NCBI RefSeq assembly: GCF_004324835.1
Contig: NW_021163026.1
Location: 2,035,271-2,099,270 of the forward strand
DNA: 64,000 bases
DNA from: Dendronephthya gigantea
Taxonomy: Eukaryota
Direction of reading: 5' to 3'
Shown here: positions 1-64,000 of the stretch, piece by piece
How positions within the stretch are numbered: the first letter of the stretch is position 1
How the letters are laid out: each line of letters begins with the position of its first letter
Translations under genes and position numbers: made by a program
Notes under the pieces: model-generated
Seen by the model: the letters and a program-made list of their open reading frames with translations, nothing else
Database searches by the model: none
What the model was told of the DNA's origin: nothing

Positions 1-394
1 GTATAAATTGCTGTGTTTCAAGGAGCGATTATATGATGCACTCAAGTCTTTGGAAAGGAAGCAAGAAGAAACTCAAGAATCTGTTGGTGTCTTCAAAAGG
101 ATCTTACTTGGTGTTCACGGACGTGTTTCATTTAAAACGTTAGTTTGCCTGATCAACCATCATCGTAGTGTCTTAAATTGAAATAATCCTGAAGAGGCAT
201 TAGTGGCGGCCGATGGCCGTTGAGTTCCATTAAAATCGTCACTGCATGATATTTCTATAGTTTTAGGTTTAACGTATCCTATGCCATGAGATTCTACTCT
301 TAATTTAGCTTTCTGACTTTCATGCTTTTATTTTCCTTTAGACGAACACAGCGTCGGGATCAAGAGATTGGAACATTCGCCAAATGCACGCGAA

Positions 395-700
395 TACAAA
401 ATCTCCATTTCAGTTTGGCTTTGAAAACAAAACTATTCGTATCCCATGCGTAGGCATTGTACACTCTTCTGTTTACCTTCTTGATTTTCAATTTTCGGAT
501 GGCATGCAGATTCTTTACCTCCAACCCCTGGGTTACTGGTTGTTACGAGTAGCAAGTAAATACAAGTGATTCTGGGGCCCCATCACTTGTATTTTCTGAA
601 TGCTCGAACGACGATAGTCCGGCGTAGGCAAAATATGTCGCTCTCTGAGCACCTAAAACGTACATTGCATGAGAAATGATCTCTCTAGAAGGAAATAACA
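395..700. repeat. Roughly 300-bp interspersed repeat with an internal hairpin (caagtgattctggggccccatcacttg). Partial copies are at 1725-1880 and 2589-2725.
   Basis: Positions 400-545 are nearly identical to 1730-1880 (...tacactcttctgtttacct...gattttcaattttcggat.gcatg...cc.atccctggtttactggttg). Positions 573-700 are nearly identical to 2595-2720 (ggccccatcacttgtattttctg.atgctcgaacgacgatagtcc...ctgcatgagaaatgatctc). Confidence 0.8.
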
Positions 701-1048
701 GTGGAGTGTTCTGGTCAACGCCGTTTCTGCATGAAATAAAATAATGCATGAAATAAAATAATGCATGTATTCCGAAAAAGCGGACGGCATTTTGTAATTG
801 CGTGCAGAATGGGGGATGTGTTGGACGAACGACGAAATTAGATGAGGAGAAAGCTTATTCAGGTACCATTTGTGTTGTGTTTCATATCGTTTCCAGGACA
901 GATGAAGCAGTACATGGTTAATATAGGTAGTTCTGGTAGCGAACTTTCCTAGTTATTTTGTCGTGGTCAAAGAAACTGGAATTTCTATTGGGCAATGCGA
1001 TGCCATTGAAACATACTAAATTCATATGTTGAAGGATGACCGTGCAAT

Positions 1049-1245
1049 CGGATGTCGAAGGATCGCCGAAAGGATGTCGAAGGATCGCCGAAAGGATGTC
1101 GAAGGATCGCCAGTCGGATGTCGACGCCAAAGATCGCCGATCAGATGTCGAAGCCTTGAAGGATCGCCGATAAGATGTCGAAGCCTTAAAGGAATAGGAT
1201 CGCCACTCGGATGACGAAAGATCGCCGATAAAATGTCGAAAGACC
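1049..1245. repeat. Minisatellite with a unit of about 21 bp (gatgtcgaaggatcgccgaaag), about 9 copies.
   Basis: Directly visible tandem repetition. It generates artefactual ORFs on both strands (1022-1258 -, 1026-1214 +). Confidence 0.9.
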
Positions 1246-1724
1246 TTACAGCATTCATTGAACGAAGAGGAAGCTCATGAAGGTAGCATTTTCGTAACTA
1301 ATAATGTATGCATGGTAAAGTAGTTGTTTTTAACGCGATAACTCTCATGGTGGTCCAAACTGAATGTATTTACACATTAAGTAACATTTCTCCCTTTTGA
1401 AAAGTGACAACATCAAAACGTTTTCCTGAACTTGTGCATGCAGTTTCGAGTTTTGTCGGTCAGAAGACTCTGAATATCCTGTGTCCTTACTTACGTGTAA
1501 ATACATGATTTAACTGCATCGTTGCATGAGGTTTTTAAAAATAAAGCGAATTGATATCGTATCGGTTGCGCGCGATTTAAAATTGAAATTTATCGAATTC
1601 ATATTGATCTGATTCAGATTAATAAGAAGGGTTTGACGCAGAGCACTTGTATAATAATTATACAACTGCTCTTTCCAGTTTGCTTGCGGTAATCACGGCG
1701 AAGGACGTCGATGGTAACAAAAAT

Positions 1725-1880
1725 TATATTTTCATTTCAGTTCATTTCTGTTTGGCTTTCAAACGAACGAAAACAATTTGATTGAAACGCAGACCATACA
1801 CTCTTCTGTTTACCTCACTGATTTTCAATTTTCGGATTGCATGTACTTTCAGTCTTCCCAATCCCTGGTTTACTGGTTGA
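1725..1880. repeat. Partial copy (5' half) of the 395-700 repeat family.
   Basis: See the feature at 395-700. Confidence 0.75.
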
Positions 1881-2588
1881 TAGCTACAACAGGGATTATT
1901 CTAAGCTGGATTCGATGCCACTTTTCGAAGTTGTAGAAATATTTATGCATGGGGTTGAACATTTTGGCTTTTATTTCCGTTGTAATTAAAATGTTGTTTC
2001 TGGAGTTTAACCAACATTTTTAGGGATAATTTATTATATATATAAATGCATGTTTTCCAACTTTTCAAATTCAAGCCAGGAACGGTCAAGAAAAATAAAG
2101 CAACTATCGGTCCTCCAGCAGTAATGAGACACGAAAATATTATGCAAGAATATCCTGTCCTCTTGATAAATTTTGTTCTCAAGACCTCTCTTCTCTGCAC
2201 AGATTCCTGAATTTACAATCATTTTATTTTATTATTATTTCAATTTATTTTATTATAATTATTTTATTGTATTTATCACTTTACTCTATTATATTATATC
2301 AATCACTTCGTATTATTTACTCGAAATAGAACTATGCAGCAGCACGGGGGAGTATTTCTCAAAATATGATAGAAAAGGTGACAGTAATCTATGGTAATCT
2401 ATAGTAGTTCCTTATCTCGAGAGTTAGGCTTTCGGTCATTTTTTTTATTTTGTATTAAATTATGTTTGAATGGTGCATACTTGTTGATCAACTAATATAA
2501 CGTAACATAACATAACATAACATAACAGAACAGAACAACACTGCAGATACTTAATTTAATAATTTACAGTATACTAAGAAACTGATTT

Positions 2589-2725
2589 TCTTCTAGGCCA
2601 GGGCCCCATCACTTGTATTTTCTGCATGCTCGAACGACGATAGTCCAACGTAGGCAAAATATGTCGCTCTCTGAGCACCTAAAACGTACACTGCATGAGA
2701 AATGATCTCTAGAAGGTAATAACAG
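2589..2725. repeat. Partial copy (3' half) of the 395-700 repeat family.
   Basis: See the feature at 395-700. Confidence 0.75.
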
Positions 2726-3599
2726 TCGAGTGTTTGAATGTTTTTCGATCACGAGTTTACCACAAAATGGAAGTTTAATCAGCCGTAAACAAAGTCTGTG
2801 CATGACTACAAAGAAGTGAATTTTTGTTGCCATCGACGACCGAGGAAGCGCAGTTGCGATTTGAATAAATATTGTTTTGCGCGTTCAAATGAATCCTAAC
2901 AACTAGAGCATGCAGCGGAAAATAACGAGCAGGTTTTGGACCACCAGGATAAATATATAAATGGGTGTAAAAACTTGGACTAGAATAGCGGCGAAAGCGA
3001 AACTTGGCAAAAATATGGCGAACTCTTCAATACTTCTTACAAAATCTAAAATTCGGACCAGGTAACCTGAAATTCAGGTTACCTTTGGAGGGTTTTTCAC
3101 CGGGCACTCCGGTTTCCCTCCTTTTCGTTTGGCTTTAAAAACAGTGTCCATGTCTGGGGCCAAACAAAGATATCAAAATTGTCATACGAAGTCCTCCATT
3201 TCTGGGGCTGATTCTACTGAGATCTTATCTTTTGACTAAAAACCTATTGAATTTATTGTTTGGCCTCTGGGTTAAAATCCCGGAACACTGTGAACTCGGT
3301 GCCAATGAAATTAGTTGTTTCTCAAGAACTCAAGAAGTTAGATTTGTGAATTCACTTTCTCAAAGAAACGATGGACCAAGCAAATTACTGATTACATATT
3401 GAGGATTTCTCGATTATTTCATTTTTTATAGCCTTTGTGGTAATGAAGAATATCTCAAAATATGTCAGTACGAGATCCTTTTTTTTATTTTGCGGGGTAA
3501 AGGTCTGGGAACGACTCTCCAATATGGCGGACGGGAAAACGGTTTTTGTAGGAAAACTTGAAAAGAAACTACCTTGAGTGCTACTTGCTTTTGGAAAAA

Positions 3600-6500
3600 A
3601 TGAGTAAAACTTATCCCAGTGAACGCTGCTTTCACGTCGCTCGTAACGTATGCATTTCTAAGCTGCAAGAGCTCAGCGATCATGATTTCCGAGCGCTTTT
3701 ACCTTCGCTTGTGAGGATGTCACAGTGTCCTAGTTTGGACGAGAGTTCACATTGGCAAGAAGCAAAAAAAGAAATTCAAAAATTGTTATGCGGTATGGAG
3801 ATAGTGAACTCCATTGTAGGCTTGCTCTCAGTGGATTTTGGATGTTTAAGGTATGTAAGTTTTAACTGCAATTGCGCGATCAAAGATTTCGTCTCAAAGA
3901 TTTCGTCTCGATAAACTGACAGTGAGTAGTGACCTGTGTTATTCTCAGACAAGATTGCTTGAAAGAAAAACAGATTCAACGTAAGCTTGAAGAGAATGGT
4001 CCAAACAATCACAGTGCTTTGATAGAGGCTTCCAGGGTGGGTTTAGTGTTGGATTTTGAACAGAGTGAACCATCCAGGAGGCTAAGATTGGTCCTAAGGG
4101 AGCTTCTTCGCGTTATGAGCCAGGTATTTGGAAATTGCTGATGGATTGCATCACCTGTGTTCCAACCCTAATTTATATTCATGATAAAATTCTAGTCGTC
4201 AGAAAACAGAGAGTTCTCAGCTCTTGAAAACTGTGAATTTTTTGAATGTGAAGTTTATATGGAAGACATTTGTGATGTATTGTGCATTGCTCAAGCTGGT
4301 GAGTAAAATTGTATTGCTTTGAGATCTTTCTGTGCTATCTGTTGAGGAATAATTGCCATTCTCAAATTATTTTCTCCCTAGAGCTTTCTGAACTTTTCCC
4401 ACTTGATGAAGTGTCAAAGGCCCTCTTGAGAGTTCCAAATGGTCCATGGTTTATATGCCGCTTGCTCGTAAATTTCCCGGATTATTTTGAGCAAGGTAAC
4501 AGCAGAAAGATTCATACTGAGCTTTTCATACTAAGTTTCATACTAAGATTCATACTAAGTTTGTTTAGTTTAGGTTTCCTCCCGTAGTAACACTGGATCA
4601 ATAAGATATGCTACTTACTGGACCTCTAGAAAGAACAGTTTAGAACTGATAGAGCTATCCAGTATAAATAAAGTTAGTTTAGTTTAGGTTTTCTCCTGTA
4701 GTAACACTGGATCAATAAGAGATGATCCTTACTGAACCTCTAGGAAGAACAGTTTAGACACTGATACTTAGTAAAACTGATATCCAGTAAAAATAATATC
4801 CAGTATATGTAATTTACAGTGTGTTCAGCTCTGTTAACCAAACAAGACTTGAAAGCAAACAATCCATTTCCATCCTATATTCAAACCAAGGCTCTGCATC
4901 ACCTCTGTAAGATGAACCCTGACTACGCTATGACCATCCGTAGCGAGGCTGTCAAGAATTGTTGCCTGCCAGAACTGACTGTAAAGCTTACGCTGGACTG
5001 TCATCTTGATAGCGGCGAAAGACGAGACTTAGTTGAGTTTGTCAGTGGGCTACTGTTAGGCAGTGATATTCGTGTTAGAAAATGGTTTGCACATTTTATT
5101 AAGAATGGTCAAAAAGTATGTTTATCTATAAAGTTTTTGAATGTTTTATTGTGTGTAGAAAGGAATTAGTTGATCTTGTTGAATTCTCACTTGTAGCATG
5201 AAGGTAGTGTGTCCAACACTGCACTGACGCAGCTCCGTGAAGAACTTCTGAATGAAGTTGTGGCAATCACCCCCCCTGGACATAGGGAGAGGATCAGGAA
5301 GGAGTGGCAGAAGGGAAGAAAGGGGCAAGAGGGGATGTCTGAGGGAAAGCGGAGGATAACAGTTGATGAACAAGATAAAGAAACATTGGAAATAATTGAA
5401 GGTATAACTGGCAGTGATTGACCATTTGCCCAGGCAGAGAAATTAAGACTAAAACTAGTTGTAAATCAAAATCCATATTTTGGTCAAAGTCTTATGATAT
5501 CTTGTGAAATAATTTGTTTGGCCTCAAAATTATATCTCATATCCTCCTAGCAATGGACATGTCAACAGATTTTGAAATCGTCCAAGAGGAAGCTCAAAGC
5601 TCATCCCCAGGCCAAAACGATATGCCAATGGATACGAGCGAACAACCAACAACCTTGCTGGAGAAAGATGTGATTAGTGCAACTGCTATTTTGAGGCTGT
5701 TCTGTGCGCTGAAGGGGATTGCTGGGATGAAAATAAGCAACAAGGAGTCAGATGAACTTGTGTGTCTGATAACCAGTCAAGCACCGCAGACTGCCGCTGG
5801 AGCACGGTTTGTTACAGTCGGGTTGTGCACCATGTTGGCTTGTTCTGGTATTGTCAGGTAAGGAGTGATTTAGACTAGTCTGGTTTAAAGGTCCCAATTC
5901 AATTTTACCAGATCCAATTCACTTTTGATGAATGTAAATTTCATGTGAGATCACCTTAAGTAATACCAAATGATTCATATTGAGTCAAACTGGAAGAACT
6001 CTTCTCACATGTGACTGAGGTCAGTGGCAGATTCAGGGTTGGGCAGAATAAATTACTACAGCTAAAAATCGTAATAGCATTGGTAGATTTTTATTTAAAA
6101 ATATTCTGTAGAAATCCGTGACCAATAGCGTTGGTATTGAGGTATTTTGAATTTAAAATTAAGCCTTTTAATTTATTCTGCCTAACCCTAGATCCGCCAC
6201 TGACTGAGGTGAAATTATTAATAGACAACTGCATATTACAGAAATCAAACCTCAGTCACAGAGATGAAAGACAATGTACTAACCACTGTGTTTGGTAGAG
6301 TCAAAGTGGAAGCATTCTTCTCACATGTGACTGAGGTGAAATTATTAATAGACAACTGGATATTACAGGAATCAAACCTCAGTCACAGAGATGAAGGACA
6401 CATGTACTAACCACTGTGTTTGGTAGAGTCAAAGTGGAAGCATTCTTCTCACATGTGACTGAGGTGAAATTATTAATAGACAACTGCATATTATAGAAAT

Positions 6501-9500
6501 CAAACCTCAGTCACAGAGATGAAGGACACATGTACTAACCACTGTGTTTGGTAGAGTCAAACTTGAAGCACTTTTCTCACATGTGACTGATGCATATGAT
6601 TTATTTTTAGTACCAGCGAACAAGAACAGGAAATGATCAAATGGATAAAATGGCTTTCGAAAGAAGAATCCCACTACGAAAGCTCCACGGGTCTCCATAT
6701 CTCATTTGGCGAGAGCCTTCTGCTGACAGCGATTCATTTTCATAGCAATAATTTGGAAGCGATTACCGGTCTCGTTAGCTCCACGCTTGGGATGAGGGTA
6801 AGACCGGGCACTCTGACGAGGATAAAGACGATATTCACGCAAGATTTATTCCCCGAAAAAGTAAGATTTGTGCTAGGAACTAACTACACTACTTTATACT
6901 GCGGCTTAACTATGTCTAAGTACTTTTATTTGTGCAAAACTCGTTCAACTAATCCAGGTTTATCACTGGGTAAAACCTTCACTAACTTTATACTGGATAA
7001 CTCTATTAGTTCTAAACTGTTCTTCCTGGAGGTCCAGTAAGGATCACCTCTTATTGATCCAATGTTACTACAGGAGGAAACCTAAACTAAACTAACTTTA
7101 TTTATACTGGATAACTCTATTAGTTCTAAACTGTTCTTCCTAGAGGTCCAGTAAGGATCACCTCTTATTGATCCAGTATTACTACAGGAGGAAACCTAAA
7201 CTAACTTTATTATACTGGATAGCTCTATCAGTTCTAAACTGTTCTTCCTAGAGGTCCAGTAAGGATCATCTTTTATTGATCCAGTGTTACTACAGGAGGA
7301 AACCTAAACTAAACTAACTTTATTTATACTGGATAGTTCTATCAGTTCTAAACTGTTCTTCCTAAAGGTCCAGAAAGGATCATCTCTTATTGAGACGTAG
7401 CTATTTTTTTCCAGGCAATAACAGAACACGCAGTGAGAGTTGCCGTGACTGATCAGTTAACAGCAAATGACTCAGGCTTTCTTCCAGTTCATTGCGTCTA
7501 TCACTTGCTCAAGAACAGAACTTTCACGAAACATTCTGTCCAAGTCAAGGTGCGTGTCTGGAACAAGAATAATTCCTTACATTATTCCTTACGAATGAAT
7601 ACTGTATCACTCCAGGTTATGATTCTCGGTCATATGAACATCTTTTGATGTTTTACCCAGGACTGGTTGTACAAGCAAATTTTATGCTCCTCCAAGCCAC
7701 TTCATCCTCTCCTTGTAAATCTTATTGACGTGTTCGTGACGTCAGTAGTCATGCCGCTGCCTAGCAAGCATCGTAGACTCACGGGCAATGTCACAGTGGA
7801 AGGATTTTCCGAAACTGATATATTGAAGGTGTTTAAAAGCCAGGTAATAAATGTTCAAAAACTTGGCCTGCTAAACCAAACGCATGTTCGACGAGCAGAA
7901 CCATTTAACCTTTGATTCAAATTATTGTTTTCTTTTCACAGCAAAGAAATTCGTCGTCAAAAACATCTCAAGCTAATCTGACAGCACAGTTGTTAATATT
8001 GTATTATCTGCTTTCTTATAAAGACTGTTGTTTATCCAACATGAAATCTTTAGGTACGTTGTAGAATACTACCTACACTGGACAACTACGTTTGAGATAT
8101 CTTTCTCAGGTAGTTCAGACACAAACCACGACAGCTTATTGTAGAATACTACCTACACTGGACCACTACGTTTGAGATATCTTTCTCGGGTAGTTCAGAC
8201 ACAAACTACGTAATTCATTGCTAACCACTAAACTATATTCTCACAGTTGCAAACAACCATCATCCTCCGGACTATTCCCGTTCGCTCTACTCGCAAATTC
8301 CGATCAAATATCTCCTGCAACAAGCCAGGAAATCACAAGAACATTACCGAGATCTTTATCCGCCATTACTGCGCCTGCTCGTCACGTACTACCCACAGTT
8401 ATGTCTGGTCGAAGACTGGTTATGCGAGGAAGATGGTGCAGAGAAACACACACAGGAGTCGAATATTTTATCCACGACAAATCTGACACCACTCGCTGTT
8501 AGCCAAGGTTGTTGTTATCTTATATTGCAAGTGCATGCAATTTACTTTGCTTTGACAGTTGTATGATTGCTATCAATCGCGTTTTTCGTCCCGTCACCAA
8601 AGAATTCACAAGTCACTCTCATGTCTAGTTTATGACTGTCTTGATAATATAAACTTAGATCAAAACAGAAATAGCATTCTGCAGTAGATTTTAGTTAAGA
8701 AATTGACAATAAATTTGCATTCTTCTTTCAGTTTTAGCCAACCTGCGTCAAAATCCCACTATGACTATGTTGACGTTGCTGAAGTTGAACAAACAAGATC
8801 CCAGGCTCCTGATTCCCTACGTTGATGCTGTCGTCGAGGGATTGCGCATGGCCCTGGACCCTAGTGTGTGTCGTCGTGTGCAAATATTGCTGAAGGACTT
8901 GTGGATGAAACTTAACACGATGATACCCAGAAGGTATGCGAAAATGCTGCGGTTTTTGGGAAGATTGTGTTTTAGTTGAAAAGCAGTCAGGATCGCAGAA
9001 TTGTAGTTAATTTGTTTCAACTTTTTCAGGTTGTGGTTGTTGACGGTGAATAAGTTGTGCGATCAAACTACAGAGTCGACACCTTACCTTGATGATGAGC
9101 TAATTAAAGATCCTCTTACAGCACTGAGATGTGACCAAAAAATATTCAGGTACAAGATTTTTAGACTTCTAGGTCTTCAGGATGGACAGAGCTTAAAGTT
9201 AGTTTAGTTTAAGTTTCCTCCTGTAGTAACACTGGGTCAATAAGAGATGATCCTTACTGGACCTCTAGGAAGAACAGTTTAGAACTGATAGAGCTATTCA
9301 GTATAAATAAAGTTAGTTTAGTTTAGGTTTCCTCCTGTAGTAACACTGGATCAATAAGAGATGATCCTTACAGGACCTCTAGGAAGAACAGTTTAGAACT
9401 AATAGAGCTATCCAGTATAAATAAAGTTAGCTTAGTTTAGGTTCCTCCTGTAGTAACACTGGATCAATAAGAGATGATCCTTACTGGATCTCTAGGAAGA

Positions 9501-11469
9501 ACAGTTTAGCCATCCAAGATAAAAAATGTTGAAACCAATGAAATATTTACTACATGATGGCCGTTAATGTGTTGTCTAGATGTGCACCGATATTCACAGT
9601 TATTACCCGCGTCCTCATGGGATATTTAGCGGCTTCACGTGCGATGCTGAATCAACATATTCTGGCGAACAGTAATCCTGGCCCAAGCGCCTCGGGTACT
9701 TCATGTTCCAATCCTGAACAGGAGCGAGAGGAATTGAAGTCTGCGTTATTAGCAGCACAGGAGAGCGCTGTTGTGCAAATATTGTTGGAGGTCTGCCTGA
9801 AAACACCTGAAGAAAAGCAGGTCAGAATGAAGATGATATTAACCTCTCTAATACAGACACCTCTCTAATACAGACACCTCTCTAATACAGACACCTCTCT
9901 AATACAAACACCTCTCTAATACAGACACCTATCTAATACAGACATCTATCTAATACAGACACCTCTCTAATACAGACATCTCTCTATTACAGACACCTCT
10001 CTAATACAGACACCTCTTTAATACAGACACCTCTCTAATAGGAACACATCTCTAATACTGACAACTTTCTGATTTTTTATTTCAGAAGCATGGGGGAAGC
10101 ATGCAAAAGTGTGAACTTCGAGAGATTCAATGTCTCGTTTGTTCAACTTTACATCAAATGTTCATAACCGATCCAAAATTGGCAAAGCTTGTTCATTTCC
10201 AGGTGACTATGCTTGGTCTTCTAGTGTAGATTCCATCAATATTTTATGATCTTATTCCTTTGTTAAATATCTAGGGATATGATCCAGTGTTACTACCGGT
10301 CACCGTTAATGGTATTCCATCCATGCATATCTGTCTAAGTTTTATTACAGAATTATTAAATCAACCGGAGTTAGAAAAGCAGGTATGAATAAAAATCTTT
10401 ATTGCATTATAAATCAACACGTTTGAGATATCTTTTTCAGGTAGTTCAGACACAAACCACGACAGATTATTGTAGAATACTACCTACACTGAACCACCAC
10501 GTTTGAGATATCTTTTTCAGGTAGTTCTGACACAAATCACGACAGCTTATTGTAGAATACTGCCTACACTGGACCACCACCTTTGAGATATCTTTTCCAG
10601 GTAGTTCAGACAAATTTGACATCACATTTGAATGATATTATTCCCTGTTTCAGCTCTTTGCTGTCCAGTTATCTTCATATTTATGCGTTCAATTTCCGTT
10701 GCCAAAAGCTTTGGATGTAGCCAAGTACGTCATAAGTCGCATGACGTCTTTGTGTGAGGCGTTGCCTGGCGACAGGTTGGCGAGCTTCTTTATCCCAGCC
10801 TGTGAATGTCTGTTGCGTTTCTGCCGTGCTTTCCCGCCTTTATCGATGGATACGTCATCATTGCTGATGATGATTGGTCAACTGACTGCGTCCCGTGCGG
10901 CTGGAGGCTGCGAAGACGAACTTGGTAGGTTAGCAGTATGAAGATACCTCCAAGAGAAATAAACACCTCTCTAATACAAGCGCCATTCTAATACAGACAT
11001 CTCTGCATTACAAACACCTTTCTAGTACAGACATCTCTCTAAGGGCACACCTTTTAAATACTGACACATTTCCAATACAAACACCTCCCCCAAAATGACA
11101 CTGGTCTAATACAGACACCTCTCCAATACAGCTACAGTATCTCTCTGATACAACCAATTCTCTCTGAAAAAAACAGCTTCTTCCAACCATAAGATGTGTG
11201 ATTATTCTTCTTATTTTACAGAATTATCTCGCTATTACAATCTACTTCAAGATTTGCACAAAAACGCAGAAGCTGGACGTGACATTTTGGAGGACCTTGG
11301 GTTCGAAGACGAAGATATTAGTGAAGAAAGTGAACAAGTGTTTTGCAAAGTCAAATCAGACATCATTCCTGGTTCAAAGCACATCGTACTTTATAATGTA
11401 GTTAGACAGACTTTCAAAGACTTAGTTCATTTGTGTGTCATAGAGAAATATGGCCTTTCTAAAAGCTGA
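3600..11469 (+). CDS. INTS2: Integrator complex subunit 2-like gene. About 18 exons spliced from the ORFs at 3558-3914, 3929-4141, 4309-4587, 4819-5169, 5209-5421, 5514-5861, 6633-7040, 7433-7648, 7667-7915, 8218-8502, 8761-8979, 9554-9868, 10699-10941 and 11194-11469. Start ATG at 3600, stop near 11469.
   Basis: Consecutive + strand exon ORFs with GT donors and AG acceptors. From memory of the family, translated segments match INTS2: ELSDHDFRALLPSLVRMSQCP...EIVNSIVGLLSVDF; SRRLRLVLRELLRVMSQ; ALLRVPNGPWFICRLLVNFPDYFEQ; LCKMNPDYAMTIRSEAVKNCCLPELTVKLTLD; FVSGLLLGSDIRVRKWFAHFIKNGQK. The last exon ends YGLSKS followed by a stop. Confidence 0.7.
4563..4800. repeat. Repeat of about 115 bp, family R115 (core ...gtttaggtttcctcctgtagtaacactggatcaataagagatgatccttactggacctctaggaagaacagtttagaactgatagagctatccagtataaataaagttag...), two tandem units in an INTS2 intron.
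   Basis: The same unit recurs at 6975-7390, 9196-9515, 16858-17140, 25430-25660 and 60345-60560, plus a fragment at about 28395-28425. It occurs in both orientations and always as short head-to-tail arrays. Confidence 0.85.
5975..6600. repeat. Tandem array of about 4 units of a repeat of about 125 bp, each with an internal inverted repeat (gactgaggt...acctcagtcac), in an INTS2 intron.
   Basis: Units at about 6230-6355, 6355-6480 and 6480-6600 are nearly identical. The first unit is interrupted by the MITE at 6022-6202. Confidence 0.85.
6022..6202. mobile_element. MITE with 34-bp terminal inverted repeats and an 8-bp target-site duplication, hAT-like, inserted into the first unit of the 5975-6600 array.
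   Basis: The left terminus is cagtggcagattcagggttgggcagaataaatta. The right terminus is taatttattctgcctaaccctagatccgccactg, whose reverse complement differs at 3 positions. The flanking actgaggt (6014-6021) is duplicated at 6203-6210, whereas intact copies of the host repeat read gtgactgaggtgaaatt uninterrupted. Confidence 0.8.
6975..7390. repeat. R115 family array of about 4 units, reverse orientation, in an INTS2 intron.
   Basis: gttactacaggaggaaacctaaactaaactaactttatttatactggata.ctctat.agttctaaactgttcttcct.gaggtccagtaaggatca... repeated four times. Confidence 0.85.
8052..8215. repeat. Two tandem units of a repeat of about 78 bp (ttgtagaatactacctacactggac.actacgtttgagatatctttctc.ggtagttcagacacaaac.acg).
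   Basis: Direct duplication. The same family appears with 3 units at 10412-10620. Confidence 0.85.
9196..9515. repeat. R115 family array of about 3 units in an INTS2 intron.
   Basis: Same unit as at 4563-4800. Confidence 0.85.
9846..10060. repeat. Minisatellite with a 19-bp unit (acacctctctaatacagac), about 11 copies, beginning at the donor side of an INTS2 intron.
   Basis: Direct tandem repetition. A degenerate second array of the same unit lies at 10960-11160. Confidence 0.9.
10412..10620. repeat. Three tandem units of the 78-bp repeat seen at 8052-8215.
   Basis: acgtttgagatatctttttcaggtagttcagacacaaaccacgacagattattgtagaatactacctacactgaaccacc is repeated. Confidence 0.85.
10960..11160. 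repeat. Degenerate array of the ctctaatacagacacct minisatellite.
   Basis: cacctctctaatacaagcgccattctaatacagacatctctgcattacaaacacctttctagtacagacatctctctaa... Confidence 0.7.
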
Positions 11470-11688
11470 TGGGAAATCGATAGTTATTTTGGCATAATAT
11501 GCGAGTAATTTCCAGTAATACATGTACGCTTTGCGAACCTATTTTTTGTATTCAGAAGACACTGATCTACGTCATATTGACACTGGATGGTTAAATTATT
11601 CTCATTATCCATCCAGTTACATTAGTACATCTCAAAACCAACTGATCTGCATATTTTGACTGGGCGGTTAATTTTTGGCAACATAAAC

Positions 11689-14600
11689 ATGGCTTATCCT
11701 CCACCTCAAGGGAACTTCTCTTACCAGCGTGCCTATCCGCCAGACTACGAGCAGAATCCTTATCCCCCACCTATAGGATTTCAAAACTACATTGCGGCTA
11801 ACCCTGGCGCTCCTCCGACCCAAAATCAACCTTACCCTCCACCGACAACCGTCGCTTATCACGGCGCGCCAGAGCCACGGACTCTGAATGAACCCAGACC
11901 GACAGCAAGAAACGACGTTCCCGAAGTCGGATTTGAAGGATTTTCAAGACGATCTAACCCACCTTCGGCTCAGTCAGCATCTGGTGTTGAACTTGAAAAC
12001 GTCGAAGATCTACCACACGATATTCACACGAAAGAACCGGAGGAACAGTTGTCAGATAGTTCTGCGACCAGAATTGAGGTGTGTACTGTGTAGTTCATGG
12101 TTTCTGGTTTGAAATCTGCTCCACTATCATGTTATTTGATTGGTTTTAAGTTCTAGTAGTGTTCTAGAGATATAGTTAGATCCTGTAACTTGTAGATCGG
12201 GCGATAAAATGAATGCCTAACTCGCTAACTACAATATTTGGCTATATTTCTTTGTAGTTTAATAAAGTATGTGTTTACTTTTCGTTGCGATAATAATACA
12301 TAATCCTTTCGCATTAGATATTAAAACATGACAAAATCTGGCTTTTATTTGAAGCTAAAAAACAGTAAACTTTGATTACTATTCGTATTTTGCTTTACAG
12401 AGTTATTTAGACAACGTAGTATAAAAGCTAGTGGGGTGTAGTTTTAGATATGTCATTTGAAAATATTGGTTTCCAATAGTAATATTTTTTTCAAAAGTTC
12501 TAGAAGTATTTTGATTTGATATTGTCTAATATTTGATATTGCAGTAGTTGTACAATTTTCGTGCCAAAATTGTGTTTGGGCGACGGATTTTGTCATAGGA
12601 GCAGTATTAAACTTCAAAACAAAAGCGAACCTTCTGGAAATAAAACCGTAGCTCCAATAATTCAATAGTTCGGGTCATTTTGAATAAACTATGTAGCTAA
12701 ATAGTAAATACGTACTTTTAGGTATATTTCATGTCGTAGGTCAAATTTTAAAGGAACTATTATATTTAAACATGAAAATACAGTATTGCATTTATGTCAA
12801 TGCTCACTTTACTTGTATGTAGCATTATCATGTTATTAAGGACTGAAACACCTGTTCATTTGTTGCTAAATATATTGAGTACTAGCCTATCCAAAAACAC
12901 AGGTAACATCATAGTTCAATTTTACCTGCTGTGTTGAAGTTTTGCTGAATAATTGCCCTCAATTATATTAATTTAGTTGGAGAACCAACCAAAGCCGTTA
13001 TACTTTCGAGATGGCAGGAGAAAGATTGATTATATTCTTGCCTATCAAGATTACCCGGACAAACCAATGGAGTGGCAGGAAAAGAGAAAGGATAAACGGG
13101 AGCATTTTGAAGCAAACTTGAAGGAATATGGGCTGGAACTTGAGCAAGAAGACTTTGATGTAAGATTAAGCATTTAAATAAAGGCTCATTTACATTTGCA
13201 ATTCTTGCTGGAATTTTATGTGCAATTTGTTCTTTTGATAGATGTGAACGAGTAGTTAGTTACGAATGCATTGATGTATAAGAGTTCTGATTTGAACATC
13301 AGTAACCAATTCACTTGTTCACATCTATCAAAAGTTGCACATAGGGTATATAAACAAGCCTTAAGAATCATCTATGATTGATCCAGAGTTACTCCAGGTC
13401 GAAGTCAACTGCAAATTGAGAATTGTATTTTATTGGAAATGTGACACCAGTTGCAACCAGAAACCATAAAATAACATTGTGTTTGATACTTATAACAGGC
13501 ATCAAAGGATGGTAAGACAGTCTACATCAAAATTCATGCTCCATGGGAGGTGTTAGCTTGTGTAGCGGAGGAAATGTCCATGAGAATGCCGACCAAGGTT
13601 AGGAGGATAGTTGTAATCTTCAGCCCCCTTGCTCTTCTGCTAATCTCAATTCATTAGTTTTACATTACTTTACCCCTTAGTGACGGTCAGTTGATCAGGC
13701 AAAAGACCACCAGGCATTGAATGACTATTGTAAATCTGCCAATTTGGTGGCATCGCCCCAGATACACTTGTTTTTATTAGGTTTTAGTCTGTCTAACAAG
13801 AAGCATATAGTGATTTCACATGGCATGATGATGAACTTATCATATCATTCTTCCTTTCAGCGAAATGATTTGGAAACAAAAGGCTTGATTGACAAAATAT
13901 TTAGTCGTTTTGGAGGCAGAAGTCCATTTGAAATCAGCAGCGAAGATGTGCCCAAAGAAGAAAATTATTTCACTTGTGCTTTCCAGAGAGATAGACTTGA
14001 GAAGTGAGCCTGCCTTACATCTTCTGAGACAAGAGCCTGACATTTGTATGATGGAAAAGAACTCTGCAAATTAATCCATCCTTGATTTTTTGACAGTTTT
14101 AAAGGTCATGAAAACAAAGAAACCTTCTTCAGCAGCAGTCAAAGAAGTCTGATTGTGAGTTATTGTGAAAATGTAATTCTCCCCTTTTCAGGAGAGTCTG
14201 GAAACCTAAATCTCTGAGAAAATATAATATTTCCCATGAACAATAATCTACCTTAATTTCTTCCAGGTCTATCGTATTTTAAAATCAACAGCTTATGACG
14301 AAGATAAGAGCAAAATTGGTAAGGATGGTCGTATGTATATAGATACACATATCATTTGACCACTTGAAAACCCACTCTTGGTGTCTGGAAATCTACCTGC
14401 ATGCCACACTTTTGTAATGCCACACACGTTTTTACAACAAAATGTCAAAACTATATTTGTGTTTCATGTAGGTGTTGATAGATTGGTATCAAATCTTTCC
14501 TATAATGCTGCGTATCCGCTACACGAGGTATGTAATAAAATCTGAGTCATTTGCATTCATATATAATATAAGAAGTATTTGTTTTGAACTTTAGCTCACC

Positions 14601-17600
14601 ACCTGAGGTGTAATTTATGTATTTAGGGGTACCACAAGCCCAGTTCAAACTCCTCAGAGAGAACCGAACGACAGGTATACAGGATAACAAACGAGATTCA
14701 TTGAATAACGGTAAAACAGACAAGGATTCGATTCTTTTTGACTTTTTTTTTTGCAGATCTTGTACGATGTTTGGGGGAAGTTCAAAAGATTCTACAAGAA
14801 ACAGCCTTTGAACTTGATAAGGTAATTTGACTGCATTTTGTAAAATATGTGAATTATCTTCTATGAATTTAACAGTTTTTGGCAAATCTTTTTTCCGTTT
14901 TCGTAGAAAATATTTTGGAGAGAAAATAGGCATTTACTTCGCGTGGCTGGGTGAGTTTAATATCAGCGTATCAGCGTGTGTTTCCGATAATAAACGTAAT
15001 AAATGTTAGTTACTTACAAACAGCTGCGTTTGACTGTGCATGTTGTACGGTGCAGTTGAAATTACTTAATTTCATTGCCAAATGTTTTCACGCTGGCAGA
15101 GTCTCAGAGAGAATGAACGCTGTTGAAAGTAATGTTTTGCCTTTTAAGATCATTATTTATTTATTCCACTTCATTTCAGCCAAGCATTTAGCATTTGTGA
15201 GAGTATCTCAAGTGTATTTGGCTTCAAGGTCAATATTTATTGCGTCTTTTTTAATTATTTTAGGTTTTTACACCATCTTGCTGTTTCCAGCCGCTGTAGT
15301 TGGTGTTATCAACGTTATTTATGGCCTGGCGAGACTTGGGGATTACACCCCAACGTATGTCCAAAATATTATACATTAGATATATTAAATATGATTTTAT
15401 TGTATATGTTAGATCTATTAAATATTATTTATTGTATGCGTTAGATATATTAAATATTATTTATTATGTACGTTGGATATATTTTGTTTTTAACTGTTAT
15501 AAAATCTTTCTAAAACTAAGATGAAGTACAGAAAACAAGTGAAGAACTATGTAGTCCTGGATGGACCAGGTGGAAACAAGTCTGATGAACTCAGTTGATG
15601 AACTCTGTGGATAAATATCAAATTGTTCTCTTTTTAGAAATATTATCTGTAATGAAACGCTTAAGGATAGATACGTCATGTGCCCAAGATGCGACAAAAA
15701 GTGCGATTATTTTCCGTTGTATCACACGTGTGGATATTCAAGGGTAAGCGTGGGTATTGGCAAATTTAAATTCTGAACAAACTGGCGAGTTCATGCATGA
15801 GTATATCCATATTTTATCTTTCACAGGCGGCTTATGTATTTGACAACGAGTTTACGGTTATATTTGCGATTTTTATGTCTCTTTGGTGTAAGTATAAAAT
15901 GTTCTACCACTTCACTTCCGTGATGGTTTGTGTTCCCAGTTTACGAGAATTCCTAAAACTTTCGTTTGCTTTTCACAGCGACCATGTTTCTTGAGTTCTG
16001 GAAACGGAGGCAGGTTGAGATCGCGTACAACTGGGATCTTCTGGGGTTTGAAGTCGAGGAGGTAATGTGGATTGGATGGGACAATTGTTTTAAGTATCCA
16101 GCATTATCCGTTATCATCCATCTCCATCCATCATAATCCCTCATCCTTTGTTACTCTACTGCATTTATCATCATCCCCCATCATCCTCTATTACCATGCT
16201 TTATCCTCAATTGCCATCCCTCATCCTCCATCATGATCCTAGTCCATCACCTGAAATATCCATCCATTATTCTAGGAAAGTATTCGTCCAGAGTACGAGG
16301 TGGTCTGCACGGAAAAGCGAAACAATCCCATCACCCAGGTAGCCTTATCACTGGTCTTAGTACTAGATTCAGTGTACTAGATTCATTGGCGATTATAAAC
16401 TAAAAGAAAGCTAGTGTATATATCATATATTCATTATCTAGGTTCAAGAGCCATACTATCCATCAACTTTGAAATGTCCGCGGTTTGTTTGCAGTTCAGC
16501 TTCGGTTTTTCTTATGGTACGTAATGTTTGAAAAACTGACAATTATTGATTCCAAAGCACATTGCATTCCCGACATATTTCAACGATTTTTACCAGGTTG
16601 CAACCTCGGAATGGTTCTTGCAAATCATAGCCAAAATAAGAAGCTTTTTTGTTGTCGTTGCAGATTTGTCTTGTTGTATTAGCCGTCTTTGGTGTCATTG
16701 TCTACAGAGTTTCCGTGTTCGCTGCGCTGACAGCAGCTTACGACAGCAATATTGGTAGCATCAGTTTATCCGTGACGGCTTCTGCTGCTGTAATCAATCT
16801 TATCATCATTCTGCTGCTCAGTTTTGTAAGTTTTGGTAAATTTTGCTCTCTACTGAACAGCTCTTAGTTCTAAACTGTTTTTCCTGAGAACCAGTAAGGA
16901 TCATCTCTTATTGATCCAGTGTTACTACAGGAGGAAACCTTAACTAAACCAACTTTATTTATACTGGATAGCTCTATCAGTTCTAAACTGTTCTTCCTAG
17001 AGGTCCAGTAAGGATCAACCCTTATTGATCCAGTGTTACTACAGGAGGAAACCTAAACTAAACTAACTTTATTTATACTGGATAGCTCTATCAGTTCTAA
17101 ACTGTTCTTCCTAGAGGTCCAGTAAGAACTAGTAAAACGCCGATAACGTGTGAATATTTGAATTACTATATTCAATGTGTTCTTAGGTCTACGAGAAGCT
17201 AGCCTACATCTTAACAGATATGGAACTACCACGGACACAGTCGAAATATGAAGACAGCTTTACCATCAAAATGTATCTGTTCCAGTTTGTCAATTACTAT
17301 TCATCTTTATTCTACATCGCATTCGCAAAACTCAAGTAAGTTGGATTAATCATGGTGGACACTGCTGTGTCACTGCGGACACTGGTGTAGTAATATTCAA
17401 CCAACACATTAACTACAATATTTCCTTGCACTTTTAGCCCTGGGAGACCAGGAGACTATCACAGGATCTTTGGTTTTCGTCAAGAAGAGGTAAAATTATT
17501 TCATGAAGATATTATTCAAAGGCTTTAGTGAATTGAAAATTGACCAAATGAGTATTGTCTAGTTCTATCGACATGGTGTCATATTGCCGGCAAATGTGTT

Positions 17601-19753
17601 TATTTTTTTTTCTTTGTTTTTCCCAGTGCAATGCGGCCGGGTGTTTGGTTGAATTAACAATACAACTCGCCATAATTATGGTTGGAAAACAGGTTTTCAA
17701 CGCTGCTATGGAGTTGTTTATACCGTAAGATGTTGCTCTGTTATGTAATCTATTTGTTGTGACCACATGCCAGGCAGGCAGGCTTACATTGCTTCGTTTA
17801 CTTAGTAAAATATTGAACTGGTGGAAACGACGTGGAAACATAATAAAGAAATTTCGTGGCGAGGAAGTGGAAGATAGTTCCGGTCCAGTCTCTCGCCTTC
17901 GCTGGGAGAATGATTATTACCTCACAGAGATACCACGCAATGCTTTGTTTTATGAATATCTTGAGATGGGTAGGTGCATGTCACTGATCTCAAAATATGA
18001 TAATGGCGCTGGACCAATGAAGGACAGTCTTCAAATGAATGAACATTATTCGTACATAGTCCAAGCCATACTAGTAGACAAAGTTTTAGAATACTTATAA
18101 TATATCCATGCAGGGTTCACCAATTTGGCAATTTCACTCATTCTAAGTTGCTTTTTTTAGCTGTTGTTTTCTACTTTCATTTTTTTTTACCCCGATCATA
18201 ATCTAGTCTTCAAATGACATCATCTCATCCATTCTTTGCATCTCCTAGTAATTCAGTTTGGTTTCATCACGATATTCGTGGCTGCCTTCCCACTCGGTCC
18301 ACTCTTTGCTTTGTTAAACAACCTGGTCGAGATTCGTCTTGACGCGTATAAATTCGTCACAACCTACAGACGACCCCGGGCCGCCAGAGCTGAAGACATT
18401 GGTAAGCTTCATCCAGTATATATTTCGTTCAGCAGGCTATGTTACACGGTGCAATTTCTGTTGCGACTTGCAATGTAATTCTACTTTTGAGAGATGTAAA
18501 TTTGGGAAGTACGAAACTTTTATGTTTATTACACTCCATGTACGTTTCTTACACTTAAATTATGAATCCTCTGCGCTAATTTACATCTCTTAAAAGGAGG
18601 ATTGCATTGCAAGTTGCAAGAAAAATTGCACCGTGTAACATGGCCTTTACTTAAAGTAGACGAATGTTCTGAGAGAAAGCGACCTCTGACCTGCTTGTAC
18701 GACGGGCCTTTAGTTAAGGACTTTGGGGGAACTGGGGGGAACTGTTGCTTCCACGTACAAACTGGTTTTTCATTTTCATTTCGTTCAGGGATCTGGTACT
18801 CAATTCTAAAAGGAGTCGTCATATGTTCCGTTCTTGTTAATGTAAGTTTGTCAGATATTCATAATGTCTTATTTGACAACTAGTCCCATTCCTTTCCCGC
18901 CATTACCGCTTATGTTTATTTTTTAACCAGGGTTTTATTATCGCTTTTGTGTCTGAGTTTATTCCTCGACTGTACTTCCAATGGAGTAAGGGAAAAGACG
19001 GGTCGTTGAGGCAATATCTTGAAACAAGTTTGTCCTGTTATGATACTAGAGATTATCCCGATAGTGAAAGACCGAATGTTACCTTACCTGCGCCTAATAC
19101 CTGTGGGCTGGGTCTTCCGAGCTGTCGGTGAGTATCGTCAACCATTCGGAAAATCACGACACGAATTTTCATACATGCGCCTAAATATGTTAACTAGACC
19201 TAGTTTCTCTTTTTACCCTCAAATTTAAGATCACTTCATGGAATGATAAGAGTAAACATTTTGCTTTCTCTTTTAACCACGATAATAGTTCATATATCGT
19301 GCGAAATCCAACACATATTTTCTTCCATTTTCTCAGGTACCGAGGGTACAGAGACAAACCAATGTCTTTGGCAGAAAATCCATCAGGAAACCTAACCAAC
19401 AACTACGACTTTACGAAGGACTATTGGCACATATTATCTGCCCAGCTGTTTTTTGTAATAGCATTTCTGGTGGGTGATAAATGTAGATTCACTGTTGGTT
19501 TTCATATGAATCAATAACTGACGGTGAAGTTGTTGTCGATCGGGATTTCCTTTCTGGATTGTAATGCTCATTTTCACCTACACAAGTCCTGATATTAACC
19601 ATTCTCTGTATTTTTAGATTGTTGTTTTTGGCCTGACGTTCATTCTTGCCTACATCATACCAGACAAACCGAAGAAGCTGGATAATCAGATAAGGAGAGA
19701 AGCTTACCTCGCTAAAAGCATTCTCCGCACAGATCAAGTCCCTGTAGATAACT
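11689..19753 (+). CDS. Anoctamin (TMEM16 family) gene with more than 25 short exons. Exon 1 is 11689-12078 and encodes a proline-rich N-terminus. Exon 2 is 12977-13159. The last exon is about 19618-19753.
   Basis: Exon 2 encodes [17 protein letters not shown], the anoctamin N-terminal dimerisation-domain signature. Later exons encode typical TMEM16 transmembrane segments: [141 protein letters not shown], and a C-terminus ending [24 protein letters not shown] then stop. All junctions are GT-AG. Confidence 0.85.
13195..13345. mobile_element. Hairpin MITE, family M-gtgaacgag, in anoctamin intron 2.
   Basis: Long inverted repeat: ttttgatagatgtgaacgagtagttagttacgaatg ... catcagtaaccaattcacttgttcacatctatcaaaag. 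A second copy lies at 51705-51880. Confidence 0.75.
15376..15486. repeat. AT-rich tandem repeat with a unit of about 45 bp, about 3 copies, in an anoctamin intron.
   Basis: ttagatatattaaatatgattttattgtatatg / ttagatctattaaatattatttattgtatgcg / ttagatatattaaatattatttattatgtacg. Confidence 0.8.
16858..17140. repeat. R115 family array of about 2.5 units, reverse orientation, in an anoctamin intron.
   Basis: Same unit as at 6975-7390. Confidence 0.85.
18436..18643. mobile_element. MITE with 37-bp terminal inverted repeats and a nested inner hairpin, in the anoctamin intron just after exon ...RAARAEDIG.
   Basis: The left TIR is atgttacacggtgcaatttctgttgcgacttgcaatg. The reverse complement of the right TIR is atgttacacggtgcaatttttcttgcaacttgcaatg. 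There is an inner inverted repeat, gagagatgtaaatt / aatttacatctctt. Related copies lie at 46362-46790. Confidence 0.8.
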
Positions 19754-20490
19754 AACACCACTGCATACATACCCAGGCTTACTATATATATATATTACAG
19801 CAATATATATTTTTTAAAACGCGTCCTATCTACATATGCTGCTGTAAATCCTTTAATTCCAAAGATTGCTTGTAATCCCTCGTAAAAAATACAGCAGGCT
19901 TGACCCTTGTAATAACAGGATTGTAAATCATGTCTTGACCTTGTATATCCTAAGTCAATATTGCATTCTGGCAACGATAAGTATACCCAAGTTGTTTCTG
20001 GGTTATTCACGGCAATGATAAGGCAAGGGAATCCGAATGTACAACGATTATTTGCCGAAGAATATAATGTCCAAAAGTTGTCGAACAGTAGAAACTATTG
20101 TGTTTGTATTAGTAATTGTGCAGTAATTAAAAAACATCCTTTTGCGATTGTGGTTTTCTGTTTTGTATGAGCGCCAAAAAGTGTTGTTAATTTAGTAAAT
20201 AAACAAGCGCTCACTGTGTTCGTTTATTCTTTACAAGGAAGTTGTTGTATGCGAACCGTCTCTCTCCATTTTTCGAATCCACGTTTTTATCAACATCTCT
20301 TTATGTTGGAATAAAGAATGCTACATACAACAGTAGATTTTAAATATATTTTATTTTAAATAATTCATGAGTTCATATTAAACTATGGTACTAATAACTT
20401 AGGAAAACTTTTAATAAAATTATTTGAAGGAACTCCTTCATATGCTAGCTAATTTCGTCTTGTAATACATAGTTTACAAGCTGTTCAAAT

Positions 20491-22320
20491 CTACTGCAGA
20501 GCAAACTGTGTTTTTTGAAAACGTCGTCTACAATTGGCGACCTCTTCCTTCAACAACTTACTCATTCTGGACGATTCGGCTGATACGATATCATTCATTG
20601 CCGTGCTAACACGGGTGTTGTTTCTTTGACCATTCATCTCGTTTATGTCGTAAGGCCATGACAACACAATCATTGTTATATAATGAGCGAGGTTAAACTG
20701 TCGCAAATGACAGACAGATGGCTGGATTTTCAAATCACAACACATCTTTGATGAATATGCGTGTTGATATTGAGCGACTTCATCAATTAGCATTGACCAA
20801 CACTGGCAAGGTGATTGTTCTTGTGTCTTTTCATCACCTTTTCAGCTCACCATTCTGTTTGTCTCCTTTCGCAATCTCGTCCGCCACGAATTTCCACAAA
20901 ACGTTGCTTTCGATGGCTTCACGAACTTCACAGACCAAGCATCTCTTGTTCAAAGAGGAACCCGCGTCCTTGAATTCCAGACGCATATGAATTCCAGCGA
21001 GATGATCGATGCCTGAACATCGTGAGCTCGTCATAAAACGAAACAACGTCCTCACAACGAAACCCAGCATTGCGAGTGAATCAACCGTCTGGACGTCGGA
21101 ACTTTTCATCCAGTTGTGCCACGGCAGTAAAGCTGTCTCAAAAAACTTCAGCCATCCTCTGTGAAAGGAAGGCGAATCCTCGGGATTTATAGTTTTAAAC
21201 AACAAGAGGCTAGATTTATCGAGATGCGTTCTTTTAGTTAAAACAAAATACCCTCTAGGATTACCTAAATGTAAAAAAGAGAACTTGTTTTGGTAGGCAG
21301 ACAAATGGTCAAGTAGACTCGACCAAGTCAAGTATTTTTTCTGGACATGTTTTTGTCTAGTTTATTGCCTCGTGTGTAGGGCAAACAGTTTTTATGGCCA
21401 TTTTTTTCACACAAAATATATTCCTAGTTCAAAATCTGGCATGCAAGAGCCATTACTTGCTGCATATATGTCCAATAAAAGGGAATATTGTCAAAGAGAA
21501 ACGTCTCGTCTTCCGAGCTCTAGTTTCAGAGGAAATTGTCTCTGCTGGGTTACTAGAGAAAACGTTTTAATTTGTACTTACCAGTGACGCTATCAAACAT
21601 CGTCATGGCATTCCAGAGACGTTTAACCGGTACCCAGTGCAGTGGGTACTTGTACCTAGATATATCGAACACGAGAACTAGGTCTTTCTCCGGGTGGTAA
21701 CCGCCGATTGAGGAATAATGCCCGGTGCCTTTCTGATCCAACCCTTTCCGGTGATAACACACAACCAATATCTCGTCACACGAACCTGATGTTGTTCGCT
21801 TGCAAACCTCTCTAAACTCATCAATCGTCGCCGTTGGCTTGAGGTTACGCACCAGAGCCACCTTAAGATTATTCGCCTCGGCCATGCACGCGAACTGCTG
21901 GAACACAACACCGTTGCCCTCGATTACCCTGTAAGGTACACAATGTTCCAGCATCGTCTGCGCGTACCAGCGGTAGACATCCTTCCATATCCTATGTGGG
22001 TCCTCGCGAAAAGTGTTCAGACACATGGTTAGTGTGGCCAGACTACAACTGAAACGAGGCTCGAACGAAGTCAGGAAGTTTTGGGCCAACTCGAAATAGC
22101 TGTTTAGGTAACCTGAGCTTGCTGATTCGAAGAAAATCTTTCTTCCCTCGTCAGATGAAAACAACACCAAGCCATCTGATAGTTCGTCGGAAACAAACCA
22201 TGAATCCTCTGTTGTTTTCCTTTTGTTCTCTAAGAGAAGACAACAGCCGTTAGTTTTCATTCCATGTTCTGTTGTTTTAACGAAATGCCTGAAGCATTTG
22301 AAACTGGGGTTGAACATCAT
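20491..22320 (-). CDS. Phytochelatin synthase paralog A (glutathione gamma-glutamylcysteinyltransferase). Three exons: about 22320-21589, 21253-20818 and 20745-20491.
   Basis: The 255-aa ORF has the PCS catalytic domain with Cys, His and Asp retained: EPRFSCSLATL, GTGHYSSIGGYH, DLVLVFDISRYKY. The exon 1 donor falls right after ...SVTG, in the same position as in PCS-B. Exon 2 (NPRGYFVLTKRTH...KRCLVCEVREAIESNVLWKFV) aligns to PCS-B exons 2 and 3. Exon 3 has IVLSWPY matching PCS-B LLAWPY. Confidence 0.8.
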
Positions 22321-25300
22321 CTAAACTGACTGTCATCGATGTAGATTTAAGCAGTAACGTATATAGCTTTTTCACAAATATATAGTCCATGGAATAAGTT
22401 ACTGTATGAACAGCTCTCGAGCGAATTTTTATTCATATATTTGGTAAGGGAAAGGAAGGGATGGGCAGTGGGAAACATACAATTTGAGATATCAATTTGA
22501 AGGTTTGACGTAAAGTTTTTTAAGTCCCATGTCAATATATAAATACCGCCAGATATTGTCTGAATTCTAAAAACATTTTTTATCTGTTTGGCTGGCGTTG
22601 CCACGTTTGCTTCAGCCAAAAAACGCGAACGACTTTCTCATGACGCCTGTTTGATTTTTATCCAGTGTCAGGTCAAGGACATGTCAAGGAGAAATTCGTC
22701 ACCGAGCTTCACTGCATGTTCATTCATTAAGTTTAGCGGCAATATAGCGATGTCTTTGGACATTTTCAATACCAAAATTACCGTGTCAAAAGAATGCATT
22801 TTGCTGTTGGCGAATTTCCCAGACAACCGCAGTCGAGAGAACTGTACTCGTAAGTGGCCATGTGACGGACTGTTTGCGTCGGTCACGAGAGATCTCTCAT
22901 TGCGATTGAAGTGTTTGTTCCGTGCTCATCGATTCGGTAAATTGAGTATTTACCAATATTGGAGCAAATTTACGCATGGCTATATACTGAACCACAGCTA
23001 AGACGTATAAAAATCATAAAAAAAACACGAAATGACCGGTTGTTAACGTCGATATGGAAAGTAACGTTGACCATTGCAGTGTTTTCTTTTTTTAATGTCT
23101 ACGAAAGAAACAAGTGTGTTTTCCTGATATAATCCGATAGGACTTGTGTAAACGTTCTTTGAAGAAACACAACAGACAGACAAAACGTTGCAATCAATAT
23201 TTCTAAAGCAATTAAGATTTAATTAAGAGTTGGGAAGAATGGCAAGAGTCATACCACAAGGATCTTCAATTAATCTTTTTGAGTGCTTACGCACGCTCAG
23301 AAAGCCTGCGCCCCATTCCATCTTACAGATATCTTGCTGTCCTTTTCCTCTGGTGAACATTCGGTGATGTCAGACCGCTTGTTTTTACATTTCATTTATA
23401 CTGCAGTCTGAAACCCAACAAGGTCAATGATAACTTGTTCATTGCCTTTTAAATTTTCTGACCTCCGGCTATATTTATACATATAGTTCCTATTACAATA
23501 AATCCCACATCAACGCACGTGATTTATGCAGTGTTTATTTTTAAGTAACGGTAGTGAAGTAACAAAAAAATTCAAGTTTTATTTTCACTGCCTGTCTTGT
23601 TTAAATTCCATTCACTTGACTTGAACATTCGTTTTCAAATGAGTCATATATTATGAAAAAATTTGTGGGAGAACAGATTGCGCAAATTCAATTTGCCGAA
23701 TGGTTTCTGACCATCTGATCTTCATGCACTAACCTCCTATATATCGAAACATCCTCAAGGCAAAACTGACGACTTTCAGTGCATGAGTGACAATTTAATA
23801 CTGTGACAATATTCTGCTAACCTTCGCACCTTGCACAGTTCAGTAAGCATGTTTGTGCGTCAATATTATACAACACTTTTTCCGGTGTCATTAGCCACAC
23901 TATCAATTGAAGAGGACAAGAGTTTTCCACGCTTCTTTCTCAGAAGTGTAGATTGATTATATCATGATCAAATTTCATTAAATTACACATGTTCTTGTTC
24001 TAGAACACTCCACAAGAAAGGGCTTGCTTCGTTTGCACGGGGTGTTTTTAGATAAAATTGTTTAACGTCTGAGCTAATCTAACTGTGACCATAATAACAT
24101 TGACCTTCGCACAAATTGATAATCGCATTGTCAATAATGTTGAGTGTTATCCCTGCATATTTTGCATGACTGATCTGGATTTATCCGCCATTAAAGTAAA
24201 CATATTTGAGTTGAAAAATTTAACAGCAGAGTTTTTTAACGATGCAAGAAGTAGATTGGCTCTCATTACTAGTGTCACAGGTCTTGCTGTGTTTGAACGC
24301 TGTAAGCAAGACTGACTTACCAACTCATAATTAGTTTTAATTAACTGTATTTAAAAAACTTTATTATTTCAGGTTATCAAATTACGTTCTGTAAACAGCC
24401 TACAACAGTACAAATTTCATCAAGGTTTCTCATCCCGTTACCAATTAAGACTAATTGTGTACTTTTCTGACGATTCCAATTCCCAGGAAGTTACGAATCA
24501 CGAGTGTTTAAAACGATACCAGCTGGTAAACTGGCTAAAATTGTAGTGAATGAAGGCGTTTCCCAAGGGAAAAGATGATCTATATGCCTACAGTCGTTTT
24601 GGCAAAAGTCCTGCAGACTTTGTATACAATATAGGAATATCTTACCGCATTTATCCTCAGCGTCGAGTCCCCTCGATTCACGACGCGCTTTGATATTCTC
24701 TGGTGCGTCTTTGCCTTTGGGCATTGCCTCATCCTGTCGTCTCTTGAGTGACTCGGTGCCCAGCATTTTAACACTCTTGCGAACAGTGTGAGGTGGGAAA
24801 ACAGCAACCAGATCGTTATCCTGCGACCTGCGTGGCAGACGTGTTCAAAGTCGTGGGAACGCGAATGAAGAGTCCTTGTTTAGGTTGAATATAACTGGTT
24901 GTCTGCAAGAGATCTTTTGCTTTCGATTAGCATTCCTTGTAAGCATACCAATATTGCTTATTGGCCTTCAGCGGGACTGCTTTACATGTGGCATTTACTT
25001 TTCACCTTTTCACCAGGCGGGGTTTTCGTTCGTATCGTGACGCACGGAATGTGGTTCAATGCCAGACATTCGTCATCGTAATTCATCGTCGGATGCTCGA
25101 TAATTCGTTATCCATACCCAATAATGACGGTGAAAAATTTTTGAATGGCAAAAAAAAATGTTTGATGAAAGACGACCTGAAAACTAGCCTTGAGAAAGGA
25201 CTTGAAGTCTATGGTCTACAGGGAGGGGGTCGGTGTCATTTCAATAAAGAGGTGCAATATTCTGAGCGTCTATTTTGAGGGGATCGAGCGTGATGATTAC

Positions 25301-25429
25301 TGGTTAGTGTATACAAAAATGATGTTTGAATCCATGGATAATATTTTGATTTGCGCTCACTTTCGTCGACCTCGTGTATTTTAATCGACAGCCGTCGCTG
25401 AACAGAAGTTCAATATCAGTCAGTCTTAA

Positions 25430-25660
25430 GTATTCTTCCTGGTGGTCTAGTAAGAATCATCCCTTATTAATCCAGTGTTACTATGTGGTTCAGTGGTCAC
25501 TACAGGAAGGAAACCTAGACTAAACTAACTAGGTATTCTGTGATCATTAATACTGGATGGCTCTTTCAGTTCTAAACTGTTCTTCCTATAAGGATAATCC
25601 GGCTCTTATTAGAATTGTATATCAATTCTAAATAGTTCTCTTTCAGAGGTCCAGTGATGT
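25430..25660. repeat. R115 family, degenerate copies in the intergenic region between the two PCS genes.
   Basis: ggtctagtaagaatcatcccttattaatccagtgttactat...ctacaggaaggaaacctagactaaactaact...ggatggctctttcagttctaaactgttcttcctat matches the family with mismatches. Confidence 0.6.
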
Positions 25661-27716
25661 TTAATAAATCAGTGTCTCGCAGTAAGGGCCTTTTTTACAG
25701 CACGGTCTGATGAAACAGCCGTTGTAGTATTTCACAGCAGTATTTTGAACACATCCCAAAATTTGATTTTCGAATAAATTGCGTGTTAAAATACAATATC
25801 ACTTATCATTATACCAGAGGTTATTAAAAAATATTCACTTTTCCTGTCATCAGTAAACAGCTGATGTCCTTCATAATGTGAAGTGTGAACATTTGGTCAG
25901 TAAATTTTTCAATGACTGCATCCCGTGTAGCGATCTCACCATATATGACTGATCATTATGAATCACTATGAAGTAGTTTTGTGCGAACTTAAACCTTCAT
26001 CTTTCGATATTAGATAGTGAATGATTAAAAATAATCAAATCTGCAGTGACGCACCGTCAGTACTTCAATTTGTGCCATATATAGATCTTTCATCTTCCCT
26101 TATTTCGTCAGTGACTTGTGAACGGAACTATAGCAAACTGATTTTGATCACTTTTCAAGTATTCACACATTTTTGTGATATTCGCGGCGTGCCAAAGGGG
26201 GAGTTCTAAATCAACCAGATCCTATACGTATATCCTATATACGTAATATCAGAAATAATCCGTATTTTTGTCAACTAAATTACCCCTAAGATAAAGTAGA
26301 CAAACGCTTGTTTAACCAGCATTGAGATTTGAGACTAATATTGTGTTTAGTGTTTTGTTGGCCTGTTTATGTAAATAATGTAATTATGTATTGCTGGCTT
26401 CGCTGTGGTGATAGGATTAATTAGGATATGTGCAGTGATAAAGGAAATTTCGAGCAGTGATAAATAAGATTTTCATGCAGTGATAAAATGAATTTTTGTG
26501 CAGTGTTAAAATGCGACATTTATAATTTATCATTTGACTTTGATACATAACTATACGCGCGTAATTGTAAGTATGGATAATATTAATTGTATATAGTATG
26601 CTTGTTTTCTGCATAATTTGTTCACATAGAATTAGTTAATTACTTAAATTTTAAAAGCGGCAAAATCAGTACGCGAACTCATTTTGATACTGCCTACAGG
26701 AGAGGGAGAACTTTGCTAAAACAATGTTATATTTACATAAATCTTACCATAAATGTAAATTGTTAGTATTGTGCAGTCATAAAATTTCCTTAGAATAATC
26801 TCGTGTTTTCTGACATCTGATGCTGGGACTACCGGATTAACCAGGTGATGATAGTCATTAATAGCCTTACATAAATCTTCTAACCCAATTATCAAGCGAT
26901 CTATATTCCTGTCTTATACATGTCATGCAATGAGCCATAATTAACAGCGACCTTTACCGTCAAATATTTCTAAATTTGTGGCTTCGTGTAGGTATCTCTG
27001 CAGCAAAGTTTTTTTTAGCGAAGTTCAAACTATTCCCTGAAGCTCAATTGCCACTCCTGCTGACATTTAATCAAGAAGGAATAAGGAAGCATTATGGCTA
27101 TAACGCGTGAACGGTAATAGCCCAGGCCACGCCTAGCACTTATTTTTGACCCATTTTTTTGGGATGGTCTTACCTGGGCCATTACACCCTCGTCCATAAG
27201 TTCATTGCCGGCTAGGTCATTGCCGGCTGTTGTTAGTTTGTTGCTTTTTCCTGATTATCGTATTCTCATCGCAGTCAATTTGACAACAGCATGTATTTTG
27301 CGCGCGTATGTGCGTCAGAGTTGTTGGAAATTAGAATTCTTTGCGTCTTAATTAATCATAATTAATCATAAATCATCATTCTAAACTTTCCGTTTCACTC
27401 AGTTCAATGGTTTTTCTTTCACCCCCTGTTCTGACGATAAAGTAGTAACTAATTGGACAGACAATAAGAACTGTGGCAGGGGGGAAAGATATTTACAGGC
27501 TGGCGTAAATAGTCGATATCGAAAATTGTTTGAATTTAACTATATTTGGTCTAAAATTTACCTTATTTTTACAATTCCTATAAATTTTGTTCGATAAATA
27601 ATGTTTGGAGTATCGATACTGTATTAATATTACCACAGTAAAAGCCAGAAAATAGTAAACAAGGCTATTTCTTCTCACTATAATAGCGCACAATACGGTT
27701 CAATTCAAATTCTGAC

Positions 27717-29724
27717 ATGGCGACTTCATCAAAAGAATTTTACCGCAGATCTTTGCCTTCTTCGTGCATCGATTTCATTTCATCCGAAGGCAAAGCTATT
27801 TTCAAAGAAGCCCTAAACGAAGGTTCAATGGAGTGCTTCTTTAATTTGGCAGCTCAGTTTAGAACCCAAGAGGAACCAGCATATTGTGGTTTATCAACAC
27901 TGGTGATGGTGCTGAATGCATTATCTGTGGACCCTGGTCGGGTATGGAAGGGACCATGGCGTTGGTACCATGAGAACATGCTGGATTGTTGTGTACCCCT
28001 TGATGTTGCGCAGACGAAAGGGATTACTATGTTTCATTTCATGTGCCTTGCCACATGTAACGGCCTTGACGTCGACATGGTGCAGGTGTTACCCACGGCA
28101 ACCATTGCCGAGTTCCGGAATGTGGTGAAGTGTGTCACACAGTCCGATGAACAAGTGCTGGTGTGTTCCTACTCTAGGAAAGTCCTTGGTCAATCAGGTG
28201 ATGGTCATTTTTCACCAATAGGTGGTTATCACTCTGGTAGGGACCTGGTGCTAATTTTTGATGTGGCAAGGTTTAAATATAACCCTCACTGGATTACTGT
28301 TGATCTATTGTGGGAAGCAATGCAAGGATTGGACAAGGAAACTGGTAAGTAATTGTTAAACTGCTGTAATTTATATAGTAAAGTTCAGTTTATGTTATCT
28401 CCTATAGTAACACTGGATCAACAGTAGTTTATCACCAAGGTCGAATATACCACATACCAGGATATTCAATCTTCACTAATTTTTAATCCCAATACCACTA
28501 TAGTTTTTTAACTGTATTTTTTGCTTGCATGTCTCAAGGTCAACCAAGGGGCTACCTGACTATGCGGCGAACACAACACACAGGCAACCCGACTATTCTG
28601 TTCAAAATTTCCGACAATTTCAAGCTGACTATTTTGCCAGATATTAAGCAAGGGGTTGTTGAGATGTTGCAACAATGGCAAACATGGCTTACAACAGAAA
28701 GTCGTGATATTCACAACAAGGAGCAGTTCCTTGCCATTCTTGTTTCAGAGTTTTTGAGTTTATGTTGTTCAGAATGCTCTCCAGGTAAGATAAATAGAAT
28801 TTAGCATCATCACCATCACAAACATCACCACTTCCACCATCCATACCATCACTATCACAACCAACATCATGTACCAGTATCAATATCACCATTACCATGA
28901 TGACCAACATCACCAGCATCACAACTATCACCAGTACCAACATCACCATTACCATGATGACCAACATCACCAGCATCACAACTATCACCAGTATCAACAT
29001 CACTGTGATGACCAACATTAGTAGCACCACCACCTTCACCATTGTTATCACAATAATCACCCGCAACACCAACATTACTATCATAATTACCCACACCACC
29101 TTGCCACACCCAACACCACCATCACCATTACCACCATAGTCACCACTCACCACCACACCCAACATGACCACCATCATTGTCACATATACTATTAATTTCA
29201 ACTTTCCACTTTCAACAGGTCTTGACAAAGTCTTCACCATAAAAATCGATCCAGATTGTTGCAAAAATCTTTCGAAGGACCACAAATGTGCAATTTGCGA
29301 TCTCCTTCAAGCTTTGGAAGAACAACAACTATTTCAATTGATGAAAGAATCCCTAACCTCTGGTGAACACACAATCTCCAAATGTTGGGATGTGTGCACT
29401 GATCTTGAAATTGTAAATGACAAACTGTGCTGCATGTCTAATGATACTGGTAATGCACATGAATTTCCCAGAATAAAACACAGCCATTTTGCCACAATGA
29501 TGCTCCTCGCCTGGCCTTATCCAACGTCACAGACGCAAAACAAGACACATGCAGATTTTAGCCTGGAATATGTTGCCCAAGAGATGAAAGGAATTCCTAA
29601 AGTTCTTGAGCATGAAGTAAAATTGTTGAATGCTCAACTTTCAACTATATTCATGTACTATGAAAGTGTTAACAGTTCTGATGTTGTATCGAACAGAAAT
29701 AGAACTGGTTGTAAAAGAAAATAA
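27717..29724 (+). CDS. Phytochelatin synthase paralog B. Three exons: 27717-28345, about 28530-28787 and about 29215-29724.
   Basis: Exon 1 encodes MATSSKEFYRRSLPSSCIDFISSEGKAIFKEALNEG...EPAYCGLSTLVMVLNAL...GDGHFSPIGGYH...DLVLIFDVARFKYNPHW, the canonical PCS N-terminal domain with the Cys/His/Asp triad. The GTAAGT donor follows KETG. Exon 2 encodes QPRGYLTMRR. Exon 3 is Cys-rich (DPDCCKNLSKDHKCAICDLL...) and ends with a stop at 29724. Confidence 0.85.
28806..29185. repeat. CAC/CAT-rich imperfect microsatellite (catcaccatcacaaacatcaccac...), about 380 bp, in PCS-B intron 2.
   Basis: Directly visible low complexity. It creates artefactual ORFs on both strands. Confidence 0.9.
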
Positions 29725-29961
29725 ATGAAAGCGAATTTCCTGATATCAGTTAGTCTCTGAATTGTTAAAATTGCCTGGAAAGACAACACTAAATTAGTAA
29801 ATACTGCAATTGAAATGAAACTAAATCCTAAGCTAAGAGCACCTCCTATCCCTCTTTGTAGAAGTTTTATTACTTTTAAATATTAGTTAGTTGTGATATA
29901 TTGTATTAATTGTAGTTATTTATACCGTGTAATTCAGTTTCTACTGCCAAACGGATTATTA

Positions 29962-29998
29962 AACTATTATTATTATTATTATTATTATTATTATCATT
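29962..29998. repeat. (ATT)n microsatellite, about 11 units.
   Basis: ctattattattattattattattattatcatt. Confidence 0.9.
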
Positions 29999-32900
29999 AG
30001 CCTAAACGTGTGCTCCAAATTGCACCAATCCCCAGCTCTGCGAATTCTAATGGTTTCTGCATTTCTTCTTTGTCCAAGGACCTACCCCCGTACCCCATAA
30101 ACGCCCACCTACATAGACCCACCACCCTATTAATCCTGTGCAGACGTGACAGTATCGTACTCGTTTGTTCGGATGTAACCACCTTTCAAGTGATGTTTTT
30201 TTGGCCACGGCCACATGCTCCATTCGAAAGTGCAATATTTTGTAAATAAATCGTCGACATCCCGCTGTTTGGATGTTTCGCTGATTAAGATCTCTTTTAA
30301 ATCATTCCTTTGAACCATTGTTTTTATTACAATATATATCACACGACAGTCATTTTAAAAGCATTTGTGTTTGAGACGTCGAGATGATGTGAGGGTGGTT
30401 GCAAGATTTGTACATCTAAATTTCGCATGAAAGTCGGTCCAAAGTTCCACACTTTATAGTATTAAAACCGGAGTACGATGTCTTGTACGTTATGATTTCC
30501 AGTCGCAACGGGAACATAAGGTAGAGCATATAAAAAATAACTATCCTTATGTGTTTATAATTGTGTAGTATTTAGCTTCTAAATAACTCGTTTAAGCGTT
30601 CGCGTTTTATGAGATTTGTATATAGCGTTGGCCTAGCAACTCTCTTCATGTGAAGATGAGAAATGGTGAATAAAATATACGAAGTTTGAACTGTATTCAT
30701 TTGAAACGCGAAGAGTATTGATATCAGATTTCAACGCATGTTTAATTTCTTTTGTTCACGGATTAGTTAGAAAATAAGAAAAAAAATTGCAACATATAGT
30801 TTATAATGATACTTTAACATGCGTTGAAATTGGTTTTTGATTCAAGTTGTTGATACTGTTCTCCATGAAGAGATTTTGTTTATTCAAGACTGTCCCTTCT
30901 AATAAGTTCCGTGTTTTTCCCATGAATGTTTGATTCTGATTGTCTTGAAATCTAGTAATATTTTAGTGATATTATTATGCAGAGTAAATACATCAACATC
31001 CCAAGTATTCATTCAATTCATTCAAAGATTTTAAAAAGATGGAATAAGATATGCTCAAGTATTGAAAATTTGATGAAATTTGAAAGAGCATTTTAAATTA
31101 ACCTCTATTCAATTTAATTATAGTTTCCAATCACTAATTTATTATATTGCTACAAATCTTATTAATTTATGAACTAGGATATTCTTAAAATAGGTTTTTT
31201 AAAGCATCACAGTAGCCATATTTTCTGTGAGGTTTGAAGAGTTTTATTTGTGGGACAGGGTAATGCTGAGTTGGCTGTAAGAACCAACTGTGTTTGTCTA
31301 GGATGCTTTGATATCTTTGTTGTTAATTAATACCAGCTGCTGATAAAATACTTCTATGTTTTGACACTTTGACAAAAGCACACAGCAGCTCTGATTAAAC
31401 GTGAAAAGCAGTAAACGAACATGTGAATGGAATGTGTGTCTTTAAATATAAAGTGTAACTACATCTTTTGCGTGTAATCGGATAAGTCAAGTAGGTTTAA
31501 CTGCTGTTATATTCCCTCCAATCAGTCAACTCATACTGATAATAGCATCCAGCTGAACTCAAGTAGACATCAGTTGCTTGTTGAACTAACTTGTTATTCT
31601 CATGCATTTCAACCATCATAAACAAATTGTGAGTGACAAAGTTGATGAAATGGCAGTTTTGTGACAACTTGTCGACAAGCTTGCAAACATATGTTGTTGA
31701 CAATATGTGAGGTTGTGCTGGAGTGTGGGTGGGGATTCTTCATATCTAAAATGTGATTTCAGTTTAGATTATGATATTTAGGTCATAAACCTTGCATTTG
31801 AGGAGAATGGATGGTCCAAGAAAGGGAAAATACACCGGCAAAATAATAAGAGGAAGAAACTTTAGTTGAGTTTTATTGACTTTAGGATGGGGGCAGGTCA
31901 GTTTGATCAATATTTTAGTACTTTCGCTATTTTTGTATCCTTTTTTGAATTTTAACCAAATATTCAAATATTAATTGTGTATACAATTGTGAATTTAGCA
32001 ACGTCATGCTCTGGAAAAAGCCGGACACAAACAATGTAAGTATCCTAGAATAAATCTTAGTATAAATTTGAGTGTAAATGTCTTGATAAATTTGTATGTT
32101 CCGTGGTCAATATTTTTGTACAATTTTGTACAATTTGTAGCCTGTTAACAAAATAGGAGAATTAAATCTTTATTTTTTCTTTTTGATCAATATTGTCTAA
32201 ACCCATTTCAATGTTTAATTAACACAAGTTAGGATGCCATTTCAACGTGCAAGACTAGAAGTGATTTCTGAGTATAAATCTCTTAATTGTGGTCTCAGCA
32301 GTTGTCCGCAGTTCAATGACACTACATAGCAATTTTATTGCAGAAGGTTTATGGTTTTATTATTGGCCAATATTGTAATAAAATTTTCATGTAATTTGTA
32401 GCAAAAATATCTTGTTTTCCCTCAAAGTCAGCGTTGCATGAATATGCAAAGCATTGGTTATCATATTGGTCAACCAATATAGAAAATCACAGATGTTAGA
32501 GAACATGTATTAAGACAGGCTTTTGTATATATTTTGTCGGCTGAAATAGAGTTATTATTACTTTCGTCTAAGCTTACTGGCATTATTCAAAGAAAGAGGA
32601 AAGCTTACTGGCCATTATTTAAAAGCAAACATGCATTAACTTGTCACATTACAAACGAATTAAGTTTTCGTTTTTCTTAGCAACATATTTTATGCACCTA
32701 ACGATAAAAGCATCTCAATTACGTACGTGAGCAAGCTGTTTAGAGGTTATTGCCTTTGTAAACTTGTGGTTAAAAAAGGTTTCGTGGTTAGTACATTTAA
32801 TCGAAATTGCGGGCCGTAATTCCAAAAGGAATGTGTGTCGTTATCTAAAAGAAGCTCGCTCGTCAAAGGATTAGTTTGATGTCCGAATGTCAGACGCTGT

Positions 32901-33299
32901 GTGAATATTCGGTGTAACGGTTAGATAGAAACTACGAGGTATTTTTATATTTTGAGATATATATATTTTGAGATATAGCTAATGTAGGTTGAGGTGTAAT
33001 AAATGCTTGTATTATTAATTGCGACAGAATTTCATAACGAATAATCCTTCTCTGTGAATAAATACGGCATTACTTGATAAACTATGGTGAAAATAACAGA
33101 CAAGATTTGCTCTTAAAACTACGGCCAGTTTAGAGTACATTATTCTAGTTAGTTCATCAGGAGTCAGGACAGCACTTGCTGCTAATCTTTTCAAGAGGTG
33201 TCGTAATCCCTTAGACGGCAAACGGGCGAAGAATTTTTGAGTTTTTTAAAGTAAGACACGGCATATTTTAGGCCTGTCGCAAATGGAAATGGTGGTCAC

Positions 33300-37950
<4,651 letters not shown>

Positions 37951-39361
37951 AAATTATCAAAAAAAATACACAGAATATATATTTATCCGAGTGGGTATAC
38001 CTGGGGTAGGTCTTCAAGATATAAACTCCACACTGATGTACATGTAGAGACTAGAGACGACACAATAGTTGGTGGAAATGGTGGGGATTTTAACCGTATT
38101 TAAATCATTATGCCAATTTACTTTATGGATGGTAAATGGTAAGCAAACTTGAAGATATGTAGCCCTAGTAGGATTTTCTATATTTGTTCGTGAAAAGATG
38201 CATTATGACGCTTTATAAACAGAAAACTGGTTTATATTAGAAGAACACACTAAAAGATTCGACACATTTGTATCAAATGCAAAAAAAGTAAATTTATCAT
38301 TGGTGGTAGAGAAGTTCGATAATAATGTATAATAAAATATGAAATTATATCATATGTATTATTAGAAACGTTGATTTACATTCTTATCTATCTGTTAATC
38401 TACATGGGCAATTTAGCATCAAATGTGGTATAACATCTGCCTAAAATAGACAAAACACTTCTCGACGTTTCGAACTGAAGAAGTAGCAATTTGTGCCTAC
38501 CAGGCTATAGCCTATAGGTACTCTAGACTGTGTATGTTGCACGATATAAAATCATTCAAAAGGCTAACATGCACACATTGACGTAAAAAACATCAACTTG
38601 TAATAATAACTTGTTGAAAACAGGTTTCTTTAGGGGGCAAACCTGTTCTTCTCCAGGGTCACTTTACATATACCGGAAAAGTCATCATATTTAATATTTG
38701 ATATTATTGATAAACGAAGCGTTGTTAAGGACATATAAAATCATGAAGGACTTATTAATGCGTCAGGTACGTTGAAAATTTTGTGCTTTTCTTGAAACAA
38801 CACTTGATTTTGATGATCTTGGGGCTCATTCGACCTCCTCTGAAAGCTACGCAGTTGAAATTGGTATTGCGAAATTAAGATGGCGCAACGTGGAATTTCT
38901 CTTGCGTGTGACAATTTATATATAGGTAGAATTTGTGAAAAGGACAACAAACTGCCGATCTGTAAAGCAGTGTCTACGTTATTGTAGTTGAGCATTGTAA
39001 TGTTTCAAACAAGCGATGTCTAGACCCTCAGAATATTGCGGTTTTTTTAAAGTCTCAAATTACATAGTCGGATATTGAGTAAAGAGTTTGAGCTTTTGTC
39101 AGTTCACCTTTCATTTAGCTATATGCTCGTTCGTCCCTCAATCGCTTCGAATTGCTTCACAAATATAAGAATAGGTGACATGAAAATGATTTTTTAGTTT
39201 TATACTTTTTTTCTCGTGTTTGTTTACGTCTGTAATTGCGACTTTATAGCATTATGTGACGTATTTCCGGGAGTAAAATGTCCAAATTACTATTGAATTG
39301 TTACTGTGCTTTCTGCTTCTCTGTTTGAAAGCTTTGTTCATCTTTTTTTAGGCTCTTCTTT

Positions 39362-41225
39362 GTGATCCTTCACAAGTCCACAGACCCGAAGCAATATACG
39401 ACGAATATAACGAATTTCATCAATTGAAACCAGGCAAATCTTTGGAAAATGTCGGCAAAGACACAGAAGCGTTTCGAGATTTCAACGTGGATGAGAGCAT
39501 GGCGCATGTTCGGGAGACATACAGAAACATGCATACGAAGCAAACTGTTGCTTTAGGAAAGGAAATGGTACAGGAAATAGGATAGAAATGTTGTGTACTT
39601 TGAGCTTTACAGTAGATTTCAAATTACTCTTCCCATACCAAGTTTACAATCTTGTGTCTATTCGGACTATTCCAAGTCTATGTCTATAATTTTGCAAATT
39701 GCAACTTCACAACACATTAGTTGACTTTGCAACATCTTGGCATGACTTGCTGTAGTGAGATGGCTGGATTACCTTTAGCTCAGCTTAGCAAACTTAGATC
39801 ATCAGTTCTGTACCAGTATGGACACTTCCCAAAATTTTACTTGAGTGCCCACAAAACAATAGTTTGGAAACAGGGCAGGCAATGTTATCCATTGTTAGTC
39901 AGTGGGATGGTTTTCACTGTCGGGAACAAATTTGTGAAGTGTCCATTGATGGTCAATTTCATCAATTACTTCTCTGATCATCTACAGCGAGAAAAGTGGT
40001 TGTCATTCGATCATGCTGAGTTGACTATTATGGAAGCTATAACGCTATTGGACAATCTCGTTGATGAAAGTGACCCCGATGTGGATGTTCCTAACTCTGT
40101 TCACCTTTTCCAAACAGCTGAGAGGATACGAGAGGTTCATCCAGACAAAGGTGAAGCATTGAGATGTATCTATGAACATTTTGCTTGCATTGTTTAAGAG
40201 AATGAAATAAATCATTCTCTTTCTTCCAGATTGGTTTCAGCTGGTTGGATTGATTCATGATGTGGGGAAGATAATGGCATTGTATGGCGAGCCACAGTAC
40301 TTTGTTGTGGGTGACACATTTCCTCTTGGCTGCAAATTCTCAGATAAGATTGTCTTCTCTGAACAATTTGTTTACAACCCTGATGCTAAAGTCCCTGAAT
40401 ACAGGTAGATACAGCTAAAAACGCAAGTCCAATTGCTTATCAGGTTATGATAATTATATCTTAGGATTTAATGGCTTTCTGTTTTTTTGTCTTAGTTCAA
40501 AGTATGGCATGTATGAACCCAATTGTGGTTTGAACAATGTCCAAATGTCCTGGGGTCATGATGGTAAGTAATCGTTTTCAAGTACTAATTAAACAATTTC
40601 AAACTGTTCATCTTCATAGCAAGGGACATACTGTGACATAATGTACTTCTATTACAGAATACATGTATCAAGTATTGCTTGCCAATAAATGCAAGATTCC
40701 TGAAGAAGTAATAATTCTTTTTTACTTTCAACTTGCAACAAGCATGCATGATATTGACAAATCTACTAGTATTGAAGAAGTGTTACCATGCAGCCTAACT
40801 GTTAACATTAAATTATTTTAGGGTCTATACATGATACGGTTTCATTCATTTTATCCGTGGCATGGTTCTGGCGATTATGATCATCTTTGTAACACTGAAG
40901 ATCGCAAAATGATGTCGTGGATTAAAGAGTTCAAGTAAGAGTGTCACCTGGTTGTTTGAATTTTTAATAAAGAGAGAATTTATTGATAAGTTAGTAAGTT
41001 ATTTTATGGTTCTCTTGGCATGTCAGTCAGATAGTAATTTACATATAGTTTATTAATCTGGTTTATTCATTAACTGAGTTGAAATTTCTAAAGAAAATGT
41101 ATATCTTTTTTTCCAGCCGATTTGATTTGTACTCAAAAGCAGACTCTTTACCAGATGTTGAGAAGATAAAACCCTACTATCAATCTCTGATTGATCAGTA
41201 TTGTCCAGGCAAGCTTAAGTGGTAA
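39362..41225 (+). CDS. MIOX: Inositol oxygenase (myo-inositol oxygenase) gene. Seven exons are visible, and the Met-containing 5' exon was not located.
   Basis: The exons encode, in order: DPSQVHRPE...FRDFN...YRNMHTKQTV; REKWLSFDHAELTIMEAITLLDNLVDESDPDVDVPNSVHLFQTAERIREVHPDK; DWFQLVGLIHDVGKIMALYGEPQYFVVGDTFPLGC; YGMYEPNCGLNNVQMSWGHD; EYMYQVL; LYMIRFHSFYPWH; and FDLYSK...PYYQSLIDQYCPGKLKW then stop. These are diagnostic MIOX motifs. Confidence 0.85.
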
Positions 41226-41862
41226 ACCTATTGCATCCCTTTTTTTCTAACTCAAACATACCGGTATAACAAGTTCTCCTTGGTGAGATTTATTGAAGAC
41301 AAAATTTAATAGCATTTATAAATAAAAAAATGTACATATATTATAAAATTTTTCAGTCCAAGCTAGTCCTTGGGTTTATTAGAGTTACATAAGTCATATA
41401 GTCATGCATATATTTGTGTTCTAAATAATTGAGTTTTTTGAAATCAATTGTTTTTACAGCAACTCGACAGATTTATATAAAACTACTTTTGTATAGTGTG
41501 TAAAACTTAATAAGAATCCAGTGCAGGCGGGACTTGTGGAATTAGAATAATGAAGGCATTAGTAATGAAATCAAGAGAGTTTACAATGTGACAATTGTAA
41601 TAATGGCATTGCATTAAAATGGTAATTTTGACAATTAAGTGTCTATTATGATTTATGAAATACTTGTGGCATGACAAATCCATATAACTGTTTAAAATGT
41701 TTGGATAATCGGAATGTCATACCATATGGTCATACCAAAGAATACTTCAGATGCTCTGCATTATTAAATTACATTAGTAATAAATTAGTTTGAGGCTTTG
41801 AGCCTTGTTCATTGAGAGGTTTTTAAAATTCTCAACCAATTGTCAATCCCATAATGTCAAAA

Positions 41863-43330
41863 TCATTCAGCATGCTGTAACATAGCAACCATAAGTTTTC
41901 TCTCTCCGGTAAAACTAAGTCGTGAGTGCTGCACAAGATGGTTGTCCAATGCAATTACATCCCCTTTCTCCAGTTGAAACCCAACAGCAACCTGCCATGT
42001 CACTTCGCGGATGTGTTGCACATACTCTTCAGGTATTTCACTCATGTCACCATAAAGGGAATGAGTTGGGAACTTATGAAAGGGTAGATCAGTGAACTGC
42101 TCCCAGAATGGGTGATTGTATTTCCATGCTGATGCATGTTTACGAGTAATATGATTGAACCAGACAAGTTCCCCTAAATAGTTAAGAAGATTATGGGTGA
42201 CTGAAGTCTAAATTCTAAAACAATCTAAGCTTAGCATATTAAAAACAAATTACAATTTTACCTTTGAAATTAATCATTGCAGGTCTACCATAACCAAAGA
42301 TCAATGATCCATTTTTTTCCCATTCATAATCTGCACCAATGCTATCAAGGAATTCTACCACCTTACTTCGATCTTCGGTTTGAAAAACCTTAAAACATCA
42401 GGTATGTGATTTTAGTATGCTGGCCTATATATATATCATAAAACAGAAATTGCCTTATATTACCTCTTGCCACGACTTGTACTTCTCGAGGCTCTTATCT
42501 GCCCAGTGGTAGTTGTAATAAATGCCAAGCTTTGCAAATGTTCCCACAATTTCTGCATCAAGGTTCTTCAGGATGTCTCTATTTCTGATGATTACGGTCT
42601 CTCCACCACATCCTGGACCAGCTGGTTTATCGCAGTAAAACAACAGCTAATAAAAGAATCCTAGCTATTGATTGATAATTCAAGTCCCACTCCAGGGTTT
42701 TACTGGAAATTGAAGGCAGTTTTGCTTGTTGTTGTGGTAAGAACCCTATTGTTATGATAGTAGCCCATTCAACCATGATTTAGGGCAATCTGGGGAGGGG
42801 GACAACTCTGGCTTATGTGTGAGAGTGGTCATTACTAAAATATAATACCATTTATTCATACGTACCACATCTGGCCACTTGGGCATATATGCCATTTCAT
42901 TATGACCTTCAATGGTTATACCTGGGGGCTCATCGCTAGCGGTGTAAACATCTTTCCCAACTACTTGTCTAGGGGCAGCCCCCCCGATGTAATCCATGGC
43001 GTTGAACTTCCCCAACCCGTTGAAAAAATCGTTAAAATCCTGATTTCCATTGATCGGAAAATCGCGGAATAATACAGCACCATGTTCATTTAAGATTTCT
43101 CCGAAATTCGTCTTGCAAATTTTAGCACATTCACTCGCGGTCGCGTGATCAGAAATTCCAACATCTTTCGCTGAAACGACAAACGGAAAATTCTCTCTCG
43201 GTGGATTTAGATTTTTTGGGAAAGTCGAACTGGTTGAGCCAGGGAGGTATTTTCTATTTGCTATTTCGACCAAATTTCTTCTCGGTTGAGTTAGCCGTAC
43301 AAACTTGAGCAGTTTCTTCGCTGGATTCAT
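41863..43330 (-). CDS. TauD/TfdA-family (clavaminate-synthase-like) Fe(II)/2-oxoglutarate dioxygenase. Four exons: about 43330-42867, 42643-42447, 42383-42258 and 42169-41863.
   Basis: The exon ORFs are 42752-43330 (...FRDFPINGNQDFNDFFNGLG...AMDYIGGAAPRQVV...TASDEPPGITIEGHNEMAY), 42455-42643 (FYCDKPAGPGCGGETVI) and 41863-42045 (VIALDNHLVQHSRLSF). Together they carry the His/Asp metal ligands and the C-terminal HSR motif typical of TauD/CAS-like proteins. The donors are GTACGT and GTAATA. Confidence 0.7.
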
Positions 43331-43792
43331 ATTTAGTTTTGTACTTTTAATATATACGCAACAATGTTTTTGTCAAACCTTTTGCCCGCCCATTTCAGGA
43401 AATGCATAAAAAAACTGGATATTTTAATTCAGTTTTCTTGTTTTGGCAGTTTTGACTTTTGAGCGGTGTTTTTTTTTTCATTTCCACGATAATTAATGGT
43501 CAATGGCAGAAGTCTTTACAAACGATTTTTCCAGTAAGATGTTTGTCAAGATATTTGCAGTAAATTTGTTAGTAGAACTAAATTTGCCGAATTTTGTTTA
43601 CCGTCGAAGGTCAGGACCTTTGAAAAACCTGTTTCGCATCAATTAATAGGACTATTTTCACATGTTTAAACAAAGAGAACCTTCATGGAAACTCACAGAA
43701 CAATTTTGTACAAAAAAATAACAAAGCAGGAATGTGGAGTAACTAGATTTTATTATGTACATTCCTTGGTTTATTAGTAAATGCCTATGATC

Positions 43793-45043
43793 ATGAAACT
43801 ATGAATGGTAGTTTGGTTCAATTTTGAATTCAAAGTTATTTTTTGTCCAGCAAGGATTTTTAACACTCATTGGCTCTATCATTGTTCTTTCCAGAAATGT
43901 AACATTGTCCTCATGATCTACTGTTATCACTGAGTGTGTTCTAAAATTTCATAGAAAAGAAACAATAAAATGAAGATGAAGTGTAATCTATTCACTATAC
44001 TATACAAGCTTCCCCTGGACCTTTCAGGCCAAAAAAATCTTAAGCTTACTATCAAGGATAAAGGCCTGGCCTGGAACCATTTACACTTAGACAGACTTGA
44101 TGAAGTCACTTGTATAAACAACCCACCTGGAGCAATAGTTCATTTCAGGAATTTTCACTGATATTGCTGAGAGTCTTTCAAGGAACATGTCAGGGAGGCC
44201 CTCATCTTCAGGACCGCGAAAGGCATCATCAACACCATACCTAGGAATAAGTTACTTGTGAAAGATGTGTCAAGATGATTTGCAGCTAGATGACTGGCAG
44301 ATGGTAATTAAGAATGTCTCTCCTGTTTTTACCTAGTCTCATCAAGTAACAATTCCAAAACTTTATCAACTTTCTCTTGCATTGAACTCTCTTCTTTCAC
44401 AATCTTTTCAAACTGTTTTTTTCCCAAATCAACTTTCTTCCAACCATAATCCAAATATCGATTACTAAGACCATAGATTCCTGGCGTCAAGTCCTGCAAA
44501 GGTCGACTCTCTTTGTTGCAATAATAACTGAAATTCATTTCAGTTTTTCCAGGAATGACTTCACCAAGAATCAAGTTAAAACCACCATATTTGTGGCCAT
44601 TTTCTTCAACATTTTCTAGAAATGTTTTGGGTTTTTCCTCAGATTTAAGAAAATCAGACACAAGTTGCCCTCGGCCAATTTCATCCTCGCGTTTAAATTT
44701 TGGACTTTGTCTGTAGTTCGTGAGGATTCCAACTTTACCACTTTTAGACATCCCAAGCCAGGTACCACCTTCTTTTCCAGGAAAAAGATCAATACCTATA
44801 AAGGTCCATAATTGGTAAATAATTATATCATCATTATTCTAACTGAATTAATAAAGTCATCATTATCTCTCTAGTTGTGACCATTTGTTACATCCCACGG
44901 CACATCACCTGATATAATATCTGGTCGTTTTTCCCACCAATGGAGCTCTTTTGTTGGTCGACTAGTGTATTCATCTCTGTTCACACCAATTATAACTTTA
45001 TATCCATCATGTATTGGATTATCTGAGATGGCCAAAAACACAA
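43793..45043 (-). CDS. TANGO2: TANGO2 (transport and Golgi organization 2 / DUF833) copy A, four exons.
   Basis: Exon 1 encodes MCIVFLAISDNPIHDGYKVIIGVNRDEYTSRPTKELHWW (compare human MCIIFF...LILAANRDEFYSRPS). Exon 2 encodes GKEGGTWLGMSKSGKVGILTNYRQ...GFNLI...LTPGIYGLSN. The last exon encodes VDHEDNVTFLERTM (compare VDADGHVTFTERSM). Confidence 0.8.
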
Positions 45044-45273
45044 TACACATGTTTCATATGGAAGCATATAATCAATTATTAATGTAATCGATTATTTCGT
45101 ATGTTTCGTCTATATAGACCAATAAATGGACTCTATTTCAACTGTATTTTTTTAAAATATGTAACATCGTCCTATATCCAGTTATCACTTTCGAGATCAG
45201 TGTCAAAAAATATTAGTCTCCAGACTCCATCTTCCTCGCGCGCCATTTAAAAATGTTGCGGGAGCCATCAAAG
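45044..45273. promoter_or_regulatory. Putative bidirectional promoter between TANGO2 copy A (-) and GOSR1 (+).
   Basis: The start codons of the two genes lie head-to-head about 230 bp apart. The interval contains a GC-rich tract (ccatcttcctcgcgcgccatttaaaaatgttgcgggagcc). This is inference from gene arrangement only. Confidence 0.4.
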
Positions 45274-48200
45274 ATGGCTGCCTCGAACTCGTTAAAAGAA
45301 TGGGAAGGTAAGCGAGATTCGCCGAGATTCTGTTGAATTACAATCGTAAGATACCTATAAACGTATTCTTCGTGTGCCTGTGTGTGGATTCATGTTCGTA
45401 GCAGTTCTGTAATCTCAGTTTTTGGTTGTTGTTTATGCCTTAGACTTACGCAGAAAAGCTCGTCAAATTGAAAACGAACTCGATTTGAAGCTGGTTTCTT
45501 TCAGCAAGCTCGGCACTAGTTACAGTCATCGAGATGACAGGTAGGAAAGAAAGCTCCGAGTACCATTATGTAGTTATATTCGACACAAAATGGATGTTTA
45601 AGGGAATTTATTTGCCATTATTTTGCTCTAGTTCTGACAAATCTCCGCTGTTGAATAATTCGTCGAGCGAACACATGTTTCAAACAATGTCCTTAGAAAT
45701 TGGAGATTTACTGTCAAAGGTATGAAAAATTGAAAAAGTTTCACAGTATTACGAAATATTGCTGATATTAAACATATATGTTGTGTATTACGTCATCTGT
45801 ATTTCGTCAGCAGATGACGTCACATAAACCTTATTTAGGCACAATGACCACATTAGAAATTTTGCTGATTTTCATCAGGGGTGTGCTATTAACTATATAA
45901 ATAACTTACAAAAGAAAGCAATTTACTATTAAGTACAAACTGCCCCAAAAAACTAATCAATCTATACTACTTGACCATTTGGAGGCAGGCGAAATAGTTT
46001 TTACAAAACAAATTATAAGATACTGAATTTCAAACATTCTCTGATATTCTATGAATGAAGTAATTTCTTCACCAGGACTTTTCCAAGAAAACGTTTGTAA
46101 ATTCTAAGATATTTTAAATTTAAAACTCTTTTTCATCCAGCGCGGGTTTTCAATGCTCATTGGTTGAACCATAGTTCTCTCTAGAAATGTTACATTGTCT
46201 TCATGGTCCACCGCTATGACTGAATTGGTTCTATAAATTAGGCAAATGAAAGAGGAATTCGTGTTGGTTTTATATTACAGTAAGCTGAGGCCTGTTTTCA
46301 AGCTCTTCAAGAGCCAAATAAATTGTTACTATACATGCGCGAAATATGGACTGTAATTAAAGGCGTTGTTACACTATGCAATTTTTCCTGCAACTTGCAA
46401 TACAATTCTTCGTTTGAGAGATGTAAATTTGGCAACTACCAAACTTTCGTCTTTATTACACTCTATGGCGTTTCTTATATTTACAATTTGAAGGCTCTTC
46501 CCTAATTTACATCTCTTAAAAGTAGAATTGCATTGCAAGTTGCAGGAAAAATTGCACCGTGTAACATGGCCTTAAAGGCGCTGTTACACTATGAAATTTT
46601 CTTTGGAACTTTCAATGTGATTATAATTTTGAGGGATGTTAATTTGTAAAAAGTATTCGAAATGCTAAGAAGACGTTAGCTGATCGTAAGAAATGTTCGT
46701 ATTTGACAACTTTAAATGTCTCAGAAGTAGAATTGTATTGCAAGTTGCAAGGAAAGTTGCATAGTGTAACACCACCATAAGTCGTGTCGTATAACAGGAC
46801 TCACCGTGAACAACAGTTGAACTCGGGCATTTTAATCGAGATTGCAGTAAGTCCTTCGAGGAACTCTTCGGAAAGACCATCATCCTCAGGACCTCGAAAT
46901 GAGGCATCGATAGAATACCTTAAAATAAGAAGATTTTACGTCCCGAAAAATAAACCAAGACTTCTTCGCAAAACGTTTCATCAGATATAGAGCAGGTGCT
47001 ACTGACTGCATATTTTTCTTCCTAATCTTCTAAAAATTGGGGATTCCTGTGTTGTAAGTCTTCAGTGGTACCTAAAAGAACCCGTCGATTACCTAAGTTA
47101 TAAATGTCTCTCCTATAATAACCTTACCTAGTCTCATCTAGTAACAGTTCCAAAACTTTATCAACTTTCCCTTGCATTGAACTCTCTTCTTTCACGATCT
47201 TTTCAAACTGTTTCTTTCCCAAATCAACTTTCTTCCAACCATAATCCAGATATCGATTACTAAGACCATAGATTCCTGGTGTCAAGTCCTGCAAAGGCCG
47301 ACTCTCCTTGTTGCAATAATAACTGAAATTCATTTCAGTTTTCCCAGGAATGACTTCACCAAGAATCAAGTTAAAACCACGGTATTTCTCGTGGTTTTTC
47401 TTAACATCGTCCAAAAATGCTCTGGGTCCTTTCTCGGATTTCAAATAGTCCGACACAAGGTGTCCTCTTCGTATTTCGTTTTTCCCCTTAAATTTATCAC
47501 TCTGTCTGTAGTGGGTGAGGATTCCAATCTTTCCTCCTGTGGACATCCCAAGCCATGTCCCCCCCTCTCCACCAGAAACAAGATCAACGCCTGTAAAACG
47601 ATTTCTGCTTTAAATCTGCTTGTGTTTTTGGGCACAAGAAAACAATAGGGGTATACTAGTAAATTGAGGATTGGATGTGCTGACGCAGACGCTTACGGAG
47701 CACTACCGTGATTGGGGTTGCGTTTCATTCTCAGAGATGGTCATATTCAGCACTCTATTTGAATTTCAAATCCTCTTATGAGGTAGTGTCATTGATGGGG
47801 TATAAAAATGTAGAAAATTTACCCCATTCTCGGCAACATCATGTTCCCCAAACATTTCCCGCGTTTTTACGGATGCAATTATTAAAGGTTATTGTTAAGA
47901 ATTTTGCATGAAAATCCCGTTTTTTAACTAACCATAGACCATTTCGGCTTGCATGCAAATTCACCCATTTCAGATGTTGTGATCTTGGAATAAAACGTAA
48001 CTATTTTAGACCATGTGATTTGAAATGGGTTAGTTTGCATACAAGCTGAAAAGGTCTATGAATTATTGAATGAGAATTTAGTTATTTCTGTTGATATACA
48101 TGGTTTTTCTGTTTAGTTGTTATACAAATCCAATGTTCAATGCATCCTTGGCAATCCCATGTTTGGAAAACCTTGTTGATTTGAATACAACACCACATCA

Positions 48201-51200
48201 CGCAAATATAACCGCAATTGCTTTGTAGCGTATTTCCGTATTTATTTGTTTGCGAATTGCGATTTGGTGCATTTTATTTTTATCTTAACATCTTTTCAAC
48301 ACGTAAAATAACATGCATACTTTCAAAGAGTATAAAAGATATATATACACCTTATAGTATAGTATTTTAAAGTAAAAAAACAGGAATATTTTAAAGTCAC
48401 CTGTGAATAAGCAGGACATCGTCAAGTCATATTTCAAAGTCATCTTCAGACAGAATTTTTTTTTAAATGGTCACAGACAGAATGATTTTTTTAAATGGTC
48501 ATGCTTTTTGGTGTTTATTTCAATTAATAATAACTTTCAATTAATAATATGCCAACAAGTCTGCTTTCAATTAATAATAAGCCGGTAATGAACTCGCGTT
48601 TAACACTTATACAACCATGTGTGTCAATGTATGTATGTGTGCCCCAACCACAGTACGTTGGTTTCCACGGATGAGCCTCAGGATTAAAAATTACAAAAAG
48701 CGTTACCACCAGTTGATGTTATGGTTGGAATGTGTTGCAATATGTTTCTCGAGTATTTATTACGTTTGAGCAAAGTTTTAAGTGGCTTTTGAATACGTGA
48801 ATTGATTCAACCAGTTCGCTATTCCATAGCTTAGCTCCACTACATTTAAAGCTTTTTTTAGAGACCATCACAACGAGAAATTAATATTTTTCGAACCTGA
48901 GATAATATCTGGTCGATCCTTCCACCAATGAAGTTCCTTCGTTGGCCGATTGATATACTCGTCCCTGTTTACGCCGACAATAAGTTTGTATCCGTCTTGT
49001 ATAGGGTTGTCTGAAATTGACAAAAATACTATGCACATTTTTTTGTGTCGAAATTCGGTAAGATCAAGGCTTTTGCTGGTTTCGCGAAAGGTTTTTGTTC
49101 CGTCTTCGAGAACGTCGTGAAATGTATCCATAAATCATGTGACTGTGCCAAATCGCTCCAGTCTACAGGGTGCATCAGATTAGATTATTTACTTTTCAAT
49201 GCAAAGGTTGTCAATGCATATCACCCTCCACCAAAAAGAAACACTTAGACCGGGGGCGTAGCTAGAAGCTTAATTGGGGGAGTGCATATTCATATATTCG
49301 TCTTATACCTGAATGATTTCTTTTGTATGCTATTGTTCCTATGGTGTAAACATGAATATATGCAGTGGCGTAGCCAGCCCGACAATTTAGTCATGCTATG
49401 CTAATATTTTGGTGTTCATTGACTGTAAAAACAATGAATTTCTAAAGAAATGAATAATGATAAGTCGTCAGGCTGGCTACGCCACTGAATATATGAATAT
49501 ACATCCCCCAATTAAGCGGTCTAGCTACGGCCCTAAGCCCCTGACTTAGACATGACTTGGCCTACATTCCGTAAGCTTATAAAGTTTCAAAAGATGCGAA
49601 AAACATAAAAACCTTCGATGCCTTAGTCTTCTTGTCGCTTTTAGCATCATTAGACGTCATTTGACACGGGTCACAGCATCGTTTTGTTCGTTACACGTCT
49701 TTCCGTGTCTTTGGAATAATTACACCGATAACGAATTATGGGAAGAATCATGTCGTTTCCTGTCTTTTTATGTCGTTGAGATAGGATTTGTTCTGTCCGA
49801 GCGACACTGTCGTTTTCTGTTTCTCTCAGTCGTTATCGGTCTTTCACGACTATTCCAAAGACAGGGAAAGACATGTAACAACAGCTAACGACTGAATGGA
49901 AACTAGGCATAAGCAGTCATATATCGTGTGAATAAGTTTATAATACGTTGCTCGTTCTCAATTTTAATTCAACTTCTCAATTTTAGTTGACGGAAATCAA
50001 CGATAAAATGGTCGAGGTGACGTCGAACCTGAGTTTCTCTCAGCCGAGTGCCTCGCAAATGCATACACTGCAAAGACATAGAGATATCTTGAAAGATTAC
50101 TCGCAAGAATTTACCAAGACAAAGGTATGCAACTAAATAAACCGCATAGCTGTAGAATGATCGACCTCTCCTAGATCTCTGGGTGGGCTGGTCGGCATTA
50201 TCCATGCTTTAGATGGTATTATTGCGTCTTCTTGACATTCCATGCTTAAATCATACTATTTTAAAACCTTTCTTCTTTTAGGCAAATATTGAAGCGTACA
50301 TTGAAAGAGAAGAGTTACTAGGGTATGTTTGTGGAATAAGTTTCATTATGAATACATGGACGTTATGTTTACTTAAAGTTATCCACTACAAACGATTTCC
50401 TTTGCTCTAAACCGTTTGATATGCAGAGTGACCTGAACATAGATTTCGTCAAAATGAAGTTTACTTTTGATTGCAAAACAGCAAGGGTTCGCAACGCATG
50501 TTGGGTCGTTTAATATATGACATTTGAAATGTCAAATGCACTGTTTCCAAGGAATGAGCGGAGCATTCCATTTGTGCTTTAACACAGTTGCAGTGATGTT
50601 GAAAGAAATTGCTTTAAAGAAAGTGCTTGTGTTAGAAGAAAGTGCTTGTGTTAAAAGAAAGTGCTTCCCATGACTGTAGGATCGCCTTTTCGTATTGACT
50701 TTCCACATTTTAAAATACAGCAAGCATTTCGAATATGTTTACATGCAAGATGCGCTCCAAAACCGTGTGACATCGTAGGCAGCCCGGTCAATGCGGGTAC
50801 CGCATACTGATATTACTTAAAAATTGTGTATTCGTTATTGTAATGCATTGTTTCCATTGGTAAAGACGACGCTGTAATTTGTGAATTATCTATCTTTAGA
50901 AGTGGTCGTTCCTCGTCTTCTGGCGTTCATCGTAAAACCGATCTCTATCTTAAAGAAAATGAACATATTCGAAAGTGAGTTGAAACTGATCTCAAAGAAG
51001 CGTTGATAGTGCTAAGATTTTTATCATTCTCTACCGTGTTTCCTAAAATTAGTTTCTACCCCACAGACTACTATTTTACAATCTTTACAATCTTAAAACA
51101 CTCCTCGACCTCTTAAATCTCTTCACATCCCACAAATGTGGTATGGTTAACTACCTTGTCTTGAGCCGCACTAGCGGGCTGGCCCAACCTAAATTTTTGT

Positions 51201-52118
51201 TGCTCCTTCCCCCCTCTCTCCAAAATCCTTGGTACGCTTCTGATGAATTCGTTGTTTTAACGAACGTGGTATATTTGGATCGCTGGACCGCTCTATGCCT
51301 CTATCCATTGAACTTTGAATCTTATATAATGACCGACATTGCTTGATAATTTAAGAATGTGCACTAAAAGATTTAAATCTGTAGCAAAATGCGTGTAATT
51401 CTTGTTTATCTTGTTTTTTAATGTTGTTTTTTTGCAGTTCTGATCGCCTCGCCAATGAAGCTATCGGGTAAGTTGATTCAGCTTGTAGCCATGTCATTGA
51501 CAACAATCCTGCGTGTTGTCATGGATGGTTGGGGCAGCGCTTTTGAAACGATGGGATTTTTGTTTCACTTAGAATTGCAATGGCGACGAAGGAGAACATG
51601 TCGAGGCAGCGAGGAGCACTTTATCAAATATCATCCAGGATGGGAGGAATAACTGGTATCCTTTTGACAAAACTAATCAACTTTTTGCGGGACAAAGTCC
51701 GTTTACACTTGCAATTTTAGCTGCGATTTTATGTCGATTTTCTTCTTTTGATAGATGTGAACGAGTGATTAGTTACGAATGTTCTGATTAATAAGAGCTC
51801 TTATTTGAGCATCAGTAACTAATTCACTCGTTCACATCTACCAGAAGGCGAAAATCGCACATGTGAACGAGCCTTGACGTGAATAGTTACTACCAACTGT
51901 TGATATCTAATTGGTACTTTACTTAATATAATGATGGTCATCTACCTGCAGACCATTTATATTTTGTCTTTTTAACCTTAACCAACACCACAGGTCGCTT
52001 TCCCGCACTGAACAATTTAATGCAGAAAATAAATTTGAGAAAACGACGGGATGCAATAATCGTGAGCGTGGTCATAGCGGTTTGTCTGATCTTGCTTATT
52101 CTCTACGCTACAAGGTAG
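45274..52118 (+). CDS. GOSR1: Golgi SNAP receptor complex member 1 (GS28) gene. Nine exons: 45274-45307, 45444-45540, 45632-45719, 49986-50124, 50281-50321, 50900-50974, 51438-51467, 51572-51655 and 51995-52118.
   Basis: Every exon keeps its phase and matches GOSR1 from memory: MAASNSLKEWEDLRRKARQIENELDLKLVSFSKLGTSYSH; SDKSPLLNNSSSEHMFQTMSLEIGDLLSK; MHTLQRHRDILKDYSQEFTKTK; ANIEAYIEREELLG; TDLYLKENEHIRNSDRLANEAIGIAMATKENMSRQRG; and a C-terminal TM anchor RFPALNNLMQKINLRKRRDAIIVSVVIAVCLILLILYATR then stop. Confidence 0.9.
46113..49039 (-). CDS. TANGO2: TANGO2 copy B. Four exons: about 49039-48896, 47581-47128, 46914-46808 and 46204-46113. It lies entirely inside GOSR1 intron 3 on the opposite strand.
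   Basis: The exon structure and splice phases match copy A. ORFs 48868-49131 and 47124-47546 are about 85-90% identical to copy A at the protein level (MSTGGKIGILTHYRQ...GFNLILGEVIPGKTEMNFSYYCNKESRPLQDLTPGIYGLSNRYLDYGWKKVDLGKKQFEKIV is identical over long stretches). Confidence 0.8.
46362..46790. mobile_element. One full copy (46362-46572) plus two partial copies of the 18436-18643 MITE family, in an intron of TANGO2 copy B and of GOSR1.
   Basis: gttgttacactatgcaatttttcctgcaacttgcaatacaattcttcgtttgagagatgtaaattt...aatttacatctcttaaaagtagaattgcattgcaagttgcaggaaaaattgcaccgtgtaacatggcc. The fragments are ggcgctgttacactatgaaattttc and agaattgtattgcaagttgcaaggaaagttgcatagtgtaacac. Confidence 0.75.
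49262..49533. mobile_element. Palindromic element (putative MITE) with terminal inverted repeats of about 45 bp and an inner inverted repeat.
   Basis: The outer arms are gggggcgtagctagaagcttaattgggggagtgcatattcatatattc ... gaatatatgaatatacatcccccaattaagcggtctagctacggccc. The inner arms are gcagtggcgtagccagcccgac ... gtcaggctggctacgccactg. Confidence 0.65.
51705..51880. mobile_element. Second copy of the hairpin MITE family M-gtgaacgag, in GOSR1 intron 8.
   Basis: ttttgatagatgtgaacgagtgattagttacgaatg...catcagtaactaattcactcgttcacatctaccagaag. This is about 85% identical to the 13195-13345 copy. Confidence 0.75.
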
Positions 52119-53695
52119 TTGTATGTATCGAAGCATGAAAATGGTCTCCAAGCTTTCACCCTCTGGATTCATTGGGGATGCTGCAGGGTATGTTGGTATA
52201 TCAGGGTAAAATGATAGCTACTTGGGTAAAGATTACCATTGTAATTGCATTACCCACTGACCACCATAGAGGCTCCTGTTCGATCCTCATATTAGGTTAG
52301 AATAATATTAGACAATAAGATTGAACATGTGATTTTGATATTCAAAAACATCCTCCAATTTGAAATGAAATATTTTACTGTTAAAAATGATAAAGCGGAT
52401 AGAGGGGGATTTGGGTAGCTTACATTCAAATGAACTCTAGGAAAAAGATGTAAATTTTAGAGTGAAATAAAAGCACAGACTCTAAAGAAATAATACAATG
52501 AAAAGTTCCCCTGTGCATGCGTTTATTTTTTGTGCCATCACATGATGCCTCATCTCAGACCCTAAACTCACCTATATAATAAAAAACATTGTATTTGATG
52601 CTTAGAAACAATGACAAATTACACATGACCTGGGTTTTTTTCAACCATTTAATACAAAAATGTCAATCATATAATAATCTTACACAATTATTAGTTCCAT
52701 TATTTTGTATATATACAACTGAATTACAACAAGCTGAGTTAGTGTCATAGCAATTTTTCACAACCTTAACTTAGCTACTAAATAATTATATATAATAATT
52801 ATATATATAATATATATTTATATCCCATAGAATAGCTTAAGTATAGAACCATATATTTCTAGCAAATAGCAGTTTGCTTTTTTTGCTAAGTATTAACTGT
52901 GTGCTTATATTATGAGGGGAAGAAATTAGACAGATTGGGAAACTAAGCAATACTCCAGAATTAAAGTATAAATACTAAAAATAACAAGAACAATAACATG
53001 CATAGGGTAGTCTAAAAAGTAGGTGAAATATTGCAGTTGCATTATTGAATTGTCGCCTTGGTATATGCATGCTTAAACCTTGTCCTTTGTATCTTTTCTT
53101 ATCTTTTTTAATGTTTTTTGAACATGAACAACAGCAACAGAACTACTAGGCATTCAATTCACCCAAAGTTTGTGAAACAGCAGAGAATTGCAAATGTAGT
53201 TAGCATCCAACATGCATTCACACCTCACAACAACGCATGTGTGCATATCTTTTAGAATTTTGTATTGTGAGCAGCTTCTTTAATGACATCCTTGTTCCTT
53301 TCATGTTTCATAACTTGATCAAATTGCATTCGAAAGTTTTCTGGACTAGCCCACGAGTTAGGACGATACTAAAACAGAAATGCACAGGTTATGAATTTGG
53401 GACTTATTATCTGGTTTACCCCTTAAAAATTTCCAATCAAAAGCTAGGATACAACGTACAAGTAATTAATTGCTATCTGCTGTTACATGTACCTGTTTAT
53501 TAAGACGTGATTTTTCTCGTAGTTGAAGTTTTACTTGAGTGCTTAAAAGTTGAAATAAGAAAGTTATAATATATTGACTTTATTATGCCTATTTTACCTG
53601 ATAATCATTCTTCCTGTGATGGGTCTAATGGAGATCATTATTCATCTAAAGATAACACAACTCTAAAGATAACATTTCAATTCATGGCCTTGCTT

Positions 53696-56600
53696 ACTCG
53701 TTTCTTAAATTTCGTTTGCCTAGTTCCTGTAGGAGTTGACCAGAGAAGGGTGGACACTAAAACATTGGACATAAAAATTACCAAAATGTTTTTAATAACC
53801 AACAAAACTGTAAAGTTTAACAAACAAAACCTTCACAGGGTTCATCATCCTTTTCTACATACATTTTTGGCTTGAACATCATCAAATGAAATGGATTTAT
53901 TGAATGGATGGTTTTTGTACATGTCCAGTGTACATAATCTTTGCTTTGGGTCTCTTTCTAGCAACTAAAAAAACCACAAAATATATTGAGCTTGCATATC
54001 TTTATTTAAGGATATTATTTTTAATTCAATTATTCAATGTGTTTCACCTTCTGAAGGATATCACCAGCTTCTTCAGACACTTGTTTAAGTAACTCTTGTT
54101 TTTCTTTTTGTTCAACTGGTACAGGATAGGGAAACTATAAAAAAGACTTTTATTATAACAATCTGACACACTTATTTGAACTACACCTGCTGCAGAAAGA
54201 TACCTTTGATAATAGTGATGCACAGAGAACTGCACCAAGGGCATACCAATCTACTGCATGTCCATATTTCTCACTTTTTAGCATTTCTGGAGCTACAACA
54301 ATTTAAATATTTCATGTACTTTTATTGTGCATTGTTGACTTGGAATATGTAACTCATTGAACTTCAACACATGCTTCTCCTTACCCATATATTTTAATGT
54401 GCCAGTAACTGTAGATGTTTTTTCGCCAGAAGACAGCCATTTTGCTAATCCGAAGTCGGTAATCACTATATGACCTGGAGTATATGAAAAAAAGAGTACA
54501 ATGTTGGGTAAGATTTAGTTCATTTATTGCAAATAAAACTAAATAAAACTAATTCTTGGCATAAAGTTATTTTTAATACTTTTGTTGAGTTACCTTGCTT
54601 ATTGATGAGTATATTTTCCATCTAAAGAAACATTAAGCATTTCTTTAATGTTCCGTAACTGTAAACTATATGCTAGTCATTGCTCAATTTACCTTTAAGT
54701 CTCTATATATTATGCCATTCGTATGAAAGTAATCTGGAATTGAATGGATTTGTTAGGTAATGTCAAATTGCTGATATTCCTGGCAAAATTAATTTTTTCA
54801 TTACCTAAAGCAAGCGCTATTTCTGCTCCAAGTAATGTTACAGTGTTTTCATCAAATCTCTTTTTTGCTTGCCAGAATGTATGCAGGTCACCAAAATCAA
54901 CAAATTCTGAGACTGGAGATAGGAGAAAAATGATTAAATCACTCTCTTTCTAATACACATATTAATCAATATATGAAAGCTGTCTAGAGTCCTGACTAAA
55001 CTAGCAGAATTCACTCACCCACATAAAGATTATGTTTTGTCTGCCATGAACACTTTAGTTTAGTAACAAATGCATGTTGACTAAGTATATTCTGTTATAA
55101 AAATACATAAGATACTGCTTAAAATTTATATTGGATTAGTTCACAACAGAGAATGAGATAATTCCTTGTTACCTGAATCTTAATTTCATCCTTGCATTGT
55201 TGCACACACTCCTCCCTCACAATGTCTGATTTGTTGGACACCTGTGTATCATATCATATAATAATATTCAACAGGTTTTACACCTTATGTGAGCAGAAAT
55301 TTTGAGCTCTTTCATTGCCATTAGGGGCATAGAAATTTGGTACAAGTTTGGTGGACTAATACCAGAAGGTGCCACCTGATGGCTGAATGGAAAACCTTGC
55401 AAATTTTAAAGGGAATGGCTCCACAGTTTCTATGCCCTACAATGATATTACCTTCATTGCAAATATCTCTTGTGTATCTTTCTTCTTAACTTTCAATATC
55501 TAAATCCAAAAGAATAATTATGATATATAAATTGCCACATCTTGACACTCTTCACCTGTCATACAACACATCACCTTACCAATGCAAACTGTCATGCACC
55601 ATACCATAAGCATACCATACCACTGGGCTCGACTAATCTAGCATATCAAATATCACTAAAACTCAACTATCACCATGGTCACAATTGTATTGATTTTCAA
55701 AAACAAATACACATCCGGAAAAAAAATTCATGAACATTTACTTACATGACCAAAATCCCCTTTTCCAATATTCTCCAAGATCTAGTCAAGCAGAAAAAAT
55801 GAATCAGAAAAAGTGTTATAAAAAAATGTAACGCCGTCTCCACAACAACCCACAAAACATGCTGTACTTTCCGCCCATTTAACACTTTTTACAAAAACAA
55901 AAACCCACGATGAACAATCTTGCTAGCATCTGGTTAGCGCGTGTTTTGTGCAGATATTTCTTAAAACACAGTCCGAGCATTCTTCTTGTGACATTCATCA
56001 CGTTCTCAAAGATTTATTGACAACGGTTAATTACTATCATAACCAAATTGCTTCTCAATTTGAACAAAGCTTGATCTTTTTACAGGACGATCACGCGTTC
56101 TTCGGCCGTGAAAACCAGACAGATTTTTAGTCATAATACACAAAGATCGGATGCATTACCCTCCGCTAATCGTTAAACCAAATATTATCGCGGCTCGTAT
56201 TGACTTTGCCCCAAAATATTGACAAAATGAATTTACATAATTGGCAGAAATAAAAACACATTCCACAAGAACGTTTAAACGGCAAATATAAATGCGAATA
56301 TTGTAACTAAGTATTTGTAATTGCCACAATGTTTCGAAAGAATTTACAACTCCTAAAAATTGATACAATTATCATTCATCAAGTTGTTGTTTGGGTTAAT
56401 CGCGTATTATGAAATATTTTTGTTTTGACAATTTCTTTTTCCCCATCGTATGTATAAAACATTTATAAGCGATCTGGCACGCGACTTTTTTTTTCATTGA
56501 AAACTCAATTTTGTTTTGTGTTATCTCAAAACCACTAGTTATCGCTTTTAGGAAACAATTTACAGGGCATTTAATCGTGATTCGAAGTTTATGCTTCACC

Positions 56601-57012
56601 GTGTAACATCATAAACAAAGTCCGCAACACAATTATCACGCTTGCTGCGGAAATACAAAGAAACTACACTATTATTAATTGCAAGGGCACATCTGTTAAT
56701 ATCTCTTACCTGATACTCGTTAAATTTAACGGCAGATTTGTACTCGTACTCTGGTAAAAAAAGCGAGTCGCTTTGTGGATGAGGCCAAGGTGTTTTGTTC
56801 GCGCTATCGTACGTGGTACTTCTTCGTTTCTCATTATTTGTTCTCTTGAAAGGCCGGGTCCGAAAGGATCTGAAAATACCTGATTCACGATCTTGTGGGA
56901 TCACCTCAACTCGAAAGCGTACATGCCGCGATCCATCTTCACCGTCGTCTAAATCTTCATCATAGAATTTTGAATTGGTTTGATCTTGCGTGCCAGAATG
57001 TTTATTGCCCAT
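53696..57012 (-). CDS. STK32/YANK-family AGC serine/threonine kinase, about 13 exons. Exon 1 is 57012-56707 and starts MGNKHSG.
   Basis: Exon 1 ends ...EYEYKSAVKFNEYQ at a GTAAGA donor. The following exons encode ILENIGKGDFGH; ILKVKKKDTQEIFAMK; VSNKSDIVREECVQQCKDEIKIQ; NILSQHAFVTKLKCSWQ...; SEFVDFGDLHTFWQ...[43 protein letters not shown]...GTLKYMAPEML...AVDWYALG; and KNHPFNKSISFDDVQAKNVCPPF then stop. The alignment to STK32A is strong, e.g. [29 protein letters not shown]. The MG start gives a consensus N-myristoylation site, as in STK32 kinases. Confidence 0.75.
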
Positions 57013-57641
57013 TGTACACACTGTGTATTCAACACCTCTGTAAGAATATGCTCCCGTCACGAATCTTTGATCTATGTACCTTGTTTATACTACATCAAAA
57101 CTCGACCGAAATCTGGTAGTTTGCGAGCGTAGAACAAATACTTTATTCCCACTTCACGTATCGTCAAACGATCGCCATGTTCTCTATATAAAAGAAAGTT
57201 AATACATATCATATGTTGACAATGCCCATGCAAATATGGCATAAATATTGGCCAAAATGCAAAATATAGGCCCTGCTTTGCGGAATGAACCATATACACA
57301 AACTGGTATAGTATATTTCAATTTACTTACCTATTTAGAATTGCTATCCATCATTTTACTGAGCGTCGACTGAGTTCTTATCAGATCAAATGGGAAAGAT
57401 TTTTTAGGGCAGAGAAATTGAAATTTGATACAGTTTTCCGATCAAATGTTTCCGAATAGCATTGATCGCATCTCAATGTCATCGGCGCGCCTTCGGAGGG
57501 ATCTCGTGTCGTGATAAATTCCGCGAAACATGCAAGGAAATTTTGATAGGAAAAATGAAATTTGTAAACGCTAAAATTTCAATTTCATTTCGAGGTAAAG
57601 TGGAAGGATATCATCCGGGAATCGTTCTAAAAATAAACCAA
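57013..57641. promoter_or_regulatory. Putative divergent promoter region between the STK32-like kinase (-) and RSRC2 (+).
   Basis: The two start codons are head-to-head about 630 bp apart, with a GC-rich segment (gcatctcaatgtcatcggcgcgccttcggagggatctcgtg) near 57460-57500. Positional inference only. Confidence 0.35.
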
Positions 57642-60600
57642 GATGGACGCTCATTTGGTTGGATATGGGAGTTCTTCTGACGAGGAAGGAACGTCGAAAA
57701 AACACAGAATGGAGTCACAAAAAGTAGGTTTGAATATTCCCAGGTTTAGTTTGATATATCTAGTGATTGCTGTGGTTTTCTGCACGAGTTTCAGTGCTTA
57801 ATTAGGAAGATATGACAGGGAATTGAAGACAATGTAATGAATGTATTCAATGTGGTTCATGTTTGCTAAATTTCGAAAGGAAAAAAAGCGTGGTGGCGGG
57901 TGCTTATTACAAAGAGCATGCGTGAAGAACTGAACTGAAGGTTTTGGAATTAACTGAAACCTTCAGATTAAAAGTTGTTTTGGAAAACAACAAGTCCAAA
58001 AATTAGACTGAAAATGTTTCATTTCTTCTAGATGAGGCATTTTCCAAAAGACAGAAACTTCAGAAAACGTTCTTCGTCACCAGAAGACAAGGATGAACTT
58101 TATGAACCAGAAATTGCATTGATGAACAATGGTCCACAAATACCACAAGATATCGGAGATGAACTACATATGGACTCGGAACAGACGTCTCCTGGTAATG
58201 TACAAAATTGTTTGAGATCCACTTCTCCAAGTCCAGTAAAACATCTCCCAGGATCGGATGAACCAAACCAAAGTAAAAATTCTTAGAATGGTGTGATTTC
58301 TCAGAATAATGTGATTTCTCATAATGATGTCATTTCTCAGAATGGTGGGTGAAATTGATTAAAAACTTTTCATTTCTTTTTCTTTAGCGCATAGAAAGAG
58401 TCAAAGCAGAAGTCCTACGGTGAGTATTTCTGATAGAGTTTAGTTTGGACAACATTAACCACCAACACTTGCCCCTCGAAACTGAAAATATTGATCTATT
58501 CTGGTCTGACATCCAATTGTACTAGTGCATTACATCAGTTCCAAACCCACAAGGGGTGAGTGTTGGAAGCATTTGAAGCAGCATAACTGTTAGTCACCTT
58601 CAAACAAACTCTTTCTAAAATAATTCAGCCCATTTGTTCTAAAACAATTCAGCGCATGAAATAGTTTAGAATTTTAGAAAAATTGAAAACCCTGCTAAAA
58701 AGGAGGGTGTGTTTAGATATTAATATTCCTATGATGTTCTGACTTATTTGCAATGTAAAATACCAAACTTTGTTTGCCATTATTGCTAATATAACAGTCA
58801 GAGAAAGAGACCAGGTCGAATATTGATGAATTTGGTTGTCAAATACGACACCCTTCCAAACCAGAGGTTAGTTTTGACACATTGTTTGGAATGTTTTAAT
58901 TGTAATACGTCATATTTGTTGCTCTTATACAAGCAGTACATAAAGCTAAACCGTTCAGTGCCACCCCCTTGGCCCAGCACTTGCACATGCACCAGAAAAT
59001 TGCCCCTTGAAACTTCAGAGTTAGTGTGTGAAATCATCACAGAGATTTTGATAATCTATGGTGCACCCACTCCCGATGTTATCTGCACTCCCCCATGCCC
59101 CTGTAACTGAAGGGTTATCAGTCTATGATTCCCCTGATCCTCAGCTTAATCCCCCCCCCCATGATACTACACTCCTCTATAATCCCAGCCTCCCCAAGTA
59201 AGGCGCATGTTTCAGTACCTATATATAGTGAAAATGAATCAAATTCCTTGATACTAATCTTTTTTCTGAAGGATTGTATTTTACACTGACATGTAGGATG
59301 AAGACCGCGTTGGAGGACGGGATATCAAGAGATCATCGTCACGTGATCGTAGACGGTCAAGAAGTCGAAGTAAAAGTCACGATCATAAGGAGAGGCGAGG
59401 TTCGTGCTTGGAAAGAACTCAACCTTTTGTTCATGTTTGTGGTCTTAAGAGGTCGTCTCGTGAAGTTGTGGCAGCTATTTTTTCTTTTCAGGATCACTGC
59501 GAGACGATAAGGACGGAAAACGGAGGGAAAGTAGAGACAGAAGTCCCCGTTCAAAGAAAGATAGAAGTCCTAGAAAAGCTCGAGATGGGAGTCCTGGAAA
59601 AGATGCAAGTCCTAGAAAGGATAGGGGTTCGAGAAAGGATCGGAGTCCAAGAAGAGAACGAAGTCCCAAAAGGGATCGGAATCGTAGAAGGGAGCGAAGT
59701 CCTAGAAATGATCGGAGTCCGAGAAAGGATCGAAGTCCTAGAAAAGATAAAAGTCCTAGAAGAGGAAACCGGAGTCCTAGAAGAGACCGAAGTCCCCGTC
59801 GTGGAGATCGTAGTCCCAGGAGGGGTGGGGACAGGAGTCCCAGGAGGGGTGGGGACAGGAGTCCCAGGAGGGGTGGAGACAGGGGGCGTGGTTCTACGAG
59901 AAGCTGGTCTCCGGATCGTCCGCAAAATAGACGTGAAAGGAAAGCGATTTATTTAGGAGGACCAGCCAAGCCAATACCACAACGTACGTCCTTCGTTCAC
60001 AGTTATTCTTCATACACATTTATGTATCCCAAATATATCTTCGTGATTAGATTATTGTGTTTATATGAATTCCAGTTCATGGAATCGAGTTCGCCGTGTG
60101 ATATTCATTTCTTTGTTTATTCCAGCGAAGGAGAAGGAGACTATGTCTTCAGAAGAGGTGATGAAGAAACTCGCACAAAGACAGGAATCTTTGAAGCATG
60201 AGGCTCAGGCAAACGCCGCAACACATAACTTGCCAAGTTACCTCAATCCTTCAGTCGTGAATCCACAGCTCTACGCTAAACAACAAGAGAAGAGAAAACT
60301 GCTCTGGAGCTCTAAGAAAAAAGATGAGGTCTCTAAAATGTACTTTTGGAAGAACAGTTTAGAACTGATAGAGCTATCCAGTATAAATAAAGTTAGTTTA
60401 GTTTAGGTTTCCTCTTTTAGTAACACTGAATCAATAAGAGATGATCCTTACTGGGCCTCTCGAAAGAACAGTTTAGAACTAATAGAACTATCCAGTAAAA
60501 ATAAATTTAGTTTAGTTTAGGTTTCCTCCTGTAGTAACAATGGATCAATAAGAGATGATCCTTGCGGGATACCTTTACCAAATACCACTTTTTCAAACAA

Positions 60601-60897
60601 AGGGTAAAAAATATTTACCAAGTCCTTCTATTTCCAGACGCCTACCAACACTGCCGTTTGGTCTGGGACGAAATTTACAGGTGATCAAGGGGGTGAAATG
60701 GGTGCTAAATTCCGGCGACTTATGGGGATAAAAGGGGAAGGAACAGCAGAGACAGAAGATGGCCCCACGAAAGGAGATCAAATCTTAACAGACCTTGAGA
60801 AGGAGTTTGAACGATCCAGAGCATTTCAGCTGTCACGTGGAGCTGGGGGGAAAAGTGGTATCGGATTAGGCTATGCTCCTGCCGGGTATAACCAGTG
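57642..60897 (+). CDS. RSRC2: Arginine/serine-rich coiled-coil protein 2-like gene, about 8 exons. The RS-repeat exon is about 59488-59985 and the last exon is about 60640-60897.
   Basis: Exon 1 encodes MDAHLVGYGSSSDEEGTSKKHRMESQK with a GTAGGT donor. The RS exon encodes SRDRSPRSKKDRSPRKARDGSP...RDRSPRRGDRSPRRGGDRSPRRGGDRSPRRGGDRGRGSTRSWSPDRPQ. The C-terminal exons encode NLPSYLNPSVVNPQLYAKQQEKRKLLWSSKKKDE and KFRRLMGIKGEGTAE...FERSRAFQLSRGAGGKSGIGLGYAPAGYNQ then stop. These match the human RSRC2 C-terminus (AVPSYYNPAAVNP...EQEKKRKMLWQGKK; KFRKLMGIK...GMGLGF) from memory. Confidence 0.75.
60345..60560. repeat. R115 family array of about 2 units in an RSRC2 intron.
   Basis: gaacagtttagaactgatagagctatccagtataaataaagttagtttagtttaggtttcctcttttagtaacactgaatcaataagagatgatccttactgggcctct... 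repeated. Confidence 0.85.
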
Positions 60898-61443
60898 ATA
60901 ATGAGGAAGATATGGCGCTGATCTGCCTCGCGTAGAACCAAATTGCTGTAGATATTTGACAATGCTCGCATTTTACCCCATGATGTCTTAGTACCGAAAC
61001 GAATCTGCTAAATATTGATATATCAGAGAAGATGTTCGTATTTGGGGCATTTGGAAGAACCAATTCACTTCGCTCTAAGTTAACGCCATCAGTTGTATTG
61101 ATGTAAGAACTTTGTATCAATCTTTCGTTCGCTGTCTTTACAGGATGCATTTCACGTGTACCATAAAACATTGCGTGAAAATAATGCGAGAAAAATGAAC
61201 CTTAGGACAGATTAGAAATGAATTATTTGCTCGACGGCCGTTCAGCTAAATGATTACTTAATGATTAATGTATGCACGCGGTGGTCAAAATAACTAGTTG
61301 CAGACTGTCTGACATATAACTCTCTTTTTAATCAACCGTCTGTGGTTTTTTACTTGCGATAAAGCTGTCCAATAACAGAGATGTTTACTGTTTGAAAGAT
61401 TTCTTCAAAACAAAACCTATGTCGTTTAATCTTTACGAACATC

Positions 61444-64000
61444 ATAATGTTTTCAGTTCCTTTATTCCATGAGAAAAGCTGCATTGTTCATTATCCAGAG
61501 GACATCCATCAGGATGATGATTGTAAAACCAACAATGTTTTGTCTTCCAGTATTTCTTTGTTTTTGGTTGGTTCTTAGTCTCCTTGCAGTGACTGTCTTC
61601 TCTCCAATCACGTATCTCAACCATACCACCTTGCACTGCAGAATACAAGAAAAACAACATTTTTTAAACATGGAAATCGCTCATGCCTTCGCAATGTTGG
61701 GCGACCAGGAGTTTTGTCAAAATTCAATGATCGGTCTCAAAAATAATGTCTTCCAATCTTGAGTTATGAATTACTTAAATCGTGGTGTTTTATGGAGGGT
61801 TAAAAACAGGTCAAAAGTACATCCATATCGTTTATAGTACAGTTCACCTCGGAAAACCTGATGTGCATTCCTCAGAACCGTCTTAACGCCACCAGCTTCA
61901 CACCTCAACAGCGCGAGAATGTTCTGATCAAATAACTCTGACACTTCGCTTAATTTCATCTGACCTATAAGTCACAAGATGTATGATTACAGGGTCACAT
62001 CGCTTCATCATTGGAGGGACCAGAGGTGAAAGTACCAATCACCTTTCCCCTTGAGAACCTCCCAATCCAAACATATTCATCACATTACCTCCTCTGTTCC
62101 AATTCTTGTTTGTTTTCCGACACTCATCCTCGCATTCCCCAAAACATTCACTCTGTGATCTTGACAACAATTCGCTCGCAACCTTATGAACGATTTCATC
62201 CAAAACCTTTTGCTCTATTTTCGTGCAATTTCTCACCGGTTCCGTGTCACCACGTGGTATGAATTGTCTCTCCTGTGATTGGTCAATTTCGGTGTTGTCA
62301 TGATGACAAGATGATGACGCATGCACATTCCCAGCATGCATTTGGCAATGTTTTTCCGTGGTATGATCATGAAATTTTCTAGTTTCGTTCGGATTCCCGT
62401 GTCTTGAATTCTTCAACATACTTAAGATTTCGTTTTCAATAGATATTGCATCTTCTACTGAATATGCGCGATTCTTGCCAATTTGACACACCTGTGTTTC
62501 GCAATGAATGGTGTCAAAAGAAAATTGAACGATTTTGAACAGATTTGAGAAATATAACTCACCCTTTTTGTTGATGGTATCCTCAGAACATCTTCTTCCA
62601 CTTCGAATCCACAACTCCTTCCAATATTCTCAACATAATCCAGATACGAACGATACTGTCTTTCATTTGAGCTCACTCTTTGGAACTAGAAATGCGTATT
62701 GTTAATCCTATGTTAAGTAATATATTGCTATATATACCCTGATTACCCTCCCTATCACAACTCTCAATTTAACTCCGAACGAATGCTAAAGTCAACACGT
62801 AAAGTCTTCACTTACTTTGCAATAAAAGTCGTGAAAGCAACACGGCAAAACAAAATATTTACAATTGAATGAAGATCTAAAATGGAAACATGTTTAGTCC
62901 GTATTTTTATGCATCGCTTTTTCATATTGTGTGTCGAAACATTTTTTTTTCACCTGGCAGCGATAACTGGTATCCAAGGGGTTAGTTCATCCGAATGGTT
63001 TCCGATCAACCAATCAGCTTCGGGATAGGTTTCTGATGATGGATCTAATGTGCTTACCTTAATGAAAGCAGCAGCCTTGAAAAACGTCATCGCCAACACC
63101 ATTTAAAGTTGGGGATTTATTTGAGAAGGGGTCATTTGGGTGTTTTGTTTACAAGTGTAAACACAGATACTGTTTACCTCTAGAACGGTTTTCTCGTCGT
63201 AAAACTTCCAAACTTTTCTTGGACGTAAATCGACACCTTTTCCTGAGTGCTAAAGTAAAGAATTTATACCAATATATTAGATATCCTATTCTCGGATTAC
63301 CGGATAAAAGATACTATCGCATATTATGAAGAAGTCTCTTACACCCTCGTTGTTTAGAATGTGGACCAACAGACCGTTTCCACAACCAAGATCAACAAAC
63401 CTCTGTGGTTTGAAATCATCGTCTGCTTCAGTGGCGTCACTCTCCCACAGTAGCTGCAGAGTATGATTAAAAACAGTGTGATTGGTTGTGATGATTCGTT
63501 TTTTTTTAGTTTTGTGTGTGTTTTTTGTAATGCAAAATATTTATAATACAATGATCAACATGTACCATCAGATAGGTTGCAATCGCGACATCTTCGTAAA
63601 CAAACTTGTGTGGATCAGTTCTTTCCGGCCACATCTGTTGAAAGATCTCAAAAAGTCTTCATTTGAAGTAAAAAAACGTACGTATAACTTATACAACTGT
63701 AAATGAACAATCACCTTAACAAAGTGTTTATATTTTTGCTTGAGTTCTTCGTATTTCCGGCTATATTTTTCCACCGAAACAAGTCTCAATGATTCTCCTA
63801 ATGAGGACTTTGTATTGTCCTCCGTCATCCATTTGTGAAGTTTTGGAATGAGACACGACTTAAGCCATTCTACCGTTGGACATGTGATACCATTTCCTTT
63901 GCTTCTTTTGTCAGCAACGGAAAGACTTAAACTATAAAATGACAATAAGTCAGGCCACATCGTTGTCATCCAATTTGGATTGAAAAAAGGTCACCTCTTG
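61444..64000 (-). CDS. TRMT44: tRNA (uracil-O2)-methyltransferase TRM44/TRMT44-like gene. The 3' part is present and the 5' end runs off the window edge. The terminal exon 61444-61641 carries a CCCH zinc finger.
   Basis: - strand exons encode IFQQMWPERTDPHKFVYEDVAIATYLM, LLWESDATEADDDFKPQRFVDLGCGNGLLVHILN (SAM-binding motif I), ETYPEADWLIGNHSDELTPWIPVIAA, and a terminal exon ...KTKHCWFYNHHPDGCPLDNEQCSFSHG then stop, which is a C-x-C-x-C-x-H finger. A methyltransferase core plus a C-terminal CCCH finger is the TRMT44 architecture. The family call is moderately confident. Confidence 0.6.

Follow-up and report, generated by a model that had tools for sequence, protein, structure and literature searches.

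The window analysed here, a 64-kb stretch of DNA from the octocoral Dendronephthya gigantea, contains six arrays of a 114-bp unit, with 1.4-3.6 copies each and on both strands, as well as three solitary pieces of the same unit. Five of the six arrays are located in short introns, three in INTS2, one in an anoctamin gene and one in an RS-rich gene. TRF reports five arrays at a 114-bp period in the window (A1, A2, A3, A4 and A6), whereas A5 is an additional, degraded locus obtained by BLASTN with the 114-bp consensus, which also recovers the TRF loci with E = 1e-22 to 1e-54 per monomer. From A1 to A6 the strand order is +, -, +, -, -, +. The arrays and fragments are as follows:

A1, 4557-4766, plus strand: 1.8 copies, phase 3 to 97; hosted by the INTS2 intron 4496-4819, with degraded repeat sequence continuing to about 4805 and a 12-mer microsatellite at 4507-4562.
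A2, 6987-7393, minus strand: 3.6 copies, phase 44 to 114, then degraded linker; in the INTS2 intron 6861-7414, antisense to INTS2, with a degenerate extension to about 6952.
A3, 9194-9509, plus strand: 2.8 copies, phase 1 to 89, 97% identity to the consensus, in the INTS2 intron 9150-9579.
F3, 10280-10299, minus strand: solitary 20-nt core fragment, phase 27-46; weak (E = 0.002) and maybe a chance match.
F1, 13362-13398, minus strand: solitary partial unit, phase 27-63, 86% identity.
A4, 16851-17126, minus strand: 2.4 copies, phase 60 to 110; antisense to its anoctamin host gene, whose intron 16826-17186 has just 25 + 60 nt of non-repeat sequence besides the array.
A5, 25424-25588, minus strand: about 1.4 copies, 85-90% identity, old and degraded; intergenic, between two head-to-head phytochelatin-synthase genes.
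F2, 28382-28421, plus strand: solitary partial unit, phase 8-47, just past the first-exon donor of phytochelatin synthase b.
A6, 60348-60569, plus strand: 1.9 copies with TRF limits of 60350-60563, phase 75 to 68, in the intron 60329-60637 of the RS-rich (RSRC2-like) gene, beginning 19 nt past the donor.

An earlier note on this DNA had described a dispersed repeat of about 115 bp that always forms short local arrays, at seven loci and in both orientations. TRF and BLASTN confirm the dispersed repeat, its short arrays and its two orientations, but the unit measures 114 bp and the arrays number six. Nor does "always" strictly hold, given the three solitary partial units in the window and single units in other species (L009 18636-18745, L010 11021-11136). 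The host genes proposed at that time are borne out for the three INTS2 loci by tblastn with the Paramuricea INTS2 and for anoctamin by a Pfam match on the exon adjoining A4, as is the phytochelatin-synthase identity of the neighbours of the intergenic array. The gene named RSRC2 has no Pfam match, and the name is compatible with an RS-rich coding repeat at 59584-59782.

The arrays do lie close to exons, as had been remarked, starting 19-126 nt past the inferred donor and ending 14-70 nt ahead of the acceptor. This is because the host introns are so short without the array, being only about 85-150 nt once it is subtracted. Arrays account for 57-78% of host intron length. Exon closeness as a targeting signal was rejected, as INTS2 introns without an array span only some 72-126 nt and the array-bearing introns are ancient. 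Indeed, the introns holding A1, A2 and a 128-bp array are positioned within 1 aa of Nematostella INTS2 introns, with those after Paramuricea residues 214, 481 and 566 corresponding to those after Nematostella residues 213, 451 and 536; this comparison covered these three introns, which include two of the three INTS2 introns with 114-bp arrays. Since the positions are common to Nematostella, the arrays entered old introns and did not create them. Together, these data show that most arrays occupy introns that were already there and very short, in a genome densely packed with genes. The host splice sites sit in unique flanks outside the arrays, and relative to the host gene the two orientations are about equally frequent (50:50). 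Neighbouring introns hold other tandem-repeat families in like manner, for example the 128-bp array in INTS2, the companion families having units of 80, 128, 17 and 123 bp. Consecutive introns of one gene can carry arrays, three in INTS2 and six in the L006 gene.

The unit has a GC content of 36% and lacks CpG. AATAAA spans the unit junction (phases 113-4), and an AT-rich linker, ATAAATAAAGTTAGTTTAGTTTAGG, is a (TTTAG)-like microsatellite that could pass for a SINE-type tail but is present inside every unit. Direct reading of the sequence reveals a hairpin with a 6-bp stem (GGATCA/TGATCC), followed 10 nt further on by CTAG. Splice-site-like motifs are found on one strand (AAA/GTTAGT and CCTCCTGTAG/) as well as on the other (CCA/GTAAGG, TTCTTCCTAG/ and ACTAAC). 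Folded as circles, the two strands of the unit show nothing unusual (z = -0.8 and -0.9), and the hammerhead core CTGANGA is absent from both. At the gathering score, Rfam has no match in the window, and at E <= 10 array A2 yields only two noise matches (E = 5.7 and 7) and no ribozyme, while ARAGORN finds no tRNA-like sequence across the window.

The repeat is abundant in at least three octocoral species and in further samples, with about 26 more independent arrays in about 150 kb of other octocoral contigs and a repeat peptide in 621 representative ORF clusters of public assemblies. Related loci other than L001 were found via a repeat-containing ORF or the DNA pattern, and the density and intron-adjacency observed there are therefore biased. 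The longest arrays in the roughly 210 kb of octocoral sequence covered have 11.3, 8.8 and 8.3 units, and this sequence contains no long reservoir array. Six sample sets, those of D. gigantea and P. clavata among them, have one and the same consensus (114/114 positions), and a seventh differs from it at one site, the whole comparison resting on 136 monomers. INTS2 protein identity between D. gigantea and Paramuricea clavata is 71%, and the introns of the L003 and L010 source species show no alignment to the window. Monomers match the consensus with mean identities of 79 to 99%. The consensus is thus conserved across octocoral families, in soft corals and sea fans that are only distant relatives, while single copies decay neutrally, and its invariance argues for strong purifying selection on a master template.

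Monomers in the window are 93.5% identical within arrays versus 92.7% between arrays, a pattern repeated in four other samples, and 40/46 window variants are private to one array. The private variants and the equal identity within and between arrays imply birth as a multimer from a consensus-like master, followed by neutral decay. Among independent loci, 27/32 are multimers and the arrays have 1-11 units. These observations show that new copies come as preformed multimers (1 to about 11 units), unlike a single SINE-like copy, and support the satellite-like mobile dispersed unit that the earlier note had offered as one option. Insertions are old and neutral, as A5 and F2 both have orthologues in a related species (L001 6856-7126, with the same boundaries as A5, and L001 9886-9920), whose non-coding identity to D. 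gigantea is 72-83%. The orthologous A5 array had at least two copies before the species split and has many indels; its flanks are 76-77% identical between the species, and the array has decayed as well.

Copy number also changes after insertion. The L010 paralogous introns have common flanks and a common 3' junction, yet contain 1.0 versus at least 4 units, the 11-copy array of L006 has recurrent internal deletion variants, and internal duplications are seen at L006 16938-18227. The L010 intron 11019-11207 has only about 31 nt that are not repeat-derived; its paralogue has kept a 70-nt non-repeat 5' intron part, and the short L010 version is therefore a deletion. Overall, the arrays show neutral decay after insertion, with copy number at times altered via unequal exchange or deletion. 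We note that units 3 and 4 of A2 have three variants in common.

In all-against-all BLASTN, the 300-nt flanks of 36 arrays matched one another only between orthologues or paralogues, where neighbours overlap, or through additional copies of the unit, and revealed no conserved flank, subterminal inverted repeat or 3' palindrome common to the loci. Target-site duplications at the array boundaries, for which the earlier note had asked, were looked for and not found, nor were inverted terminal repeats; the longest word common to both flanks of an array is at most 6 nt and never lies at the junctions. Array ends bear no poly(A) tails. Inverted termini and target-site duplications are detectable in the present data, since a foldback MITE with a TA duplication was recognised within an L010 array (7362-7977). 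Array ends fall at phase 16-24 in 12/31 cases (p = 2e-6) and starts at phase 1-11 in 12/31 cases (p = 1.6e-5), giving the preferred termini TAAAGTTAG... and ...AGTTTAGTTTAG. No array ends at phase 74, just past CTAG, and array length is near-integral in only about 9-10/30 cases (phases read by eye). These data show insertion in either orientation, without element-specific flanks or target-site duplication, at junctions that favour the AT-rich linker.

In the reading that we propose, and to which we give a probability of roughly 55%, the 114-bp unit is a mobile octocoral repeat, satellite-like and non-autonomous, that spreads by concatemeric copying and end joining. The multimer would arise by rolling-circle-type, concatemeric copying from an intermediate that is either a small circle or holds several units. 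This template may be RNA, with a borrowed reverse transcriptase making the copies, or DNA that was excised from a homogeneous reservoir array, and the product would then be joined to a break by end joining. A strict single-nick rolling circle expects the start phase to equal the end phase + 1, and only the near-integral arrays come close to this. A monomeric circle as template is disfavoured, because position-94 G/A variants are mixed inside arrays, and with no ribozyme match and an ordinary fold, nothing in the unit accounts for circle formation. Arrays in neighbouring introns could reflect local copying, but have no private variants in common.

Multimers might also originate from linear multi-unit transcripts retroposed by a LINE or Penelope-like reverse transcriptase, with the 3' end fixed in the linker, 12-20 nt past AATAAA, and variable 5' truncation, which we regard as a possible, although less probable, route. 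The position of AATAAA and the clustering of ends at phase 16-24 would suit such a route, as would the resemblance of the (TTTAG)-like linker to LINE/SINE tail microsatellites, the star-like, master-copy variant pattern and the LINE reverse-transcriptase fragments in octocoral DNA (L012 4815-5798, with a (TAAA)-like tail near 6117). However, starts cluster as much as ends, unlike random 5' truncation, the expected 3' terminus is missing in about 40% of arrays, and poly(A) tails and target-site duplications are absent; moreover, no array is joined to a LINE, that of L012 stopping about 1 kb ahead of the array. Insertion of a single SINE- or MITE-like unit with subsequent local amplification by slippage or unequal crossing-over appears unlikely, as it expects identity within arrays to be far higher than between them, and the A5 orthologue already had its copies, with matching boundaries, before the species split. 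Single units nevertheless exist, A2 units 3 and 4 have their common variants, and the L010 paralogues and L006 duplications attest to copy-number change after insertion.

Host-level selection, which would keep the unit for a function in introns (for instance as a signal in splicing or chromatin, or as a source of small RNAs), is in line with the invariant consensus, the lack of CpG, the splice-signal-like motifs on both strands and the location of arrays inside genes. It is nonetheless very unlikely, since copies decay (A5 and its flanks have both diverged, and monomers depart from the consensus), orientation is balanced relative to the gene and no Rfam family matches. Introner elements are introns that derive from transposons, known in algae, fungi and other, mostly aquatic, eukaryotes, and here too repeated sequence fills most of many short introns in unrelated genes. 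The array share of the introns, the splice-site-like motifs on both unit strands and the near absence of non-repeat sequence at L010 11019-11207 might suggest that the arrays created their host introns, but this is barely credible, as the introns compared with Nematostella are ancient, the splice sites belong to unique flanking sequence, the short L010 version is a deletion, and the junction phases vary, so that the element cannot supply fixed splice sites. The copies are variable-phase arrays, not whole-intron units. Canonical Helitrons begin with 5'-TC, end in CTRR-3', carry a subterminal hairpin at the 3' side and insert between A and T. The earlier note had considered a Helitron/MITE-like element, and arrays as the central repeats of non-autonomous Helentron (HINE/DINE-1-like), Helitron or tandem-repeat MITE carriers would follow a known route for short satellite-like arrays in oysters and clams (PMC7492417). 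The absence of target-site duplications, as with Helitrons, and the GGATCA/TGATCC hairpin followed by CTAG would agree with this, yet the termini are TAAAG... and ...TTTAG, the hairpin and CTAG are internal with no array end there, and the 300-nt flanks of 36 arrays contain no conserved arm or 3' palindrome. A carrier is thus largely refuted and highly improbable; among its variants, a canonical Helitron was rejected on termini and hairpin position, and a tandem-repeat MITE (DTC84, pearl; bivalves) on the lack of common inverted termini and target-site duplications.

The family fits a known class of dispersed satellite-like short arrays, a type that includes the Drosophila 1.688 and dispersed human alpha-satellite repeats. 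The TCAST elements of Tribolium castaneum occur as partial or tandem monomers in short arrays, many of them in introns or near genes, with no common flank motif, and are proposed to disperse via rolling-circle replication of excised circles and reintegration (PMC3411249). The 114-bp arrays are alike in their head-to-tail or partial monomers, short length, lack of element-specific flanks and location in or near genes. They differ in that no long heterochromatic parent array is known for them, they are far denser (six in 64 kb, in several consecutive introns of one gene), their consensus is identical across octocoral families and their junctions prefer a specific AT-rich linker. Cg_HINE of Crassostrea gigas are non-autonomous Helentrons with satellite-like central repeats, flanked on the left by a 5' subterminal inverted repeat, an inverted repeat and a microsatellite and on the right by a 3' subterminal inverted repeat and a palindrome (PMC7492417); the DTC84 and pearl tandem-repeat MITEs of bivalves resemble them. 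Dispersed short arrays with monomers of 100-200 bp in gene-rich marine-invertebrate DNA, a microsatellite with the array and no target-site duplication are common to both, whereas the defining Cg_HINE flanks are absent from the 114-bp arrays. Metazoan non-LTR retrozymes, described in the coral Acropora millepora, mussels and axolotl, are type I hammerhead tandem repeats that spread through circRNAs, with a reverse transcriptase that copies the circle repeatedly proposed as the origin of their multimers (PMC7229834). Like the present family, they have small low-GC units that are dispersed through cnidarian genomes in anything from dimers to large multimers, and they lack an LTR, primer-binding site and polypurine tract. 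Membership was rejected, as the unit has no hammerhead core and no Rfam ribozyme match even at E <= 10; in addition, it is shorter than the 150-450 bp of retrozymes (PMC7229834) and its predicted fold is not unusually stable. A SINE of tRNA, 5S or 7SL origin was also rejected, since ARAGORN and Rfam find no Pol III head, most loci are multimers, and target-site duplications and A-tails are absent.

Tandem repeats account for 7.24% of the genome in D. gigantea (PMC6447388) and "Unknown" repeats for 32% in P. clavata (PMC7467007). The 114-bp family and its companions contribute a large share of intron length in the genes studied here and appear to be a substantial part of these fractions. The repeat also misleads gene prediction, as its translation appears within or at the end of many predicted proteins, the annotated farnesyl-pyrophosphate synthase model of Paramuricea among them, and the repeat flags octocoral host DNA binned into bacterial MAGs. 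The unchanging consensus alongside decaying copies points to an unusually constrained master or to repeated horizontal transfer. A more speculative and rather improbable idea is that the 114-nt unit is a whole minimal self-propagating module, its concatemer copied from a small RNA or DNA circle. If so, copying would need nearly every base, which would account for the invariant consensus, and the module would be retrozyme-like or satellite-replicon-like, without a known ribozyme and smaller than any described. Such a module might contain a new kind of self-processing motif or offer a platform to which a conserved enzyme binds.

The 114-bp unit forms five arrays in the window that are called by TRF and recovered by BLASTN with the consensus (per-monomer E-values 1e-22 to 1e-54), and BLASTN with the consensus additionally places one degraded array and three solitary partial units.

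Arrays and partial units of the 114-bp repeat in the window, with host introns inferred from GT/AG sites and reading frames
4557-4766: array A1, 1.8 copies; host intron 4496-4819
6987-7393: array A2, 3.6 copies; host intron 6861-7414
9194-9509: array A3, 2.8 copies; host intron 9150-9579
16851-17126: array A4, 2.4 copies; host intron 16826-17186
25424-25588: array A5, degraded
60350-60563: array A6, 1.9 copies; host intron 60329-60637
10280-10299: solitary partial unit
13362-13398: solitary partial unit
28382-28421: solitary partial unit F2

An earlier note had described seven loci of a unit of about 115 bp that always occurs in arrays. The dispersed arrays are real, whereas the count becomes six arrays and three fragments, the unit measures 114 bp by TRF, and the solitary partial units show that the restriction to arrays is not strictly true. 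The mixture of orientations across the window loci was borne out by BLASTN. Array boundaries were set by BLASTN and junction inspection, and a permissive Smith-Waterman extension that over-ran the AT-rich flanks was discarded. The unit has a GC content of 36% and zero CpG, and stops interrupt all six of its reading frames, which rules out a protein-coding repeat.

INTS2 spans ~3600-11466 on the + strand, as located by tblastn with Paramuricea clavata INTS2, the exon adjoining A4 encodes anoctamin (Pfam E = 5e-20), and A5 separates two phytochelatin synthase (PCS) genes arranged head to head; the first exon of one of them, 27717-28349, matches D. gigantea XP_028396614.1 at 210/211 residues. These host assignments thus agree with the earlier note, whereas its RSRC2 lacks Pfam support: the gene around 60 kb that hosts A6 gave zero Pfam matches, and its RS-rich coding repeat is compatible with RSRC2. 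The exon upstream of A6 (59584-59883) comprises 10.9 copies of an 18-bp coding repeat (DRSPRK...) followed by three copies of a 24-bp repeat, the RS-rich region of the presumed RSRC2 gene. The head-to-head PCS arrangement, 21553-22320 (-) and 27717-28352 (+), is also present in the compared loci L001 and L003/L004. Elsewhere in the window, two near-identical TANGO2-domain exons at 44329-44751 (-) and 47124-47546 (-), with 2.8 kb between them, point to a recent tandem duplication.

Array-free INTS2 introns measure ~72-126 nt and array-bearing introns retain ~85-150 nt once the repeat is subtracted, indicating that the arrays are insertions into minimal introns, which fits the earlier remark that they sit close to exons. 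In INTS2, the introns that follow Paramuricea residues 214 (A1), 481 (a 128-bp array) and 566 (A2) correspond to residues 213, 451 and 536 of Nematostella vectensis INTS2 (L005), where introns are likewise found. Thus, creation of introns by the arrays is refuted in the testable cases, and an introner reading falls because the host introns tested (A1, A2 and the 128-bp array) are ancient. We found nothing in the literature on introners in Dendronephthya, nor on assembly GCA_949826985. A Nematostella INTS2 intron (L005 7011-8168) contains a 121-bp unit repeated in tandem approximately ten times; every copy includes an exon-like segment 71-79% identical to INTS2 residues 577-604, making this a tandem amplification of exon-derived sequence within an intron.

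Further tandem families are present in the window, some of which occupy INTS2 introns nearly from splice site to splice site (128-, 80- and 17-bp arrays).

Other tandem-repeat families
6201-6590: 128-bp family, INTS2 intron
8059-8210 and 10418-10612: 80-bp family, INTS2 introns
9842-10063 and 10963-11131: 17-bp family, INTS2 introns
51738-51854: related copy of a 123-bp palindromic family, also at L006 9292-9778 and L011 18280-18393

The 80-bp and 17-bp families occur twice each in the 64 kb, with all of these occurrences confined to INTS2, and an 80-bp array begins at the first bases of its host intron. Fragments of the 80-bp/128-bp units are found at other octocoral loci (L006 19932-20146, L007 9584-9689 and L003 10755-10790). 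The 123-bp unit, present in 3.9 tandem copies in an L006 intron, matches its own reverse and is therefore palindromic and MITE-like.

The loci L006 to L011 were reached through the translated peptide of the 114-bp repeat, as nine predicted proteins continue past an exon into repeat sequence (six-frame peptide query). L006 carries seven arrays in 20 kb, six of which occupy consecutive introns of a coiled-coil gene, while an 11.3-copy array there is apparently intergenic. Seven arrays are present in 19 kb of L007, from P. clavata, and L008 to L011 contain additional ones. In an exhaustive HMMER search, the repeat peptide was recovered in 621 representative ORF clusters, of which 222 reach E <= 1e-10. 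The annotated farnesyl-pyrophosphate synthase of L007 (P0257; 10001-14804 of CACRXK020007514.1) has translated 114-bp units mid-protein, and the ending ...SINKVSLV of six or more further predicted proteins comes from reading past an exon into an intronic array; these repeat-bearing proteins are probably gene-model artefacts due to the repeat. A scan of bacterial genome contigs found L012/L013 (CBDATY010000004.1, 'MAG: Mycoplasmatales bacterium'), with an 8.8-copy array and 51 copies of a 33-bp minisatellite; this is evidently octocoral DNA, and probably host contamination of the bin. Two different 21-22-mers, scanned as exact patterns, matched zero JGI metagenome contigs, an exact-pattern scan of IMG/VR contigs likewise gave zero matches, and a look-up of contigs encoding the PCS ORFs of the window or Paramuricea INTS2 returned none on record.

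Two comparisons bear on the age of the family. Window 19271-37167 has a syntenic counterpart in the TARA Pacific contig L001 (72-83% nucleotide identity), in which both A5 and F2 have orthologues, so the family is older than that species split. A5 has unchanged boundaries and at least two copies in L001, is degraded in both species and has flanks that are 76-77% identical between them. The species of L003 and L010, which come from the same sample, has a PCS exon that shares just 80% protein identity with its D. gigantea counterpart, and the introns of this species show zero alignment to the window. Across 136 monomers, the majority consensus agrees at 114/114 positions between D. gigantea, P. 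clavata and four more sample sets, and differs at one site in a seventh; in INTS2 protein, by comparison, the two named species share only 71% identity. Averaged over the monomers of each array, identity to the consensus lies between 79% and 99%, which, together with the constant consensus, indicates a family long active around an unchanging master sequence. The invariance of the consensus is unexplained by any model considered.

Arrays share no flanks with one another, except for orthologues, paralogues and overlapping neighbours, and neither target-site duplications, for which the earlier note had proposed a search, nor poly(A) tails were found at the arrays. With respect to the host gene, the two orientations occur about equally often. 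Among 32 independent arrays with curated junctions, ends cluster at phase 16-24 of the unit (12/31, p = 2e-6) and starts at phase 1-11 (12/31, p = 1.6e-5), such that both termini favour the AT-rich linker ATAAATAAAGTTAGTTTAGTTTAGG; the other junctions are spread over the unit, apart from small concentrations at phases 44-50 and 58-61. In the window, 40 of 46 variants are private to one array, and monomers are 93.5% identical within arrays vs 92.7% between them, with four other samples alike. Arrays are thus born multimeric, copied from a template close to the consensus, and decay afterwards. On this pattern, they neither build up gradually from single units nor derive from neighbouring arrays.

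Copy number can shift after insertion, as seen in L010 and L006. Paralogous L010 introns carry 1.0 vs at least four copies; one has only ~31 nt that are not repeat-derived, while its paralogue retains a 70-nt non-repeat 5' part and shares the 3' junction, identifying the short intron as a deletion product. The array with more copies bears, in its AT-rich linker, a 616-bp perfect foldback MITE whose inverted arms are long and which is flanked by a TA duplication (L010 7362-7977). Internal deletion variants recur within the 11.3-copy L006 array. At the edges of A1, a 12-mer (4.5 copies, 4507-4562) and a 16-mer (2.2 copies, 4770-4805) look like the adjoining ends of the 114-bp unit, which suggests local slippage at the array borders.

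The family is therefore dispersed, long-lived, multimeric from birth, master-derived, without a carrier and neutrally decaying, and the satellite-like mobile unit entertained in the earlier note is the reading that stands. Its alternative, a Helitron/MITE-like element, does not: Helentron/MITE carriers are defined by characteristic flanks (PMC7492417) that are absent around the arrays, the preferred termini differ from the TC...CTRR of Helitrons, and target-site duplications are lacking. As the note had argued, the repeat is not a SINE, since no tRNA-like sequence was found in the window and Rfam gave no match at gathering score for the whole window, nor beyond noise at E <= 10 for A2. A retrozyme is ruled out by the absence of a hammerhead core from the unit and by its ordinary fold, which as a circle is no stabler than shuffled sequence on both strands (z about -0.8), and an intron-encoded snoRNA by the antisense placement of about half of the arrays and the lack of an Rfam match. 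The sole nearby LINE sequence, a 5'-truncated reverse-transcriptase fragment in L012 (4815-5798, Pfam RVT_1), terminates ~1 kb short of the array with an A-rich tail, which excludes the array as a LINE 3' UTR or other LINE part. By reasoning, neither a mitochondrial nor an rDNA origin accounts for the 114-bp periodicity across every species.

We suggest that the multimers would be made by rolling-circle-type concatemeric copying from an intermediate that is either small and circular or multi-unit, or alternatively may be segments of a homogeneous reservoir array, and would then be joined to breaks through end joining. Rolling-circle copying and reintegration of this kind is what PMC3411249 proposes for TCAST-like dispersed satellite repeats and, in a version with circles of RNA, PMC7229834 for metazoan retrozymes. 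A linear RNA copied by a LINE or Penelope-like reverse transcriptase is a serious rival, given that each unit junction is spanned on the + strand by AATAAA, which lies 12-20 nt before the preferred 3' terminus; against it, the starts of arrays are clustered as much as their ends, and the arrays carry neither tails nor duplicated target sites.

The 114-bp repeat is a genuine family, undescribed before: we found no paper matching it, nor one matching an 18-mer of the unit, and repeats of this sort are left without a class in the genome papers of both D. gigantea and P. clavata. It belongs to a known class, that of dispersed satellite-like short arrays, within which it is distinguished by how densely it occupies short introns of ancient origin, by termini biased to the linker and by a consensus that is constant across octocoral families.

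What the first reader, a model, noticed from the sequence alone, without database searches (positions are those of the whole stretch)
20491..29724. Two divergently transcribed phytochelatin synthase paralogs in an animal genome
Phytochelatin synthases are mainly plant, fungal and algal enzymes and are scattered among invertebrates. Here two full-length, spliced PCS genes sit head-to-head, A on - starting at 22320 and B on + starting at 27717, separated by a 5.4-kb spacer. Both keep the catalytic Cys/His/Asp. They have diverged substantially: A carries an insertion of about 35 aa after the first 13 residues, and A has lost the intron that in B holds the CAC microsatellite, so that B exons 2 and 3 form one exon in A. 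The exon 1 donor position (...TG|gtaagt) is conserved between the two, which argues for an old tandem or inverted duplication rather than contamination.
Basis: partly seen in the sequence, partly recalled or inferred. Interest (0 to 1): 0.7.

Follow-up and report, generated by a model that had tools for sequence, protein, structure and literature searches.

The report
Conserved soft-coral phytochelatin synthase gene pair
Two phytochelatin-synthase-family genes really do sit head-to-head here, but this is a gene pair kept across soft-coral (octocoral) genomes: one copy is an ordinary metal-detoxification enzyme, and the other is a divergent copy that has lost a normally invariant active-site glutamine and, in this assembly, has a broken reading frame.

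Summary
Both genes are real members of the phytochelatin synthase family (Pfam PF05023: B 2e-87, A 7e-66). They lie among ordinary animal genes, and their nearest named relatives are octocorals (Xenia, Paramuricea).

B (27717-29724, +, 3 exons, 459 aa) is a canonical, intact PCS.

A belongs to a distinct "A-type" clade with nine sequences. All nine keep Cys/His/Asp. All nine replace the oxyanion-hole Gln, which is 100% conserved in 230 other PCS, with Ser. All nine also carry one extra residue before the catalytic Cys.

The head-to-head B/A arrangement recurs in six other loci, so the duplication is old.

1. A is not full-length as assembled. Its frame breaks at 20842-20839, giving TGA at 20836-20834, while its closest relative reads through intact. 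dN/dS past the break is 0.27, so this is recent damage, an error, or a tolerated truncation.
2. The "35-aa insertion" is probably intron read in frame. A conserved acceptor at 22229/22230 and a candidate first exon at 24766-24646 fit better.
3. The shared exon-1 donor is an ancient animal PCS intron (also in Lingula), so it does not date the duplication.

The loss of intron 2 in A is confirmed. PCS genes and PCS paralogs in animals are already known; the Gln-less clade appears undescribed.

The parts
27717..28344 (+). Gene B exon 1. It encodes the whole catalytic PCS domain (Cys57 27885-87, His164 28206-08, Asp182 28260-62, oxyanion Gln51). The donor is ACTG|GTAAGT, phase 1.
   Evidence: (PF05023 E=2.3e-87, residues 8-215).
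28345..28538 (+). Gene B intron 1 (194 nt, GT-AG). The same position and phase as A intron 1 and as an intron in Lingula PCS.
28539..28784 (+). Gene B exon 2, the start of the C-terminal domain.
   Evidence: The spliced product aligns with Xenia P0002 and transcript P0001.
28785..29218 (+). Gene B intron 2 (434 nt, GT-AG). It contains a CAY-rich 57-bp tandem repeat at 28873-29003. Reading through from exon 2 hits a stop after 6 codons.
29219..29724 (+). Gene B exon 3, including the TAA stop at 29722-29724.
   Evidence: L004 orthologue is collinear to the stop.
21582..22229 (-). Gene A catalytic exon, conserved part. It runs from the conserved pyrimidine-tract acceptor ...CTCTTAG|AG (first exon base 22229) to the donor ACTG|GTAAGT (last base 21582). 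Cys 22047-45, His 21720-18, Asp 21666-64. Ser 22068-66 replaces the oxyanion-hole Gln.
   Evidence: (PF05023 E=7.4e-66).
22230..22320 (-). It is open in frame here but not conserved as coding in relatives. It is probably the 3' end of a 2416-nt first intron.
   Evidence: (stop in Paramuricea).
24646..24766 (-). Candidate true first coding exon of A (inferred). ATG at 24766, 40 codons (MLGTESLKRRQDEAMPKGKDAPENIKARRESRGLDAEDKC) plus G|GTAAGA. The phase-1 donor matches the phase-1 acceptor at 22229.
   Evidence: (indel-free ORF and donor conserved in L004 7618-7738). L006/L007 have an ORF of similar size, strand, position and phase, but its sequence homology was not detectable.
21265..21581 (-). 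Gene A intron (317 nt, GT-AG), at the position homologous to B intron 1.
20491..21264 (-). Gene A C-terminal exon. It corresponds to B exons 2 and 3 fused, because intron 2 has been lost. The frame breaks in the A-run 20842-20839. As assembled, translation stops at TGA 20836-20834. The conserved tail in the +1 frame ends at TAG 20493-20491.
   Evidence: (a net 2-nt deficit versus the intact L004 orthologue).
24767..27716 (.). Probable intergenic or promoter region between the two start codons (about 2.95 kb). Blocks conserved with L004 lie at 26834-26910, 26992-27189 and 27293-27337.
   Evidence: Metal-response-element cores are not enriched.

Best explanation
The window comes from an octocoral chromosome. 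It carries a gene pair that is conserved across octocorals.

Gene B is a canonical, intact phytochelatin synthase. This is a papain-fold gamma-glutamylcysteine dipeptidyl transpeptidase. By homology, its active-site Cys is acylated by the gamma-Glu-Cys part of glutathione, and that group is then passed to a second, metal-bound glutathione to build metal-chelating phytochelatins.

Gene A is the diverged partner of B. It comes from an old inverted duplication and has been kept as a separate 'A-type' lineage under purifying selection. A-type proteins retain the Cys/His/Asp triad and the second-substrate residues Arg, Gln, Lys and Tyr. They have replaced the oxyanion-hole Gln with Ser, gained one residue just before the catalytic Cys, and changed the CC pair to HC. 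I infer that A still forms a thiol-acyl intermediate but with altered kinetics or substrate. Possibilities are a glutathione or glutathione-conjugate peptidase, or a low-activity regulatory partner, rather than a second standard PCS.

In this assembly A also carries a one-position frame break in a hypervariable linker of its C-terminal domain. As assembled, it would give a product of about 390-400 aa with a complete catalytic domain and a truncated tail. I cannot tell whether this is a real recent mutation or null allele, or an assembly error; I put the two at roughly even odds.

Shown here: family membership, residue states, synteny, intron history, the frame break, and purifying selection. 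Inferred: the biochemical roles, A's 5' exon, and the cause of the frame break.
For: - Family: PF05023 matches at 292 bits (B) and 222 bits (A) against a 24.9-bit cut-off. Both align to the Nostoc PCS crystal structures, E=5e-19 and 2e-26.
- Host: the best named hits are Xenia sp. (B, 58%) and Paramuricea clavata (A, 65-79% in the catalytic domain). The neighbouring genes are INTS2, MIOX, a TauD-like gene and TANGO2.
- A-type clade: an exhaustive HMMER scan of 1.84 billion representatives gave one close cluster (402 bits) and then a drop to 223 bits. A profile search added six more A-type sequences.
- Signature: all nine A-types carry FLTS[FI][ED]Px[FY][SG]C, MLEHC (MLDHC in P0251) and SRYKY, and all keep the triad.
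- Gln is 100% conserved in 230 other PCS domains. The Q50A and Q50N changes abolish Arabidopsis PCS1 activity, and Gln50 corresponds to papain Gln19 and Nostoc Gln64 of the oxyanion hole (PMC3855540).
- Expression: the A-type contig L002 is a continuous 494-codon ORF across positions that hold introns in every genomic locus, so it is probably a spliced mRNA.
- Synteny: a B-type gene on the opposite strand lies upstream of an A-type gene in L004, L006, L007, L008, L009 and L010. L004 is collinear with the window over the whole locus at 67-83% nucleotide identity.
- Selection, window versus L004 (dS about 0.55): dN/dS is 0.06 for B exon 1, 0.10 for A's catalytic domain, 0.22 for A's middle part and 0.27 (CI 0.15-0.48) for A's post-break tail.
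- Frame break. The L004 orthologue P0252 reads straight through.
Against: - No enzymology or expression data exist for this species.
- The functional meaning of Gln->Ser is extrapolated from plant-enzyme mutants. The extra residue next to the Cys might restore an oxyanion hole.
- The frame break means A could simply be dead in this individual.
- The neighbour-joining tree does not resolve where the A-type clade attaches, because its branch is long. The age of the duplication rests on synteny and on shared intron 2.
- The upstream exon of A is supported by a close relative only. tblastn did not detect homology to the analogous ORF in L006/L007.
- The octocoral assignment rests on two named relatives. 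The other loci are unnamed metagenome or assembly contigs.
Confidence: 0.8

Rival explanations
1. Gene A is a recently inactivated pseudogene, or a null allele on the sequenced haplotype. Only B supplies PCS-family function in this animal.
For: - The frame breaks at 20842-20839, with TGA one codon later.
- Relative to the intact close relative, the difference is a net 2-nt deficit, not obviously a homopolymer miscount.
Against: - There are no other stops or indels in about 500 codons.
- dN/dS after the break is 0.27, the same as before it (0.22), and its CI excludes 1.
- The substitutions in conserved motifs (CS for CG, GHYSS for GHFSP) are shared with the intact L004 gene, so they are not private decay.
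- A truncated product would still contain the whole catalytic domain.
Confidence: 0.3
2. The frame break is an assembly or consensus error (one base too many in the AAAA run). Gene A is intact and encodes about 503-513 aa.
For: - Removing one A at 20842-20839 restores ...NGELK GDEKTQEQSPCQCW..., which is collinear with L004 ...EELKEGDEQTQEQPVCLCW....
- The downstream 115 codons are open and under purifying selection.
Against: - A run of four A is short for a homopolymer error.
- B and the rest of A show no such errors when compared with L004.
- The linker is hypervariable, so real indels are common there.
Confidence: 0.35
3. The break is bypassed during expression. One route is +1 ribosomal slippage on A-AAA-AGG-UGA: the Lys tRNA re-pairs one base on, a slow AGG codon and a stop follow, in the style of yeast Ty1. 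The other route is removal of the 31-nt GTGAGC...CAAG segment as a micro-intron.
For: - A +1 slip at AAA-A yields exactly the conserved downstream frame (reasoning from the sequence).
- The 31-nt GT-AG segment 20850-20820 restores the frame.
Against: - The close relative has no break, so any such mechanism would be newly arisen.
- To my knowledge, programmed +1 frameshifting in animals is essentially confined to antizyme.
- Thirty-one nt is far below the other introns of this locus (194-434 nt, plus the inferred 2416-nt first intron), and the segment is purine-rich with no pyrimidine tract.
Confidence: 0.03
4. The A-type protein is simply a second, redundant phytochelatin synthase. The Gln->Ser change is compensated structurally.
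For: - The triad and the Arg152, Gln157, Lys185 and Tyr186 equivalents are all retained.
- Constraint on the catalytic domain is strong, dN/dS 0.10.
- A residue is inserted beside the Cys in every A-type. It could supply a backbone NH or a Ser OH.
Against: - Gln is invariant in 230 of 230 other PCS domains sampled.
- Even Q50N abolishes AtPCS1 activity (PMC3855540).
- A-types also changed other near-invariant positions: Trp->Tyr, CC->HC, Ala->Ser, Phe->Tyr.
- The stem branch is long.
Confidence: 0.3
5. The PCS genes come from contamination or recent horizontal transfer from an alga, plant or bacterium.
For: Only that PCS has a patchy distribution in animals.
Against: - The genes have spliceosomal introns at an animal-conserved position (Lingula).
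- The closest relatives are animal PCS.
- They are embedded among animal genes.
- The whole locus is collinear with a related genome.
Confidence: 0.01

Closest known systems
Animal phytochelatin synthases, e.g. C. elegans PCS-1, Lumbricus rubellus pcs-1A and pcs-1B, and the single PCS reported for Acropora digitifera
   Same: - Gene B has the same PF05023 catalytic domain, with the triad, the oxyanion Gln and all second-substrate residues.
- It has an animal-type Cys-rich C-terminal domain and is 40-58% identical to mollusc, annelid, brachiopod and cnidarian PCS.
- Two old paralogs in one animal were already described for L. rubellus (PMC3838358).
Patella caerulea has consecutive locus tags.
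   Different: - Here the paralogs are head-to-head, and that arrangement is conserved across several genomes.
- One paralog, the A-type, is much more diverged than known animal paralog pairs and has an altered active site.
Nostoc sp. PCC 7120 PCS-like protein Alr0975 (NsPCS; PDB 2BTW, 2BU3, 6TH5)
   Same: - Both window proteins align over the whole catalytic domain.
- A-type shares the SRYKY motif with NsPCS, where eukaryotic PCS have ARFKY.
- As assembled, A would lack part of its C-terminal domain, and NsPCS lacks that domain entirely.
   Different: - NsPCS keeps the oxyanion-hole Gln64 and has no extra residue before Cys70.
- Identity was not computed; phmmer scores are 72-96 bits.
- NsPCS is bacterial and has no introns.
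Arabidopsis AtPCS1 Gln50 mutants (Q50A, Q50N)
   Same: A-type proteins naturally carry a non-Gln residue (Ser) at the position equivalent to Gln50.
   Different: - The laboratory mutants are near-dead enzymes (PMC3855540).
- A-type proteins are conserved under purifying selection and have co-occurring changes, including an inserted residue and HC for CC. These may compensate or redirect the activity.

Membership tests
Phytochelatin synthase (Pfam PF05023; EC 2.3.2.15) | Profile match to the PF05023 catalytic domain above the curated cut-off | tested here: met
   B scores 292.1 bits over residues 8-215. A scores 221.8 bits over residues 45-252. The cut-off is 24.9 bits.
Phytochelatin synthase (Pfam PF05023; EC 2.3.2.15) | Catalytic triad Cys56/His162/Asp180 (AtPCS1 numbering) | tested here: met
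   Present in B and in A, and in all nine A-type sequences.
Phytochelatin synthase (Pfam PF05023; EC 2.3.2.15) | Oxyanion-hole Gln (AtPCS1 Gln50, NsPCS Gln64) six residues before the catalytic Cys | tested here: not met
   B has Gln51, so B meets this feature. A has Ser plus one extra residue before the Cys, as do all nine A-types. Gln is found in 230 of 230 other PCS domains. The 'not met' status applies to gene A only.
Phytochelatin synthase (Pfam PF05023; EC 2.3.2.15) | Second-substrate pocket residues Arg152, Gln157, Lys185 and Tyr186 (with Phe184, Glu52, Tyr55) | tested here: met
   B keeps all of them. A keeps Arg, Gln, Lys, Tyr and Glu. In A, Phe184 is Tyr (as in NsPCS) and Tyr55 is Phe/Tyr, displaced by the insertion.
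Phytochelatin synthase (Pfam PF05023; EC 2.3.2.15) | Cys-rich C-terminal (metal-sensing) domain of eukaryotic PCS, encoded by an intact reading frame | tested here: inconclusive
   B has an intact animal-type C-terminal domain. Neither gene matches the plant Phytochelatin_C model. A has a homologous domain, but its frame is broken at 20842-20839.
Phytochelatin synthase (Pfam PF05023; EC 2.3.2.15) | Metal-activated synthesis of (gamma-Glu-Cys)n-Gly from glutathione | not testable with these tools
   This needs recombinant enzyme assays or phytochelatin measurement in tissue.
Octocoral head-to-head PCS pair (defined here) | A canonical PCS and an A-type paralog on opposite strands, with 5' ends facing, a few kb apart | tested here: met
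   Found in the window and in L004, L006, L007, L008, L009 and L010. The Paramuricea contig is too short upstream to test.

The most novel reading that the evidence does not exclude
The A-type genes are a previously undescribed, octocoral-restricted subfamily of PCS-like enzymes. They have given up the canonical oxyanion hole, evolved a different activity or a regulatory role, and are kept physically paired with the canonical PCS as a two-gene unit with possibly shared regulation. Examples of a different activity would be glutathione or glutathione-conjugate hydrolysis, or processing of another gamma-glutamyl thiol.
Probability: 0.4. Interest if true: 0.5.

Novelty: new variant of a known kind. 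Interest (0 to 1): 0.35.

Why it matters
Phytochelatin synthesis in animals is still poorly understood, and corals are exposed to metal pollution. Gene B simply adds one more octocoral to the list of animals with a PCS.

The useful result is gene A. It belongs to a conserved, expressed, selectively constrained clade that keeps the catalytic triad but lacks a Gln that is otherwise invariant and that mutagenesis shows to be essential. This is a natural experiment on how this papain-fold transpeptidase works, and it could reveal a second thiol-peptide activity in corals.

For annotation, the work flags several pitfalls:
- a mis-fused Paramuricea gene model;
- a probable missed first exon in A;
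- a frame break that automated pipelines would either hide or call a pseudogene.

Tried and rejected
- I enumerated every GT...AG pair that could restore A's frame. Only a 31-nt, purine-rich segment keeps the conserved flanks. I rejected it as a normal intron.
- I looked for the LRGUK-like part of the Paramuricea model P0122 downstream of A in the window and found nothing. In the Paramuricea contig, the A-type ORF ends at its own stop, so that fusion is an annotation artefact.
- Metal-response-element cores (TGCRCNC) are not enriched: 21 found against 26.7 expected. One lies in a conserved block upstream of B, but that is not evidence of function.
- The neighbour-joining tree of the catalytic domain shows the A-type clade as a long branch placed beside Lingula. 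I treat that placement as long-branch noise and did not use it to date the duplication.
- dN/dS against Paramuricea was saturated at synonymous sites. I replaced it with the comparison to the close relative L004.
- Pfam found nothing in the spacer ORFs at 22588-23001, 24491-24766 and 24961-25278.
- tblastn could not link the candidate first exon to the analogous ORF in L006/L007.
- Look-ups of the Xenia and Rhopilema genomic loci failed, so synteny in Xenia is untested.
- Literature and accession searches did not name the organisms behind GCA_949826985.1, the TARA scaffold or the SRR runs. No paper on octocoral PCS paralogs was found.
- I did not run structure prediction. The tools return no coordinates, so oxyanion-hole geometry could not be examined.
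Full report
**1. What is in the sequence**

Gene B lies on the + strand.
- It starts at ATG 27717. Its three exons are 27717-28344, 28539-28784 and 29219-29724, all with GT-AG introns.
- The 459-aa product matches Pfam PF05023 (phytochelatin synthase) end to end, E=2.3e-87. It also matches the Nostoc PCS crystal structures.

Gene A lies on the - strand.
- An ORF starting at 22320 runs to a donor at 21582|GTAAGT. The next exon starts at 21264.
- Its product matches PF05023 at E=7.4e-66 and matches NsPCS.
- Both genes have the catalytic Cys, His and Asp.
- The exon-1 donors sit in the same codon and phase: T-G|G.

B intron 2 contains a CAY-rich 57-bp tandem repeat.

The core observation is therefore real and far beyond chance.

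**2. Host and context**

- The best named relatives are octocorals. B is 58% identical to Xenia sp.. A is 65% identical to the Paramuricea clavata model, and 79% in the catalytic domain.
- Other genes in the window are ordinary animal genes: Integrator subunit 2, myo-inositol oxygenase, a TauD-family dioxygenase and two tandem TANGO2 copies.
- Contamination or horizontal transfer is excluded for practical purposes.

**3. Gene A belongs to a distinct, conserved clade**

- An exhaustive HMMER scan with A's catalytic exon found one close cluster representative (402 bits, 74% identity). The score then dropped to 223 bits for everything else.
- A profile search found more members. With the Paramuricea gene rebuilt from its contig, there are nine A-type sequences.
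- All nine share FLTS[FI][ED]Px[FY][SG]C where canonical PCS have TQxEPAYC.
  - The Gln six residues before the catalytic Cys is replaced by Ser.
  - One residue is inserted before the Cys.
- All nine also have MLEHC (MLDHC in P0251) in place of the vicinal CC, and SRYKY in place of ARFKY.
- In 230 other PCS domains collected here, that Gln is 100% conserved.
- That Gln is AtPCS1 Gln50, equivalent to NsPCS Gln64 and papain Gln19, the oxyanion-hole residue. The Q50A and Q50N changes abolish AtPCS1 activity (PMC3855540).
- The triad and the Arg152, Gln157, Lys185 and Tyr186 equivalents are retained.
- One A-type sequence, P0121, comes from a contig whose 494-codon ORF is continuous across the positions that hold introns in every genomic locus. 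It is therefore probably a spliced mRNA.

**4. The head-to-head pair is conserved**

- Contigs carrying A-type genes also carry a B-type gene on the opposite strand a few kb upstream. This holds in L004, L006, L007, L008, L009 and L010.
- L004, a TARA metagenome scaffold, is a close relative. Its B exon 1 is 94% identical in protein. The whole locus, spacer included, is collinear at 67-83% nucleotide identity.
- The duplication therefore predates the divergence of these genomes.

**5. Intron history**

- Intron 2 is present in B and in the A-type genes of Paramuricea and of L006-L010.
- The shared intron 1 position also occurs in the brachiopod Lingula PCS gene (...ETG|SSRGY). It is an old animal intron. 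It supports animal ancestry but does not date the duplication.
- Lingula lacks intron 2 and has an extra intron inside the catalytic domain. That gives only mild support for A and B sharing a cnidarian-side ancestor.

**6. Correction: A's reading frame is broken**

- From exon 2 the frame ends at TGA 20836-20834. The remaining 115 conserved codons (GDEKTQEQSPCQCW...KTQFALQ, stop at 20493-20491) are in the +1 frame.
- The switch must lie within CTGAAAAGG, at 20842-20839.
- The L004 orthologue reads straight through. Against it, the window shows a net 2-nt deficit.
- The break sits in a hypervariable linker. P0121 has almost no linker, and Paramuricea has a ~50-aa His/Gln/Glu-rich insertion there.
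- dN/dS between the window and L004 (dS about 0.55):

| Region | dN/dS |
|---|---|
| B exon 1 | 0.06 |
| A catalytic domain | 0.10 |
| A middle segment | 0.22 |
| A post-break tail | 0.27 (CI 0.15-0.48) |

- A is therefore not an old pseudogene. The break is one of three things: recent (possibly a null allele), a consensus error, or tolerated. In the last case, the as-assembled product of about 390-400 aa keeps the complete catalytic domain.
- From my own knowledge, the N-terminal domain of plant PCS alone is catalytically competent.

**7. Correction: A's 5' end**

- The Pfam profile and the alignment of relatives align A's F42 with B's F8 without a gap. A therefore has an N-terminal extension, not an internal insertion.
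- That extension is not conserved. Paramuricea has a stop in it. L004 starts later. L007 has no upstream ATG.
- What is conserved in four species is a pyrimidine tract followed by AG, immediately before ...(E)N...SWF. The first exon base in the window is 22229.
- A candidate first exon lies at 24766-24646. It has an ATG, 40 codons and G|GTAAGA. Its phase-1 donor matches the acceptor.
- The ORF, the donor and the flanking sequence are conserved without indels in L004.
- L006 and L007 have an ORF of similar size, position, strand and phase. Homology to it is too weak for tblastn to detect.
- This first exon is an inference. If it is right, the two start codons are about 2.95 kb apart, not 5.4 kb.

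**8. Comparison with what is known**

- PCS genes are documented in Cnidaria and many other animal phyla. Lumbricus rubellus was reported in 2013 as the first metazoan with two old paralogs (PMC3838358).
- One PCS was noted in Acropora digitifera (PMC12250223).
Patella caerulea has consecutive locus tags.
- B is thus an ordinary new member of the family.
- The A-type clade with its Gln-to-Ser active site, and the conserved head-to-head pairing, did not turn up in the literature I could search.
- I file A as a PCS-family member by domain and triad, but not as a demonstrated phytochelatin synthase, because one defining catalytic residue was tested and is absent.

**9. Verdict**

- The finding is real but needs correcting.
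- It is ordinary for B and moderately interesting for A.
- Overall interest is 0.35. The novelty rating is 'new variant of a known kind', and it rests on the A-type subfamily.

Noticed in passing
window 44329-44751 and 47124-47546 (- strand): Two tandem TANGO2-domain ORFs of 140 aa each (Pfam PF05742, E=7e-32 for the first). A 300-nt stretch is 91% identical between them, spaced 2795 nt apart, and their C-terminal halves are almost identical. This points to a recent tandem duplication or gene conversion.
   Followed up: partly
L001 (Paramuricea clavata CACRXK020017269.1) 1126-3720: The NCBI protein P0122, named 'leucine-rich repeat and guanylate kinase domain-containing-like', is a mis-fused model. 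The contig encodes a complete three-exon A-type PCS gene that ends at its own stop (...RFSKTQLAIR*). The model drops the N-terminal half and joins the remainder to a downstream gene.
   Followed up: yes
window 20800-20870; L001 about 3200-3400; L006 12079-12266; L007 12081-12347; L009 5783-6444: The linker of the A-type C-terminal domain, where the window has its frame break, is hypervariable. It is nearly absent in transcript P0121. In Paramuricea it is a ~50-aa His/Gln/Glu-rich low-complexity insertion. In three other loci there are unaligned gaps of 190-660 nt, which could be an extra intron or an insertion.
   Followed up: partly
L008 19656-20231: A second, partial copy of A-type exons 2-3 lies about 8 kb downstream of the complete A-type gene in this contig. 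It looks like a local partial duplication.
   Followed up: no
window 28689-29285 (- strand): A 198-aa ORF rich in Val, Met and Leu lies opposite B intron 2. It is the reverse-complement reading of the CAY-rich repeat and is almost certainly not a gene.
   Followed up: partly
window 26834-26910, 26992-27189, 27293-27337: Three short non-coding blocks upstream of B are 80-89% identical to the related locus L004, against about 67-72% for the rest of the spacer. They are candidate regulatory elements. One contains a TGCGCGC metal-response-like core, but such cores are not enriched in the window.
   Followed up: partly
window 26430-26510 and 29965-29999: A 23-bp tandem repeat (3.6 copies) lies in the spacer. 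A (TAT)n microsatellite lies just downstream of B.
   Followed up: no
L002 about 150-200: The A-type transcript contig P0121/L002 has a pyrimidine-rich ...TTTAG just upstream of MDANNDESW, at about the position of the conserved acceptor in the genomic loci. Its 5' 45 codons may therefore be retained intron rather than true coding sequence.
   Followed up: no

What the first reader, a model, noticed from the sequence alone, without database searches (positions are those of the whole stretch)
43793..52118. Tandem TANGO2 duplication interleaved with GOSR1: one copy head-to-head with it, one nested in its intron on the opposite strand
Two TANGO2 genes with the same four-exon structure, about 85-90% identical at the protein level, lie on the - strand. 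Copy A (43793-45043) starts about 230 bp from the GOSR1 start codon in divergent orientation. Copy B (46113-49039) sits wholly inside GOSR1 intron 3 (45720-49985). TANGO2 and GOSR1 both act in ER-Golgi trafficking, so a shared bidirectional promoter plus a nested paralog is a striking arrangement. Copy B's introns also hold the MITE cluster at 46362-46790, which may have accompanied or promoted the duplication.
Basis: partly seen in the sequence, partly recalled or inferred. Interest (0 to 1): 0.6.

Follow-up and report, generated by a model that had tools for sequence, protein, structure and literature searches.

The report
Nested TANGO2 duplicate inside soft-coral GOSR1
In the soft coral Dendronephthya gigantea a TANGO2 gene sits back-to-back with the Golgi SNARE gene GOSR1, and an old, still-functional TANGO2 duplicate lies inside a GOSR1 intron; the layout is real and already in the public annotation, and it is an ordinary kind of gene arrangement.

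Summary
The window is Dendronephthya gigantea (octocoral) DNA. My exon models for both TANGO2 copies equal RefSeq proteins XP_028396610.1 (A) and XP_028396387.1 (B). My 9-exon GOSR1 model equals XP_028396388.1 except for a start codon 7 codons further upstream. Copy A is head-to-head with GOSR1, 202 bp ATG to ATG. Copy B lies wholly inside GOSR1 intron 3 on the opposite strand.

Corrections:
- A and B are 77% identical, not 85-90%. They are mosaic: about 70% identical over most of the protein, but 84/85 residues match in the 3' half of exon 2.
- Comparison with an orthologous two-copy locus from another species shows that this block is a recurrent gene-conversion tract.
- The MITE pair in B's intron 3 is absent from that ortholog. 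It was inserted after the duplication and did not cause it.

Both copies are under purifying selection (dN/dS 0.20 for A, 0.11 for B). The TANGO2-GOSR1 divergent pair is conserved in octocorals (Xenia, Paramuricea and three other contigs). It is absent in Pocillopora, Rhopilema and Asterias, so it is lineage-specific synteny and not evidence of an ancient functional coupling.

Verdict: a real, already annotated locus with a lineage-specific nested duplicate. Interest is low to moderate.

The parts
43799..45050 (-). TANGO2 copy A (parental-type copy). It has 4 coding exons: 45050-44909, 44795-44333, 44240-44127, 43940-43799 including the stop. It encodes 286 aa.
   Evidence: Exon model with GT-AG sites. 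Pfam PF05742 at 242 bits. 100% identical to RefSeq XP_028396610.1. It shares the C-terminal EPNYHS-type tail with single-copy orthologs.
46104..49038 (-). TANGO2 copy B (derived, nested copy). It has 4 coding exons: 49038-48897, 47590-47128, 46918-46805, 46230-46104 including the stop. It encodes 281 aa.
   Evidence: Exon model. Pfam PF05742 at 224 bits. Identical to RefSeq XP_028396387.1. dN/dS is 0.11 against its ortholog L001_B.
45253..52118 (+). GOSR1 (GS28-type Golgi Qb-SNARE). It has 9 coding exons: 45253/45274-45307, 45444-45540, 45632-45719, 49987-50124, 50282-50322, 50900-50974, 51438-51467, 51573-51655, 51994-52118. It encodes 243 aa from the upstream ATG.
   Evidence: Exon model. 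Pfam V-SNARE_C at 59.5 bits. Identical to RefSeq XP_028396388.1 apart from that model's 7 extra N-terminal residues; 94% identical to Paramuricea GOSR1.
45051..45252 (.). Spacer of 202 bp between the start codons of TANGO2-A and GOSR1; the putative bidirectional promoter.
   Evidence: Read directly from the sequence. The whole block 44902-45731 aligns to L001 at 79%. Head-to-head spacers of 172-909 bp occur in five other octocoral loci. All of them end in a CGCG-containing (CGCGCG in four of six) ..CATT/TATT-(C/T)AAA motif just before the GOSR1 ATG.
45720..49986 (+). GOSR1 intron 3 (4267 bp), the host intron of copy B.
   Evidence: Exon 3 donor GTATG at 45720 and exon 4 acceptor TTTTAG ending at 49986. 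The same intron is about 190-220 bp in Xenia and L003 and 26.5 kb in Paramuricea.
44308..44585 (-). Gene-conversion tract, copy A side: the 3' half of exon 2 (CDS nt ~353-605) plus about 25 nt of intron 2.
   Evidence: Divergence from B is about 4% here against about 27% elsewhere. Direct repeats D1 and D6. Quartet site patterns are 18 concerted vs 2 orthologous inside the tract and 4 vs 62 outside; Fisher p = 8e-13.
47098..47380 (-). Gene-conversion tract, copy B side.
   Evidence: Same evidence as for the A side.
46357..46780 (.). Two adjacent MITE-like elements (46357-46576 and 46572-46780, about 215 bp each, with terminal inverted repeats of about 79 nt) in intron 3 of copy B.
   Evidence: Inverted repeats I1-I3 and direct repeats D3/D4. 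A further copy lies at window 18434-18647 at 85% identity. They are absent from the orthologous site in L001.
49253..49533 (.). Nested palindromic MITE-like element between the B start codon and GOSR1 exon 4.
   Evidence: Inverted repeats I5 and I6.
49690..49879 (.). Palindromic MITE-like element just upstream of GOSR1 exon 4.
   Evidence: Inverted repeat I8, 29-nt arms at 93% complementarity.
47933..48060 (.). Short palindromic element in intron 1 of copy B.
   Evidence: Inverted repeat I4.
51735..51857 (.). MITE-like palindromic element in GOSR1 intron 8.
   Evidence: Inverted repeat I7. Another copy lies at window 13226-13334 at 86%.
42752..43330 (-). First coding exon of the downstream TauD-family dioxygenase gene. 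This is a conserved synteny neighbour, not part of the duplication.
   Evidence: ORF. Pfam TauD at 36 bits. TauD follows TANGO2 in L001, L002, L003 and Paramuricea.

Best explanation
This is a genuine three-gene locus of the octocoral Dendronephthya gigantea.

**Ancestral state.** Ancestral octocorals had one TANGO2 gene head-to-head with GOSR1. The two were separated by a few hundred bases that must hold both promoters.

**Duplication.** TANGO2 was duplicated at the DNA level, introns included. This happened in the common ancestor of Dendronephthya and the unnamed species behind contig L001, after the split from the Paramuricea, Xenia and L003 lineages.

**Most likely route (inferred, about 50%).** The event was a tandem duplication of a unit made of TANGO2, the bidirectional promoter and GOSR1 exons 1-3, with one breakpoint in GOSR1 intron 3. 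That gives the order A, e1-3, B, e1-3', e4-9. The redundant GOSR1 5' exons next to exon 4 then decayed, so the surviving GOSR1 transcript has to splice across copy B.

**Present state.**
- Both TANGO2 copies have remained protein-coding under purifying selection. This is shown.
- A stretch of about 250-280 bp (the 3' half of exon 2 plus the start of intron 2) has been repeatedly homogenised between A and B by gene conversion, independently in both species. This is shown.
- MITEs invaded B's introns and the rest of GOSR1 intron 3 later. This is shown for the 46357-46780 pair.
- GOSR1 transcription necessarily reads antisense through B. Mutual transcriptional interference is therefore possible but untested.
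For: **Identity and models.** Both TANGO2 models equal RefSeq proteins. The GOSR1 model equals its RefSeq protein apart from that model's 7 extra N-terminal residues. Pfam supports all three.

**Ancestral head-to-head state.**
- Xenia: TANGO2 8676-9742(-), GOSR1 10001-11774(+).
- Paramuricea: TANGO2 8033-9706(-), GOSR1 10001-41576(+).
- L002 and L003 show the same.

**Orthologous interleaved layout in L001.** The order is B-like copy, then GOSR1 exons 2-3 on the opposite strand, then A-like copy. The locus is collinear with the window at 78-87% DNA identity, non-coding DNA included.

**Timing.** The neighbour-joining tree on the regions outside the tract gives ((Dg_B,L001_B)100,(Dg_A,L001_A)97)97. 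The L003 pair is a separate clade at 100.

**Age.** The fraction of synonymous sites differing between A and B outside the tract is 0.76, which is saturated.

**Selection.** dN/dS between orthologs is 0.20 (A) and 0.11 (B). Cys2, the NRDE motif, Asn157 and Lys166 of the proposed Ntn-hydrolase site are retained in both copies.

**Gene conversion.**
- Divergence is 4% in the tract against 27% elsewhere.
- Tract dS within a species is 0.21 and 0.08, against 0.41-0.60 between orthologs.
- Site patterns are 18:2 inside the tract and 4:62 outside, p = 8e-13.

**Plausibility of the duplication unit.** In the independent, younger L003 duplication, the second copy carries a duplicate of the GOSR1-proximal promoter and a decayed GOSR1 exon-1 relic.

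**MITEs arrived later.**
Against: - No relic of GOSR1 exons 1-3 or of the A-side spacer is detectable in 49039-49986, by either blastn or tblastn. This is expected given saturated divergence and about 470 bp of MITE insertions. It means the proposed duplication unit is inferred, not shown.
- B's 5' flank does not align between the window and L001, so B's promoter is unidentified.
- No transcript data could be examined here. Expression of B, and the exon 3-exon 4 splice of GOSR1 across B, rest on the RefSeq model, on exon-junction conservation and on selection statistics.
- The identity of the L001, L002 and L003 organisms is unknown. They are taken to be octocoral-like from sequence similarity and synteny only.
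Confidence: 0.85

Rival explanations
1. This is a co-regulated functional module. TANGO2 and GOSR1 are kept head-to-head, and B is kept inside GOSR1, because they act together in ER-Golgi traffic and need a shared bidirectional promoter.
For: The divergent pair and its short spacer are conserved in six octocoral loci. The spacer is conserved at 79% between the window and L001. A CGCG-containing (CGCGCG in four of six) ..CATT/TATT-(C/T)AAA motif precedes the GOSR1 ATG in all six, and CGGAA (ETS-like) repeats fill several of the spacers.
Against: The pair is absent in a hexacoral, a scyphozoan and a sea star. The whole block kinase-GOSR1-TANGO2-TauD-MIOX is syntenic in octocorals, so conservation of the pair is no more than local synteny. 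The role of TANGO2 in Golgi traffic is disputed (PMC11867700, PMC12782551, PMC13044924). No paper connects the two genes. Divergent pairs less than 1 kb apart are common in animal genomes (established knowledge).
Confidence: 0.12
2. Copy B arose when a TANGO2-only segment was inserted directly into GOSR1 intron 3, for example by repair-mediated or template-switch duplication. No GOSR1 5' exons or promoter were ever duplicated.
For: No GOSR1 exon 1-3 relic or promoter similarity exists upstream of B. Similarity between A and B stops within a few bases of the coding exons, outside the conversion tract (D2).
Against: With synonymous sites saturated, neutral flanks would be unrecognisable under either model, so the absence of relics is uninformative. 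The only young duplication available at this locus (L003) did carry the promoter and part of GOSR1 exon 1. Under this model B would have needed to acquire a new promoter inside an intron.
Confidence: 0.35
3. Copy B is a non-functional or decaying duplicate, or the duplication is an assembly artefact such as an uncollapsed haplotype.
For: B has substitutions at two positions that are functionally implicated in human TANGO2: Lys56 to Gly and Asn75 to His. Its 5' flank is not conserved with L001. No transcript evidence was examined.
Against: The ORF is intact and the splice sites are canonical in two species. dN/dS is 0.11 over dS 0.78. Core catalytic-type residues are retained. About 27% nucleotide divergence between A and B rules out haplotypes. 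The same layout appears in an independent assembly of another species.
Confidence: 0.04

Closest known systems
Nested (intronic, opposite-strand) protein-coding genes of animal genomes
   Same: A complete intron-containing gene lies within one intron of a host gene on the opposite strand. The host must transcribe through it and splice over it.
   Different: The nested gene is a paralog of the host's own divergent neighbour. The arrangement probably came from a local tandem duplication rather than from insertion of an unrelated gene or growth of the host intron around one.
Bidirectional (divergent) gene pairs sharing a spacer of less than 1 kb
   Same: TANGO2-A and GOSR1 start codons are 202 bp apart on opposite strands. 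The pairing is conserved across octocoral genera. GGAA/CGGAA ETS-like motifs lie in the spacers.
   Different: Transcription start sites and co-expression are unknown. The pairing is restricted to octocorals among the taxa sampled.
Tandem paralogs evolving in concert by ectopic gene conversion (as in globin or opsin clusters)
   Same: A bounded tract is nearly identical within each species but differs between species. Flanking sequence follows orthology.
   Different: The tract is short (about 250-280 bp). It has the same boundaries in two species. The two copies are separated by three exons of another gene.
TANGO2 / NRDE family (PF05742; human TANGO2, PDB 8sv7)
   Same: Full-length Pfam match. 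N-terminal Cys2, the NRDE motif, Asn157 and Lys166 are conserved in both copies.
   Different: Dendronephthya copy B has Gly in place of Lys56 and His in place of Asn75 (human numbering). No biochemical information exists for cnidarian proteins.

Membership tests
TANGO2 (Pfam PF05742, NRDE family) | Full-length match to the family profile above the curated threshold | tested here: met
   Copy A scores 242.5 bits and copy B 224.2 bits against a cut-off of 22.6, covering profile positions 1-255/257. Match to human TANGO2 (8sv7) has E = 7e-43.
TANGO2 (Pfam PF05742, NRDE family) | Proposed Ntn-hydrolase-type site: N-terminal Cys2, Asn25-Arg26-Asp27-Glu28, Asn157, Lys166 (PMC13044924) | tested here: met
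   Both copies start MC... and carry NRDE, the SN of YGLSNRYL and the K of GWKKV. Copy B differs at Lys56 (Gly) and Asn75 (His).
GOSR1 / GS28 Qb-SNARE | C-terminal SNARE domain followed by a transmembrane anchor, and orthology to annotated GOSR1 | tested here: met
   V-SNARE_C scores 59.5 bits against a cut-off of 27.1. The hydrophobic tail AIIVSVVIAVCLILLILYA is read directly from the sequence. The protein is 94% identical to Paramuricea GOSR1 and 802 GOSR1 homologs were found.
Nested gene (gene within an intron of a host gene) | The entire coding region of the inner gene lies between two consecutive host exons that are spliced together | tested here: met
   B (46104-49038) lies inside 45720-49986. 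The host exon 3/4 junction reads ...LLSK|LTEIND..., continuous with its orthologs. The RefSeq model uses the same exons. UTR extents and actual splicing were not testable.
Bidirectional promoter pair | Divergent genes with start sites less than 1 kb apart | tested here: met
   The ATG-to-ATG distance is 202 bp, so the transcription starts must be closer than that.
Bidirectional promoter pair | Shared regulatory region giving co-expression | not testable with these tools
Interlocus gene conversion (concerted evolution) | Paralogs are closer within a species than orthologs are between species, over a bounded tract, with the opposite pattern in the flanks | tested here: met
   Site patterns are 18:2 in the tract and 4:62 in the flanks, p = 8e-13.
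MITE (miniature inverted-repeat transposable element) | Short non-coding element with terminal inverted repeats, present in several copies | tested here: met
   About 215-bp units with 79-nt arms at 86% complementarity. A third copy lies at 18434-18647. The orthologous site in L001 lacks them.
MITE (miniature inverted-repeat transposable element) | Target-site duplication diagnostic of a superfamily | tested here: inconclusive
   The flanks read ...TAAT|TAAAGG... and ...CCATAA|GTCG.... A TTAA or TAA duplication is possible but not clean.

The most novel reading that the evidence does not exclude
The TANGO2-GOSR1 divergent pair, kept throughout octocorals and re-created by two independent duplications that each carried the promoter, could be a truly co-regulated unit. 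That would be independent evolutionary evidence tying TANGO2 to the Golgi SNARE machinery. The nested B copy would then be tuned by antisense read-through from GOSR1. B's non-depleted CpG content (0.86, against 0.30 for A) would mark it as an inducible, differently regulated paralog.
Probability: 0.08. Interest if true: 0.5.

Novelty: new member of a known kind. Interest (0 to 1): 0.25.

Why it matters
**For genome annotation.** The case confirms that the RefSeq models are coherent and explains why GOSR1 has one oversized intron.

**For evolution.** It is a compact, well-dated example of three things:
- A local duplication can turn a gene's divergent neighbour into its nested tenant.
- A short gene-conversion tract can persist with the same borders in two species.
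- L003 is a younger, independent duplication at the same locus. It still shows the copied promoter and the decayed GOSR1 exon-1 relic.

**For TANGO2 biology.** It says little. The linkage with a Golgi SNARE gene is confined to octocorals and is most simply explained as synteny.

Tried and rejected
**Look-ups that returned nothing**
Context came instead from fragments and orthologs.

**Negative searches**
- Relics of GOSR1 exons 1-3, or of the A-side spacer, upstream of B. Neither blastn (word size 7) nor tblastn found anything better than noise.
- Similarity between the 3' flanks of A and B: none.
- Conservation of B's 5' flank between the window and L001. The local alignment score equals the best of 100 shuffles.
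- Rfam scan of 43000-53000: no RNA family.
- Literature search for TANGO2 together with GOSR1: one unrelated paper.

**Readings considered and rejected**
- Retroposition of B. Rejected because all three introns are retained at identical positions.
- Uncollapsed haplotypes. Rejected because the copies differ by 27% at the nucleotide level.
- One ancient duplication shared with L003 and resolved differently. Rejected because the two L003 copies cluster together at 100% bootstrap with dS of about 0.16.
- Purifying selection alone as the cause of the identical tract. Rejected because 18 sites are fixed differences between species yet are shared by both paralogs within each species.
Full report
**What is in the sequence**

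Reading 43000-53000 and translating the minus strand gives two four-exon TANGO2 genes. I fixed the exon borders by canonical GT-AG sites and reading-frame continuity.
- Copy A: 45050-44909, 44795-44333, 44240-44127, 43940-43799; 286 aa.
- Copy B: 49038-48897, 47590-47128, 46918-46805, 46230-46104; 281 aa.

The first three exons have identical lengths (142, 463 and 114 nt) in both copies, so the duplicate was made from DNA and not from mRNA.

On the plus strand a nine-exon GOSR1 gene runs from 45274 (or 45253) to 52118. Exons 1-3 lie at 45274-45719 and exon 4 starts at 49987.

Pfam supports all three genes: TANGO2 at 242 and 224 bits, and V-SNARE_C at 59.5 bits.

**Source and existing annotation**

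A protein search and an exact look-up show that the window is from the octocoral Dendronephthya gigantea. The genome paper is PMC6447388.
- My A and B models are identical to RefSeq XP_028396610.1 and XP_028396387.1.
- RefSeq GOSR1 (XP_028396388.1, 243 aa) is identical to my model, except that it starts 7 codons earlier, at 45253.
- That N-terminus (MLREPSK-MAAS) is shared with Paramuricea and Xenia.

The three genes and the exon structure that splices GOSR1 across copy B are therefore already in the public annotation. No paper in the library discusses the arrangement.

**Corrections to the finding**
- Boundaries differ by up to 9 bases from those given.
- A and B are 77% identical over 286 alignment columns, not 85-90%.
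- The similarity is mosaic. CDS nt 1-360 and 601-840 differ at about 27% of positions. Nt 361-600 differ at about 4%. At the protein level 84 of 85 residues (118-202) are identical, against about 70% elsewhere.
- The repeat finder sees this block as a 300-nt direct repeat at 91%. A weaker 27-nt continuation runs into intron 2.

**Comparative loci**

Fragments found in the first search led to three unannotated contigs. GOSR1 homologs led to annotated genomes. Mapping with tblastn gives the following.

| Locus | Layout |
|---|---|
| L001 (Tara metagenome scaffold) | B-like copy, then GOSR1 exons 2-3 on the other strand, then A-like copy: the same interleaving as the window. The contig ends before GOSR1 exon 4. 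|
| Xenia sp. | One TANGO2, head-to-head with a compact GOSR1 |
| Paramuricea clavata | One TANGO2, head-to-head with a GOSR1 whose intron 3 is 26.5 kb |
| L002 | Like Paramuricea |
| L003 | A complete compact GOSR1, followed by two TANGO2 copies in tandem; not interleaved |
| Pocillopora damicornis | GOSR1 faces a myosin gene |
| Rhopilema esculentum | GOSR1 faces an acyl-CoA-synthetase-like gene |
| Asterias rubens | The upstream neighbour of TANGO2 is a 2338-aa gene |

The head-to-head pair is therefore an octocoral feature among the taxa sampled. It is embedded in a conserved block kinase-GOSR1-TANGO2-TauD-MIOX.

**Timing and selection**

I built spliced models for all copies.
- A neighbour-joining tree on the regions outside the identical block gives ((Dg_B,L001_B)100,(Dg_A,L001_A)97)97. 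The two L003 copies form their own clade at 100.
- The A/B duplication therefore predates the split of Dendronephthya from the L001 species and postdates the split from Paramuricea, Xenia and L003. L003 duplicated independently.
- Outside the block, synonymous sites between A and B are saturated (fraction differing 0.76).
- Orthologous comparisons give dN/dS of 0.20 (A; dS 0.49) and 0.11 (B; dS 0.78). Both copies have been maintained by purifying selection.
- Both keep Cys2, the NRDE motif, Asn157 and Lys166 of the active site proposed from the human crystal structure.
- Dendronephthya B alone has Gly for Lys56 and His for Asn75.

**Gene conversion**
- Inside the block, paralogs within a species are closer (dS 0.21 and 0.08) than orthologs between species (0.41-0.60).
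- Among the four sequences, sites where A equals B within each species but the species differ number 18 between CDS nt 353 and 606, against 2 sites of the orthology pattern.
- Outside that interval the counts are 4 and 62. Fisher's exact test gives p = 8e-13.
- Constraint alone cannot produce this pattern. It requires sequence exchange after the species split, in at least one lineage and very probably both.
- The tract has the same borders in both species. The 5' edge falls between nt 352 and 357, and the 3' edge just inside intron 2.
- In window coordinates the tract is about 44308-44585 (A) and 47098-47380 (B).

**MITEs**
- The elements at 46357-46576 and 46572-46780 have arms of about 79 nt. 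A third copy lies at 18434-18647.
- The window and L001 align on both sides of them. L001 has only about 13-16 unrelated bases at that site.
- The insertion therefore happened after the duplication and cannot have promoted it.
- Further palindromic elements occupy 47933-48060, 49253-49533, 49690-49879 and 51735-51857.

**How B came to be nested**
- Nothing upstream of B (49039-49986) resembles the A-side spacer or GOSR1 exons 1-3. B's 5' flank is not even alignable between the window and L001. With saturated divergence and about 470 bp of MITEs in that interval, this is uninformative.
- The young L003 duplication is informative. Upstream of its second copy lies a copy of the GOSR1-proximal promoter (9412-9280 against 4987-4859, 83%).
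- Next to it is a decayed piece of GOSR1 exon 1. A 29-nt deletion has removed the first ATG and the second ATG has mutated to ATA.
- At this locus, therefore, a tandem duplication did carry the shared promoter and the 5' end of GOSR1.
- By analogy I infer that the older Dendronephthya-lineage event had its breakpoint in intron 3 and copied exons 1-3. The copy adjacent to exon 4 was then lost. I put this at roughly 50%, and a TANGO2-only insertion at roughly 35%.

**Function**

Nothing here shows co-regulation. The short spacer (202 bp) forces the two promoters together, and it is conserved at 79% with L001. All six octocoral spacers end in a CGCG-containing (CGCGCG in four of six) ..CATT/TATT-(C/T)AAA motif before the GOSR1 ATG, and several contain arrays of CGGAA.

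Against a functional reading:
- The pairing is lineage-restricted.
- Current literature places TANGO2 in lipid/acyl-CoA or possibly hydrolase biochemistry, not in Golgi traffic (PMC11867700, PMC12782551, PMC13044924).

The arrangement is best read as ordinary synteny plus a local duplication.

**Verdict**

The genes are already annotated. Nested genes, divergent pairs and converting tandem paralogs are all well-known kinds of arrangement. The added value is the dated history, the conversion tract and the L003 intermediate. Interest 0.25.

Noticed in passing
L003:9250-9412 versus L003:4800-4987: In the independent, young TANGO2 duplication of contig L003, the second copy carries a duplicate of the GOSR1-proximal promoter. 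It also carries a decayed relic of GOSR1 exon 1: a 29-nt deletion removes the first ATG and the second ATG has become ATA. This is a snapshot of how duplications at this locus drag the neighbour's 5' end along.
   Followed up: yes
L005 (Paramuricea clavata) 10490-37013; L002 4702-6222: GOSR1 intron 3, the same intron that hosts TANGO2-B in Dendronephthya, is 26.5 kb in Paramuricea. In Xenia and L003 it is about 200 bp. In the related contig L002 the equivalent region holds a 506-aa zf-TRAF/Kelch ORF on the strand opposite to GOSR1. This intron seems to be a repeated landing site.
   Followed up: partly
window 43799-45050 versus 46104-49038: Copy A is strongly CpG-depleted (CpG observed/expected 0.30 over the gene, 0.37 in coding flanks). 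Copy B is not (0.86 and 0.92), and the window average is 0.78. GC3 is 0.29 in A against 0.43 in B. The contrast has the same direction in L001 (0.38 against 0.62). This may reflect different germline methylation or expression regimes. Counts are small (8 against 24 CpGs).
   Followed up: partly
window 48876-48874 and 47513-47511 (copy B codons 55 and 74): Dendronephthya copy B has Gly where human TANGO2 has Lys56 (sulfate-binding triad). It has His where human has Asn75, which aligns with a catalytic Asn of bile-salt hydrolase. Copy A keeps Lys and Asn. The L001 B ortholog has Arg at the Lys56 position and keeps Asn75.
   Followed up: partly
window 45200-45252; L001, L002, L003, L005, L006 spacers: All six octocoral TANGO2-GOSR1 spacers end in a CGCG-containing (CGCGCG in four of six) ..CATT/TATT-(C/T)AAA motif immediately before the GOSR1 ATG. 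The Paramuricea, L002 and L003 spacers contain 5-8 tandem GTTCGGAAA..GTCGGAA (CGGAA, ETS-like) units, which Dendronephthya and L001 lack.
   Followed up: partly
It is conserved in Paramuricea and Xenia and is used by the RefSeq model, so the GOSR1 coding sequence probably begins at 45253.
   Followed up: yes
window 18434-18647 and 13226-13334: These are further copies of two MITE-like families seen in the locus. The first matches 46357-46576 at 85% and the second matches 51735-51857 at 86%. The elements are therefore dispersed repeats.
   Followed up: partly
window 45776-45834: A short inverted repeat containing a perfect TGACGTCA (CRE-like) palindrome lies in GOSR1 intron 3, about 270-330 bp beyond copy B's stop codon.
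   Followed up: no
window 39721-43330: The conserved neighbours are a TauD-family dioxygenase (first exon 42752-43330, minus strand) and a myo-inositol oxygenase (exon within 39721-40197, plus strand). The order GOSR1-TANGO2-TauD-MIOX is shared with L001 and L003. L002 and Paramuricea show it as far as TauD. Xenia has MIOX directly next to TANGO2, with no TauD called between them.
   Followed up: partly
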